Source of the DNA: Thermoplasmata archaeon
GTDB taxonomy: Archaea; Thermoplasmatota; Thermoplasmata; Lutacidiplasmatales; UBA184
DNA length: 51,617 nt
Direction: 5' to 3'
NCBI GenBank assembly: GCA_030037735.1
Contig: JASHQC010000088.1
Coordinates: 1-51,617, forward strand
The position numbers and the translations under genes were made by a program. Shown in pieces: positions 1 through 51,617 of this stretch (position 1 is the stretch's first letter; each line of letters opens with the position of its first letter). Under the pieces are notes generated by a model that was given only the letters and a program-made list of their open reading frames with translations, was not told the DNA's origin and ran no database searches.

Positions 1-268
1 CGGCGGGCCCCAGGGAACTTGCGGCTTCCTTGGCAAACGCATGGGATTGAATCCTATGACTAGTGTTAAGGACGACCGCGTTCGAAGCGGTATAACTCTC
101 ACACCTCGGACCCGGCGCGAATTCCTGGGGGGAGGCCGCGAGTCGGAGGGATCCTCTCTCGGCCGCGCCGCACCACCACCCAACGAGGTGGGAGCCGTGT
201 TTCGGACTTCGTTCTCTGGAGAAATTCGACGCGCCGACCAAACCGTCCGCGGTCCAATCCCACGGTCC

Positions 269-1690
269 ATGCGTTGGGACACCCCGACTCGTCGTCAACG
301 TTGGAGAACCCGGCGCGGCGGCCGGTGGATGGGACTGTCGTATATCCTCCTACCGGTGGTCCTCCTCCTCCTGGGGGCGCTAAGTTTCGGGCTTGCATCG
401 GCCAAAGGGGCTGGTACCGAAACGCTGACCCTCAATCTGGGCGCCCCGTCGGCTGAGCCGACCGATTTCTGGGGGATGAATATCGCGGACGCCACTTCCG
501 CGGGCTCCAATGTGGGCGCTACCTTGCAGGAGACGCCGACGACGGTACTGGTCTACCCGGCCGGCAACCTCACGGAGCGGACCGACTTCACGACCAACAC
601 CGTCTACGGCCCGCACTCGGCGACTAAGGCCGTCGTGACGATTCAGGACTTCATCTCCGACTGCAAGGCGATCTCCTGCGAAGCGATCCTGGAACTGCCG
701 ATGGAAATTGACAACGTCTCGGTGACGGCGGCCGAGGCAGACTACGTGGTCGCGAAGCTAGACTTCCACCCCGCCTACTTCGCCTACGGCAACGAGCCCT
801 CCACGTGGAAGTGCTACAAGATTTCTTGGAGCACGCTCGCGGCATCCGGTGAGCACGCGTGCGACACCGAAGCGCCCACGCCCTCCGCGTTTGCGAACGA
901 GACCCAGGCAGCTATCTCAGCGGTTTCGACCGATCTGGGCTCCCAAGCGCCGCGCGCGCTCTGTATGAACCAGGGCACGGGCACCGGCTGGCAAAACAAC
1001 ACCCCGTGGCTCGACGCGTTGGAGGCCAACTCCTACGACAACGCCAACTGCGCCGCGTACGCGATGCACGTGAAGGCCGCGCACTCGGGCACCGCGGACC
1101 CGACGCTGGCCAATTTCTACGCGACGTTGACGGGTCCCGAGGGGCTGCCGGCCGACTACCACAACATGAGCGCGCTCACCAACGGGAAGCCGCTGCTCTT
1201 GACCGAGGTCGGTTGGACGACGCCGAACTCGGTCTACGAGCCCGTCTTCAACGGGACATGGGCCGAGAACGTCGTGCAATCCGCGATCGTGGTCGAGGCG
1301 ATGCAGAACGTTGTCCCCGACATGTCCTATTGGGTGTGGAACGAGGGCTACAGCCTCCACAATTACAACCCGTCCTCCATGTGGTCGATCTACACGAACC
1401 TCTTCACGCGACTCGGCTCGGTCTGGTACTCGACCCAGTTCACCGGCCAACGAGACGTGTTCGCGGAGGTCACGAAGAACGGGACCGCCTGGAGCGTGAT
1501 CATCGTCAGCTCCAACATCCAGAGGGGATTCACCATCTCGCTCCAGAAGACGGGGATCCCGATGACGGAGGCCGCTACCGTCTACACGGTCACCTCGACC
1601 GGGACGGCCACCGCGTCCGTCGCGAATCTCTCCAGCGGCGTCGCGCTGCCCCATCAATCCGTGGTCCTGATCACCGTCGGCACCTCGTAA
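269..1690 (+). CDS. Secreted clan GH-A-like glycoside hydrolase (GH79/GH51/GH44-like TIM barrel plus C-terminal beta-sandwich), paralog 1
   Basis: Hydrophobic signal (LSYILLPVVLLLLGALSFGLASA), FWGMN, acid/base motif YFAYGNEP, nucleophile motif LLLTEVGW, C-terminal LPHQSVVLITV. Start is ATG 269 or ATG 329; the ORF-track start at 41 adds a non-globular extension. Confidence 0.7.
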   Translation: MRWDTPTRRQRWRTRRGGRWMGLSYILLPVVLLLLGALSFGLASAKGAGTETLTLNLGAPSAEPTDFWGMNIADATSAGSNVGATLQETPTTVLVYPAGNLTERTDFTTNTVYGPHSATKAVVTIQDFISDCKAISCEAILELPMEIDNVSVTAAEADYVVAKLDFHPAYFAYGNEPSTWKCYKISWSTLAASGEHACDTEAPTPSAFANETQAAISAVSTDLGSQAPRALCMNQGTGTGWQNNTPWLDALEANSYDNANCAAYAMHVKAAHSGTADPTLANFYATLTGPEGLPADYHNMSALTNGKPLLLTEVGWTTPNSVYEPVFNGTWAENVVQSAIVVEAMQNVVPDMSYWVWNEGYSLHNYNPSSMWSIYTNLFTRLGSVWYSTQFTGQRDVFAEVTKNGTAWSVIIVSSNIQRGFTISLQKTGIPMTEAATVYTVTSTGTATASVANLSSGVALPHQSVVLITVGTS

Positions 1691-1834
1691 GCGGCGGAGC
1701 GGACGACTATCCTTTCGCCGAACGAGCCCTTCGTTCCGGTGGGCAGTCTTCGTTTGTCCAGCAAGGCCCCAGGGACGCGCCCCGGGAGGTTCCCCGGCGC
1801 CTCAACTGCGGCCCCAGAGCCGGAAGGGGGAGGC

Positions 1835-4033
1835 TTACCGTGTCGCCCCAGGCGGCGGGCTCTTTGGGTTAGAGGGAGGCCGGGGCACCGTCGCGGGCGG
1901 GGACCGCGGGGGGAGGCCGCGCGGTGACGCCCCCGGGGTCGGGGACGTCTTGGAGGGAGGCGCGGGCGGCTTCCGTCGGACCAACAGGAAGGCCACTGCG
2001 AACGCGACCGCAGCGACGACGGCGATCGCGATGATCCCGTACGGGAAGAGATCCTGAAGCGTGAACCCGGTCGAGGAACAGGAGTGGACGGTGAGGACCA
2101 CCTTGTCGTAGCCGTGCCTCCCGACGCTGTCGGTCACCGTGAAGATCACCTTCGGGAAGGCCACCGTCGGGTACTGCTGCGTGGGGGGGTCTTCGGCGGT
2201 ACTGTTATTCCCGTTGCCGAACGACCAAAAGTACGCGTACGGCGGAGTGCCGCCCGTCACATCCACCGAGAACGTGACCGTGCCCCTGACGCAGATCGTC
2301 TCGGCCGACGGGTTGATCGTCGCGGCGAGCACCGGGTTCAGGGTCACCGGGGAAGGGGAGTATCTGCCCACGATGTAGTAGAAATCCGTCAAGCTCGCCG
2401 ACGGCTGCGCCGTTCCCGGGGCAGCGTACGAATGGGAGACGTTGTAGTACAGGGTCCCGGAGGCGTTCACGTCGGTTGCTTTCCGAGCGGGAGTGCTGGA
2501 CAGGCCGTCGCCGAACGACACGTTCCAGGAGACGACGAGACCGCTGCCGGTCCCGGGCGTCGAGGTTGCATTGAAGGCGACCGGCGTCCCGGCGTCGGTG
2601 GTCGTCGGAGTCACCCGCAGGGTGGGCTCGGGAGGCACCTCGTAGACCCATTCGTTGGCGGCGCAGCCGGGCGAGCAGGAGGGACCGTATCCGCCGATGA
2701 GGATTGGGGCAACCTCCGAACTCTCTTCGGGCATCGCCGGTGAATCCACTGGGCTGTATCCGGCGGGCGCCTGAACTCCCGTGAGATTGGCCGGCAACCA
2801 GGTTCCGTTGGAGAAGAGCCAGGTGTCGTTGAGCTGGCTCTGCGTGACGCTGTCGTAGCCCGCGGTCAGGAGGATCGCCTGGAGCTGGCCGTCCCACGTC
2901 ATGGCGCTTTCCACCCGCCCCGGGGGAGTGTAGCAGGTGGTCCCCGCACAGCCCGCGTCGTCGGAGGTGACGTTGACCCACGCCCCCGCCGGGGTCAGGA
3001 GGAACGTCAGGTTCGAAGTGGCCGCCTCCCCCACGTCATACCCACCGAAAAGGATCAGATCTCCGTCGGTTGCGTCGTACGCGGCAGACGAGCCGTAGAG
3101 TTGAGTGGACGGACCCGGGTCCCCGGGGCCGGGGGCGACCGACCAACCCGTCGCGTTCAGGAGCCAAGTATCGTCATACACCGTAGAACAGCTAAAGTCG
3201 GAGCATCCGTCCACGACCACGAGCGCGTTCAGCGCGGAATCGAACGCCAGGGCACCGCCCGTCCAGCCCGCTCCCCCGCCGGGTTCATCCTCCGGGTTCC
3301 CCAAGGTCGAGGTGATGTTGGTCCACCCCGTACTGTTGAACAGCCAAGTGTCGCTGAGGGAAGGGAGGCTGGGGCTGATGCCTTCGCTCCCTCCGAACAG
3401 CACGACGCCACCGAACATCGGGTCGTAGTCCATCCCTTCCAGGATTCGTGCCGACGGGGCCGACGGGAGGCTGCGCGTGAGGTTGGTCCAACTGAAGCCA
3501 TTGTAGGTCCACGTCTGGTTCGTGGGGCAGGCCTTGGTGCCGAGAAGCGTATAGGTGCAGTCATCGAAGAGGACGAGCTCGGAGAGAAGGGGGTCATAGG
3601 CCATCCGACCGAACTCGTACACGGAAGGCAAGCCCTTGGTGGACTGGGCGGAGAGGTTGGCCGTCACGTTGAACCATTGCGGGGGGGCGTTTCCTGCGTC
3701 CACTCGAAGGGCCGAGCCCGCTCCGATACCGGTCCGCCCGGGGGCCTCGTCGCACATCATTTCTCCGCTGCCGCTCACCTCGCATCCCCCAGGTACCCCT
3801 CCGGAGGGTCCTCCCCCTTGCTCCAAGGAGGCGGCCGCCTGCCGGAGCACCGTCTGCGCGGGGCTCGATTCACCCGGCTCACTTCCAATGGCGTGAGCCG
3901 GGGTAGGGAGGGACCAAGGAAACCGCCCGCCCGCGCCCGCCGGTAGCAGTCCGAGCCCCACCACGAGGAGTACGACCGCCACGCTCCGAATGCCAGTCTG
4001 GCCTCTCTTGCGCGACATCGGGCTATGGGTCAC
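1835..4033 (-). CDS. Membrane-anchored surface protein: signal peptide, six Kelch-like blades, two PKD-like domains, C-terminal TM helix and Pro-rich tail
   Basis: Repeats of the form MAYD...VVLFGG...DTWLF; PKD motifs WNVSFGDG and GGTPPYAYFWSFGNG; TM IIAIAVVAAVAFAVAFLLV followed by RRK. Confidence 0.8.
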   Translation of the reverse strand: MTHSPMSRKRGQTGIRSVAVVLLVVGLGLLPAGAGGRFPWSLPTPAHAIGSEPGESSPAQTVLRQAAASLEQGGGPSGGVPGGCEVSGSGEMMCDEAPGRTGIGAGSALRVDAGNAPPQWFNVTANLSAQSTKGLPSVYEFGRMAYDPLLSELVLFDDCTYTLLGTKACPTNQTWTYNGFSWTNLTRSLPSAPSARILEGMDYDPMFGGVVLFGGSEGISPSLPSLSDTWLFNSTGWTNITSTLGNPEDEPGGGAGWTGGALAFDSALNALVVVDGCSDFSCSTVYDDTWLLNATGWSVAPGPGDPGPSTQLYGSSAAYDATDGDLILFGGYDVGEAATSNLTFLLTPAGAWVNVTSDDAGCAGTTCYTPPGRVESAMTWDGQLQAILLTAGYDSVTQSQLNDTWLFSNGTWLPANLTGVQAPAGYSPVDSPAMPEESSEVAPILIGGYGPSCSPGCAANEWVYEVPPEPTLRVTPTTTDAGTPVAFNATSTPGTGSGLVVSWNVSFGDGLSSTPARKATDVNASGTLYYNVSHSYAAPGTAQPSASLTDFYYIVGRYSPSPVTLNPVLAATINPSAETICVRGTVTFSVDVTGGTPPYAYFWSFGNGNNSTAEDPPTQQYPTVAFPKVIFTVTDSVGRHGYDKVVLTVHSCSSTGFTLQDLFPYGIIAIAVVAAVAFAVAFLLVRRKPPAPPSKTSPTPGASPRGLPPRSPPATVPRPPSNPKSPPPGATR

Positions 4034-4365
4034 TACTCCCGAGTTTCATATCCGGCCGTACATTACCTCTGATGGCATTGCCACCCATAGCACCGTCGAA
4101 CGGAGCAACTTCCGCCACGGTCCCGGACCGCAGGGACCGGCACGAGGCTCCTCCGCGCCTCACCGCGCCGCCGGATCCGAGCACGAAGCCGGGTGCTCGG
4201 CCTCCTGCGCCGCTCCGGAGCGCGATAAAGCGTGCCGGGGCACCTGGGCCGGCCAGGCGGAATCACGTGGCTCCCCGCACGGGGCAATCCGGGGATGATT
4301 CCTGCGCCCTAGGGGATGCGCAGGAGGTCTCTCGGGCCGAGGATTTGGCCGTCGGACGGCCTCCG

Positions 4366-7300
4366 CTACGTCCCGAGTTTGTACTCCCAGAACTGGCGGG
4401 AGATCCCACCCGCATTGATGCCTCCGAATATCAGCGGTGCCCCGTTATCGATGTCGTTCGAAACCGCCGCGTAGGCGACCTTCACGAGCCCCGGCGTGTG
4501 GTTCTGTAGTTCCGTCCAGATGCCTCCCCAGAAGGCCCAAGTATCATTGAAGTACGCCGTGCCGTTGGTGCCGGCGACCAGGAGGACCACCTGGGGCTGG
4601 AGCACCACGTCGTTGACCGGCCACGGGCAGTCGACGATCCCCGCACCGTAGCGAGGCGACGGATGGCCGGTGGGGTGAAGCTGAACCCACGCTTTCCCCG
4701 TGAACTCCCACGTGTCGCCGAGCGCCCCGGAGGCTCCCTTGCCGCCGAAGAGGACGACGTAGCCGTTATCCGCGCCGCACGCGCTCGTACCCGCCGTACA
4801 ATTTCCGGCCGAGGCGTACACCATTGCGACGCTGGCCCGCGGGGACGGCGAGACGGGGAGTGATGCGGTGATGTTCGTCCACTGCCCGGCCGTACAATTT
4901 GCCGTTGTACATTTGAACACCCACGTGTCCCCGAGGTACCCGTGGGAGTTCTGGCCCCCGAACAACACGATTTCATTAGTGGCCACATCGTAGGTCATCG
5001 ACTCGTTTGCCCGGGGGGATGGCGCCCTCGTCGGGTACAGCTCTTTCCACTGTCCGTGCCCCGGGCTCCCAAGCCACTCCCAGGTGTCCCCGAGGTAACC
5101 AATTGTCCCATTGGGCTCCAGACCCCACCCGCCGAACATCACGGTCAGGTTGTACGCCGGGACCGTAGTTTTCCACTCGAGCAGCGATTTGCTGGGCAGG
5201 AGCCCGAAGTAGGCCGCCGCGCCGAAGGCGCGGGGCGATGGGTTCTCGGGAGAGTTTGCCTCGCCCCACACCTTGGGATCCCACAGCCACGTATCGTCGA
5301 GAAGGCCTACCTTGCCGCTCGGCGTGACCCCGATGCCGCCGAACACGAGGACGTCTTCACTTCGGCCATCGTAGGTGACGATGGAGCCATACCGCGCCGA
5401 CGGCTCGAGGGGTGGGGACCAAGGGTTCCAGATCTTCGACTGATAGTCCCACCGGTCGGTGAGGAGCAGTCCGGTCGACGACTTACCGTCCACGATCAGG
5501 ACCACGTTAGACGGGGCATTCGGGTCGTCGATCGTCGCGGCGAGGAACCGGGGAACGGGGGATCCCGGGATCGCGGTTTCACGGGACGTCGCGCTGATGA
5601 CGCTCCATTGGGTTCCGAACTGCCACGCAGCGCCGAGCGTGTCGGCGCCGGGGCAACTCGGGTCCATCGGGTCGAAGGACGGAGCGGCACAGCCTCCGAA
5701 GAGGAAGACGTCGTTGCTCTTATTGTCGGGAATCATCGACATCCCCCATTCTGGAGGGGGGGCCGCGTTCCCGGTGTCGATCTGGATCCACATGCCGTCC
5801 ACGAGCTTCCAGGTGTCGTCGAGCGCTGCGCCGCCCGTCGTCCCACCGAAGAGCACCGCATAGCCGGCAACGCTGTCCCACGCGAGACCGCCGAACGCTC
5901 GGGCCGTCGGGACCGGCGTCCCCCAGACGTCGGTGACTGGCGTCCAGCGCCCGCCTTGGAACTCCCAGGTGTCCGAGAAATACGCGGTCCCGTTCGTCCC
6001 GCCAAACAGGATCAGGGACCCACTCGCGTTGTCGTACGTCATCGTCGCTCCGTAGCGGGGCGAGGGGGCGGTCTTGAGGGAGAGCTCGGTCCAGTTCCCG
6101 TGCTGGAACGTCCAGGTGTCTCCGAGCGCGGCCCCGGTGGCGCTCATCCCACCGAACATCACGACATACCCGTCGGCCACGTCGTATGCCATCGCCATGT
6201 ACGAGCGGGGCGATGGCGAGAGCGTCGGGAAAATCTCCGACCAAGCCCCCGTCGGGTACGTGAGGAAGACCCACGTCTCCCCGTTGGGACCGTATCCCGT
6301 AGAGCCCCCGAACGCGACGGCGTAGCCCTCGTGGGGGGTCTTTCCCGCGCTATAGTACTTGCCCGTCGGGTCCCACGCGAAGCCGGCGCCGACGCGTCCC
6401 GGTAGCTGCGCCCAGTCCCACTCCGATTCCGATTGGACCTGGTCCCATCCGCCAGTGGAATTTTGAGTGGGCGGTATGAACGTCCAGGTGTCCGCCGCGC
6501 CGAAGCTCTGGATTCCCACGGAACCGGGCGGGTCTCCGTCGACCATGCCGCCGAAGAGGGCCACCGTGTGGTTCGCCGCGTCGTACGTCATTCCGAACGA
6601 CTGGCGGGCCGCCGGCGCCCCGTACGGGAGATACTTGAGGCCCGGAGTCTGGACCCCGGGCTGAGGGACGATTTGCTTCCAGGTACCGTTGGCGTAGCTC
6701 CAGGTGTCTCCGTACGCCGTGCACGACGCGCCGGCACAGCTCGCACCCCCGAAGAGCAACGTCGCATTCACGCCCGTGGCGTTGTCGTACGCCAATCCCG
6801 CCTCGAAGCGCGCGGGAGGCGACTTCGAGGGGGAAAGTTGAGTCCACTGCCCGTCGGCGAACTCCCAAGTGTCACCCAGGTACTTCGATCCCGTGAACCC
6901 TCCGAAGAGGAGGATGTACTCATTCGCGGCGTCGAACGTCGAGACGCTCCCCCAGCGACTACTGGGGGAGGTCGAGGGAGAGATCTGGGTCCATTCCCCC
7001 CGCGCGAACGTCCAGGTGTCTCCCAGCGCGGCGCCAGATGCGCTCATCCCGCCGAAGAGGACGAGTTGGCCGGTCGTGTTATCGTAACTCATCGTGGCGT
7101 CCTCCCGCGCGGAGGGGCTAGTCGCAGGGCTCAGCTGGTGCCATTCCCCTCTCGCGAAGGCCCAGGTGTCTCCGAGGACGTGGCCATCGTACCCCCCGAA
7201 GAGGACCAGGTAGCCTTCGGCGGCGTCGAACGCCATCGTCGCGTTGTCGCGCGGTGAAGGGCTCTCGGTGGGCGTAAGATCGACCCACATGTTGTGCCAG

Positions 7301-7803
7301 AACTCCCACGTGTCGCCGAGGTAGGACGTCCCGTTAGACCCGCCGAACAGAATGACAGACTGGTTGGCGGCGTCGTAAGCCATCACGGGCCCCACGCGCG
7401 GGCCAGGGCTCATCACGGACTCCCACTTGAGGTAGGACGCGCAAGAGCCATTCACGACGGCCGGCGCGTCGGAGCACTGCGGGGACGACCCGGCCGCGGG
7501 ACCCTGCCCGTCCGCGAGCGAAGCTTGGGCCTGGGCGAGCTGAGCCGCCCCAGTAACGTTCCCGGAAGGTACCACCGGGGACTGGGCCACCGTGCCCATC
7601 GACTGGAAGGTGGCGTACGTCGAGTTCGTGAGGCCAGACAGCAATAGGATACCGAGGACCCCGACGACCCCGGCGATGACCGTTCCGCTGCCTCGGCCTC
7701 TCCGGTAGGGGGACGCCCCCGTGAGTCGCCATCGCCGATCCGCTCTCCGGGGATCAAGCCCGCGACCGCAAGGGCTCGAAGAATCGGCTATCGACGTCGT
7801 CAT
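4366..7803 (-). CDS. Large secreted Kelch-like beta-propeller protein, 18 repeats (probably three six-bladed propellers)
   Basis: 18 units of PSPR..MAYD..VVLFGG..LGDTWxF..W counted by eye; N-terminal hydrophobic segment. Start moved to ATG 7803, supported by a TTTATA box about 32 nt upstream. Confidence 0.85.
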   Translation of the reverse strand: MTTSIADSSSPCGRGLDPRRADRRWRLTGASPYRRGRGSGTVIAGVVGVLGILLLSGLTNSTYATFQSMGTVAQSPVVPSGNVTGAAQLAQAQASLADGQGPAAGSSPQCSDAPAVVNGSCASYLKWESVMSPGPRVGPVMAYDAANQSVILFGGSNGTSYLGDTWEFWHNMWVDLTPTESPSPRDNATMAFDAAEGYLVLFGGYDGHVLGDTWAFARGEWHQLSPATSPSAREDATMSYDNTTGQLVLFGGMSASGAALGDTWTFARGEWTQISPSTSPSSRWGSVSTFDAANEYILLFGGFTGSKYLGDTWEFADGQWTQLSPSKSPPARFEAGLAYDNATGVNATLLFGGASCAGASCTAYGDTWSYANGTWKQIVPQPGVQTPGLKYLPYGAPAARQSFGMTYDAANHTVALFGGMVDGDPPGSVGIQSFGAADTWTFIPPTQNSTGGWDQVQSESEWDWAQLPGRVGAGFAWDPTGKYYSAGKTPHEGYAVAFGGSTGYGPNGETWVFLTYPTGAWSEIFPTLSPSPRSYMAMAYDVADGYVVMFGGMSATGAALGDTWTFQHGNWTELSLKTAPSPRYGATMTYDNASGSLILFGGTNGTAYFSDTWEFQGGRWTPVTDVWGTPVPTARAFGGLAWDSVAGYAVLFGGTTGGAALDDTWKLVDGMWIQIDTGNAAPPPEWGMSMIPDNKSNDVFLFGGCAAPSFDPMDPSCPGADTLGAAWQFGTQWSVISATSRETAIPGSPVPRFLAATIDDPNAPSNVVLIVDGKSSTGLLLTDRWDYQSKIWNPWSPPLEPSARYGSIVTYDGRSEDVLVFGGIGVTPSGKVGLLDDTWLWDPKVWGEANSPENPSPRAFGAAAYFGLLPSKSLLEWKTTVPAYNLTVMFGGWGLEPNGTIGYLGDTWEWLGSPGHGQWKELYPTRAPSPRANESMTYDVATNEIVLFGGQNSHGYLGDTWVFKCTTANCTAGQWTNITASLPVSPSPRASVAMVYASAGNCTAGTSACGADNGYVVLFGGKGASGALGDTWEFTGKAWVQLHPTGHPSPRYGAGIVDCPWPVNDVVLQPQVVLLVAGTNGTAYFNDTWAFWGGIWTELQNHTPGLVKVAYAAVSNDIDNGAPLIFGGINAGGISRQFWEYKLGT

Positions 7804-7834
7804 TCGCCCGGGAGCACCCCGAACAGACTTACAG

Positions 7835-7840
7835 TATAAA
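7835..7840 (-). promoter_or_regulatory. Archaeal TATA box for the Kelch-repeat gene
   Basis: TTTATA on the minus strand within an AT-rich patch, about 32 nt before ATG 7803. Confidence 0.55.
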
Positions 7841-8059
7841 TACGCATCGTAAAACTCGAGACGCACCCCAGCTCTGGCTCCCGGCGTGCGTGCCCCGGAT
7901 CGACCGGAGCGCGCGGTGACTCCCTCGAACAAGGGGCAGTACGAGAGCAAGCGGACCGACGGAGAAAGGGGTCAAGACCTTGGTGTGCCACCGCCCGCCC
8001 TTCTCGCGCTCCACCGTTCAGCGATAGTGAAGGGCAGGGTCCCTTCCTCGCGGCCAACT

Positions 8060-9019
8060 CTACCCCCCGGGGGCCATAGCGTCGGCGCTGGTCTGCCACG
8101 CCCATTGGCGGCGCAGACCGTCCGCAAGGGAAACTCGGGGTTGAAAATGCAAGAGCTCCCGGGCTCGGCGGGTGTCCGCCCAGGTCGCTCGCGGGTCTCC
8201 TGGCGGGGCCTCGCCGGATTGGGTCTCAACGGGGTGCCCGGCTAACTCACCTAGGATCCGGAGCACTTCGCTCAGCCCGGCGGGCGTACCCCCTCCCAGA
8301 TTGATGGCCCCGTCGGCCTTTTCGGTCTGGCCCGCGGCAAGTACTCCGTCGACGATGTCGTCGACGAAGGTGAAGTCTCGTGTCTGGCGCCCGTCCCCGT
8401 ACAACGTGATCGCCTTTCCCAAGCGGACCGCTTCGATGAACCGATGGAAAGCCATGTCTGGACGCTGGCCGGGCCCATACACCGTGAAGAACCGAAGGGA
8501 CGCGGCCGAGAGATCATGCGCACGGGCGTAGAGCCCGACGAGATGCTCTCCCGCAAGCTTCGTCACGCCATAGGGTGAGATCGGGTTCGGAGTGGCGGTC
8601 TCGGGGGTGGGACCGGCCGGCTGCTCTCCGTAGATCGATGAGGAACTCGCGTAGACGAACCGGGTGGGTCGCACGCGCACGGATGCCTCAAGCAGACGCT
8701 GGGTGACCAAGACGTTGTTGCGCAGGTACCGCTCGAAGTGGGCTCCCCAACTGCCCCGGACTCCTGGCTGGGCGGCGAGGTGGAAGATTCGGCAGCCCGG
8801 CTCCCACACGGTCGACGGGTCAAATCCCAGCAGATCTCGTTCTACGAGCCGAAAGTTCGGGTTTCGGCGGACCTCGGTTAGATTCCTCTCCTTCGCGGCC
8901 CGGGCGTAATAATCGTCAAAGGAATCTATCCCGACGACGGACTGCCCCTCTGCCAGCAGGCGTCTGACGAGGCGACTCCCGATGAACCCCGCCGCCCCCG
9001 TCACGACATCCGCTGGCAC
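8060..9019 (-). CDS. NAD-dependent NDP-sugar epimerase, UDP-glucuronate 4-epimerase-like
   Basis: VTGAAGFIG, HLAAQPGVR, SSSSIYG, YGVTK, RFFTVYGPGQRPDMA. Start moved to GTG 9019, with a TTAAG box about 25 nt upstream. Confidence 0.85.
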   Translation of the reverse strand: MPADVVTGAAGFIGSRLVRRLLAEGQSVVGIDSFDDYYARAAKERNLTEVRRNPNFRLVERDLLGFDPSTVWEPGCRIFHLAAQPGVRGSWGAHFERYLRNNVLVTQRLLEASVRVRPTRFVYASSSSIYGEQPAGPTPETATPNPISPYGVTKLAGEHLVGLYARAHDLSAASLRFFTVYGPGQRPDMAFHRFIEAVRLGKAITLYGDGRQTRDFTFVDDIVDGVLAAGQTEKADGAINLGGGTPAGLSEVLRILGELAGHPVETQSGEAPPGDPRATWADTRRARELLHFQPRVSLADGLRRQWAWQTSADAMAPGG

Positions 9020-9201
9020 GCTGGGCGCGGAAGAGCGGTGGTTCTTAAGCCCCATCGGTCCCGGTCCGGACCCACCTGAAACGTCACTTTCCGGAGGAAG
9101 GCTCCTCCTCTCAGTCACGGGGGCGAAGGAGCCAAATGCGGGATGGGGCTCGGCGCGGCCTTCGGGATTCGACGTTCGGGCGGAGGCAAGTACACAATCG
9201 G

Positions 9202-10302
9202 ATGCGGGTGCTGTTCGCCATCGCGCACTTGGACAAGGGGGGAGGGCAGGTGGTCCAAGCCCTCCAGCTGTTTCGAGCGTTGCGCCAGAAGGTCGACGGT
9301 CATCTCCTCTGCCTGTCGGCTCGCGGGGACGGGCCGTCGATCGATCCCGAGGAAGGGATCGAGGTCATCGGCCCGCTGACCTTCCCGGGCGGCATCTTCC
9401 GGCTGCGGCGGGCAATTCAGGATCAGATGCGGTCGTACGACCTCGTCCAAGCCTACGACTTCTACTACGCACTCCCCGCGGCGCGTCTCGCCCGAGCCCA
9501 CCCGATCATCGTTCGGGTCGGCGCCCATCCGGTCGACGACCTTGGAAGCCGGTATCGGTGGGCCGGTCGAGCCTGGATGAGACTCACGAACCCCTGGGTG
9601 TACTCCGACACAACGGTCGTCGTCAACGCGGAGCACCTCGTATCCACATTTCCCCGGGGGAAAGCCGTCTTCATCCCGAACGGGGTGGACACCCTCCGTT
9701 TTGCGGCCTCCCCGCGTATCGATGTCGCGAGGACCGAGCTGGGTCTGCCACTCGGTGTGCCTCTCCTCACGTTCACCGGTAAGATCCTCCCCCGGAAGAA
9801 CCTCGAAGACGTCTTCGGGCTACTCCGAGCCGAGCCGACGTACCACCTCCTCCTGGTCGGAACCACGTCGGAGCCGTACTATGGGGACCGATACTACCGA
9901 CGGTTGTGCGCCGAATTTCCCGATGTGCTTCCGCGGGTACACAGCGTCGGCGAAGTCCCAATGGAGAAGATTCCGAAGTTCCTCGAGGCGACGGACGTGT
10001 TCGTCTTTCCTTCCCGGCTTGAGGGGATGCCGAACTCCGTGCTCGAGGCGATGGCCGCCGGGTTGCCGGTCGTGGCCACCGACATCCCGGCGCATCAACA
10101 GGTCTTAACTCCGGAAACGGGCGTCCTCTATCGCACGCCGGACGAGCTGCGCCAGGCCGTGGCGCGATTGGTCGCCGACGGCTCGCTACGTCGTGCGATC
10201 GGTGAACGCGCGCGGACCCTCGTCGAGCAGCATTTCAGTCTCGATTCGGCGGCCCGAGCGTACTTTGCACTCTACGAACACACGATCGCCGCCGGGAAAT
10301 AG
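9202..10302 (+). CDS. Glycosyltransferase family 4
   Basis: KGGGQ near the N-terminus, IPNGVD, FVFPSRLEGMPNSVLEAMAAGLPVV. Start at ATG 9202 (MRVLF). Confidence 0.9.
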   Translation: MRVLFAIAHLDKGGGQVVQALQLFRALRQKVDGHLLCLSARGDGPSIDPEEGIEVIGPLTFPGGIFRLRRAIQDQMRSYDLVQAYDFYYALPAARLARAHPIIVRVGAHPVDDLGSRYRWAGRAWMRLTNPWVYSDTTVVVNAEHLVSTFPRGKAVFIPNGVDTLRFAASPRIDVARTELGLPLGVPLLTFTGKILPRKNLEDVFGLLRAEPTYHLLLVGTTSEPYYGDRYYRRLCAEFPDVLPRVHSVGEVPMEKIPKFLEATDVFVFPSRLEGMPNSVLEAMAAGLPVVATDIPAHQQVLTPETGVLYRTPDELRQAVARLVADGSLRRAIGERARTLVEQHFSLDSAARAYFALYEHTIAAGK

Positions 10303-10549
10303 GCAGACGGAAGGCTCCGGCCTCACGGGGCTGACTTGCGTCAGGTGGGGGCCGGACCACCCCACGCCGCCGTCCCGCCCGCCGAGGGCCTTTAGGGCGT
10401 GCTCACCAATCCAGCCGATGGTCCGACGGACCCCAACGCCCCGGGAAGGCCTCCTTGCCGCAGCCAAAAGGCTTAGAACCGCCCCAAGGCAGTGATATGC
10501 CTACGGCGGGGCGAGAGTCCATGCTCCATCAACAGTCGGAGGGCCCGCG

Positions 10550-11425
10550 ATGAAACTCCTCATCACCGGCGCGGCGGGATTCATCGGCGCCCACTGTGTG
10601 AGGTACTTCACGGCGCAGGGCCACGACGTTGTTGCAACCGATATCGCCGCGAGGAACGGAATCCTCGCGCTCGACGTCGCCGACCCCGTGGCGGTCCACT
10701 CGATGGTCGCGTCGACCCGACCTCAAGTGATACTGCATCTCGCCGCTTTGGCGTCCGTTCCCCTCTGCGAGTCGGACCCGGAGACCTGCTGGAAAACCAA
10801 CCTACAGGGAACGGTATACATGGCCCAGGCCGCAGCGTACGGCGGCGCTCGAATCGTGTTCTTCTCGACGGCCGCCGTGTATGGCAAGCCCGACCAGCTC
10901 CCCACGCCGGTCACCGCGCCGGTCGCCCCCACGAATCTTTACGGGCTTTCGAAGGGCGGCGGCGAGCTCGCGGTCCGGGGATTCGCGAAGGACCACGTGG
11001 TGCTTCGGCTGTTCAACATCTACGGCGAGGGATGCGCTCGTTCGTACGTCATTCCGGACCTCATTCTGAAGCTCCGCTCGACCGATGGCGAGCTGCTGCT
11101 GCAGGGAACCGGCAACGAGTCGCGCGATTTCCTGTACATTTCGGATCTGCTGCGACTAATCGAAGCGGCCCTTTCGGCTCCCTCCGGGTCCGTCTACAAC
11201 GCCGGATCGGGCACGACGATCACCATCCGCGAGCTCGCCGCCCGCGTCGCCCGATTGGCCGGGCGGCCCGGAACGACCTTCCGGTTCTCGGGCCCACGCG
11301 CGGGAGACTTCCCCATCAATTTCGCAGACATCTCTCCGGGGAACGTGCCGCCCGGTTGGAAACCGCTCGTGTCGCTGGAGGACGGCGTCCGCCGGATGAT
11401 CCGAGAACAGACTCCGCCTAGCTGA
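10550..11425 (+). CDS. NAD-dependent epimerase/dehydratase (extended SDR)
   Basis: ITGAAGFIG, HLAALASV, STAAVYG, YGLSK, RLFNIYG, RDFLYISD. Confidence 0.88.
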   Translation: MKLLITGAAGFIGAHCVRYFTAQGHDVVATDIAARNGILALDVADPVAVHSMVASTRPQVILHLAALASVPLCESDPETCWKTNLQGTVYMAQAAAYGGARIVFFSTAAVYGKPDQLPTPVTAPVAPTNLYGLSKGGGELAVRGFAKDHVVLRLFNIYGEGCARSYVIPDLILKLRSTDGELLLQGTGNESRDFLYISDLLRLIEAALSAPSGSVYNAGSGTTITIRELAARVARLAGRPGTTFRFSGPRAGDFPINFADISPGNVPPGWKPLVSLEDGVRRMIREQTPPS

Positions 11426-11486
11426 AGGAGCGTGGGCCGATGCACTCCCCTCCATCGCAGATCCGTCACCCCCTGGAACGCGGTCC

Positions 11487-12698
11487 GTGAAGGTTTGCTT
11501 CCTCGCGCCCGAACTGCTCCCCAACCGCGGAGGAGTTGGCAGTTACTGCATCGGCCTAATCCGCGAACTGTCCCGCCGCGTGGAGGTCGTGGTCGTTTCG
11601 CCTCGGCGATGGGAGGGTTCGGAAACGTACGGCGCGCCGGAGATCGAGGCCTATTTCGACCACCAGGTCCGGGCGGAGGTCATCTCGGAGTCCCGCGATT
11701 CTTTCGTCTACAATGCGCGCTTCCAGGCGGCCCTGCTGCGCCAGTTCCCCACTCTCGAGCGAGCCGAACGGTTCGACCTGGTGCACTCCCAGCACGCCCA
11801 TATGCCCGACCTCCTCTCGGGAGCCCTGAACCCCACCCCCCCGACCGTGCGGACGGTCCACAGCACGATCGAGGGACAGCGCGAGGGAATTCGCGAGGCA
11901 GACCGCCAGGGCGGTGGCCGGGACACTGCAGATCAGTGGCAGATCGCCCTGGCACCGTTCCTGGCGGGGGCCGAACGATCGGTTCTGGGCCGGCGCCACG
12001 ACCAGTATCTCGCGGTTTCGGACTGGACCCGAGAACAGCTGTTGGGGCTGGGCATTGCGGGGGAACGTATCCGCGTCGCTCACTGCGGCGTCGACCCCAA
12101 GATTTTCCGCCCCGAGCTGCGAGAGCCAGGGTTGCTCAAGGGACCCGGCGCCCAACACGTGGTGTTATTTCCTAGCCGGTTGACCATGATTAGAGGATCT
12201 GCCGTCTTGGCCAAGGCGATTCCGTTGGTACTGCGAGAGGTCCCCGATACGGTGTTCGTCATCACCGGACGGAAGTCGGACGACGCCCGGAAGGTCCTTC
12301 CGTTGCCACCGGAATCCGAGGAGCACGTTCGCTTCTTGGGACACCAGCCGTACGACCGGCTCCCAACGATCTATGCCTCCTCGGATGTGGTCGTGGTTCC
12401 GACGTTCTACGACAATTTTCCCATCCGGGTCCTCGAAGCCCTGGCCTCGGGCGTCCCGGTCGTGGCGAGTCCGGTAGGAGGGATTCCGGAGGTGGTTTTG
12501 CAGGAAAAGACGGGGCTCTTGACCGCTACCGGATCCGCTCCTGCCCTCGCGGAGGGAGTGATCCGGCTCCTCCGCGATGAGGACCTCCGGGACCGGCTCG
12601 GAAGGCAGGGGCGGGCCCTCGTGGCCGAGCAATTCACCTGGCGACGGGCGGCGGACATCACCCTCGAAGCCTACCAGACTGTGGCCGCCGCCGGTTAG
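11487..12698 (+). CDS. Glycosyltransferase family 4
   Basis: RGGVG, HCGVD, PTFYDNFPIRVLEALASGVPVV. Confidence 0.9.
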   Translation: MKVCFLAPELLPNRGGVGSYCIGLIRELSRRVEVVVVSPRRWEGSETYGAPEIEAYFDHQVRAEVISESRDSFVYNARFQAALLRQFPTLERAERFDLVHSQHAHMPDLLSGALNPTPPTVRTVHSTIEGQREGIREADRQGGGRDTADQWQIALAPFLAGAERSVLGRRHDQYLAVSDWTREQLLGLGIAGERIRVAHCGVDPKIFRPELREPGLLKGPGAQHVVLFPSRLTMIRGSAVLAKAIPLVLREVPDTVFVITGRKSDDARKVLPLPPESEEHVRFLGHQPYDRLPTIYASSDVVVVPTFYDNFPIRVLEALASGVPVVASPVGGIPEVVLQEKTGLLTATGSAPALAEGVIRLLRDEDLRDRLGRQGRALVAEQFTWRRAADITLEAYQTVAAAG

Positions 12699-12876
12699 GG
12701 TCACCCCCCCTCCACCGTGTCCCCCGGGCGCAAGGTGGGCCCGGGGGCGCGGTGAGGGGTGTCTGGCGAGCCCCGCGGGTTCTCGATGCATATATCAGCC
12801 AGAACCGCGTGTTACGCCTCCCCCCATCGGGGGGCGGGGGAGCCGGCGCCTCCCCCGCGAACGGGAGGTTGCCCGG

Positions 12877-15800
12877 GTGGAGCGGGGAAGAGAGATCGCT
12901 GGCTCGCCGGCCCTGAGTCGCTCGACCCGGGTCCGGCTGGAGGGAAGCGGTATCGCGCTCGCCGCGGCGTTCCTCGTCCTCGGCATGTTAGGCCTCCCCG
13001 CGTCGCCTCTCGCCGACGCCGGGTCTTCGGGGGTATCCGCCGCGGGGTCGGGCATTGCCGACCTTACGAATATCAGCGTGAGCAATGTCTCGCTCGAGGG
13101 CCCGGGTTCCCACTTCTGGGCCGTGTCGGTCGAGGGAGGCAACCCGGACCCCAACACCGCGTCGTTCAAGGGCTTCCTGAACGCGTCTCCCTTCACCGTG
13201 CTGCGGTACGGGGCGACTTGGGTCGACGAGGAGAACTGGTCGCGGGGATGCCTATACAGCGGGACCTCGACCTGCGAGCCAGTGCAAAACAACGTCACCG
13301 ATTACGCCCACCTCTGTCTCTCCTCCCCACGCTACTACTGTATCCTGGGCGTCCCCGCCGAGATCAACAACGTTTCCACGATGGCCTATGAGGTCGAGTG
13401 GCTCCAACGCACGACCGGTTGGGAACCCAACTGCTGGGCAATCGGGAATGAGCCGGCGGTGTGGACTCACTTTGGAATTCCGTGGAAATCTTGGCAATCG
13501 ACCGATAAGCGGACCCCTACCGCGGCCCAGTTTGCCCGCGTCGCGGAAAATTACACCGACACCCTGCGCTCGATCGACGGCCCCGGCACCTGCATCATCG
13601 GACTCGAGTCGAATGAGCCGATCTCCAACATCGAGTCCTTCACGAATGCCGTGACGACCGCGGTACCCAACGACACGGCCGTCTCCTTCCATTCCTATCC
13701 CGACAACGAGTGCACGCTCGATGGGGTAAAGGGAACAACCGCCCCGATCACCCAGCTCCTCTCCCCGGCGAACCTCACGCTCACCCTAGCCTCCTACAAC
13801 GACTCGGTGGCCTACGCGCACGGCCTTCCCGTGTACCTCCAAGAATTCAACATGGGTCACTCGAAGACCCCCACGTCGTGCAATCCGTTTGTGACCGGAT
13901 ACACGGACGCCGTGTTCACCTCCGCCGTCGTCGCTCAGGCGCTCACGTACGGGGTTCCCGAGTTCACTTTCTTCCACTTCGACTGCTACACGCCGGGTTG
14001 CCTCGTGAACGAGAGCACGGGGGTCCCCACTCCCACCTACTGGCTTTACACGGACCTGCTCTCCCAGATGGATCTCGAGCAAATCTCCGCGGTGAACTTT
14101 ACGGAGGGCGGGAGCCCGGAGACCTTCGCCGTTCTGGGAGAGAACGGAACCCACGACCGGACGCTGTTGCTCTCCAACGCCCAACCATACGGATGGCTCA
14201 ACCTCAGCGTCGCCTCGTTCCTGCCTTCCCTCCCCACGGACTGGCAGATGCAAGTCATCTCCCAGAACGCGGAGACCGGGGTGACGACCTCCCCAGTGTG
14301 GAACTTGACGACCGCGCCCGCCACTCTCGAGATCCGGAACCAGAGCACCGTGCTCGTGCATTTCTGGAGCAGCCTCCCCTTCTCTTCACCCGTGACCTTC
14401 ACGGAGACCGGACTGCCGGCCGGGACGACTTGGTCCGTAAGCCTCCCCGGTCAGGACCCGATCGAAACAACGATTCCGAGCTCCGGCAGTCCGGACCCCA
14501 CGATCACTCTGAGCGACGGGTCGTATTCCTTTTCCGAAGCGAGCTCGAACAGCTCCTGGGCCCCTCCTCCGGCCTTTCCGACCTTTTTCGTCGATGGTTC
14601 TTCCCTTACCATCCCGATCGCCTTCTCGCTGGTGACGTACCCGGTACAGTTCACCCAGACGGGTCTCCCCGACGGGACGGACTGGACGGTGACCTTCAAC
14701 GGCACCTCGTTGACGGGCACGACCTCGCCGACCCCCGACCCGCTCCTCTTCCCTGCGGTCCCCAACGGCACCTACTCGTACTCGATCGCCGACGTACCGG
14801 GATTCCATGAGACCACCCTTCCGTACACCGGTATCCTTACCGTCGTCGGGGCCGCTCTGGCCGAGACCATCGCCTTCAACTCGGTCAATTACACCGCCAC
14901 GATCTCGGAGTCGGGATTACCCTCCGGTCGTACGTGGAGCGTCACGCTGAACGGAACCCCGATGAGCCTCACAACCAATGGAGGGGCCGACACCCTTTCC
15001 TGGACCGGCCTGGAGAACGGGACCTACGCCTACGCTATCGCCGACAACTCGGGCTGGCACCAAACGGATCTCGCCTACAGCGGCTCGATTGTTGTGGATG
15101 GCGGGGTGCAGGCAATCGACGGCACCGGTATGGGCTACACCGACTCGTTGGCCTACACCCTGGTAACCTACGAGGCGACGTTCAGCGAATCGACGTTGCC
15201 GTCCGGGCTGACCTGGCAAATCATCCTCAACGGGATCACGCAGCAGCTCACCACCAATGGAGGGCTCGATACGCTGACCTGGTCGGGGTTGGCGAACGGC
15301 ACCTATAGCTACGCCATCTCGGACATCTCCGGTTGGCACCAGACGACCTTGCCCCAGAGCGGCGAACTGGTTGTGGATGGCCAGAACGCCGCCATCGATG
15401 GCACAGGAATCGGCGCGGCGTGGACGCTCGTCTACGGGGAGGCGACGTACTCGGTGACGTTCTCCGAGAGCGGGCTGCCTTCCGGTCTCCCCTGGAGTGT
15501 GACCTTCGATGGGGCGCCGTTGAGCCTCACGACGGACGGGGGGACCGACGCGCTGACGTTCAACGTGCCGAACGGCACGTACGCCTACTCGATCGTGGGG
15601 ACCCCGGGGTCCCACGAGAGCACGATCCCATATGCTGGCACGGAGACGGTTGCCGGAGCGGACGTGGTGGTGGGGGTGACCTACGTTCCAGTGACCTATT
15701 CGGTCTCGTTCACGGAGAGCGGTCTGCCCTCGGGCCTTCTCTGGACGCTGACGGTGAACGGGGCGGCGGAGGGGCTCACGACCGACGGCGGCACCGACAC

Positions 15801-16716
15801 ACTCACGTTCCTCGAACCCAACGGCACGTACGCGTACTCGATCACGGGCTCCCCCGGCTGGCACCAGAAGGCCCTTCCGTATACCGGCAGCGTCACGGTG
15901 AGCAACGCCTCCGTGACGGAGCCGACGTTGGCCTACGCCGCGGTCACCTACAAGGCGACGTTCACCGAGAGCGGTCTCCCATCCGGGACCGAGTGGTCGA
16001 TCGGGATCGATGGCCAGACACTCACGTCGACCACCACGAAAATCGTCGCGGTCTTGGGCAACGGGACCTTTCCCTTTACCGTGAGCGACGTTCCGGCGTA
16101 CACGTCGACGCCGGCGACGGGGAGCATCACCATTTCCGGGGCCTCCGTCAGTCGAACGCTGAAGTTCGCCACGTCGGACTATACGATCACCTTCGCCGAG
16201 GGGGGGCTTCCCTCCGGCACCCAATGGTGCGTCGTGCTCACCCCGTCCGATGACTCGTTCTGCTCCACGACAACGACCATCCAGGTTCTCCAGCCGGATG
16301 GCTCGTACGACTACTCGATCACCGCAATCCCGGGCTACCACATCAAGACGGGTTCCTACGCTGGCGTCGTCACGGTAAACGGCGCCAACCCGGCCCGGAT
16401 CACGGTCAAGTGGACGGCGGTGGAGTACACCGTGAAGTTCGCCGAAACGGGACTCCCGAAGGACACGAGCTGGTCGGTGACCGTCGACGGGAAGACCAAG
16501 TCGGGCACGGCGAAGTCGATCTCGTTCAGCCTGGCGAACGCGACCTACGCGTTCACGATCACGGCCTCGGGATATTCGGCGAAGTCCACCCCGGCGAGCC
16601 CCCTGACGGTGGCGGGTGGCGGCGTGACCGTGGCAGTAACGTTCAGCGCGAGTGGCTCGTCGTCGAGCCCCGCGGGAACTGCGGCGAGCGAAGTCGGCCT
16701 TTCCCGACGGGAGTGA
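12877..16716 (+). CDS. Secreted GH-A-like hydrolase (paralog 2) fused to nine thermopsin-type Ig-like repeats
   Basis: GTG 12877 preceded by GGAGGT; signal peptide; WAIGNEP, SFHSYP and VYLQEFN; then nine F.E.GLP.G..W repeats; no C-terminal TM helix. Confidence 0.8.
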   Translation: MERGREIAGSPALSRSTRVRLEGSGIALAAAFLVLGMLGLPASPLADAGSSGVSAAGSGIADLTNISVSNVSLEGPGSHFWAVSVEGGNPDPNTASFKGFLNASPFTVLRYGATWVDEENWSRGCLYSGTSTCEPVQNNVTDYAHLCLSSPRYYCILGVPAEINNVSTMAYEVEWLQRTTGWEPNCWAIGNEPAVWTHFGIPWKSWQSTDKRTPTAAQFARVAENYTDTLRSIDGPGTCIIGLESNEPISNIESFTNAVTTAVPNDTAVSFHSYPDNECTLDGVKGTTAPITQLLSPANLTLTLASYNDSVAYAHGLPVYLQEFNMGHSKTPTSCNPFVTGYTDAVFTSAVVAQALTYGVPEFTFFHFDCYTPGCLVNESTGVPTPTYWLYTDLLSQMDLEQISAVNFTEGGSPETFAVLGENGTHDRTLLLSNAQPYGWLNLSVASFLPSLPTDWQMQVISQNAETGVTTSPVWNLTTAPATLEIRNQSTVLVHFWSSLPFSSPVTFTETGLPAGTTWSVSLPGQDPIETTIPSSGSPDPTITLSDGSYSFSEASSNSSWAPPPAFPTFFVDGSSLTIPIAFSLVTYPVQFTQTGLPDGTDWTVTFNGTSLTGTTSPTPDPLLFPAVPNGTYSYSIADVPGFHETTLPYTGILTVVGAALAETIAFNSVNYTATISESGLPSGRTWSVTLNGTPMSLTTNGGADTLSWTGLENGTYAYAIADNSGWHQTDLAYSGSIVVDGGVQAIDGTGMGYTDSLAYTLVTYEATFSESTLPSGLTWQIILNGITQQLTTNGGLDTLTWSGLANGTYSYAISDISGWHQTTLPQSGELVVDGQNAAIDGTGIGAAWTLVYGEATYSVTFSESGLPSGLPWSVTFDGAPLSLTTDGGTDALTFNVPNGTYAYSIVGTPGSHESTIPYAGTETVAGADVVVGVTYVPVTYSVSFTESGLPSGLLWTLTVNGAAEGLTTDGGTDTLTFLEPNGTYAYSITGSPGWHQKALPYTGSVTVSNASVTEPTLAYAAVTYKATFTESGLPSGTEWSIGIDGQTLTSTTTKIVAVLGNGTFPFTVSDVPAYTSTPATGSITISGASVSRTLKFATSDYTITFAEGGLPSGTQWCVVLTPSDDSFCSTTTTIQVLQPDGSYDYSITAIPGYHIKTGSYAGVVTVNGANPARITVKWTAVEYTVKFAETGLPKDTSWSVTVDGKTKSGTAKSISFSLANATYAFTITASGYSAKSTPASPLTVAGGGVTVAVTFSASGSSSSPAGTAASEVGLSRRE
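14389..16650 (+). repeat. Nine coding repeats of about 75-100 aa (VTFTESGLPSG..W.V..NG....NGTY.Y.I)
   Basis: Counted directly in the translation; boundaries approximate. Confidence 0.8.
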
Positions 16717-16738
16717 GCGGCGCCGCCGCTCGACCGCA

Positions 16739-18166
16739 TCAGCCGACCTGCGCGTACCCGCCCACCGAACGTTCGTAGTAAAAGAAGTTCCAGCTTGGCG
16801 GGACCCCGACGGCGAACGGGATCATGTATTCCGGTCCTAGCCGGACCGGGACACTGAGATTCCCTCCCGTGATCCGAAGGTTGGCGAAGGAGCCGTTGAA
16901 GAAATACCGAGAGACCGGGACCTTGGACGAAGACTGCCACTCGATCTGGGTATAGGCCGCGACGAACGCCGGTCCGGTGTACGGTATCGTGGCCGTCCAC
17001 CGGGCGTCCGGGGCGCTGACATTGTGGTCGATCAATGTGAAGACGATCTCCTGTAGGGCCGGCACGCGTTCGATCGTGAGGGTCAACACCGTGCCCGGCG
17101 GCGACGGGAATCCGGAACTGACGACCCCAATCTGGCTTTCCTGGAAGTAGAACGGATTGCACGCCTTGGGGACGTACCAGGGCGCGATATGGCCGTTCGG
17201 ATCCAGGTCGACGCCGAGCTGAAAGAACCCGTGGCACGTCGCGTAGTCGGCTCCGCCGGGATTCATCGCGTTGATCTGGACGCTCAAGATCCCCGTGCGG
17301 GGAACGTTCCAGTTCGCGAGACGAATCGTGCCTGACAGGGTGTCGAAGTGCGGGAGCAGGGTAACCAGGACCCCCGAGCCCTGGCCATATCCGTCGCTCG
17401 GGTTCGGAGCGAACTGGTCGTTCAGCGCCTCGGCGATCTCGTACGTCGTGAGGATGTAGTCCGTGTACGCGACTTGACCCGCGGTCGTCAGAATGAGCGC
17501 TTCGGTGTACCGCCCTGCCGCCGGAACGGAAAGGCCGACAGTGGCCGGGAACGCGGTCTGGTCGACAAAGACGTCCATCCGCCATTTCGCCGCCGTAGAG
17601 TTCGCCCCGTTCACTCGGTAGACGTTGGCCGTCACGTACGTCCATCCCGGGGGCTGGGCGGTCCCGCGCGGCACCGGTCCGAGGTCTGAGAGGTGCGTCA
17701 CTCCGGGCCCTGCCCAGATCTGGCCCCCTCCAACTCCGATGAGGAGTACGGGCGCGCCGCTCGCACCCAGTCCGATGAATCCGGAAGCCCCGGGCCCCGT
17801 GTGGATCTCGCCTTGAATCGAGAGGAACGGCTGGCCCACCACGATGCCGCGGGTGGCGAGATCGAGCTGGGGGTGATCTCCGGCGGACGAAACCAACGAC
17901 GGCTCGCCGGCGTAGCTGGGCCGGTTTTGAACGGTGAAGGAGCCTTCGAGCGCCCGCCAGCCATCGGCCTGGAGATCTTCAAAGGTCGAGACAAAGGCAA
18001 ACGCCCCCCGGGGAGCGAACGCGGCGGCCGACGGACCGCGCACTTCCCGTACGGGTGCGAGGGACTGGGCGGCGGACCCCGGAAGCGCTGCCACGGCGGG
18101 AATCAGCAAAGCCGACGCGAGAAGTAATGCCATGATGGGCCGAGAAGGACGGTGACCGGCCCGCAC
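16739..18166 (-). CDS. Secreted hypothetical protein, beta-rich
   Basis: Signal peptide MALLLASALLIPAVAA; long ORF with protein-like composition; no family recognised with confidence. Alternative start ATG 18133. Confidence 0.7.
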   Translation of the reverse strand: MRAGHRPSRPIMALLLASALLIPAVAALPGSAAQSLAPVREVRGPSAAAFAPRGAFAFVSTFEDLQADGWRALEGSFTVQNRPSYAGEPSLVSSAGDHPQLDLATRGIVVGQPFLSIQGEIHTGPGASGFIGLGASGAPVLLIGVGGGQIWAGPGVTHLSDLGPVPRGTAQPPGWTYVTANVYRVNGANSTAAKWRMDVFVDQTAFPATVGLSVPAAGRYTEALILTTAGQVAYTDYILTTYEIAEALNDQFAPNPSDGYGQGSGVLVTLLPHFDTLSGTIRLANWNVPRTGILSVQINAMNPGGADYATCHGFFQLGVDLDPNGHIAPWYVPKACNPFYFQESQIGVVSSGFPSPPGTVLTLTIERVPALQEIVFTLIDHNVSAPDARWTATIPYTGPAFVAAYTQIEWQSSSKVPVSRYFFNGSFANLRITGGNLSVPVRLGPEYMIPFAVGVPPSWNFFYYERSVGGYAQVG

Positions 18167-18294
18167 ATCCTCGCGTATCCGCTTTGGCTATTACTCACCT
18201 TCTGGAAAGGAGCGGCAGGGTGCCTCCATGCGCCCGGCACTTCGCAGTCGCCTGGCCTTGGCCGGTGCGTGAACGAAGCCCTCGGTAGAGGCCC

Positions 18295-19266
18295 TCACGT
18301 ACCGGTGCGCCGTCGGTAGCCGTAGAGCCGGGCGAGCCATCCCGAACTGAGCCAAAAGAGCGCCCGGCTGGCACGGGGCAATCGGGTCGTCCAGCCGAAA
18401 TCCCCCTTCAGCACGATGGATCCCTGGAGGCGATTGCGGTTCCCGGCGGCGATATGCCGCATTGGGATCGGTTCCTGCGCTTCCACCCGCGCGATGACTG
18501 CGCTCAGGTCCACGCCCGCGAACCGACCGATCCGCTCGAGGGTCTCTCGGGGATGCGTGACCAGGTCCTCATACCGAACCCGGAGATACCGGTTCCGATC
18601 TCCCGAGCAGAGGAGCGTAGCGAAGAGATTGCCCGCGACCCACCTCGCCACCACAAAGGGAGGGAACCGGATCCAAGGTCCTCCGGCTTCGGGACTGTCC
18701 TTCAGCTGCGACTCCGACCAGAGAAGCGCCCGGCCGTCCCGGACGAGGTGAAGGTATCTCACCGAGAGCCGTCGAGGGTCGTTCAGCCGATAGACCCAAC
18801 CGCGGAGGGCGCCGAGACTCGATTCCACGATCAGCCGAGAGCCGGTGTCCCGAGCCAGGATCCGAAGGAATGCCTCCATCGCCTCCGTGTGCCGTTGGAG
18901 TTCCCGTCGTGCGGCGCCCCGGGCTGACAACGTCCGGAGAAGCGAACTCCAGGTTTCATAGCGAAGCTGGCCGTTCCGCAGGTCTTGGAGGCGTTGCGCC
19001 TGCTCTAACTCCTGACGTACAGGCGCCCAAAGCGCGCAACTGAGCACCGGGCTCCCGCACGAACACAGCCGGGCCGGGTCCCCCGGGGTCCATATCGGTG
19101 AGGGAAAACGATACAGTTCGCCCACGAAGAAGATCTCCGGATGCCCGGCGAGCACGGCCCCGAGCGCCGTCGCTCCCGATTTGTGGTGTCCTACGATGTA
19201 CAGCAGCTCGAGCGGCGGAGTACCCGCGGCGGGAGCGGCTCTCTCGGCCAACGGGACCGCCGTCAC
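18295..19266 (-). CDS. PAPS-dependent sulfotransferase (Sulfotransfer_3-like)
   Basis: 5'-PSB loop YIVGHHKSGATAL, FVGEL, CSCG..C..W insert, 3'-PB motif HLVRDGRA, VRYEDLV..P. Start GTG 19266 after GGAGG (approximate). Confidence 0.85.
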   Translation of the reverse strand: MTAVPLAERAAPAAGTPPLELLYIVGHHKSGATALGAVLAGHPEIFFVGELYRFPSPIWTPGDPARLCSCGSPVLSCALWAPVRQELEQAQRLQDLRNGQLRYETWSSLLRTLSARGAARRELQRHTEAMEAFLRILARDTGSRLIVESSLGALRGWVYRLNDPRRLSVRYLHLVRDGRALLWSESQLKDSPEAGGPWIRFPPFVVARWVAGNLFATLLCSGDRNRYLRVRYEDLVTHPRETLERIGRFAGVDLSAVIARVEAQEPIPMRHIAAGNRNRLQGSIVLKGDFGWTTRLPRASRALFWLSSGWLARLYGYRRRTGT

Positions 19267-19602
19267 AAACCTCCGTCCCAAGAGGGGCCGATTTCGCTCC
19301 CGATCTTCATCCGCGATCTGCCCCCTTTAATTTGGCCCCTGGAGAGGGGATCTGAACTGCCCGAGGGACACCCGGGCCACGGCTCCTCCGTTCCTCCGGA
19401 ACCCTCTGCTCGCTCATAGTGCGGTGGTTGGGGCCCGGTTCCACTATCCCGGGAACCGCTGACGGGCATAAGACGGGTCGGGGCGGGTTGCCACCGCGAA
19501 AAGCCTTTCCACCGCTACGTCTGCGGCTCCCGGCCGCACGGCGGGATCGCTCCGGGTACCGGCGTCTACTCCGTCCCGGCGCCACTCCCCCTTCGTGGTT
19601 GG

Positions 19603-20781
19603 ATGGACGCCTTCATGGAACCAGCGCCGCACGGGGGAAAACTCGTTAACCGCCAGATGTCCGAGACCGAGAGAACTCGGCGCGAGGGGGAGCTGGGCGA
19701 CCTCCCCCAGCTCGTCCCTTTCGTGGACCAAATTTACGATACGGAGAAGATCGGGATAGGCGCCTACAGTCCCCTGGAAGGTTTCATGGACTCGGCCACG
19801 CTCGATTCGGTGCTCCGCGCAGGCCGGCTTCCGAATGGGCTGCCTTGGACTATGCCCGTGCTCCTCCCAATCCCCCCGGCCACCGACCCGGAGATTGCCG
19901 CGAGGCTTCAACCGGGAGAGGAGGTCGCCCTGCTGGACCCCGGCCGTCGGTTCCTCGGCCTGCTCCACGTGACCGAGCGGTTCCGTTACGACAAGAAAGC
20001 CCTCGCCCAATCGGTGTACGGAACGACCGACCCGGCCCATCCGAACGTGCAGGACCTGGCGACGGCGGGCGAGGAAACGCTCGCCGGAACAGTCGAACTG
20101 GCCCAGCGTCTGGCGTTGCCCCGGGGCCGATCCGAGATGACCCCGGCGGAGACACGGGCGGCATTTGCCGCCAAGGGATGGAAGAACGTGGCGGCGTACC
20201 AATGCCGGAACCCCCCGCACACCGCCCATGAGTACATCCAGCGGCTGACCCTGGAACGGGAGGACGTGGACGGCCTGCTCGTCCATCCGGTCGTCGGCCG
20301 GCTCAAGAAGGGAGACTACCGCCCGGAGGTGATCCTTCAGGCCTACGAAGCGCTGCTGACCCACTATTATCCCGCCGACCGCGTCCTGCTGAGTCCGCTC
20401 ACAATCTCGATGCGCTACGCCGGTCCGAAGGCGGCGCTCTTTCTGGCCATCGTCCGGAAGAACTACGGTTGTGGGCTCTACATTGTGGGACGGGACCAGG
20501 CCGGCGTGGGCCGATTCTACGCCCCGACGGCCGCGCACCGGATTTTCGACGAATACGATATCGGCGTGACCCCTCTTCGGTACGATGAGTCCTTTTTCTG
20601 CCGTTCTTGCGGTTGGATGGCGAGCGCGAAGACGTGCGCCCATCCTCCCTCCGACCGGATCGACACGAGCCAGACCCGCATCCGCAAGGCGCTAAGCGAC
20701 GGCGGCGAACTTCCGGTCGAGCTTCTCCGACCGGAGGTCGCGGCGATCCTCCGCGGGCCCGACGTCCTGCTCACGGAGTGA
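19603..20781 (+). CDS. sat: Sulfate adenylyltransferase (ATP sulfurylase)
   Basis: PHGGKL, YSPLEGFM, HPNV, QCRNPPHTAHE, MRYAGPK, RKNYGC, IVGRDQAG, Zn-site CRSC..CAH. Confidence 0.95.
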   Translation: MDAFMEPAPHGGKLVNRQMSETERTRREGELGDLPQLVPFVDQIYDTEKIGIGAYSPLEGFMDSATLDSVLRAGRLPNGLPWTMPVLLPIPPATDPEIAARLQPGEEVALLDPGRRFLGLLHVTERFRYDKKALAQSVYGTTDPAHPNVQDLATAGEETLAGTVELAQRLALPRGRSEMTPAETRAAFAAKGWKNVAAYQCRNPPHTAHEYIQRLTLEREDVDGLLVHPVVGRLKKGDYRPEVILQAYEALLTHYYPADRVLLSPLTISMRYAGPKAALFLAIVRKNYGCGLYIVGRDQAGVGRFYAPTAAHRIFDEYDIGVTPLRYDESFFCRSCGWMASAKTCAHPPSDRIDTSQTRIRKALSDGGELPVELLRPEVAAILRGPDVLLTE

Positions 20782-20988
20782 CAACCCCCGGCTCCCCGTG
20801 CCCCTCGCGTCGCAAGGATCCAGCGGACGCCTTCCTGATCCCGCCGGGCCGTTACAAAATCCTTGCCCAAGTTCCTCCGGTCTTCGGGTCCGATGGGGCC
20901 TCGACCGGGCGGGGAGAATACGTTCCCCTACGCATAGCGAAACGGCCATAAGCTAGGGTCACTCCTCCCGCGACCCTCAGGTGGTCGG

Positions 20989-21595
20989 CATGGCACCTCG
21001 CGCCGCCGGATTCTGCATTTGGCTCACGGGGCTCCCGAGCGCCGGGAAGACCACCATCGCCCACGAGCTGACGCCGCTGCTTCGGGCCCGCGGTTGGTAC
21101 GCCGAACTGCTCGACGGGGACGAGATCCGGAAGGGACTGAGCGCGGACCTCGGGTTTGATCGGAAATCCCGCGAAACGCACGCCGGCCGGGTCGCGTTCG
21201 TCGCGAAGCTACTGGCGCGGAACGGGGCCATTCCGCTGGTCGCTCTCATCTCCCCGTACCGGACCTCGCGGGCCAAAGCCCGGACCGAGATCGGTCGTTT
21301 TGTCGAGGTGTATGTCAACACCCCATTGGACGTCTGCGAGCAGAGGGATGTGAAGGGGCTCTACAAGCGGGCGCGGGCGGGCGAGATCAAGGACATGACG
21401 GGCGTCGACGATCCCTACGAACCCCCGGAGGCCCCGGATCTCGTCGTCGATGCGGTGAGAAACAGCCCCCGTGAGTCGGCGGTGTACATCGTCCGGGAGC
21501 TCGAACGCCAGGGTTGGCTTCCTCCGGCCAGTCCGACCGACCTCCCGGTGGGATTTCCCGAGTCCTCCCCTTCTCGCTCCTGGGCCACGCCATAG
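20989..21595 (+). CDS. cysC: Adenylyl-sulfate (APS) kinase
   Basis: IWLTGLPSAGKTT, LDGDEIR, ISPY, RDVKGLY, TGVDDPYEPP. Start approximate (MAPRAAGF). Confidence 0.95.
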
Positions 21596-21673
21596 GCCAC
21601 GGGGTCCGGTGGGGGGCAAGGTTCCTGTGTTCGGAAAGTCCCTCTCCCTGTCCCGCGGCGGGGGCCGCAATCC

Positions 21674-22504
21674 GTGATGGCCGTCCCCGGTCCCTCCTCT
21701 CGCGCCGCCCCCGAAGCGCTCCGGGGGGGCGGCCCTCGCCTCCAGATCCTGCTCGATTTCGACGGGACGCTCGTCGAACCGAACGTTGCGATCGTTCTCG
21801 TCGAGCGGTTCTGCCCCGATGGCCAGCGAGTGGCCCACGAGATCGACCAAGAGCTGCACGCCGGACACATCACCTTACGCGAGGCCTGGGCCCGTCAAGT
21901 CGCGTTGCTTCCCCCGTCCCGCCTCCACGAAATGACCGACTTCGTGGCCCGGGAAGTCCCTCTACGTCGTGGCGCCCGGCGGTTGCTCGGGCTTCTCCGC
22001 GAGCACAACGTCCCGACCGCGATCGTGTCCGGTGGACTCGAATTCTTCATTCGCCCGGTGCTGGCGCGCGAAGGGCTCGAGTACCCGCTGTTCGCCGACG
22101 GAATCGAATACGACGGGGAGGCGCGGCTCCGCGTCGTGCACCCGTACGGGCATCCGACGTGCCGGCTCTGCGGCATCTGCAAGGCCAACGTGGCCCTACG
22201 CTTCGGCGCGCCAGGGGTCTCGACGGTCTTCATCGGGGACGGGAGCACGGACAAGTACGCCGCCGAAGTGGCGGAGATCGTCTTCGCCCGACATCGCCTC
22301 CAGGAGTACTGTGCCCGGGCCAACGTCCCTTTCTTCCCGTTCGACGATTTTGACCCTGTGACGAACCGGCTGGAAGGATGGCTCACGGGGGTCCATCCGC
22401 TGCCGCCTCCTCGTTCCCGGGGGCTTGCCACAAGCGCCTGCCCGATTTCTCAGGAACTCTCCCGGAGTCCCCCCCGAGACGTGGGGCAGGGTGTGGTCCG
22501 CTAG
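21674..22504 (+). CDS. HAD-IB phosphatase, MtnX-like
   Basis: DFDGT, IVSGG, C..CGICK, FIGDGSTD. Confidence 0.85.
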   Translation: MMAVPGPSSRAAPEALRGGGPRLQILLDFDGTLVEPNVAIVLVERFCPDGQRVAHEIDQELHAGHITLREAWARQVALLPPSRLHEMTDFVAREVPLRRGARRLLGLLREHNVPTAIVSGGLEFFIRPVLAREGLEYPLFADGIEYDGEARLRVVHPYGHPTCRLCGICKANVALRFGAPGVSTVFIGDGSTDKYAAEVAEIVFARHRLQEYCARANVPFFPFDDFDPVTNRLEGWLTGVHPLPPPRSRGLATSACPISQELSRSPPRDVGQGVVR

Positions 22505-22526
22505 GCCGTGGTGGCAAATCCGGGGG

Positions 22527-24032
22527 TTACGATCGGACCTGGCCCCAGCCGATTCTCGGGCCCGACCCTCCCGGGGGGCGGGATCGAGGGTTCGTTGGCG
22601 CGGATTCGGACTCGTGAACATCGTGGAGTTCCTCGTCCGTCTCTTGGACCGAAATCCCGTTAGCCTGCAAGAAGGTCGAGCGTACCCCCCGGTCATCGGT
22701 GTACAGTTTGGCCGCGAGGTCGCGAATCGGATCGAGGAGGTCGCCGGGGCTCTTCGGCGAAGGCAGATAGCCCCCGCTGCGCGCGGCGGGCGTGGGAGAC
22801 GGGCCCGTTCCCGGGGGCCTGTCGTACATTTCGCGACCCGGCATCTGCACATAGAGCGCCCGACGGCCCCGGCCGAGCCGGATGACCGGACCCACGTGCC
22901 CGCTCGAGGGAACCGGCGGGTTGAGGACCGACGTCGTCGGAGCACGGCTCCCTCCGGACGTAGCCACGGGCGGGGAAGCAGGACCAGGGAGAGGAGCGGG
23001 GAGGGGAGGCTCGGGTCGCACGACCACCCGGGGTCGAAGTCCGCTTCGTTCGAGAAGGAACGCCACCGCGTGGGCATCGGGCTCTTGCGATGGCGGGGTG
23101 ACGAGGATCAGGTCCCCCCCGCCCACCAACGCGGTCACTAGGAGATCTCGGATGACTGCCGGTAGGGAGGACGTGGCGGGAGGCGCCGCCTGCAACGACT
23201 TGTGGCCGTGGCGGATGATGCTGAGCAGGATCCGAATCCCGTCCGAGACCGCGTGGAGCTTCGGCTCTCCGACCCGCTCGCCGTACGGGATGGGGATCTG
23301 AAAGATTGTCCAGCCGGCCCGCTGGCCCTTGAGGAACAGCTCCGCCTCGATGCCGAAGTCGTGGGACAGAATGTTGAGCTCCCGGGCCCGCTCGACCTGG
23401 ACTCCCCAGAAGCCGCTGCACACGTCCAGAATTCGGGAGCGGCTGACCTGGCCCGCGACGAAATTGAGCAACGCGTTCCCGATCCGATGCACCAGCTCCC
23501 GGGTGTTCCGGGGGGGGCCGGTCCCCGTTTGTCGCACACCGACCACGAGATGACTGCCGGCATCCAGGAGTTCCAGCGTGGGCAGAACCGACTTTCCGGG
23601 GTACGACCCATCGGCGTCGAGCACCACCGCGAACTGAACGTTCCTTTCGGCGAGCCAGTCGAGCGCCTCCCGAATCGCCCCTCCTTTTCCGTGGCTCTTC
23701 TGACGGAGCACCGGGACGCCCCAGGAAGCGGCCACCTCGGTGGTGCGGTCGATCGACCCACCGTCAACGACCAAAGGTCGCACCCGCCACCCGGCGGCCG
23801 CGAGTCGCTTGAAAGGAATGCTGAGGAGGGTCTGGGAGAGCCCGGCCTCCTCGTTCAGCGCCGGTAGGATGATCGCGGCGTTCGCCTCCTCGAACGAGCC
23901 GGCCATCACGAACGGGGAAGTGGAGTCCTGGCTCAAAAACGGGGCGGTCGATTCGGGCCGATGATCAGCTCGCCCCTCAATGACGTATAACGGAACCGAG
24001 GCGCTAGAAAATGATTCATCGATGGTTGCCAT
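22527..24032 (-). CDS. Glycosyltransferase family 2 (polyprenol-phosphate glycosyltransferase-like) with long C-terminal extension
   Basis: ILPALNEE, VVDGGSIDRT, GKGGA, LDADGSY, DVCSGF, FGIEAEL, YGERVGEPKL. Confidence 0.85.
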   Translation of the reverse strand: MATIDESFSSASVPLYVIEGRADHRPESTAPFLSQDSTSPFVMAGSFEEANAAIILPALNEEAGLSQTLLSIPFKRLAAAGWRVRPLVVDGGSIDRTTEVAASWGVPVLRQKSHGKGGAIREALDWLAERNVQFAVVLDADGSYPGKSVLPTLELLDAGSHLVVGVRQTGTGPPRNTRELVHRIGNALLNFVAGQVSRSRILDVCSGFWGVQVERARELNILSHDFGIEAELFLKGQRAGWTIFQIPIPYGERVGEPKLHAVSDGIRILLSIIRHGHKSLQAAPPATSSLPAVIRDLLVTALVGGGDLILVTPPSQEPDAHAVAFLLERSGLRPRVVVRPEPPLPAPLPGPASPPVATSGGSRAPTTSVLNPPVPSSGHVGPVIRLGRGRRALYVQMPGREMYDRPPGTGPSPTPAARSGGYLPSPKSPGDLLDPIRDLAAKLYTDDRGVRSTFLQANGISVQETDEELHDVHESESAPTNPRSRPPGGSGPRIGWGQVRS

Positions 24033-24125
24033 CTAGTGCTCACATCCGTTCGGCCAATGCCGCCACCGAGCGTCTCACAGGACGGCGGACTTGACCGAGA
24101 GCAGAGATCCGGTCCGTGCCGATCT

Positions 24126-24153
24126 CACATGAAATTACGTCCAAGCCAAAAGT
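24126..24153 (-). promoter_or_regulatory. Shared upstream motif, copy D (ACTTTTGGCTTGGACGTAATTTCATGTG)
   Basis: Matches copies at 28405 and 29265; lies about 94 nt upstream of the GT2 ATG at 24032. Confidence 0.5.
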
Positions 24154-24559
24154 GCTCACCCGCGAGCGGCTGCGAGCCCCCGACGTATAACCCCCCTGCA
24201 GCGGCAAGGCTGAGACCCGGAGTGGGCCCGTAGGAACAACCCCCTAATAGACGTTCGTGCGACTCGTTACTAGCTCAAGCACAACCCGAAAGCATTCCGA
24301 CAGGTCCCGGATCTCCCCGAAACCGTCGAGCTCCGGTGAGGGGCGGGGGGGCCCCATAAATGTAAGGGAATTCTTTCCCGCTGAGACCCGGCGGCTGCGG
24401 GGGACGGGTAGCCGACTACCAAAACCCATCCGAAGCGAGGATGGAGTTCCCTCCTCCCCGCGGGCTGTCTCAATGGCCTCGACTCGTCCGAGGTTTCTCA
24501 GCAGAGGCGGCCGCGGAGGAACGGGGCAGAATCGTCTCCGAATGGGCCCGGAAGCGGGA

Positions 24560-24587
24560 AAATTTGCATTGGACAAAGGCGTATTTG
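24560..24587 (+). promoter_or_regulatory. Shared upstream motif, copy C (AAATTTGCATTGGACAAAGGCGTATTTG)
   Basis: TTGGACAAAG..ATTTG core identical to copy A; about 66 nt upstream of ATG 24653. Confidence 0.4.
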
Positions 24588-24652
24588 TCGCGAGCCGGAC
24601 TTGCACCGTCAGCTGGAGCCCGAGGGGGGAGGGGGACGGGAGACCCAATCGG

Positions 24653-26215
24653 ATGAAAGTTAGCGCCTGGAGTCTGGCGGCACTGGCTGTTGGCCTAACC
24701 ATTGCGCTGCTGGTGACTTCGTTCAGCGTTTCGACGATGTCCCCCGGAGTACCAGAGGGCCCTTCGGCCATTACCCCCCTTGACACCGCCACCGGTGCCG
24801 TGGTCGTAGGGGCCTTCTCACTCGCGACCCCAGCCCCGGCGGCATTCTGGGGCGTCAATGTTGCCGCCGCTCAGCGGTTCGATGCTGCCGATGCTGCCGC
24901 CGTCGCCGCGACCCCTGTGACCTACATCCGGTTCCCCGCCGGGGTACTCGGGGAGGAGTTCAACTACACTTCGGGGGTAATCACAGGTCAATCGGGTTCA
25001 CGGAGCGATGCCACTACCAGTACCAAAGAGTTCGTCGCCTCTTGCAAGACGATAGCCTGTCGAGCGATCCTGCAGCTGCCGGCGGAAATTGACTCCCCGG
25101 CGACCGCCGCGTACTACGCCAGCTACGTGGTCCATACCTTGGGATACCAACCGGCCTACTGGGAGATCGGAAACGGTCCCGCCGGTTGGACCCATTTCGA
25201 TCTCCCATGGTCCGAGTGGAAGTCCAAAGGCGGGGGGAACGCCACCCCTCTCCAGTTCGCCAATCTCGTTCATGCCTACATCCAGGCCGTCCTCAAGGTC
25301 GACCCAGCCGCTCAGTTCATCGCGCTGGGCGCCGGGATGGGGGCCAAGGACTATTCCAAGCCATGGGTCGAGGAGCTCGCCAAGGTAGATGGGAGCGAGC
25401 TGGCCGGAATCTCCGTTCACTCCTACGTCGAGGGAGGCCCCTCCCATCCAACGGACGCCGAACTGTTTGCGAACCTGAACGGAATCTACTCCCTCCCGGC
25501 CCAGGTCTCCGCCGATCGGTCGTACATCACGGCCGCCTGCCCGAGCTGCACAAAGCTCCAGATCTTCGTCTCCGAGATCAATGCCGCCGAAGCGAGCCCG
25601 TACAGCAAGCTTCTCCCGACGTTTGCCGGGACACTGTATCTCGCCGTGGAGACGGTCCAGGGACTGTCGCTCCATGTGGCCAACCTCGACTGGTTTGCCT
25701 ACGACAGCGACTACCAGGGGTCCTGGTCCCGGCACCCGATGGACTGGCAAATGCAGTACTTTCTGTTCAGTGACCTGCTGACCCATTTGTACCCTGACAC
25801 GCTCCCCACGACGGTGACGGGACCCTCGACCCTGTATGGGATCGCGACGTACGACCGGTCCGGCCTCGCCCTGCTCTTGGTGAATGTCGACACCTCGACC
25901 GCCGTGACCGTCAATATTGCCTCGGCAGGGTTTATCCTGGGTCGTGCCGACGTCACGCAGTACTCGTGGCAGGATGGCGCCCACGAGCCCACCAAGGCCT
26001 CCGTCGCGCTATCGAGCACCGTGAAGGTCCCGGCCATGTCGATCGTCCTATTGACCGTCGAGTCGGCCGGCATGAAGTCTCCCGCGTCCGGGAGCGAACC
26101 CGCTTCAGTGGTGATCACCCCAGTCGGTCCGCCCCGGACGTTCGAGCTGGTTTCGGGGTCGGAGGGCCTCACGGCCCCCGCGACGTTTGCGATCTCTAGC
26201 CGGGCCGACACCTAG
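24653..26215 (+). CDS. Secreted GH-A-like protein (paralog 3) lacking the acid/base glutamate
   Basis: Signal peptide MKVSAWSLAALAVG; FWGVN, IRFPAG, LPAEID, YWEIGNGP (NEP in the paralogs), ISVHSY, IFVSEIN. Confidence 0.78.
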   Translation: MKVSAWSLAALAVGLTIALLVTSFSVSTMSPGVPEGPSAITPLDTATGAVVVGAFSLATPAPAAFWGVNVAAAQRFDAADAAAVAATPVTYIRFPAGVLGEEFNYTSGVITGQSGSRSDATTSTKEFVASCKTIACRAILQLPAEIDSPATAAYYASYVVHTLGYQPAYWEIGNGPAGWTHFDLPWSEWKSKGGGNATPLQFANLVHAYIQAVLKVDPAAQFIALGAGMGAKDYSKPWVEELAKVDGSELAGISVHSYVEGGPSHPTDAELFANLNGIYSLPAQVSADRSYITAACPSCTKLQIFVSEINAAEASPYSKLLPTFAGTLYLAVETVQGLSLHVANLDWFAYDSDYQGSWSRHPMDWQMQYFLFSDLLTHLYPDTLPTTVTGPSTLYGIATYDRSGLALLLVNVDTSTAVTVNIASAGFILGRADVTQYSWQDGAHEPTKASVALSSTVKVPAMSIVLLTVESAGMKSPASGSEPASVVITPVGPPRTFELVSGSEGLTAPATFAISSRADT

Positions 26216-26268
26216 GGCCCCCCCTGCCGTTCGAAACCGATATCCCGCCGACGGCGTTCCGGGCCGCC

Positions 26269-27807
26269 GTGGCCGAGTTCGACGCCGTGGTCCTCGGCGC
26301 CGGCCACAACGGACTGACCTGTGCCGCCTACCTCGCGAAGGCCGGACTGAACGTCTGCGTCCTCGAACGCCGGTCGATTCCTGGCGGCGCGACGATCACG
26401 GAGGAGCTCTGGCCCGGAATTCGCGTCTCCCGCGCAAGCTACGTTCCGGGTCTCATGGACAAGATCGTCTCGGACCTCGACCTCGTCCGGCACGGACTCG
26501 AACTCCACCCCGTGGATCCGCAGAACTTCGCGCCGTTCCCGAGCGGTCGTCACCTGTTCACGTATCTCTCCGACGAGCGTTGCCAGAGAGAACTGGCCCG
26601 CTTGTCAGCGAAGGATGCCGCGGCGTTCCCTCGATTCTCCCGGTTCCTCCGCCAATTCGCCGAAACGGTCGAGCCGCTCCTCTTGAGCCCGCCGCCGGAG
26701 TTGAGTGACCTGCTCGGCTTCTTCGAGGGAACCCAGCTCGAAGAGGTGGCCCGCCAGATCCTCCTCACCAGCTGCGCCGATCTGCTTCGGGAGACCTTCG
26801 AGTCGGAGGAGGTACGCGGCGCCTTCGCCATGAACGGCGTCCTCAACACCAGTATGGGACCGGATACGATCGGCACTTCGTACATCCTCGCCATGGCGCT
26901 CGGCAAGCGGGGGTACGATTACGCCGTCGGCGGCACGGGGGCGGTCTCCCGGGCCCTGGCCGCCTCGTTCGCGAGTCATGGGGGCGCGCTGTTCACCAAT
27001 TCGCCAGTGAAGCGAATCCTGGTATCCGACGGCCACGCCACGGGGGTCGAGCTCGCCGATGGGAAGCGGATCGCCGCCCGCCTCGTCGTGTCGAACGCCG
27101 ACCCCAAGCGGACGTTCCTCGACCTGCTCGAGCCGGGAACGCTCGACAGCGGGTTCGTGCACCGGGTGTCCAAGCTGCGGGCCTTCGGGACATCCCTCAA
27201 GATCAATCTCGCCCTTCGGGGCCCGCTCGAATTCCAGGCCCTTCCCGGCAAGGAGATCGGGCCCCAGCACCAGGCCCTGACCGACATCGGCCCTTCCCTG
27301 GACTACATTCAGAAGGCCTACGACGCCGCGAAGTGGGGAAGGTTGCCGGAGGAGCCTCCACTCAGCATCTTCTGTCAGACCGCCTGGGATGCCACGATGG
27401 CGCCCCCGGGGGTCCACACCCTCAGCATCATCGCAAAGTACAATCCCTATGTTCTCGCCACGGGCCGCTGGGACGACCTCAAGGAACGGGCGGTCGAGAA
27501 CGCCCTGAACGTACTAGAGCGCTATGCTCCCGGCACTCGGGCCCGAATCCTTCACCTGGAGGCGCTCACGCCGCTGGACCTCGAGAACCTGATCGGCCTC
27601 ACGGAGGGGAACGTCACCCACCTCGACCAGACGCTCAACCAGATGCTCTCCTTCCGCCCCTTGTTGGGATGGGCCCATTACCGAACGCCGGTCGAGGGGC
27701 TCTATCTCTGCGGGGCTGGGACGCACCCCGGCGGAGGCGTCAAGGGCGCTCCGGGCCACAACGCGGCGCATGTCATTTTGGAGGACCTGGGCCCCTCGGC
27801 GGGATGA
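26269..27807 (+). CDS. Phytoene dehydrogenase-like FAD-dependent oxidoreductase
   Basis: LGAGHNGL..AAYL, ERR..PGG, C-terminal YRTPVEGLYLCGAGTHPGGGV.GAPGHNAA. Confidence 0.9.
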   Translation: MAEFDAVVLGAGHNGLTCAAYLAKAGLNVCVLERRSIPGGATITEELWPGIRVSRASYVPGLMDKIVSDLDLVRHGLELHPVDPQNFAPFPSGRHLFTYLSDERCQRELARLSAKDAAAFPRFSRFLRQFAETVEPLLLSPPPELSDLLGFFEGTQLEEVARQILLTSCADLLRETFESEEVRGAFAMNGVLNTSMGPDTIGTSYILAMALGKRGYDYAVGGTGAVSRALAASFASHGGALFTNSPVKRILVSDGHATGVELADGKRIAARLVVSNADPKRTFLDLLEPGTLDSGFVHRVSKLRAFGTSLKINLALRGPLEFQALPGKEIGPQHQALTDIGPSLDYIQKAYDAAKWGRLPEEPPLSIFCQTAWDATMAPPGVHTLSIIAKYNPYVLATGRWDDLKERAVENALNVLERYAPGTRARILHLEALTPLDLENLIGLTEGNVTHLDQTLNQMLSFRPLLGWAHYRTPVEGLYLCGAGTHPGGGVKGAPGHNAAHVILEDLGPSAG

Positions 27808-28119
27808 GACGGGAACCGAAGCCCGGGTCGGGTAACTTCGGCGGGCGGTTCGTCGTTCCCCCAGGCGGTGCGACGCCGTGGCCCGAGCCATGCTCCTGCT
27901 CATTCGGACGGGGTGTGGAGTGGGTCGATCCCCGGCGGTCAGAGCGGAGCGACGGGGCAGGGCCTTGCGGCGGAAATGCCCCGGACGCGGGTGGAGGGAA
28001 AGGCCGCACTTCCCGGGAGTCGACGGGTCCGAACTCCCCGACCGTTCCAGGAGCACCAGGGGTATGATTGGGGACTCCATTCGCTTCTTCGGCGCTCGCT
28101 CGCTGGGCGACGCCCGCAT

Positions 28120-28320
28120 CTGGTAGGCTAGGTAGGATAGGAGAGCGCCGACCACCGCGAGGACGGCCACCACCCCGAGGCTACTCGCGGCCCCGAGTGC
28201 ATGGCGGAGCACGAGGTCCATCGCCTCGAATGCGACTGCGATCACCCCACCGACGAAGACCAACGCGCCGCCCACGACAGGAAGGAGGCGTCCAACCGCG
28301 GCGATATACGAAGTCGGCAG
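28120..28320 (-). pseudogene. Degenerate or truncated paralog of the adjacent small membrane protein
   Basis: Frame reads LPTSYIAAVGRLLPVVGGALVFVGGVIAVAFEAMDLVL..VAVLAVVGALLSYLAY, matching the N-terminal half of 28778..29176. GGAGG is followed by CTG at the expected start, and similarity is lost after AY. Confidence 0.55.
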
Positions 28321-28404
28321 CGCTTCCTCCGGCCGCTGTTCGATGGACCCCGGTGGTCCCGCAAGGGGCCCTGTGGGACTGGCCTCGGGTTTTTCGCGCT
28401 ACTC

Positions 28405-28432
28405 CATATCAAGCTATGTCCAACGTGAAAGT
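28405..28432 (-). promoter_or_regulatory. Shared upstream motif, copy B (ACTTTCACGTTGGACATAGCTTGATATG)
   Basis: 18 of 21 nt identical to copy A in the core; about 85 nt upstream of the paralog's CTG. Confidence 0.55.
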
Positions 28433-28777
28433 TGTCGTTGCGTCGCAACACCGAGCTCGCCCGGCGCGGCCGGGTCGATCGCCCCTCTTCTCGGTGGATC
28501 GATCCGCCCAATCCCGCCTCTCCGTTCCGGGGAGCGGGTCGGTTGTTGGATTCTTACTCCCACCCGCGCGCGGAACGAGGCAGTTTCTTGCCCAAGTCGG
28601 TAGGGACCCGAGCTCGGCCCCACCAACAGCACAAGATTACTCATCTTGAGGCGACAGCCTTCGCGGCGCTGAGTTTCTTGGAACACCCGGGGTAACTCGG
28701 TTTGTCCGAGGGGAAGGTTCGGGAAGGGGTTACGCGCCACCGCGGGAGGTGGACGGGGAGGGGCGACAGGCACCGCC

Positions 28778-29176
28778 TCATGCGGTCGACGCGACCTCTC
28801 GGAAGGCCTTCTGGCCCGGCTCGATCAGGTACAGCGCCCCCGCCACGATCGCCAAGATGCCGCCCACGAGGGCCAGCGCGTTCGCGCCGAGGTCCGTCAC
28901 GCCCCAGCTGATCAAGGCGAGGAGCACGAGAAGGACCCCGCTCACGACGGGCTTGTCCTTCCATTCGTGCTCACCCATATAGGCAAACAGCAGGACGAGG
29001 CCGCCCAGGACCACCAACACGGCGGTTTCGCTGAATGCTCCCATCGCGCCGGCGGTGCGTCCGAGGATCAGGTCTGCGACCCCGATGGCGGCGGCGACTA
29101 CTCCACCTACCGTGAGAAGCGCCCCACCGATGAGGCCTAGCAGATGGCCCATCCCACGTTCGGTAACATTTTCCAT
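28778..29176 (-). CDS. Small Gly-rich four-TM membrane protein, 132 aa
   Basis: Strong SD GGAGGTGA before ATG 29176; four hydrophobic segments. Confidence 0.8.
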   Translation of the reverse strand: MENVTERGMGHLLGLIGGALLTVGGVVAAAIGVADLILGRTAGAMGAFSETAVLVVLGGLVLLFAYMGEHEWKDKPVVSGVLLVLLALISWGVTDLGANALALVGGILAIVAGALYLIEPGQKAFREVASTA

Positions 29177-29264
29177 TCGTTTCTCACCTCCCTCAGTGCG
29201 CTCCACCCGGGCCCCGTTCGAAGGGGCCTCGGACGGGCAGGCCGAGTTGTCCTCCGGCCCGCCC

Positions 29265-29292
29265 CAAATCAAACTTTGTCCAACCCCAAACT
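29265..29292 (-). promoter_or_regulatory. Shared upstream motif, copy A (AGTTTGGGGTTGGACAAAGTTTGATTTG)
   Basis: About 89 nt upstream of ATG 29176; matches three other intergenic sites. Confidence 0.55.
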
Positions 29293-29456
29293 TCCGCGAT
29301 TGGCGAAGGGCCCAAGGGGGAAGGGAAATTGCCAAGAGGCCGATTGTGGGTCGTTCTAGGGATTGCCACGTAGGCGCAGCGAATCCCCTGCACCGACGTT
29401 AGAGAATATGATATAGCGAGGTCTCAGGAAACCCGCGCCACGTGGAGGAACCCCGG

Positions 29457-30839
29457 ATGGCCCCCCTGTCGCTCTGCATCAACACGCAGACCCCGCTCAT
29501 TCAGTTCCTTGCCCCTTCGGAGGCCACTCTTAGGGAATCGACCCGGGGCGGACTTAACGGTCTCGACGGGCTCCGGGAGGACGTGGATTACCGGTTCTCT
29601 CCCGGTGGGGTCACTCGGATGGTCTACCCGCTGGTGCGGCGACTGCTGGAAACGAGGGTGCTGGAAGAGGCTCACTGGGTGGCGTTCAACCCTCGCGGGC
29701 CGCGCACTTTCCGACTGGACGGGCTGACCCTCCACAGCGTCTCGATCGGGAGCGGGCGGATGGAAGGCTACGGGAAGGTGAAGGAGGCCATCTGGGGCCG
29801 GATCCACGAGATTGACGCGGCCGAGCCCCATGACGACCTGTTCTGGACCGAGGCGTTCTCCGAGTACGCCTACTACAACCGGATCTCGGCGGAGAGGATT
29901 CGGCAGCTGGACGAGGAGCACGACTTCGACGTGTTCTATGTGCACGACTTCCAGCAGATGCCGGTGGGCCACATGCTCGGCACGCTCAAGCCGAAGATTT
30001 TCCGGTGGCACATCCCGTTCGATGCGTCGGTCATACCGGAGCACTGGCGGGCGACGTTGACCAATTACCTCAACAGCTACGACGTGCTCGTGGTGAGCGC
30101 CCACAAGTACGCCGCGTCCCTGACCGCCTTCGAACCGAAGGGGAGGATCCTACGACTGTACCCCTACGTCGACCCCGAGGACTACACACGGCCGAGTCCT
30201 GCGACGGTGGCGGCGATTTCCAAGCGATTCGGCCTCGCGCCCGGGGACGATGTGGCGCTCGTGGTCGGCCGCATGGACCCCATCAAGGGGCAAGACCGAG
30301 CGATCGAGGCCCTCGCGATGCTGGCGCCGGAGTTCCCGTCGCTCAAGCTCGTCCTCGTAGGGAACGGAAGCTTCTCGGGGTCGAAGAGCGGCCTGGGGCT
30401 TTCGAAGTCCGAGGCCTGGCGAGCGCATCTCGAGGAGACGGTCAAGACCGCGGGGCTCGGGGGCCGCGTTATCTTCACCGGCCATCTGATTCAAGAGGAG
30501 CTCGATTGCATGTATGAGCGGTGCCGGTTCACCATCCTGCCCTCGGTTCGAGAGGGGTTTGGGCTCGTCGCCGTGGAAAGCTGGCTCCACGGCAAGCCGA
30601 CCATCGTCACCCAACGGTCGGGGATCGCCGAACTGGTCGAGGATGGAACGAACGGCCTCTTGTTCGACCCCGACGACCCCGGGACCCTCGCGGAGCAGAT
30701 GCGACGTCTATTGTCTTCCCAGTCGGAGCCGCTGCGCGCCCGGCTGGCCCGCAACGGACGCATCACATCCAAGAAGTGCTTCCTCGACGCCGCAGAGAAG
30801 GCGGAGCGACAGCTCCTCGCCGAGGTCACGGAGGCGTAG
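29457..30839 (+). CDS. GT-B glycosyltransferase, trehalose synthase (TreT/OtsA)-related
   Basis: PGGVT, VHDFQQ, WHIPF, GRMDPIKG, SVREGFGLVAVES; GGAGG before ATG 29457. Confidence 0.8.
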   Translation: MAPLSLCINTQTPLIQFLAPSEATLRESTRGGLNGLDGLREDVDYRFSPGGVTRMVYPLVRRLLETRVLEEAHWVAFNPRGPRTFRLDGLTLHSVSIGSGRMEGYGKVKEAIWGRIHEIDAAEPHDDLFWTEAFSEYAYYNRISAERIRQLDEEHDFDVFYVHDFQQMPVGHMLGTLKPKIFRWHIPFDASVIPEHWRATLTNYLNSYDVLVVSAHKYAASLTAFEPKGRILRLYPYVDPEDYTRPSPATVAAISKRFGLAPGDDVALVVGRMDPIKGQDRAIEALAMLAPEFPSLKLVLVGNGSFSGSKSGLGLSKSEAWRAHLEETVKTAGLGGRVIFTGHLIQEELDCMYERCRFTILPSVREGFGLVAVESWLHGKPTIVTQRSGIAELVEDGTNGLLFDPDDPGTLAEQMRRLLSSQSEPLRARLARNGRITSKKCFLDAAEKAERQLLAEVTEA

Positions 30840-31598
30840 ATGGTCAGCTGGAGCATGCTGTGGGGCCTGTTCGTCCCGTACATCTCCGCCCTGGTGATCG
30901 TCCTCGTCACGGTCGTCCTCGCCTGGCTCGTCAACCTGATCATCCCACGGCTCGTCCGCCAAAGCTCGCCGCAGATGGGCGGCGCCGCGCGTCGATTGGG
31001 GGTGACCGTCGTCGCGCTGATCGGGGGAACCCTGGCCCTCCAGGCGCTCGGCGTGAGCCCGGGGATACTGCTGCTGGTGATCGCTCTCCTGGGGGTCTCG
31101 ATCCTCGTGGCGCTTTGGGCCCCCCTCAGCAACTACGGGTCGAAGTACTTCTCCGACATCTACACGCCGTTCCGGGTGGGCGACACGATCAAGGTGCAAG
31201 GGTACTCTGGGAAGGTCCTCGAGATCAACGCCATGTCGACGATCCTGCTCACGGACGACGAACAGCTGGTCTCGGTCCCCAACATGACCATGATCCGGGA
31301 CGTGGTCGTGAACACGTCTCCGCAGGCCTGGAAGGAGGTCGTCATTCCGGTCTCGCTGAGCGGCACCATCGACCTCGCGTCCTTCGAGAGCGAGCTCCGC
31401 AAGTCCCTCGCCAAGCTAAGGACACGGCTCGACCGTCGGTTTCCCCCGGTGCTTACCACCAAGTCGCGGACCCCCCAATCGACGGAGCTCATCCTCATCG
31501 TGATGTTGCGCGTGCCGGAGGATCGCGATACCATTACGCTCGAAGTGAACAAACGCCTCTCCGAGGTGATCGAGCAGGTGCGGGGAGTCAAGCGCTGA
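30840..31598 (+). CDS. mscS: Small-conductance mechanosensitive channel (MscS family)
   Basis: Three TM helices followed by PFRVGDTI...GKVLEI...T.L.T.D...V.VPN; ATG directly abuts the upstream stop codon. Confidence 0.88.
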   Translation: MVSWSMLWGLFVPYISALVIVLVTVVLAWLVNLIIPRLVRQSSPQMGGAARRLGVTVVALIGGTLALQALGVSPGILLLVIALLGVSILVALWAPLSNYGSKYFSDIYTPFRVGDTIKVQGYSGKVLEINAMSTILLTDDEQLVSVPNMTMIRDVVVNTSPQAWKEVVIPVSLSGTIDLASFESELRKSLAKLRTRLDRRFPPVLTTKSRTPQSTELILIVMLRVPEDRDTITLEVNKRLSEVIEQVRGVKR

Positions 31599-31617
31599 CC
31601 GCCGGGGCCCGCGACCG

Positions 31618-33507
31618 ATGACGGGGGAGGGGGCTGTTTCTCCGACGGGCGAAGGCCGTACCCTCGGAACCACCTCGTCCGTGGCCCCCATCGACGCGTC
31701 GGAGCCGGGCGAGCCGTGGTTACCGCTGACCGACTACGGACTGATTGGCAACGAGAAGACCGGAGCGTTGGTCTCCCGACACGGCTCCATCGACTGGGCT
31801 TGCTTCCCGCGCTTCGACAGCCCCAGCGTCTTCGGCCGGTTGCTCGATCGCCAGCGAGGCGGGTCGCACCGGTTGGCGCCCACCGAGCACTACACCGCGC
31901 ACCACCAGTACGTTACCGGCACCAACATTCTGACGACGTTCTTCGAGATTCGACCGGGCGTCGCCCTCACGCTGACCGACTTCATGCCGATGGGGCCTCC
32001 GGGCACTTCCGTCGGAGGAGACCCCCGCATCGTGCGACAGTTGAGGGCCCGCGGGGCACCCGTGGCGGTCTCCATAGGGGCCGATCCGCGGTTCGACTAC
32101 GGCCGCGCGACGTCCACATGGATGATTGAGAAGGAACTCGCCGTCGCGAAGAGTGCTGCGGGACAGATGTCGTTCACCAGCCCCTGGCCCTGGCGGACGG
32201 AGGGGCCCGCCGCGATTTCCACCGGGGTCGTTGTGCCCAACGTCGTCGTGTTCGCCCAAGTGCGATTTGGGGACCCCCCGTCAGTGGACCCCTCCCCGGC
32301 ATCCCTCCTGGCGGTCACCGATGCCTACTGGAGGGGGTGGGTCTCCCCGCCGGACGCCCCACTCCGTCGAGTGGCCGCGCGCTGGCAGCCGTGGGTGGAA
32401 CGGTCGGAGCTGGTCCTCAAGCTGCTCTCCTACGCCGACGTGGGGGCTTTCGTCGCCGCCCCCACCACGTCGCTTCCGGAGTGGCCGAGTGGTGCTCGGA
32501 ACTGGGACTATCGCTACGTCTGGATTCGAGATGCGGCGTTCACCGCCCAGGTCTTCCTTCTGCTAGGCCACATCAGCGAGGCGCGGGCCTACTTGGGATG
32601 GGCGTTCGACCGCGCCTCGTCGCTCCAAGGGGACGAGGAACTCCGTCCCGTGTACACCGTGGACGGCGGAGTACCGCCGGCTGAGATCGAGCTGAGACAC
32701 CTCGAGGGCTATCGGGGATCGCGGCCGGTCCGCGTCGGCAACGGCGCCTCCGACCAGCGCCAGCTGGATATTTACGGGGAGATTCTCGACTCGGCCCTGA
32801 TTCTTGAGCGGCTGGACCCGGCGTTCGTCCGGGACCACTGGTCGACCATCGAACGGCTCGCCCAGCGTGTCACGGCGCGCTGGGCAGTGCCCGACAGCGG
32901 CATATGGGAGGACCGGGGCGATCCCGCTCACCACGTCTATTCCAAGCTGATGTGCTGGGTCGCCCTCGACCGAGCCATCCAACTGGCCCAGAAGTTCGGC
33001 AAGCGAGAACCGGTCGACCGGTGGACCCGGGTCGCGGAGGAGATCCGGGCCGCCATCCTCTCGCGCGGATACGACGACCAGCTAGGTACCTTCGTTCAGG
33101 CCTTCGACCGGCCTGTTCTGGACGCCAGTGCCTTGCGCATCGGTCTTTCAGGGTTCCTCCCTCCCACCGACCCGCGGGTGGTCAGCACGATTGCGGCCAT
33201 CGAGCGCACCCTCGGCCCGGGACCGTTCCTTCAGCGGTATGAGGGACACGACGGGATTGGGGGACCGGAAGGGTCGTTCCTTCTCTGCGCCTTTTGGCTC
33301 GTCGAAGCGCTGGCGCGAAGCGGACAGATGGATCGCGCGTTGCAGCATTGGCGCGCCCTGCTCGACATCGCAGGCCCGCTCCTGCTCTTCTCGGAAGAAT
33401 TCGACCCGGCCTCGAACCAGCCGCTCGGCAATTACCCGCAGGCATTCACTCATATCGGGCTGTTGCGAGCGGCCTTCGCATTGGGGCTCTTGGCGCCCGA
33501 CGAGTGA
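31618..33507 (+). CDS. Glycoside hydrolase family 15 (trehalase/glucoamylase-like)
   Basis: DYGLIGN, IDWACFPRFDSPS, AAPTTSLPE, RNWDYRYVWIRD, SGIWE, FSEE, GNYPQAFTH. Confidence 0.93.
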   Translation: MTGEGAVSPTGEGRTLGTTSSVAPIDASEPGEPWLPLTDYGLIGNEKTGALVSRHGSIDWACFPRFDSPSVFGRLLDRQRGGSHRLAPTEHYTAHHQYVTGTNILTTFFEIRPGVALTLTDFMPMGPPGTSVGGDPRIVRQLRARGAPVAVSIGADPRFDYGRATSTWMIEKELAVAKSAAGQMSFTSPWPWRTEGPAAISTGVVVPNVVVFAQVRFGDPPSVDPSPASLLAVTDAYWRGWVSPPDAPLRRVAARWQPWVERSELVLKLLSYADVGAFVAAPTTSLPEWPSGARNWDYRYVWIRDAAFTAQVFLLLGHISEARAYLGWAFDRASSLQGDEELRPVYTVDGGVPPAEIELRHLEGYRGSRPVRVGNGASDQRQLDIYGEILDSALILERLDPAFVRDHWSTIERLAQRVTARWAVPDSGIWEDRGDPAHHVYSKLMCWVALDRAIQLAQKFGKREPVDRWTRVAEEIRAAILSRGYDDQLGTFVQAFDRPVLDASALRIGLSGFLPPTDPRVVSTIAAIERTLGPGPFLQRYEGHDGIGGPEGSFLLCAFWLVEALARSGQMDRALQHWRALLDIAGPLLLFSEEFDPASNQPLGNYPQAFTHIGLLRAAFALGLLAPDE

Positions 33508-33633
33508 GGCCGCCTCCGTACCGGGCCCCACCGAGTCCGAGCGAGCCGCAGAATTCCCCCCCAGCGTGCGGGGCGGTTCCCAAGCAGGGGGAACCGCCCC
33601 TCGATGCCCAGTTGGCCCCGGATACCGATCGAA

Positions 33634-35292
33634 TTATTCGGGAGGAATCTCCTTGAAGGCCATGTCCAGCGGCCGACCCTGGGCGCGCCGCCAGTACTTG
33701 GCGATGAAGTAGATCGCTGCGAAGATGATGATGAAGCCGGCCACGGCCTCGATGGCGAGCGGAGTGTTCGCCGCGTACACCGAGTTGGTCAGTTCGAGGT
33801 AGATCACCAGGACCGAGAACACGATCGTGCCGATCCCGGTAAGGGCGATGATGGGGATGCCCCCGATCCGGTAATTGGCCGGGCTCGCGTCGTGGATCTT
33901 CTTGAGCCGGTACGGAAAGATCACGGCGGCGATCCCCACGAGGAGCAGCGGGGTGAGACAGGCGTACCACGTGAGCACCGTCGAGAACAGGTAGATCTTG
34001 GCCGCCGTGTACGGGATGTTGAGCAGCAGCAGCGAGAGCTCGCTCAGGATCACGAGCACGATGATGGCGTTGACCGGCGTATGGAGCCGGGGACTCACGT
34101 CCGAGAGCCGCCGCGGCAGCACGCCGTCAAAGCTCCAGGCGAGCATGCTGCGGGAGCCCATGTAATAGAACCCCGGGATGTAGATGCACATCTGCAGCAC
34201 GCCCATCATCGCCACGAAGCCGATGATGACCGAGTTGTTCGTCAACATGAGCGACAGGAAGTTGGCATACGGCAGCACCGGGAAGTAGGGGATGCCGGAT
34301 GCGGGCGTGGGCTGCAGAATCAGGAAGTCCGTCGCCGAGACGAACGGCTCGCCGACCGTGTGGTACAGGGCGACGAAGAACAGCGCCGTGAGCGCCATGG
34401 CGAAGAACATCGCGCCGAACATCCCGTACAGGGAGTTCCGAGCCGGCCGGCGGATTTCGCCGCCCAGATAGGTCGACGAGATGAAGTTGAATCCGTAGAG
34501 GGAGAGCACGGGGAAGATCAGGAGGGTGTCGAAGCCCGACGTCTGGCTCGGGTTCGTCCATCCTAACCCTCGGGCATCCGCGAAGACCGTCTGGTAGTAG
34601 TTAGCCCCGTACCCCTGCGACGCGGAGAACCGGTTGAAGTCGGCGACGAAGGTGGCATGGGTGGCGGAGAACAAGAGGCCGATCATCGTCAGGACCGCGA
34701 TGAAAACTAGGACGTAGACGACGTTCTGGATCCGGAAGTAGAATCGCTTCCCGGCGATCGCAGGGAGCGCGAGCAAGACGATCTCGAGGGTGCCCAGAAT
34801 GATGACCCCGGTCGTCTTGGTGAGGTCGGCGGAGAGGGTAACGAGGCCGCTGCTGTGGGTAAGCACGCCAATCAGAAGGAACCCGATGGAGAGACCCGTG
34901 GTCTGAATGGTGACACCCGTGATGCCGTTGTAGATCAGCAGCGTCAGAATGTAGCTGGCGTTCCCGATGAATCCGAGCGAGGGCAACAGGGTCCGAGAGA
35001 CGAAGATATAGTCCCCGCCACTGCGGGGCATCGCCACGTGGAAGGCGTAGTACGTGTAGATCAGCATGGTCGAGAGCACGGCGGTGAACCCGAACGCTTC
35101 GAAGACGTTCCCGCCGATGAGCGGTATCAGCGAGACGACGAAGTAGAGCTCGAACAGGAACCCCAGGATCGCGAAGTTGAACAGCGCGACATCCCACGTG
35201 GACAGCTCGCGGACGAGCCCAGTCGCCTCACGTTCGAACGCTCGGACAGGGACGCCCGTTGCCGTCGCGGCGGGATCGGCCGTCGGTATCAC
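33634..35292 (-). CDS. APC-family amino acid/polyamine permease
   Basis: FEREATGLVRE, MPRSGGDY, about 12 TM segments, RSMLAWSFDGVLP...TP. Confidence 0.9.
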   Translation of the reverse strand: MIPTADPAATATGVPVRAFEREATGLVRELSTWDVALFNFAILGFLFELYFVVSLIPLIGGNVFEAFGFTAVLSTMLIYTYYAFHVAMPRSGGDYIFVSRTLLPSLGFIGNASYILTLLIYNGITGVTIQTTGLSIGFLLIGVLTHSSGLVTLSADLTKTTGVIILGTLEIVLLALPAIAGKRFYFRIQNVVYVLVFIAVLTMIGLLFSATHATFVADFNRFSASQGYGANYYQTVFADARGLGWTNPSQTSGFDTLLIFPVLSLYGFNFISSTYLGGEIRRPARNSLYGMFGAMFFAMALTALFFVALYHTVGEPFVSATDFLILQPTPASGIPYFPVLPYANFLSLMLTNNSVIIGFVAMMGVLQMCIYIPGFYYMGSRSMLAWSFDGVLPRRLSDVSPRLHTPVNAIIVLVILSELSLLLLNIPYTAAKIYLFSTVLTWYACLTPLLLVGIAAVIFPYRLKKIHDASPANYRIGGIPIIALTGIGTIVFSVLVIYLELTNSVYAANTPLAIEAVAGFIIIFAAIYFIAKYWRRAQGRPLDMAFKEIPPE

Positions 35293-35322
35293 CTAAGACG
35301 GGAACGTCCCAAGGACTTCCGT

Positions 35323-35332
35323 GATTTAAATC
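35323..35332. promoter_or_regulatory. Palindromic TATA-like box GATTTAAATC
   Basis: AT-rich palindrome about 31 nt upstream of the permease GTG, in a divergent intergenic region. Confidence 0.5.
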
Positions 35333-35475
35333 TGTGCGAAGCCGTAGCACCCTCTATTCGACAACTGTCGCACGAAGGTCCGGATTCCAGAACCGCTGGC
35401 CCTCTTTCCGCCCTCGGTGAGAGCCTGCGGACCTCACCTCAGTCTAATACGGGGGGCCTGCTTCATAGTGCCCAG

Positions 35476-36441
35476 ATGGCCACACGGTCGATCTTCTTCG
35501 TCGCCGACCTCCACGGGTCCGAACCGGTCCTCAACAAAGTGATCAACTCGGCCAAGTTCTATGGCGTCGATACCATCGTCATCGGCGGCGACATCACCGG
35601 CAAGCTCCTGATCCCGATCGTCGACATTGGCGGGGGACGGTACTCGCTCGAGCTCTACGGAGTGCCGAAGACGATCGAGGCGAAAGAACTCGAGGAGACC
35701 AAGAAGAAGATCCGCGGAACGGGATCGTACTGGACCCTGGTCAGCCGGTCCGAGTACGATGCCATGGCCACGAACAAGGCCGAAGTGAAGCGACACTTTC
35801 TCGAGAAGATGCTCGAGCACTTGCAATCGGTCTACGCGAAGGCCGAGGACCGGCTCAAGCCCAACGGCGTCAAGCTCTACATCATTCCCGGGAACGACGA
35901 CTATGTGGAGGTCGCGGAGTACCTCAAGTCTCGGTCGAGCGACGTGGTGGTCAACTTCGAGCAGCAGATCGTGGAGCTCGGAGAGTATCAGTTGGTGGGC
36001 TACGGCAAGTCCAATCCGACCCCGTGGCACACCCCTCGAGAGACGTCCGACGCCATCCTCGGGCAAGAGCTCCGGCAGCTGACGGCCAAGGCGGATCCGT
36101 CCCGGACCTTGCTCATTGCCCACGCCCCGCCGGTGGACACCACCATCGACAAGGCCCCGAAGCTGACCGCCGACATGAAGCCGGTCGTCGGGGGGGGTCA
36201 CATGGAAATGGTCTCCGTCGGAAGCGCGGAGGTACGTCGTGTGATCGAGGAGTTCGAGCCGGTCGCCGCGTTCCACGGCCACATCCACGAGTCTCCGGGC
36301 GTCGACACGGTAATCGGCCAGCACGGCAAGAAGGTGCCGGTGATGAATCCGGGAAGCCAATACAGCTCGGGCGTCCTGCAGGGAATCCTCGTTCAGCTGG
36401 CCAATGGCAAGGTCAAGGGCTACAATTTTACGACAGGCTGA
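35476..36441 (+). CDS. Metallophosphoesterase (calcineurin-like, Icc-related)
   Basis: DLHG, GGDITG, PGNDD, HAPP, HGHIHE; start ATG 35476. Confidence 0.9.
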   Translation: MATRSIFFVADLHGSEPVLNKVINSAKFYGVDTIVIGGDITGKLLIPIVDIGGGRYSLELYGVPKTIEAKELEETKKKIRGTGSYWTLVSRSEYDAMATNKAEVKRHFLEKMLEHLQSVYAKAEDRLKPNGVKLYIIPGNDDYVEVAEYLKSRSSDVVVNFEQQIVELGEYQLVGYGKSNPTPWHTPRETSDAILGQELRQLTAKADPSRTLLIAHAPPVDTTIDKAPKLTADMKPVVGGGHMEMVSVGSAEVRRVIEEFEPVAAFHGHIHESPGVDTVIGQHGKKVPVMNPGSQYSSGVLQGILVQLANGKVKGYNFTTG

Positions 36442-36932
36442 TCCGTCGCCGGTGCCGGGGCTGTGGCCGGGGCTGGGGCCGGGACTGGTACCGGGGCGGG
36501 GGCCGGGGCCGCGAGTCGGGCCGTGAGCTTGGACTCGAAGTCGGCCGGATATTCCTTCATCGACTTGGCGACCAGGTTGTTGATGATGTACTTGAGGGCG
36601 CCCTGCCCCTCGTAACTCAGGTTGAGCGCTACCTCGGTATGGGCGTCGTCCTTGGCCCGCAGCTGCATCGATCCTTCGATGCGTACCTCCTTGGCCACAG
36701 CCACGAACGCTACCTTCTCCGGCGGCGTCGGTGCATGTTCCACGTCGAAGGTCAGCTCCCGGTGGATCAACCCCTGCTTGACGGCCACCTTCCAGACCGC
36801 CTTCGTCGGGGACAGGTTCTGCATCGAGATCACCCCCGGGATCGTTGCGGCGAGGAAGTCCGGGTCGGTCAGCACTTGGAACACCTGAGGAACCGTTCCG
36901 GGCGCGTTCAGGGTCGAGGACACGGTCGGCAT
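36420..36932 (-). CDS. SRPBCC/CoxG-like protein with Pro-Ala tail
   Basis: VFQVLTDPDFLAATIPG signature; start ATG 36932; 22-nt convergent overlap with the phosphoesterase. Confidence 0.8.
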   Translation of the reverse strand: MPTVSSTLNAPGTVPQVFQVLTDPDFLAATIPGVISMQNLSPTKAVWKVAVKQGLIHRELTFDVEHAPTPPEKVAFVAVAKEVRIEGSMQLRAKDDAHTEVALNLSYEGQGALKYIINNLVAKSMKEYPADFESKLTARLAAPAPAPVPVPAPAPATAPAPATDQPVVKL

Positions 36933-37070
36933 GGGCGTACGGGCTCCGAGGGCGCAGCCAGTCCTAACCGGGTAATAACGCCGAGCGCCACCAGCATTCC
37001 ACCGATCGGGTGAGTCCCTCTTCCGAAGCCCATTTACGCGGAGGGGATTCCCCACGCGGTCCAGGCCTCG

Positions 37071-38282
37071 ATGACACCAAGCAGGGCCCCACGGTCCGTG
37101 GGCAAGATCGACGACCCCCGCGTGAGCGAACGGGTCCAAGCTTTCCCGGAGTCCGTGATCCGCGAAATGACCCGGATCGCCGCCCTGCACCCGGGAACGG
37201 TCAATCTGGCTCAGGGGTTCCCGGACTTTGACCCGCCCCCCGAGCTGATCGAGGCCGTGAAGAGAGCGGTTCACCAAGGCGGGAGTCAGTACTCGATTAC
37301 GTGGGGCGACCCGACCCTCCGGGCGGCAATCTCCCGTAAGGCGAAGGAATTCAACGGGATCGAGTCGGACCCGGAGAAAAACCTCGTCGTGACCTGCGGA
37401 GCGACGGAGGCAATGATGGCGAGCATGCTCTCGCTCATCAACCCGGGCGACGAGGCGATCATCTTCGAGCCGTTCTACGAGAACTACGGGCCCGATGCCC
37501 GCGTGAGCGGGGCCCGGCCGCGTCACGTCCGGCTCGAGTGGCCGGACTGGCGCTTCGACCCCGAGACGGTCAAGGGCGCTTTCAATCCAAAGACCAAGGT
37601 CCTAATCCTCAACACGCCCAACAATCCTACCGGGAAGGTATTCACCCGAGACGAGCTGAAGCTGCTCGCCGACCTCTGCACGGACCACGACGTGGTGGCC
37701 ATCACGGACGAGATCTACGAGCACATGGTCTACGACGGCGGCCGGCACGTCTCCCTCGCGACCGTCGGAAGCATGGCCGAACGGACGGTCACCATCAACG
37801 GTCTTTCCAAGACCTACGCCGCGACCGGCTGGCGCGTGGGATGGGCAATCGCCCCGCCGACGCTCGCGGCGGCGATTCGAAGAGCCCACGACTTCCTCAC
37901 CGTCTGCGCGCCGACCGCGTTCCAACTGGCGGGAGTGGTCGCGCTCGCTTTGCCCCCCGCGTACTACGACGAGCTGCAGCGCACGTATCAGGCGAAGCGG
38001 GACAGGCTCGTGAAGGCGCTGCAGGCCGCGGGGATCGATTGTCGTCCGCCGGGAGGCACCTACTACGTGATGACCGACTTCTCCGCTTTCCCATTCAAGG
38101 ACGATTGGGAGTTCGCCATGCACCTGATCGACCGCTGCGGCATTGCTACGGTTCCCGGCAGCAGCTTCTACTCGGACCCCCGATCGGGCCGCCGGAAGGT
38201 CCGGTTCGTCTTTTGCAAGAGGGAGAGCACCCTCGACGAGACGGCCCGTCGGCTGGAGAAGCTCCGGTCGCCCGCGACCTGA
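37071..38282 (+). CDS. PLP-dependent aminotransferase class I/II
   Basis: NLAQGFPD, GATEA, NTPNNPTG, DEIYE, SKTYAATGWRVG. Confidence 0.93.
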   Translation: MTPSRAPRSVGKIDDPRVSERVQAFPESVIREMTRIAALHPGTVNLAQGFPDFDPPPELIEAVKRAVHQGGSQYSITWGDPTLRAAISRKAKEFNGIESDPEKNLVVTCGATEAMMASMLSLINPGDEAIIFEPFYENYGPDARVSGARPRHVRLEWPDWRFDPETVKGAFNPKTKVLILNTPNNPTGKVFTRDELKLLADLCTDHDVVAITDEIYEHMVYDGGRHVSLATVGSMAERTVTINGLSKTYAATGWRVGWAIAPPTLAAAIRRAHDFLTVCAPTAFQLAGVVALALPPAYYDELQRTYQAKRDRLVKALQAAGIDCRPPGGTYYVMTDFSAFPFKDDWEFAMHLIDRCGIATVPGSSFYSDPRSGRRKVRFVFCKRESTLDETARRLEKLRSPAT

Positions 38283-38341
38283 GCCAACACGCCGCCCCTG
38301 ACCGTCCCCCGGCCCTCCGCATAAATAGCACCCGCGCCGTT

Positions 38342-40807
38342 GTGACCCACGACCGACATGCGCCGGTGGGTCTGCCTCCCCAATTCGCGCCGGAGGATCG
38401 AACGATTCTAGCCCTCGCTCCCCGACGAACCTTCCAAGCGGTCGCCGCCGCGGTTCTGCTCACCCTCGTCAGTCTGTCACCGTTGGGCGGCGTAAGCGGG
38501 AGCGCGTCGCACTCCGCCGCATCGCGGCTTACCACTGTCGTCGCCTCTCCCACTACGGGCGAGGCTCCCGAACCCCAGAACAACAACTCGAGCCTGGAGT
38601 GCGCCGGGATGTACTGGGCAACTTGGGTGTGGACCAACTACTCCCCGCCCTGGTGTTACGGGGAGGACGAAGCCACCGTAAGCTTCGTCTCCAACGCGCC
38701 CGGCTCGGGAGAGGACGCGAACTACTCCTTCATCCTCCCCGCGGACGGAACGTACACCCAGGGCGACTTCTACGACACCATCTGGCTGGGGGGCGCGGTG
38801 TACGATAAGGGGTCGCTGGACAACCAATCCTACCTCGAGTTCCAGTTCTACCCGGCGCCTCCCGAGTATTCGGGCGGTGGGAGTGGGGTGCAGGACTGTC
38901 TCCCGAACGGAGCGTTCTACCCCAACTACACCGCCGGCTCCAACGAGTGGTTCGCCTGCGCAGTCGTTTGGCAGGTCACCACTTCCGAGAACGCTGCCTT
39001 CGCCGGACCCCTCGACCTACTGGGCACAACGTCGATCTTCATCCTGCACAGCAACGACCAGGTCTACGTCAACGAGAGTGGAGTGGCCCAGAGCACGACC
39101 CAGCCGTGGCAGATCTCGGTGACCGATGGAACGACGCACGCCTCGGGAGTCATCTCCTTGCAGAACGGGTCGAAGATCCTGTCCCCCTACTACTCGACGG
39201 CGGCGAAGGGAAACGACCTCATCTGGGGCGCCGACACGCCGGGGGCGATCTCCCTCGCGTACGAGGATGGCCACTCCCTTAATCCGGCCATACCGGAGGG
39301 CGGGTACTACAACGGATGCTACCCGGGCGATGGGGTCTGCGACAGCTATTGGCCCGGCCGCTGGGCTCAGAGCGGTCAGATGCAGCTCTCCTTACCAGTG
39401 ATGGGCTCGCCCGGGAATCAAACGTATCCGTACGACATCGGGTTTGGCTCGCCCACGGAAGGGGAGGACTGGATCAACGGCACGAGCGCAATCGGCTATA
39501 ACGAGGCCATGTGCGGCGGCGAGCCGAGCTGGTCGACCCTGAAGAACTGCCTCTACCCATGGTACACCTACCGGGCCGAGAACTACTCGTTCGACTTCGG
39601 CGCCAACAACCAGACCAACGACACGCACGACTACGGCAGTCTGTACGAGTTCCCGGCCGCCGTCCCGCCCAACGCAGTGGCGTTCCACGCGGCACCCTGG
39701 GGCGTCCTCGACACCACTGTGTCTCCTGCCTTCGCCCATGTCGAGTTCAACCGCGTGGGCGGCATGGAGGCGGTCCCCGTTCTTTCGAACGACACCGTGT
39801 ATCACCAGTTCATGGAGGGAGCGTACTGGCTCAACGTAAGCTACCCGGGCTGCGTGAGCTCGTCGACCTCCCTCTATCTCGCCGCCGGCGCCGTTTACGA
39901 TACTCCCATTCAGCTCAGTTGCGTCGGACTTTTTCCGGTAACATACAGCGAGACCGGCCTCCCGGCGGGCACATCCTGGTACGTTGCCTACGACGGCTAC
40001 ACGTTCTCGAAGACGAGTTCGTCCATCTCCGTCTATGAGCCCAACGGGACCCAGTCGTACTCCGTGCGGTCGCCGGTCCCGGGAACTCCGGGTGTTCGCT
40101 ATGTGGCCACCCCGAGCAACGGAACCATTGATGTTCAAGCGGCGCCGGCGAGCCAGAGCATCGTCTACGCCACTCAATTCGAGTTCCTCGGCGTCTCCTC
40201 TCCCGTCGCCGTCGGGGTGATCGAGCCGAATCTCACCTGGGAACCTCCCGGTACCCATCTTCAGGTCACCGCCTTACCCGGCCCCTCGTGGGTGTTCGTG
40301 TCGTGGAGCGGGGTGGGGAACGGGAGCTACAACGGAACGGCGAACCCGGCCCCGGTGGTGATGAACGGGCCCGTCCAGGAAGCCGCGTTCTTCTACTTCC
40401 TCTACACGGTCTCGTTCACGGAAACGGGGCTTCCCTCGCACACGAGCTGGGGCGTTGACCTGAATGGGGTCTTCCGCAGCGCATCGGGTCCGACGATCAG
40501 CTTCCAGATGGCGAACGGCTCCTACACGTACAACATCTCGGGGCCATCGGGTTACAACATCAGCACCCCGACGGGCTCGGGCACCGTCCACGGCTCCGAC
40601 GTGAGTGTGGCGATTCTGTTCACGGCCATCGTCCTATTGGGCCTCACCGGCACCGAGCTCGAGCTGATCTTGCTCGTCGTGGTCGCGGTGGGCATCGCCC
40701 TGGGCGTCAACGTGGCCTACTGGTACACCCATCGGAAGCGACCGCCGGCGCCTCCGCCCCCTTCGGCGGGCCCGCCTCCTCCCTGGCTCGGAGGTCCGCC
40801 CCAGTGA
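38342..40807 (+). CDS. Membrane-anchored surface protein: Cys/aromatic-rich N-terminal domain, thermopsin-type repeats, C-terminal TM helix and Pro-rich tail
   Basis: Signal AVAAAVLLTLVSLSPL; YSETGLPAGTSW and FTETGLPSHTSW repeats; TM then HRKRPPAPPPP. Start uncertain (GTG 38342 or 38366, after ATAAATA at 38321). Confidence 0.8.
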   Translation: MTHDRHAPVGLPPQFAPEDRTILALAPRRTFQAVAAAVLLTLVSLSPLGGVSGSASHSAASRLTTVVASPTTGEAPEPQNNNSSLECAGMYWATWVWTNYSPPWCYGEDEATVSFVSNAPGSGEDANYSFILPADGTYTQGDFYDTIWLGGAVYDKGSLDNQSYLEFQFYPAPPEYSGGGSGVQDCLPNGAFYPNYTAGSNEWFACAVVWQVTTSENAAFAGPLDLLGTTSIFILHSNDQVYVNESGVAQSTTQPWQISVTDGTTHASGVISLQNGSKILSPYYSTAAKGNDLIWGADTPGAISLAYEDGHSLNPAIPEGGYYNGCYPGDGVCDSYWPGRWAQSGQMQLSLPVMGSPGNQTYPYDIGFGSPTEGEDWINGTSAIGYNEAMCGGEPSWSTLKNCLYPWYTYRAENYSFDFGANNQTNDTHDYGSLYEFPAAVPPNAVAFHAAPWGVLDTTVSPAFAHVEFNRVGGMEAVPVLSNDTVYHQFMEGAYWLNVSYPGCVSSSTSLYLAAGAVYDTPIQLSCVGLFPVTYSETGLPAGTSWYVAYDGYTFSKTSSSISVYEPNGTQSYSVRSPVPGTPGVRYVATPSNGTIDVQAAPASQSIVYATQFEFLGVSSPVAVGVIEPNLTWEPPGTHLQVTALPGPSWVFVSWSGVGNGSYNGTANPAPVVMNGPVQEAAFFYFLYTVSFTETGLPSHTSWGVDLNGVFRSASGPTISFQMANGSYTYNISGPSGYNISTPTGSGTVHGSDVSVAILFTAIVLLGLTGTELELILLVVVAVGIALGVNVAYWYTHRKRPPAPPPPSAGPPPPWLGGPPQ

Positions 40808-40835
40808 GCCGAGCGGTGACGGACCGACTTCCCGA

Positions 40836-41384
40836 CTAGTCCGCGCACGGCATCCCCGCGAGCCGCAGGACGTCCTGGTGGGATCGTACGTAGTCCGTTC
40901 GACGGGTCATGGACACCTCGACGAAGCGAAGGTCCGTCCACGCCGAGTGGTGGGGCGGCCGGTCCGAGAAGTTGTCGATCACGTACACGAAGCCGATGTC
41001 CCAGTGAAGGTCCCCTTTAGCCGCGGTGGGCCGCTGGTCGGAATCCGACATCAAGAGAGGTGTCGGCAATGGGCTGAGCTCGACGCCAAGCTGCTCCCGG
41101 GCGATTCGGTGGGCCGACTCTTCGGGGGCCTCGTAGTACAGCAACTGGCACGACGGGAGCATCCAGCCTGTCGACCACTGATGGGCCCGGCTGGGGTCCA
41201 AACCTCCGATGTGCGCCCACGGCCCGGCGGGGTCGATGCGACCCACCAGCACACGGTCCGGTTGCCCCCGAGGCCGAATCACGAGGAACGTCGAGAGGCA
41301 GAGGCCGTCTGTCGGGACCGCGAAGACCATGCGGTCCGTCTGGGCGGTCGGGCGAAAGCGGGCGAACTTGCGTTCCTCGGCCAT
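40836..41384 (-). CDS. NUDIX-fold protein with degenerate Nudix box
   Basis: WMLPSCQLLYYEAPEESAHRIAREQLG resembles WxLPGGx5Ex7REx2EExG. Confidence 0.65.
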   Translation of the reverse strand: MAEERKFARFRPTAQTDRMVFAVPTDGLCLSTFLVIRPRGQPDRVLVGRIDPAGPWAHIGGLDPSRAHQWSTGWMLPSCQLLYYEAPEESAHRIAREQLGVELSPLPTPLLMSDSDQRPTAAKGDLHWDIGFVYVIDNFSDRPPHHSAWTDLRFVEVSMTRRTDYVRSHQDVLRLAGMPCAD

Positions 41385-41491
41385 GCTCCGGATTCCCGAC
41401 CGGCCGCGTAGCCGCCGAAGTATTTCCCTCGACCGCTGTCCCAGCGCCCGGCGAGTTCTTGTAGAGACGGCCGACTGCCCTCGCGACCCTC

Positions 41492-42346
41492 ATGGGCACT
41501 TTCTCGGACTCCTGGCGGCTCACCAAGATCTCCTTCGGCCTGGTCTTTCAGGATAGCGCGCTCCTCGTCTTCCCGCTTGTCGCCGGCCTCTCGGCGATCG
41601 CCGTCCTCGCCCTATTCGCCCTGGGCACCTTCTACTTGGCCCCGCTCCTGCTCATCGGCGGAAGTTTATCGACCTCCTACGAGGTCGTGGGACTCGTGCT
41701 GTTCGTGGCGGCCTACCTTTCGACAACGTTCATCACCATCTACGCGACCGGCGCGTTGATCGGCGCGGCCACCCTCAAGCTCGAGGGGCAGCAGCCCACC
41801 GCGTCCGAGGGGTGGAAGATCGCCCGAGCCAACCTGTCGCGCCTGCTCGTATGGGCGCTCATCTCGGCCACCGTAGGGTTGCTCATCCAGCTGGTATCGT
41901 CCCGGTTCCGAGGGGCCGCCGGGATCGTCATCGGCGGAATTGCGGGAGCTACCTGGGCGATCGCGACCTACTTCGTAATCCCGGTCATCATTTACCAGAA
42001 ATCGACCCCGTGGCAATCCCTCGGCCGCTCGGCGAAATTGTTCCTCAATACCTTCGGCCGGACCTTGGTCACGAACATCGTCTTGGCCCTGATCGTGGGG
42101 GCCGGAATCGTCGCCGCGGTCGTGCTCGGCGTGCTGGGGCTGTTCCTCCTCTTCAGCGGGAGCACGATCCTCGGAATTGCCCTCATCGTGACGGCTCTGG
42201 GGGTCGGCGTGCTGGTCGCGCTGCTGGGCGCCTCGGCCGAGGGCGTGCTGCGAGCGGCCCTCTACCGGTATGCCACGACCGGGAAAATCGACCCGGACCT
42301 GATGCCGACGGCGTACAAGACGGCGGTCCGGGGCCCGCTTCCTTAG
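41492..42346 (+). CDS. Multi-pass membrane protein (DUF6159-like)
   Basis: F..SWRL.K.S..L...D..LLVFP N-terminus, ATYFVIPVI, AALYRYA..G. Confidence 0.75.
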   Translation: MGTFSDSWRLTKISFGLVFQDSALLVFPLVAGLSAIAVLALFALGTFYLAPLLLIGGSLSTSYEVVGLVLFVAAYLSTTFITIYATGALIGAATLKLEGQQPTASEGWKIARANLSRLLVWALISATVGLLIQLVSSRFRGAAGIVIGGIAGATWAIATYFVIPVIIYQKSTPWQSLGRSAKLFLNTFGRTLVTNIVLALIVGAGIVAAVVLGVLGLFLLFSGSTILGIALIVTALGVGVLVALLGASAEGVLRAALYRYATTGKIDPDLMPTAYKTAVRGPLP

Positions 42347-42347
42347 G

Positions 42348-43571
42348 TCACCCGGCGACCCGGAAGAGGTCCGGAAATCGCTGGCGGACCAGGTTACAGA
42401 CGTACTCCCCGATCGCCAGCGAGGCGGTCGCCGCCGGCGAGGGCGCGTTCAACACGTGGACCATTCCGGGCGAATCGGCGATCAGGAAGTCGTCGACGAG
42501 CCTCCCGTCCGGCGTCACCGCTTGGGCCCGGACGCCACTGCCGCCCGGGACGAGGTCCGCCTCGCGGAGGTCCGGGACCATGCGCTGAAGGTCGCGGACG
42601 AACGCTCCGCGGTCCAGCGACCGGTGGATCTCCGCGATCTCGGTCCGGCCGTACCGCCGCAGCAGCCGGGGTGTTCCGGGGTAGATGAGGTTCTCGGCTA
42701 TGTCTCGCCAGCGGAATTCCCGCCAGGAGTATCCCTCGCGCGAGAGAGCAGGGACTGCGTTGGGTCCGGCCTCTACCTCTCCGTGAATCGTGCGCGTGAA
42801 GTGCACGCCAAGGAAGGGCAGCTCGGGGTCGGGGGTGGGATACACTAGACCCCGGACCATCGACCGGCGGTCCGGTCGAAGAAGGTAGTACTCGCCCCGA
42901 AACGGGACGATTCGTGCGGGAGGCTCGATGCCGCTCCAGCGGGCCACCCGGTCCGAGTAGAGCCCGGCGCAATTTACGACGGCCCGGGCGCGGAGCAACC
43001 CGCTCGCTGTGAGGACGCCCGCGTATCCGTTCCCACTGCGGAGGTCCGTGACCTCCGTACCGGTCCGGATCTCGCCACCGTGGGCAGCAACCTCTTGCGC
43101 GTAGCCTCTCGAGACCGCGAGATAGTCGACGATGCCCGTCGCCGGCACGTGGAGCCCCCCCACCGAGCGGACATGGGGCTCGACCTCCTGGACCTCGGCC
43201 GGCGACAGACGGCGTACGCCGGGAATGGCGTTCGCCGACGCTCGACGTTCCAGCTCGGCCAGCCGCGGGCGATCCGAATCACGCGTGGCCACGATGAGCT
43301 TGCCGCACAGCTCATAGGGAATGCGATGGGCGTCGCAGAACTCGACGAGGCGACGTCGACCTTCGACGCAGAGTTGGGCCTTGAGCGAGCCGGGGCGGTA
43401 GTAGATGCCGGAATGGATTACGCCGCTGTTGTGACCGGTTTGATGCTGGGCGATATCGGGTTCCTTCTCTAGGACCACCACCGGCACGCTGGACCGTTGT
43501 ACGATCGCGAGGGCCGAAGCGAGACCGACGATCCCGCCGCCGATGACCACTATGGGGTCGTTCTCGGCCAC
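42348..43571 (-). CDS. lhgO: L-2-hydroxyglutarate oxidase/dehydrogenase
   Basis: IGGGIVGL, HQTGHNSGVIHSGIYY.PGSLKA, PFRGEY, PFLGVHFT, GVRAQA, NAPSPAAT. Confidence 0.93.
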   Translation of the reverse strand: MAENDPIVVIGGGIVGLASALAIVQRSSVPVVVLEKEPDIAQHQTGHNSGVIHSGIYYRPGSLKAQLCVEGRRRLVEFCDAHRIPYELCGKLIVATRDSDRPRLAELERRASANAIPGVRRLSPAEVQEVEPHVRSVGGLHVPATGIVDYLAVSRGYAQEVAAHGGEIRTGTEVTDLRSGNGYAGVLTASGLLRARAVVNCAGLYSDRVARWSGIEPPARIVPFRGEYYLLRPDRRSMVRGLVYPTPDPELPFLGVHFTRTIHGEVEAGPNAVPALSREGYSWREFRWRDIAENLIYPGTPRLLRRYGRTEIAEIHRSLDRGAFVRDLQRMVPDLREADLVPGGSGVRAQAVTPDGRLVDDFLIADSPGMVHVLNAPSPAATASLAIGEYVCNLVRQRFPDLFRVAG

Positions 43572-43593
43572 GACGCGGTTCCTGATGTCCGGG

Positions 43594-44811
43594 TCACGGG
43601 GTGGAGCTCGCGCCCTCGTCCCATTCCGTTTGGAGTCGGGCGATCTCGGATTCCGAGTACCCGAGGCTCTTCAGGATCTCGGCGGTGTGCTGCCCCAGGT
43701 CCGGGGCCGGGCGGTGAACGACGGGGCCCCGTCGTTCCGTGCCGAGCGGGATGGCACCGACCAGTACCGAGGTTCCGCCCGGCGCCCGCATCTCCGTCAG
43801 GGCGCTGTTGTGGATCACTTGCGGGTCCCAGAGGAGTTCGGGGATGGTCTGGTAAGGACCGCACGGGACCCCGGCCCCGCTCAGGTCATGAACCAGGGCC
43901 GCCGTAGGAGTACTCCGGAACGTCGGGCCCAGGAGATCGATGAGCTCGGCCCGATGGGCTACCCGGTCGTCGTTGGTCCGAAATCGCGGGTCGCGCGAGA
44001 GGTCCTCCCGGCGCAGGACGCCGCACAAGCGCTGAAACTGTGTGTCCGTGCCGACGGCGAGGGCCACGTACCCGTCGCTCGTGGGCATCAGCTGATACGG
44101 GACGATCAGCGGATGTCCGGCCCCGGTCGGTTGCGGAGCTTCGTGCGTGAGAGAGTAGCCGGCGATCCAGTACCCCAGGAGGCTTGTCGCAGTGTCCAGG
44201 AGATTGACCTCCACCGGGCGAGGGGTCGCAGGTAAGCTCTCCCGCTTGCGCAACTCGAGCAGTATTCCGATCACCGCGTACAGTCCGGCGACGAGGTCGA
44301 AGAACGCCAACGGGGTGCGCATCGGAGCTCCCGGTGTCCCGGTGAGGCTCATCAGTCCCGAGCGGGCCTGGATGACGAAGTCGAACGAAGGGTCGTTGCG
44401 GCTCGGTCCTTCTGGACCGTATCCCGTCACCGCCGCATGGACCAGCCCGGGATGGACCGCCTGCAGGGTGGCTTCGTCCAGTCCCAACTGCTGAAGCGTG
44501 CCGGGACGAAAGTTCTCCACCAGCACGTCCGCCGGGGCAAGCAACCGGAGCAGCGCCTCTTTTCCGGAGGCGCTCTTCAGGTCGACGACGATCGAGCGTT
44601 TGTTCCGGTTCACGGAGAGATAGTATGCGGAGTTACGGGGGCTTGCGAACGGGGGGCCCCAACCCCTTGAGAGGTCCCCGGACCCGGGCTTTTCCACCTT
44701 GATGACATCGGCGCCCAGGTCTCCCAGGATCATGCCGCAAAAGGGCCCGGCGACCCCCTGGGAGATCTCGACGACCCTTACGCCGGCCAAGGGCAGAGGC
44801 GGAAGGCCCAT
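43594..44811 (-). CDS. Family III CoA-transferase (CaiB/BaiF)
   Basis: AGPF...LGDLGADVIKVE, NRNKRS, ENFRPG, catalytic D in FFDLVAG, APDLGQHT. Confidence 0.93.
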   Translation of the reverse strand: MGLPPLPLAGVRVVEISQGVAGPFCGMILGDLGADVIKVEKPGSGDLSRGWGPPFASPRNSAYYLSVNRNKRSIVVDLKSASGKEALLRLLAPADVLVENFRPGTLQQLGLDEATLQAVHPGLVHAAVTGYGPEGPSRNDPSFDFVIQARSGLMSLTGTPGAPMRTPLAFFDLVAGLYAVIGILLELRKRESLPATPRPVEVNLLDTATSLLGYWIAGYSLTHEAPQPTGAGHPLIVPYQLMPTSDGYVALAVGTDTQFQRLCGVLRREDLSRDPRFRTNDDRVAHRAELIDLLGPTFRSTPTAALVHDLSGAGVPCGPYQTIPELLWDPQVIHNSALTEMRAPGGTSVLVGAIPLGTERRGPVVHRPAPDLGQHTAEILKSLGYSESEIARLQTEWDEGASSTP

Positions 44812-44942
44812 CGCCCCGCCCAGACGATGGGCACCTTAATGATGCGCGGTGAGCGGTCGAAGGCTGCTACGGCGGAGTCCAACATTTCTATAGGTCTCGA
44901 CTCTGTTCCGGGTTCGCCGTTCGAACGGGAAGAGGGGCGGCC

Positions 44943-45185
44943 ATGCAGAAGATCCCGGTGGGACGCTGGTTCTTCTGGGCCGGCGTTCTGGTGCTCGTCG
45001 CCAGCATCGTCGTTTCCGCGCTCTACGGGGCACTGCTCAGCCCGCCGTTTGGAACGGAGTACAATGTCCTTCCCGGCTTCGTGATCGTGGCGATCGTACT
45101 ACTGCTCATCAGCGTCACCATTGACACGACCCCCGCTCCAGCCGCGGGCGGGGACTCCGCGGAGTCCCGGACCGGCGACCAATGA
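44943..45185 (+). CDS. Small two-TM membrane protein
   Basis: Two hydrophobic helices; purine-rich RBS; ATGA overlap with the next gene. Confidence 0.65.
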   Translation: MQKIPVGRWFFWAGVLVLVASIVVSALYGALLSPPFGTEYNVLPGFVIVAIVLLLISVTIDTTPAPAAGGDSAESRTGDQ

Positions 45186-45670
45186 ACGGTTCGTCCACCC
45201 CTTCCCCGCCCGTTGTGGTTCGCCCCGGGCGGGGCACGCCGCCCAGCCCACGGTCCACTCGATGGGTCGACCGGGGATTGGCGGTGGGGTGTGCCGTTGT
45301 CGTGGCGGTAAGCATGCTGGTTTGGACTGGGGTGGTGCCCTCCGGGCTCTACCCCTCTAGTCCTCTCCGATGGACCGTCGAATTGCGGACCTGTCCCAGC
45401 GCGATCTACGCCCAATCGATTCAGTACGCCTTCCCCCTGTGGGCTACCGTTCACGTCCGATGGACCTCCGGCAGCGGCTTCGTGGATTACTACATCCTCA
45501 ACACGGGATTCGGTCGCGCGTCGTACCCTCTCGCCCAAGCAGGGGTCAGCGGTAGCGGTTCGTTCGTGTCGGACGCCACGTTCTATGAATTCGTCGTCTT
45601 GGGCGTTTTGGTCAACCTGACCGGCTGCTCGGTGACTTCGGTGACGACCACCGTGAGCTATACCCTCTGA
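45182..45670 (+). CDS. Membrane-anchored hypothetical protein (N-terminal TM, beta-rich ectodomain)
   Basis: TM LAVGCAVVVAVSMLVW, one Cys pair; coupled to the upstream gene. Confidence 0.6.
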   Translation: MNGSSTPSPPVVVRPGRGTPPSPRSTRWVDRGLAVGCAVVVAVSMLVWTGVVPSGLYPSSPLRWTVELRTCPSAIYAQSIQYAFPLWATVHVRWTSGSGFVDYYILNTGFGRASYPLAQAGVSGSGSFVSDATFYEFVVLGVLVNLTGCSVTSVTTTVSYTL

Positions 45671-45709
45671 GCGGCAAACTGTTTTGGCGCCGGGCCGTCT
45701 CCGGCGGCC

Positions 45710-46663
45710 GTGAATATCCGGGCCGTACTGCCGGCGTTCCTCCCCGTCGATGAAATCCGCCGCCGGCTGCTGCAGTTGATGCCCGACCTGGACATCGTTT
45801 CCGAGCCGACGGCTTCTGGGCGGTATCCCCTCGGAGAGATCGAGGCGATCGTCCTCACGACTTTCCATGACCTCACGGCGCAGGACATCGCGAAGATGCC
45901 GGCGCTTCGGTTCGTTCAGGTCGCGAGCACGGGATACGATCGGGTCGACCTGGCGGCCTGCCGGGCCCGCGGGATCATGGTCTCGAACATCCCGGTCGCG
46001 AACTCGAAGACCGTCGCGGAGCACGTGATCCTGCTCGCCCTGGCCTCGCTGCGGGATTTGATCCCGGTCGACCGGGAGCTGCGGAGCGGCCGCTGGCCGA
46101 TGATCATGGGCGCTCAGGAGCTCGGGGGCAAGGTCTTCGGCATCGTGGGGGCCGGACGAATCGGACGGGAGCTGGCCGCCCGCCTCGTGCCGTTCGAGGT
46201 CTCGTCCATCTACTCCGACAAGGTGCCCCTCTCCGACGATCAGGAACGAACCCTGGGGCTTACGCGCGTGCCGCTCGAGGAGCTCCTCGCGCAATCAGAT
46301 ATCGTCTCGCTGCACCTGCCGCTATCCGAGGAGACGCGAGGCATCCTCGGAGAGGCCCAACTGGCCCAAATGAAGGCCGGCGCGTTGCTCATCAACACCG
46401 CGCGGGCGGAGCTCGTCGACACGGCCGCGCTCGCACGGGCCGTCGGAGAGGGCCGCCTTCGGACCGCGCTTGACGTGTACCCCACAGAGCCACCAGACTT
46501 CAAGGACCCGATCTTCCGGGCCGAGCACACGGTGTTCACCCCGCACATCGCCGGGGTGACTCAGGAGGCGCAGATGCGGTTCCTCCAGGAGACGGTCAAG
46601 AACGTGATGCGATTCGCGTCGGGGAAGGAGCCTCAGTTCCGGGTCGACATGCAGGCCGCCTAG
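45710..46663 (+). CDS. D-isomer-specific 2-hydroxyacid dehydrogenase
   Basis: TGYD, GAGRIG, SLHLPL, INTAR, DVYPTEPP, TPHIAG. Confidence 0.92.
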   Translation: MNIRAVLPAFLPVDEIRRRLLQLMPDLDIVSEPTASGRYPLGEIEAIVLTTFHDLTAQDIAKMPALRFVQVASTGYDRVDLAACRARGIMVSNIPVANSKTVAEHVILLALASLRDLIPVDRELRSGRWPMIMGAQELGGKVFGIVGAGRIGRELAARLVPFEVSSIYSDKVPLSDDQERTLGLTRVPLEELLAQSDIVSLHLPLSEETRGILGEAQLAQMKAGALLINTARAELVDTAALARAVGEGRLRTALDVYPTEPPDFKDPIFRAEHTVFTPHIAGVTQEAQMRFLQETVKNVMRFASGKEPQFRVDMQAA

Positions 46664-46690
46664 ACGCTCGCGCCACGGTCAGGATCCGAG

Positions 46691-48262
46691 GTGGGGACCA
46701 CGAAGGTCGCCGAGCAGATTTCTGAACTGTTCGCCCGGCGAGGAGTCCACGAGATCTTCGGGAATCCAGGAACGACGGAGCTTCCGTTCCTCGAAGGCAT
46801 CCATCAACACTACTACCTGACGCTCCACGACTCGATCGCCGCCGGCGCCGCAGACGGACTGGCCCAGGTCACCGGGTCCGTAGCGGTGGCGAACTTGCAT
46901 GCCGCGCCCGGGCTTGGCAACTCGATCGCCTTCATCGACACCGCGCGACGGAACCGATCGCCGGTGCTCCTCACCGTCGGCCAGCAGGATCAACGACATG
47001 CCGAGTACGAACCGCTTCTCCAGGGGAACTTTGACTCGATGGTCGCTGGCCTGGTGAAGTATTCCCACGAGGTCACCTCCTCTTCGGAGGTCAATACCGC
47101 GGTTGACCTCGCGTTCCGCCACGCCATGGAACCCCCTCGGGGCCCAGTCCTCCTGAGCCTTCCGATGGACGTGATGGAGGCGGTCGGACTCCCCTCCGAC
47201 TTGCCCACCGCTTCTCCGACTCCCCTCGCTGAACCGGTCGAGGCCATCGCGGAACGGCTGGCCGCCGCATCGAACCCGGCCATCGTCGCGGGCTACGAGG
47301 TCGACGTCGATGACGCCTTCGCCGAACTTGCCGAGCTAGCCAAGAAGCTCGGTGCTCCCGTCTATGCCGAACCGCTTTGCTCCCGCGCACCGGTGGCGCT
47401 GCCATTCGCGAACTTCGCCGGCGATCTCCTACCGGCCTCCGCGCTGATTGATTCGGCTCTCGGAGACCACGACCTGATCCTCCTCGTCGGGGCCGACCTC
47501 ACGCTCTACCCCTACACTCCGGCGCCCCTCCTCCCGGGGAAGGACCTGATCTACGTCGGTTCCGATCCCACGGTGGCGCACAAGCTTCACGCCGCCCACG
47601 CACGAGGGAACGTGAAAGGACAACTGGCCCGGCTTCTTCCACTCGTTCCTGCGAGGGCGCAGGCGTTCCGACGGCCTCCGGACTTCGGACGCGCCAACCG
47701 CGTGGCGCGCGCGGCACCGAGATTGGGGGGCGTCTACGTGCTCGACGCCGCCTCGCGCCTCTTCGCCGACCACACGATCGTGGACGAGGCCGTGTCGCTC
47801 ACGCCCACCCTCAAGTCGATGGGCGTGTATCACGGCCGCAACAGCTACTTTGCTTCCCGCAGCGGACAACTGGGGTGGGGACTCGCAGCGTCGATTGGCC
47901 TCGGTCTCCGGCTCCCCAAGGTCCTTGCGGTCGTCGGCGACGGGGCACTCCAGTACACGATCCAGAGCCTTTCGACCCTCACCCGGTATCACATCCCCGT
48001 CAAGGTCTTGGTCGTGAACAATCAAAGCTACGCAATCCTCCGAAGTTACTCCAAGGCCTTTCACGCGGCGCTGACCGATGCTGACTACCTCCAAGTGCCC
48101 GGGGTCGACGTCGAAGCGCTAGCGAAGGGCTACGGGGTCCCCGCCCAATCCGTCGACCGACCGAATCGACTCGAAGAGGGACTCCGCTGGCTCCGGGAAA
48201 CATCGGGGCCCGCGCTGCTCAACGTGGCAATCGACCCGACCGTGCCTGACCTCTTCGCGTGA
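46691..48262 (+). CDS. ThDP-dependent 2-oxo-acid decarboxylase, benzoylformate decarboxylase-like
   Basis: FGNPGTTELPF, NLHAAPGLGN, GQLGWG, GDGA...NNQSY. Confidence 0.88.
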   Translation: MGTTKVAEQISELFARRGVHEIFGNPGTTELPFLEGIHQHYYLTLHDSIAAGAADGLAQVTGSVAVANLHAAPGLGNSIAFIDTARRNRSPVLLTVGQQDQRHAEYEPLLQGNFDSMVAGLVKYSHEVTSSSEVNTAVDLAFRHAMEPPRGPVLLSLPMDVMEAVGLPSDLPTASPTPLAEPVEAIAERLAAASNPAIVAGYEVDVDDAFAELAELAKKLGAPVYAEPLCSRAPVALPFANFAGDLLPASALIDSALGDHDLILLVGADLTLYPYTPAPLLPGKDLIYVGSDPTVAHKLHAAHARGNVKGQLARLLPLVPARAQAFRRPPDFGRANRVARAAPRLGGVYVLDAASRLFADHTIVDEAVSLTPTLKSMGVYHGRNSYFASRSGQLGWGLAASIGLGLRLPKVLAVVGDGALQYTIQSLSTLTRYHIPVKVLVVNNQSYAILRSYSKAFHAALTDADYLQVPGVDVEALAKGYGVPAQSVDRPNRLEEGLRWLRETSGPALLNVAIDPTVPDLFA

Positions 48263-48372
48263 TAGGCGCCTTGGGGCGCTGGCGACGCGTGCTACTTGCC
48301 ACAGTTATTGCCCTTGTCCGAACCGGCGCATGATATGGACATTTCGTCGGTCCCGGTGGAGGTCGTGCGCTC

Positions 48373-48678
48373 TCATGCCTTCCCGGCGGCGGAGCTGAGG
48401 GCGAAGGCTCGCGACGAAGGGAGGCCGACCGTCGAGAACCCGAAGAGGATGCCGGGCTCCAATTGCAGAGCCCTGTATAGTCCCCCAAGTCCGGCGCCGA
48501 TGGCCATCAACCGCATCGTAACGATGGAACTTTGGAATCCTATGCCTGACATCCGGCCCCCGTTGAACCGGACGAAGAAGAACGGTACTCCGAGTAGGGC
48601 TAGGGGAAGCAGTAGGCAACCGACAAAATCTGGGAAACGGGAGAGCGTCGACAGTTCCGCGTAGTATGGCTGGCTCAC
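48373..48678 (-). CDS. Small membrane protein
   Basis: 101-aa ORF with three hydrophobic segments filling an intergenic gap. Confidence 0.45.
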   Translation of the reverse strand: MSQPYYAELSTLSRFPDFVGCLLLPLALLGVPFFFVRFNGGRMSGIGFQSSIVTMRLMAIGAGLGGLYRALQLEPGILFGFSTVGLPSSRAFALSSAAGKA

Positions 48679-48928
48679 GCCGACGGCAAGTAGTACGAGG
48701 ACCCAGGCAGACCTTCAAGAGAAGATAGGGCGGGATGGAGGGCTCTCCGATGGAATCGGCGGCTCGGCGGGCTCGGCCGGCGCTGCGCCCCCCGGCACGA
48801 ACGGGCGTTGCCCGCTTCCGGGAAGGGCGCTCCCTGCCGGGTCGACGTACGATTCCCAGATCGAGCCGGAGCCGGAACGAGCGCCGCCTTTGACACCGTT
48901 TATGGGCCGCCACATGCCGCGGGGGGCT

Positions 48929-49351
48929 TTACGGCCGCTCCCGGTCACGACCACGGTCGCGATCGCGCCATCGGGTGGTCAATAACTCGATCCCGAGGGC
49001 AGAGTACGCGATGCGGTCGAGGCTCTCGGACGTAAGGGCCGTGGGTGCCGCCTTGAACGCGCCGGACCGGGCCACCTGCTGCAGCCGTTCAACCGCGATG
49101 CGGAAATCCGCTTCTTTTGCGAGGACCTGTTCGAGTCGCTGCAGGAGCTCCTCCGCCCGAGGAGTCGTTACGTATCCTCCGTTCGTCGTCATGAGAAGCT
49201 GGTTCTCGATGCAATATTTCAGGTAGTGCGAGAAGGAGGCTCGATTCAGATTGGCCCGGTTCATGAGGGGGGTTTTGCGAGTCTCCGTATGCGCCGCGCT
49301 GAGGAAATCCCTCAGCATCTCGAGCTGTCGGCGATAGTGCCTCGTCGACAC
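48929..49351 (-). CDS. Archaeal winged helix-turn-helix transcription regulator
   Basis: RRQLEMLRDFL...KTPLMNRANLN...YL..L......Y.TT.R pattern typical of the archaeal wHTH (HTH_45-like) family. Confidence 0.8.
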   Translation of the reverse strand: MSTRHYRRQLEMLRDFLSAAHTETRKTPLMNRANLNRASFSHYLKYCIENQLLMTTNGGYVTTPRAEELLQRLEQVLAKEADFRIAVERLQQVARSGAFKAAPTALTSESLDRIAYSALGIELLTTRWRDRDRGRDRERP

Positions 49352-49582
49352 TTGGCTGAGTCCCCCCGCAGGAAGGAGAACGTCCGGTCCCCCGCCTCGG
49401 TGAGGCGCTGCAGTATAACAGGTTCAATATACTATTCGGTCTCCGCGCTTGACCCAAAAGTGTGGCGCCCGCCGAGAGGGTCCGCCGGGCCCTAGGGCCC
49501 ACGCCTTGAGCCGCCTGGGCGCTCGTGAGGGCACCTTTCTGCGCGGAGAGCTGTTATCTGGAAAGTGACGTTCCTGCAATCG

Positions 49583-49942
49583 ATGAAGCTCTCGCCGTAC
49601 TCGGTTGCCGTCGCGGTCTCCAACGGAAAGCGGGCTCTCGCGTTCTACCACGGAAAGCTAGGGCTCGACGTCCTCGCGAACCAGGACCATTGGGTCGTCG
49701 TCGGACGTAAGAGAGGGGGTCTCGCCATCCATCTATGTGAATTCGGCAAGCCGACGCCGAAGTCCGAGAAGGGAAATACCGGGATCCTGTTTCTGACGGA
49801 CGAGTCGATGGAGAGGACCTACCAGAAGCTCAAGCGGAAAGGCGTAAAGTTCAGTGTTCCGCCGAAGAAGGTGGATTGGGGCTGGGTGTGCAAGTTCCTC
49901 GACCCCGACGGCAACGAGATCTGGCTCGGGCCCAAGGAATAG
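49583..49942 (+). CDS. VOC/glyoxalase family protein
   Basis: V.VS..RALAFY..KLG, GVKF..PP....WG....F.DPDGNEI. Confidence 0.88.
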   Translation: MKLSPYSVAVAVSNGKRALAFYHGKLGLDVLANQDHWVVVGRKRGGLAIHLCEFGKPTPKSEKGNTGILFLTDESMERTYQKLKRKGVKFSVPPKKVDWGWVCKFLDPDGNEIWLGPKE

Positions 49943-50039
49943 GTCGCTCGTTCCTCCGAATCTCCTTCACTGCACCGGGCCGTTCCACCAAAGCACCACA
50001 TATACGGGCTAGTCTAGTCCGCGAGAGAGGTGGCGCCCG

Positions 50040-50699
50040 TTGCCCGGTCTAGGTCCTCTGATACCGGTCCGTGCCCGTCAAGCCGGCGCTGTGGTCCTCC
50101 TCGCGTCGCTGCAGTTCATCGTCGCGATGATCGTGGTCCAGCTCAAGTACCCCGGATACAGCGATATCGGGAACTACATCAGTGACCTGGGCGGCCCGCA
50201 CTCGCCCTGGGCCGTCGTCTTCAACGCCTCCGTCATTGTCCTGGGCCTGCTGACGCTCCTAGGAGCCTTCCTTCTCCTCTCCGCCTTCAACCGCCGTCTC
50301 AGCCGGACCCTGGGGCTGGGTTTCCTTGCCATCGCCGGGATCGGAGCCATCCTGGTGGGGGTGTTCCCCGAGAACTCCACGGCGCTGGGCGGCCACGCCC
50401 ATACAGTTGCCGCCGACATCGCGTTCATCGCGGCCGGCTTGGCACTCATCAACCTGCCGGGTGCCATGCTCCGGGACACCCGCTGGGAGGGATACCGGGC
50501 CTTCACCTTCCTCCTGGGCCTCATCACGCTCGTCGCGATCGTGTTCTTCGCGACTGACAAATGGGGCGCCCTCGGGCCGGGCGGGTTGGAGCGAGTCGTC
50601 GTGGCCCCGATCCTCCTCTGGTCGATCGTGATCGGGATCCATTTGCTGAGTCTCCCCACTTACCAGAGAGTCCCGATCGCTCGCTCCACCTCGATCTGA
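50040..50699 (+). CDS. DUF998-family membrane protein
   Basis: YPGYS...NYISDLG, FN, VGVFPE...H, GGLER. Confidence 0.85.
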   Translation: MPGLGPLIPVRARQAGAVVLLASLQFIVAMIVVQLKYPGYSDIGNYISDLGGPHSPWAVVFNASVIVLGLLTLLGAFLLLSAFNRRLSRTLGLGFLAIAGIGAILVGVFPENSTALGGHAHTVAADIAFIAAGLALINLPGAMLRDTRWEGYRAFTFLLGLITLVAIVFFATDKWGALGPGGLERVVVAPILLWSIVIGIHLLSLPTYQRVPIARSTSI

Positions 50700-50856
50700 A
50701 TCCGCCGCCGCCCGGGATTTTACCTCTCCGTACAGGCGCCGCCGTTGGCGGCCGAGGGAGGACGGTAACCTTCCCACCCGGAGGAGGTTAAGCGGCCTGA
50801 GGACCTGGTCCTCTCGTTCCCCGCGGCTGCGCTAGGTTATCGGGACAGGACCGACC

Positions 50857-51617
50857 ATGCAGAAGACCAGTACCCAACCTCCGATCCCTCAGGCCGTGAT
50901 CCTCGGCGCGGGCTATGCCGGGCTATCGGTGGCGAAGGCGATCCACCGCCACGCGGGCCATCGGGTCCACGTCGTGCTGGTCGATCGATCCCCGGAGCAC
51001 GTGCTCCGTACCGAGCTTTACCAAGTCGACGAGATGGCTATCGCCGGCAAGAACCGGAGACGGTGGGCCCTCCCGATTGCCGAAGTGTTGGACGGGCGGA
51101 TCGCACGCTTCGTCCAGGGCACCGTGACGGGGATCGACCTCTCGTCCCGGACGGTCCGTCTCGGGAACGGAACGCTGCCGTTCGATTACCTGGTGATCTG
51201 TCTCGGCTCCGAGCCCAGCTACTTCGGAATCGCCGGCGCCAAGGAGTTCGCGCAAGAGGTCTACTCGCTGACGGGCGCGATGCGGCTCGCGGCCCGACTC
51301 GTCGAAGCGGAACGGGAGGCCGCGAAGACGCCGGGAGCGTCCCGGCCTCGGGTCGTGGTCGTAGGAGGGGGTTCGACCGGCACCGAAGTGGCTGCGGAGG
51401 TGGCTACGGCGGACTGGACAACCATCGCGGACCCGAGCGCGCCGCTACCTCAGGTCACGCTGCTGACGGGCCCGATGCCTCTGCTCCAAGGGTTTCCGGA
51501 GCCAATCATTCGGCATTCCCGCGACCTCCTCGAGAAATCCCGTGTCGAGATCCGGGAAGACACCCCGGTGGCTCGAGTGGACCCCGGACGGCTCACACTC
51601 AAGGACGGCTCGACCGT
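50857..51617 (+). CDS. NDH-2-like FAD-dependent oxidoreductase (3' end cut by the window edge; absent from the ORF track)
   Basis: My translation from ATG 50857: MQKTSTQPPIPQAVILGAGYAGL...FDYLVICLGS...FGIAGA...VVVVGGGSTGTEVAAE. Confidence 0.88.
   Translation, partial: MQKTSTQPPIPQAVILGAGYAGLSVAKAIHRHAGHRVHVVLVDRSPEHVLRTELYQVDEMAIAGKNRRRWALPIAEVLDGRIARFVQGTVTGIDLSSRTVRLGNGTLPFDYLVICLGSEPSYFGIAGAKEFAQEVYSLTGAMRLAARLVEAEREAAKTPGASRPRVVVVGGGSTGTEVAAEVATADWTTIADPSAPLPQVTLLTGPMPLLQGFPEPIIRHSRDLLEKSRVEIREDTPVARVDPGRLTLKDGST

Follow-up and report, generated by a model that had tools for sequence, protein, structure and literature searches.

What does a member of the Thermoplasmata make with a sulfotransferase, a PAPS-forming enzyme pair, nucleotide-sugar epimerases, glycosyltransferases and a set of secreted proteins, all encoded within 26 kb? 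The genes lie in the window, the stretch of 51,617 nucleotides that we analyzed (contig JASHQC010000088.1), which belongs to a metagenome-assembled genome of 112 contigs and 1.77 Mb that is 85.4% complete; the sequencing runs with DNA of this stretch are peat metagenomes. The first-pass annotation had proposed that the locus builds a sulfated, possibly uronic acid-containing surface glycan and encodes secreted enzymes of its own that trim or bind this glycan, and Pfam and NCBIfam searches recovered all of the genes on its list at or near their expected positions. Our results suggest that the island most likely decorates surface proteins with sulfated, acidic sugars.

Extent and conservation of the island

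The linkage of these genes proved to be conserved in relatives. The near-complete congener G008 has the 14 window genes between 329 and 24032 in the same order, with amino acid identities of 59–87%, and the same 14 genes are colinear in G005, so their grouping is not due to chance. Synteny with G008 also places two other contigs of the same genome, C58 and C63, upstream of the window, where they continue the island. C58 is colinear with G008 698.6–720.7 kb, and this C58-like region leads straight into the window gene order at 720.3–743.8 kb. The final 794 bases of C58 correspond to positions 1–794 of the window, with an 88.2% match; the order C63–C58–C3, with the window last, is derived from relatives and from this 88% overlap, not from assembly. 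The two contigs contribute GalU (UDP-glucose pyrophosphorylase), UDP-glucose dehydrogenase (UGDH), a Wzx flippase, two further sulfotransferase paralogs and additional GH-A-like paralogs; on C58 itself lie GalU, UGDH, a sulfotransferase, Wzx, a GH-A-like protein of 871 aa, a DUF1616 protein, an 11-TM protein and a phosphoesterase-Kelch protein. We consider it probable that the window holds the right-hand part, about 26 kb, of a larger surface-glycan island of about 45–50 kb or more.

The first-pass annotation had seen no flippase or polymerase. This holds for the window, but the flippase is now placed on the adjoining C58 and STT3/AglB on contig C59, outside the island; Wzy_C was not found in this genome and 8 relatives, with a model that matched none of 5 archaeal controls. 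The 11-TM protein shows sub-threshold similarity to DUF2206 (E 4.6e-4), and its atlas neighbors include clusters in which DUF2206 is carried by 10% and PMT_2 by 17%; a role as a GT-C-type transferase or as a polymerase is conceivable.

A sulfotransferase beside PAPS-forming enzymes

The sulfation genes of the window are the following:
18295–19281, minus strand: sulfotransferase (Sulfotransfer_3, PAPS-type, cytoplasmic; PF13469 47.5 bits, cut-off 27; PF00685 24.5 bits)
19603–20781, plus strand: Sat, ATP sulfurylase (PF01747 260.5 bits; PF14306 132.6 bits; PRK04149 406.7 bits, cut-off 387)
20981–21595, plus strand: CysC, APS kinase (PF01583 202.2 bits; TIGR00455 207.7 bits, cut-off 138.7)
21674–22504, plus strand: HAD-IB phosphatase (PF12710 59.1 bits; TIGR01488 HAD-SF-IB 73.5 bits, cut-off 45)

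The sulfotransferase and Sat genes are divergent, with a 321-bp spacer, and hydrophobic-segment prediction found no TM segment in the sulfotransferase. The PSB-loop Gly/Thr, Glu55, an H-V-R-D-G-R motif and a C-S-C...C motif are invariant in 10 sulfotransferase paralogs and orthologs, all 10 of which match PF13469, and the PAPS-binding motifs are kept across this set. This type of sulfotransferase is not known to have been studied in archaea so far. Its divergent layout with Sat is kept in G008 and G005; Sat lies directly beside a sulfotransferase in G022, and both are in the same island in G006. Sat/CysC adjoin PF13469 genes in two other families too (G039 and G040), where the module holds a DHH-family gene instead of the HAD gene. 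Adjacency of Sat, CysC and the HAD gene extends to G008, G005 and G007, even with differing neighboring glycan genes; in G007 the three stand beside trehalose genes, without an adjoining sulfotransferase. The HAD-IB phosphatase might be a PAP 3′-phosphatase. It and the 475-aa protein at 16739–18166 are the two genes of the span that the first-pass annotation left undescribed.

Glycan genes accompany this sulfotransferase type: at least one homolog of a glycosyltransferase, epimerase, Wzx, UGDH or the 11-TM protein lies within 10 kb at 15 of the 19 Thermoplasmata loci that carry it. The paralog on C58 sits between UGDH and Wzx, and the gene of a fourth and more divergent sulfotransferase, on contig C10, overlaps with that of a GT4.

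The lack of PAPS/APS reductase (cysH) and sulfite reductase (sir) that had been noted for the window extends to the genome: PF01507 (PAPS_reduct) and PF01077 (NIR_SIR) had no match in the window or in the whole 1.77-Mb, 85.4%-complete genome, while the controls gave matches in 14 of 14 and 11 of 14 genomes. In the genus (9 genomes), PF01507 gave marginal matches at or below the cut-off (20.9–22.9 bits) in six genomes and a strong PAPS reductase in none, and NIR_SIR was found in none of the five congeners searched, which are 85–93% complete. Across 25 genomes of the family, PF13469 occurs in 10 and a strong PAPS reductase (E ≤ 1e-30) in 8, never together, an exclusion that amounts to few independent events because these genomes are kin. 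Sat is present in 20 of 24 genomes of the family, CysC in 22 and PF13469 sulfotransferases in 9; since Sat and CysC are far commoner, sulfation cannot be deduced from these two genes alone. A search for sulfate importers of the SulP or Na/sulfate-symporter type found none.

Nucleotide sugars and glycosyltransferases

The sugar-nucleotide and glycosyltransferase genes of the window are the following:
8060–9118, minus strand: epimerase 1, an extended SDR (PF01370 179.5 bits)
9136–10302, plus strand: GT4 a (PF00534 85.7 bits; PF13692 85.1 bits)
10550–11425, plus strand: epimerase 2, a second extended SDR (PF01370 161.1 bits; PF04321 104.3 bits)
11487–12698, plus strand: GT4 b (PF00534 115 bits; PF13439 78.7 bits)
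22527–24032, minus strand: GT2 (PF00535 46.8 bits; one TM segment at 292–311)

The best PDB sequence match of epimerase 1 is the 6zl6/6zla/6zld/6zlk/6zll group (E 1.9e-79), with MoeE5 at 1e-64. The available text of PMC11519531 names 6ZLL, 6ZLD and 6ZLJ as UDP-glucuronic acid 4-epimerase structures. All NCBIfam equivalogs scored below cut-off. In keeping with the UDP-uronate epimerase-like gene of the first-pass annotation, the enzyme is probably UDP-glucuronate 4-epimerase-like, interconverting UDP-GlcA and UDP-GalA. Epimerase 2, with UDP-glucose 4-epimerases as its best PDB matches (E 2e-31), appears to be a GalE/RmlD-like nucleotide-sugar epimerase or reductase. GT4 a has a G008 ortholog in the same position (75% identical), as does GT4 b (85% identical); the NCBIfam scores of the two GT4s against models of glycolipid and EPS synthases are all below cut-off. 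The GT2 scored 108.9 bits against AglJ (below the cut-off of 325) and 84.7 bits against DPhHxTase_Halo, and in the PDB a single sequence matched it, that of dolichol monophosphate mannose synthase (5mlz, E 4.6e-9). It resembles polyprenyl/dolichyl-phosphate hexosyltransferases of the AglJ/DPM-synthase class and is a candidate initiating or Dol-P-sugar-forming enzyme. A search for a glucuronyl C5-epimerase (PF06662) found none.

Secreted and surface proteins

The remaining genes of the span encode secreted or surface proteins:
329–1690, plus strand: GH-A-like paralog 1, 453 aa, with an N-terminal hydrophobic segment, secreted or anchored
1835–4033, minus strand: surface protein with a Kelch propeller and two PKD domains (Pfam Kelch, PKD)
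4366–7950, minus strand: large multi-propeller Kelch surface protein (PF24681 229.7 bits; PF13418 192.4 bits)
12877–16716, plus strand: GH-A-like paralog 2, 23% identical to paralog 1 (E 9e-14), with an N-terminal hydrophobic segment
16739–18166, minus strand: secreted protein of 475 aa and unknown family, for which tandem jelly rolls of the concanavalin-A-like (galectin/laminin-G) type are predicted
24653–26215, plus strand: GH-A-like paralog 3, 29% identical to paralog 1 (E 6e-39), with an N-terminal hydrophobic segment

Three secreted GH-A-like paralogs had been described, and their hydrophobic segments and pairwise homology (identity 29%, 23% and 23%; E 6e-39, 9e-14 and 2e-21) agree with this; the GH-A likeness is at the level of the fold modeled for paralog 1. 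The first of these genes stands, but its start, set at 269, is likelier the ATG at 329. The predicted fold of paralog 1, from a model of middling confidence (pLDDT 70.9), best matches GH79, GH51, GH44 and GH30 enzymes, and the top-scoring solved folds are a beta-glucuronidase and a heparanase; Glu156 (N-E-P motif) and Glu293 form the putative catalytic pair. Paralog 2 retains the N-E-P motif and the nucleophile Glu, and its GH-A-like part is fused to about nine repeats of about 80–85 aa each with a G-L-P-x-G motif (spacing 62–124, mostly 77–84). Paralog 3 has the putative nucleophile Glu and a Gly (G-N-G-P) at the putative acid/base position; the acid/base Glu is absent in 15 of 167 family members, including paralog 3 and the 871-aa paralog of C58 (Asp). 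In G008, the homologs closest to paralog 3 belong to the upstream part of the island rather than to the position that paralog 3 has here.

The two secreted beta-propellers of the first-pass annotation are both Kelch proteins with N-terminal hydrophobic segments. The protein at 1835–4033 has hydrophobic segments at 11–38 (N-terminal signal or anchor) and 657–689 (C-terminal TM). In the 1194-aa ORF at 4366–7950 the segment covers ORF residues 85–110, and the true start is probably downstream, right ahead of it. These proteins contain 18 and 25 N-X-S/T sequons against shuffled means of 4.8 and 6.6, and paralog 2 contains 28 against 12.3; in each case none of 2000 shuffles reached the observed count. 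The same result was obtained for 6 of the 9 island or neighboring secreted or membrane proteins tested, with strong enrichment in the GH-A-like paralog of C58, whereas the nine cytoplasmic or transport proteins tested had 0–2 sequons each. Several of the enriched island proteins carry C-terminal anchors. The protein at 1835–4033 is a probable N-glycoprotein, and because of their strong sequon enrichment the Kelch propellers look more like cargo than binders.

The 475-aa protein has no Pfam or NCBIfam match; it has 95 homologous clusters, and those with a named source are nearly all from Thermoplasmata. Foldseek searches with its model (pLDDT 82.9, pTM 0.80) returned tandem galectins and laminin LG4-5 pairs at the top (E ~2e-7, at a low global TM of 0.2–0.3). 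Its gene adjoins the sulfotransferase gene in G008 and G005 also, and the predicted fold makes it the best candidate glycan binder of the island.

Proposed pathway and alternative readings

The dedicated PAPS supply, the sulfotransferase and the uronate chemistry back the central idea of a sulfated, uronic acid-containing surface glycan. From the gene identities, the folds, the synteny and the reductive branch that was not found, we infer the acceptor, carrier lipid, step order and final attachment, as well as the glycan type and any trimming role. GalU and the UGDH of C58 would supply UDP-GlcA, which the epimerase 1 of the window would convert to UDP-GalA. At the cytoplasmic face, the GT2 and the two GT4s would build an acidic oligosaccharide on dolichyl (polyprenyl) phosphate. 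Sat and CysC would make PAPS locally, with which the soluble sulfotransferases of the window, C58 and C63 would sulfate, still in the cytoplasm, sugars bound to the lipid or to nucleotides, and the neighboring HAD phosphatase may clear the by-product PAP. Wzx would carry the glycan outward. The likeliest attachment would be N-linkage by AglB onto the island-encoded, sequon-rich, membrane-anchored Kelch and GH-A-like proteins; an EPS or lipoglycan would be a less likely end product. Speculatively, trimming or binding of the glycan may fall to the GH79-like surface proteins and the protein with the tandem lectin fold. That the span is a cell-surface glycan island joining local PAPS, cytoplasmic sulfation, flipping and attachment, likeliest N-linked via AglB, is a reading we hold with good but not full confidence. 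Besides the relatives of the sulfotransferase discussed below, the sub-threshold AglJ score of the GT2, the placement of AglB outside the island, the negative search for sulfate importers, the G007 locus and the wide spread of Sat, CysC and the GH-A-like family weigh against it.

The trimming or binding claimed for the secreted proteins stays at the level of a proposal. There is a somewhat less than even chance that a sulfated glycan is made and that the GH-A-like, Kelch and lectin-fold proteins neither remodel nor bind it, being cargo or enzymes for foraging on plant polymers (glucuronoxylan, xyloglucan, arabinan), with their island position reflecting paralog expansion or the co-regulation of genes for the envelope. 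This genome has 9 matches to the expanded GH-A-like family, G005 has 10 and G008 has 9; the family occurs in 16 of 41 relatives, 10 of them without PF13469 sulfotransferases; the sequon enrichment, the C-terminal anchors and the peat source fit this reading as well. However, rearrangements have not moved the GH-A-like paralogs out of the island in G008, G005 or G006, the beta-glucuronidase and heparanase folds suit the uronate genes, and the available account of the bacterial sulfated-EPS cluster wps-1 includes a glycoside hydrolase, WpsE (PMC13390465). A sulfated exopolysaccharide, or a glycolipid or lipoglycan of a wall-less envelope, in place of an N-linked protein glycan seems rather unlikely. 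The location of AglB on another contig, the NCBIfam scores of the GT4s, the possible polymerase role of the 11-TM protein and the similar overall make-up of bacterial sulfated-EPS clusters, as far as these are described, speak for it; the sequon excess of the island surface proteins and the AglJ/DPM-synthase class of the GT2 speak against it, as does, weakly given its failure on the controls, the Wzy_C result.

The nearest solved structures of the sulfotransferase are polyketide-synthase domains (4gox, 3.5e-9; CurM 4gbm, 8e-6) and then the protein-tyrosine sulfotransferase TPST2 (1.7e-4); none is a carbohydrate sulfotransferase, which counts against the glycan reading. Outside the archaea, its closest homologs are uncharacterized genes of actinomycetes (29–36% identity), and the bacterial homologs, mostly from Actinomycetota, had GT4 a-like genes within 10 kb at 9 of 58 loci and Wzx-like genes at 6 of 58 (tblastn, archaeal queries). 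Sulfation of a non-carbohydrate acceptor (tyrosines of exported proteins, as by RaxST, a membrane lipid or a small metabolite), with the nearby glycan left unsulfated, is nevertheless improbable in view of the glycan genes at 15 of 19 Thermoplasmata loci, the paralog between UGDH and Wzx and the overlap with a GT4 gene on C10. We give very little credence to the idea that Sat and CysC belong to a usual pathway of assimilatory sulfate reduction and adjoin the sulfotransferase incidentally. The two genes are widespread in the family, other genera have a strong PAPS reductase (adjoining Sat in G017), and the genome is only 85% complete; against this stand the missing reductases in this genome and its congeners and the retained association of sulfotransferase and Sat in G008, G005, G022 and G006.

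Comparison with known systems

In rhizobia, the ATP sulfurylase/APS kinase pair NodP/NodQ is encoded beside NodH, a PAPS-dependent Nod-factor sulfotransferase, separate from assimilation. The present locus is similar in that a PAPS-making pair is encoded beside a sulfotransferase; NodPQ is bacterial and of the CysDN type, not Sat, and what receives the sulfate there is a lipo-chitooligosaccharide signal rather than a glycan of the envelope. In Halobacterium salinarum, Agl30 and Agl31 sulfate a glucuronic/iduronic acid glycan assembled on dolichol phosphate (PMC11980604). As that system is described, both are archaeal, with an acidic glycan, more than one sulfating enzyme and clustered glycosylation genes, and one of the sulfotransferases there is soluble. 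Agl30 and Agl31, however, are sulfatase-like members of the alkaline-phosphatase superfamily, and aglB anchors the H. salinarum cluster (PMC11980604). The enzymes here are PAPS-type Sulfotransfer_3 proteins with adjoining Sat and CysC, AglB is encoded on a separate contig, and PF06662 was not found. In the low-salt pathway Agl5–Agl15 of Haloferax volcanii, Agl7 sulfates a DolP-bound hexose before translocation and Agl15 is the flippase (PMC3892788); a dedicated flippase, clustered genes and, as proposed here, sulfation before translocation are shared. Unlike here, that glycan contains hexoses and rhamnose, the available account reports no uronate or PAPS genes (PMC3892788), and PF13469 was not detected in our H. 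volcanii control genome. As these accounts give it, haloarchaea sulfate sugars on DolP before these are flipped, which is a precedent for the proposed order (PMC3892788, PMC11980604).

The wps-1 cluster of Actinoplanes missouriensis combines Wzx, glycosyltransferases, two sulfotransferases and a glycoside hydrolase and is predicted to make a sulfated extracellular polysaccharide (PMC13390465). Unlike the present island, it is Wzx/Wzy/Wzz-dependent with Gal/GlcNAc/GalNAc-type and heparan-sulfate-type sulfotransferases, and, as described, it lacks the Sat–CysC pair and the co-encoded sequon-rich surface proteins found here (PMC13390465). Synechan of Synechocystis, cited in the same source, is a second bacterial sulfated EPS for comparison. 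For the GH-A-like proteins, the GH79 beta-glucuronidase AcGlcA79A and bacterial heparanase (PDB 8b0d, 3vny, 5bwi) are among the closest known systems.

Gene content and extent of the island

The gene order of the window was established by Pfam and NCBIfam scans of its long open reading frames (ORFs). The first-pass annotation had listed a sulfotransferase divergent from sat-cysC, two epimerases, two GT4 and one GT2 glycosyltransferases, three secreted GH-A-like paralogs and two secreted beta-propellers; on the scans, every item listed is therefore real.

Genes of the island within the window (coordinates, strand, product), from Pfam/NCBIfam scans of the long ORFs; entries marked ORF matched no Pfam or NCBIfam family
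329-1690, +, GH-A-like paralog 1 (ORF)
1835-4033, -, Kelch and PKD protein
4366-7950, -, large Kelch protein
8060-9118, -, SDR epimerase 1
9136-10302, +, GT4a
10550-11425, +, SDR epimerase 2
11487-12698, +, GT4b
12877-16716, +, GH-A-like paralog 2 with repeats (ORF)
16739-18166, -, secreted 475-aa protein of no named family (ORF)
18295-19281, -, sulfotransferase
19603-20781, +, Sat
20981-21595, +, CysC
21674-22504, +, HAD-IB phosphatase
22527-24032, -, GT2
24653-26215, +, GH-A-like paralog 3 (ORF)

Downstream of these genes lie a CrtI-family flavoprotein, a trehalose-type module (a TreT-like GT4, MscS and GH15) and housekeeping genes. The G+C content is about 65% all along the window, with no compositional break. 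The genome comprises 1.77 Mb in 112 contigs and is 85.4% complete, and the window is one entire contig. In the congener G008, which is assembled in 5 contigs, the stretch from paralog 1 through the GT2, 14 genes in all, has kept the order of the window at 59-87% identity (720.4-743.8 kb). The 22 kb upstream in G008 have the same order as contig C58 of our genome, namely GalU, UDP-glucose dehydrogenase (UGDH), a sulfotransferase and a Wzx flippase, and the same stretch also carries a GH-A-like 871-aa protein, a DUF1616 protein, a protein with 11 predicted transmembrane (TM) segments and a phosphoesterase-Kelch protein. By synteny, therefore, the flippase and the genes for UDP-GlcA supply belong to the same island, and the earlier statement that no flippase is visible holds for the window but not for the island. 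The last 794 bases of C58 (C58:17131-17924) overlap positions 1-794 of the window at a nucleotide identity of only 88.2%, and the break between the two contigs probably reflects co-assembled strain variants that split the assembly inside the first GH-A-like gene. Comparison with G008 maps contig C63 to the next part upstream of the C58-equivalent region.

The other congeners show how the region varies. Gene order in G005 matches that of the window. The version in G006 is compact (sulfotransferase, DUF1616, 11-TM protein, GH-A-like protein, epimerase 1, sulfotransferase, GT4a, GT4b, GT2, Sat, CysC), and G007 has kept only Sat-CysC-HAD, adjoining the trehalose module. Judged by these differing gene orders, the locus appears to be a variable envelope-glycan region around a stable PAPS module.

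Sulfotransferases

The sulfotransferase of the window matched PF13469 (Sulfotransfer_3) at 47.5 bits, over a cut-off of 27, and no TM segment was predicted in it. All ten aligned paralogs and orthologs matched both PF13469 and PF00685. The hallmarks of sulfotransferases are an N-terminal loop that binds the 5'-phosphosulfate and an R-D-x-R/S motif that binds the 3'-phosphate. Invariant among the ten sequences are Gly36 and Thr38 in a basic-S/C-G-x-T loop, the segment H-V-R-D-G-R at 178-183, and Ser189, so that the predicted PAPS-binding motifs of the superfamily are present. Glu55, which we take to be catalytic, aligns with the P-P-E-L Glu of the CurM and 4gox sulfotransferase domains of polyketide synthases.

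Four PF13469 genes were found in our genome. Besides that of the window, one lies on C58 between the UGDH and the Wzx flippase, another is encoded on C63 in the neighbourhood of two GH-A-like genes and a GT4, and the fourth, a more distant relative on C10, overlaps a GT4 gene. A scan of one genome per species returned 373 relatives of the window sulfotransferase; the best 77 of these loci comprise 19 from Thermoplasmata metagenome-assembled genomes (MAGs) and 58 from bacteria, mostly Actinomycetota at 29-36% identity. When the island proteins were used as tblastn queries, at least one glycosyltransferase, epimerase, Wzx, UGDH or 11-TM homolog was detected within 10 kb in 15 of the 19 Thermoplasmata loci, and two of the remaining four are contigs shorter than 3.5 kb. 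Linkage, which the first-pass annotation had suggested comparing across Thermoplasmata, is kept in relatives, both in the colinear congeners G008 and G005 and around most of these sulfotransferase genes. In G039 and G040, relatives from two other families, a compact module unites Sat and CysC with a PF13469 gene and a DHH-family gene, and in G039 this module adjoins a sulfate symporter and nonulosonic-acid genes.

Two further loci were noted. In a relative from another genus (G022:C11, L031, 1-6200), the genes that come after two sulfotransferases and Sat encode an ENPP-type phosphodiesterase and a ComA-type phosphosulfolactate synthase, which is a different sulfur-metabolite context. The sole sulfatase-family gene of our genome (C63:14914-16314, +, L011/L110; PF00884, 93.7 bits) lies on an island contig. 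Its product has no signal peptide and lacks the Cys/Ser-x-Pro-x-Arg motif at the expected place, features that point to a cytoplasmic sulfatase-fold protein, in the superfamily of haloarchaeal Agl30 and Agl31.

PAPS supply and the search for a reductive branch

Both enzymes of PAPS synthesis scored above their curated cut-offs, Sat with NCBIfam PRK04149 (406.7 bits versus 387) and CysC with TIGR00455 (207.7 bits versus 138.7). The first-pass annotation had found no reductase in the window and had proposed a search for cysH and sir in the whole genome; neither was found there (85.4% complete) with the PAPS_reduct and NIR_SIR profiles, which were positive in 14/14 and 11/14 control genomes, respectively. 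In the nine genomes of the genus, PF01507 gave marginal matches only (20.9-22.9 bits, six genomes), and NIR_SIR had no match in any of five congeners, each 85-93% complete. Among 25 genomes of the family, PF13469 occurs in 10 and a strong PAPS reductase in 8, and no genome has both, a non-overlap that represents few independent events because the 25 genomes are kin. This is the only argument that we retained from phylogenetic profiles. Co-variation of Sat and CysC with the sulfotransferase was dropped as an argument, CysC being present in 29/41 and Sat in 27/41 genomes, compared with 6/41 that have the window-type sulfotransferase and 12/41 with PF13469. The sulfate importers PF00939 (Na/sulfate symporter) and PF00916 (SulP) had no matches in our genome.

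The HAD-IB phosphatase gene (21674-22504) adjoins Sat-CysC in G008, G005 and G007 despite differences in the glycan genes around it, and in G039 and G040 the DHH-family gene occupies its place in the module. This conserved adjacency, together with the DHH substitution, makes the HAD protein a candidate for a non-orthologous PAP phosphatase.

Several smaller observations concern the same genes. One inositol-monophosphatase-family gene is present on contig C39 of our genome. A further APS-kinase paralog, sharing 49% identity with CysC, is encoded at C38:18656-19186 (-); its counterparts lie near Sat-CysC in G005, G012 and G018, and in G005 (C133:3149-3721) it adjoins the island GT2. An in-frame TGA was flagged within matches to this paralog in several relatives. 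Recoding of TGA was rejected: in G005, the one relative examined, the TGA is the stop of the gene, and the copy in our genome has no internal stop. In G007, the congener in which no sulfotransferase adjoins Sat-CysC, the Sat match falls into two adjacent pieces (G007:C11, L112, 16109-17271), possibly through a frameshift or misassembly.

Nucleotide sugars, glycosyltransferases and export

The best PDB relatives of epimerase 1 are structures of UDP-GlcA 4-epimerase (UGAepi; E 1.9e-79), and MoeE5 gave 1e-64; the top entry with dehydratase in its title, 5u4q, reached 2.3e-50, and the top one with UDP-glucose 4-epimerase in its title, 7ys8, 4.3e-43. The accessible text of PMC11519531 ties the matched PDB ids to UGAepi. 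By sequence, epimerase 1 thus appears nearest to the solved UDP-glucuronate 4-epimerases, rather than to GalE or the dehydratases. The glucuronyl C5-epimerase family PF06662 had no match in our genome. The GT2 resembles AglJ (NCBIfam, 108.9 bits, below the cut-off of 325) and dolichol-phosphate-mannose synthase (5mlz, E 4.6e-9), a likeness under the curated thresholds.

Searching the whole genome for a flippase and AglB, as had been proposed, recovered both: the Wzx-type flippase (PF01943, 85.6 bits) on C58, in the island by synteny, and AglB (STT3, 46.1 bits) on C59, outside the island. The parallel search for Wzy was less telling, since Wzy_C (PF04932) matched in 0/9 genomes with a model that was positive in none of the archaeal controls and is therefore insensitive there. 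The 11-TM protein (C58:11463-13559, -, L010) has 698 residues, with a C-terminal soluble part, and is kept in the islands of G008 and G006. It shows sub-threshold similarity to DUF2206 (E 4.6e-4), and its Atlas neighbours include clusters with DUF2206 in 10% and PMT_2 in 17%. We regard it as a candidate GT-C-type transferase or polymerase; a literature search returned nothing on DUF2206 in archaea.

A secreted GH-A-like family

The three GH-A-like paralogs of the window are 29%, 23% and 23% identical in pairwise comparisons (E 6e-39, 9e-14 and 2e-21). A profile search against 1.84 billion representatives retrieved 524 clusters at E <= 0.001, of which 314 were at E <= 1e-30. The family does not match the Pfam models of GH79, GH44, GH30, GH51, GH39 or GH5. 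None of the three paralogs matched a Pfam or NCBIfam family or a PDB sequence; for paralog 1, no Pfam or NCBIfam family was found even at E <= 1, save a chance-level match to FHIPEP, and no PDB sequence matched below E 0.8. The AlphaFold model of paralog 1 (pLDDT 70.9, pTM 0.71) has a (beta/alpha)8 barrel with an accessory beta-sandwich, and in Foldseek it matched GH44, GH79, GH51 and GH30 enzymes at E of about 1e-15.

In clan GH-A, the acid/base Glu follows strand 4 in an N-E-P motif and the nucleophile Glu follows strand 7. We counted conservation over 167 family sequences, 4 from our genome and 163 retrieved. Glu293, the putative nucleophile after strand 289-292, is kept in 167/167, and Glu156, the putative acid/base residue (N-E-P) after strand 150-153, in 152/167. 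On the model, paralogs 1 and 2 would carry the catalytic Glu pattern of the clan. The barrel model, the Foldseek matches and the conserved Glu pair support the term "clan GH-A-like", used in the first-pass annotation, at the level of predicted fold and motif; it does not extend to membership in a named GH family.

The acid/base residue is Gly in paralog 3 and Asp in the C58 871-aa paralog. These two (window 24653-26215, +, and C58:7358-9973, -) are among 15 of the 167 sequences that keep the nucleophile Glu and have Gly, Asp, Ser, Ala or Thr at the acid/base position. Such a subfamily could possibly act as transglycosylases, by substrate-assisted catalysis, or as binding proteins. Repeats of about 80-85 residues with G-L-P-x-G and no Pfam match make up the C-terminal part of paralog 2 (window 14400-16700); about nine copies are present there and three in the C58 paralog (C58:7358-9973), and weak tblastn similarity reaches a sequon-rich 1089-aa protein downstream (window 37538-40807).

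Lectin-fold and sequon-rich surface proteins

The secreted 475-aa protein has 95 homologous clusters, and those with a source name are nearly all labelled Thermoplasmata. An Atlas look-up scored below 0.9, a lead only, and a fold search was used instead. The model (pLDDT 82.9) consists of two concanavalin-A-like jelly rolls, and its best fold matches are tandem galectins and laminin LG pairs, with a low global TM because the domain arrangement differs. As the GH-A-like family is also carried by 10 relatives that have no PF13469 gene, the GH79-like and lectin-fold proteins may target either the organism's own glycan or environmental polymers.

N-X-S/T sequons are abundant in the Kelch proteins, paralog 2, the C58 GH-A-like paralog, the phosphoesterase-Kelch protein and the downstream 1089-aa protein, with 18-28 in each versus shuffled means of 4.8-12.3; the observed count was reached by 0/2000 shuffles in every case. 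In the cytoplasmic and transport proteins that were tested, the count was 0-2 each, and the shuffle test showed no enrichment in paralogs 1 and 3 or in the lectin-fold protein.

Proposed pathway and relation to known systems

We consider it likely that the island specifies a sulfated, uronate-containing envelope glycan, and an Agl-like pathway is the most economical explanation. An acidic GlcA- and GalA-containing glycan would be built on polyprenyl phosphate and sulfated in the cytoplasm with PAPS made locally; Wzx would then flip the sulfated glycan for display, probably by N-linkage to the surface proteins of the island itself. Within the reading of a sulfated envelope glycan, attachment as an N-linked protein glycan is a tentative but serious possibility. 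An exopolysaccharide (EPS) or lipoglycan would be a less likely form of the same product. A broader joint reading seems to us a long shot: that wall-less soil Thermoplasmata independently evolved a glycosaminoglycan-like system, a GlcA/GalA glycocalyx on island-encoded surface proteins, sulfated by canonical PAPS sulfotransferases whose fold is unlike that of the sole characterised archaeal glycan sulfotransferases, with turnover or recognition by a clan GH-A family that lacks annotation and has a beta-glucuronidase/heparanase-like fold, and by tandem laminin-G/galectin-like lectins, and with HAD-IB serving as a PAP phosphatase of a new type.

Among bacteria, NodPQH is a cluster built on the same plan. 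The sulfatase-like Agl30 and Agl31 of Halobacterium are the sole archaeal glycan sulfotransferases characterised so far. In haloarchaea, lipid-linked sugars are sulfated before flipping, according to the accessible text of PMC3892788 and PMC11980604; the enzymes characterised for that step there have the sulfatase fold, whereas those of the island are of the PAPS type (PF13469). The portion available of a 2024 review describes archaeal sulfotransferases found with Pfam PF03567 as still uncharacterised (PMC11625862), and wps-1 of Actinoplanes, as presented in the accessible part of PMC13390465, is another bacterial cluster designed like the island. No account of a locus of this kind in Thermoplasmata came up in literature searches of main texts. 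A term search of a paper on a soil Thermoplasmatota order (PMC9287336) gave 0 occurrences of sulfotransferase, PAPS or adenylyltransferase.

The island offers a concrete, nearly complete gene set for a PAPS-driven route, from donor synthesis and uronate supply through the transferases and the flippase to candidate targets, and this route is open to test with a handful of soluble enzymes. Two protein families also emerge from it: a sizeable one without annotation whose predicted fold is GH79/GH51-like (the 524 representative clusters), and one of secreted proteins predicted to have a tandem lectin-type fold (the 95 homologous clusters). No RNA runs containing window 16739-24032 are listed, and the DNA runs containing it are peat metagenomes only. 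An acidic, sulfated envelope could play a part in how peat archaea bind cations, retain water and tolerate acid.

The block at window 27808-33507, with the TreT-like GT4 (29442-30839), the MscS channel (30840-31598) and GH15 (31618-33507), is missing at the equivalent place in G008 and adjoins Sat-CysC-HAD in G007, and may be a movable trehalose/osmoprotection module.
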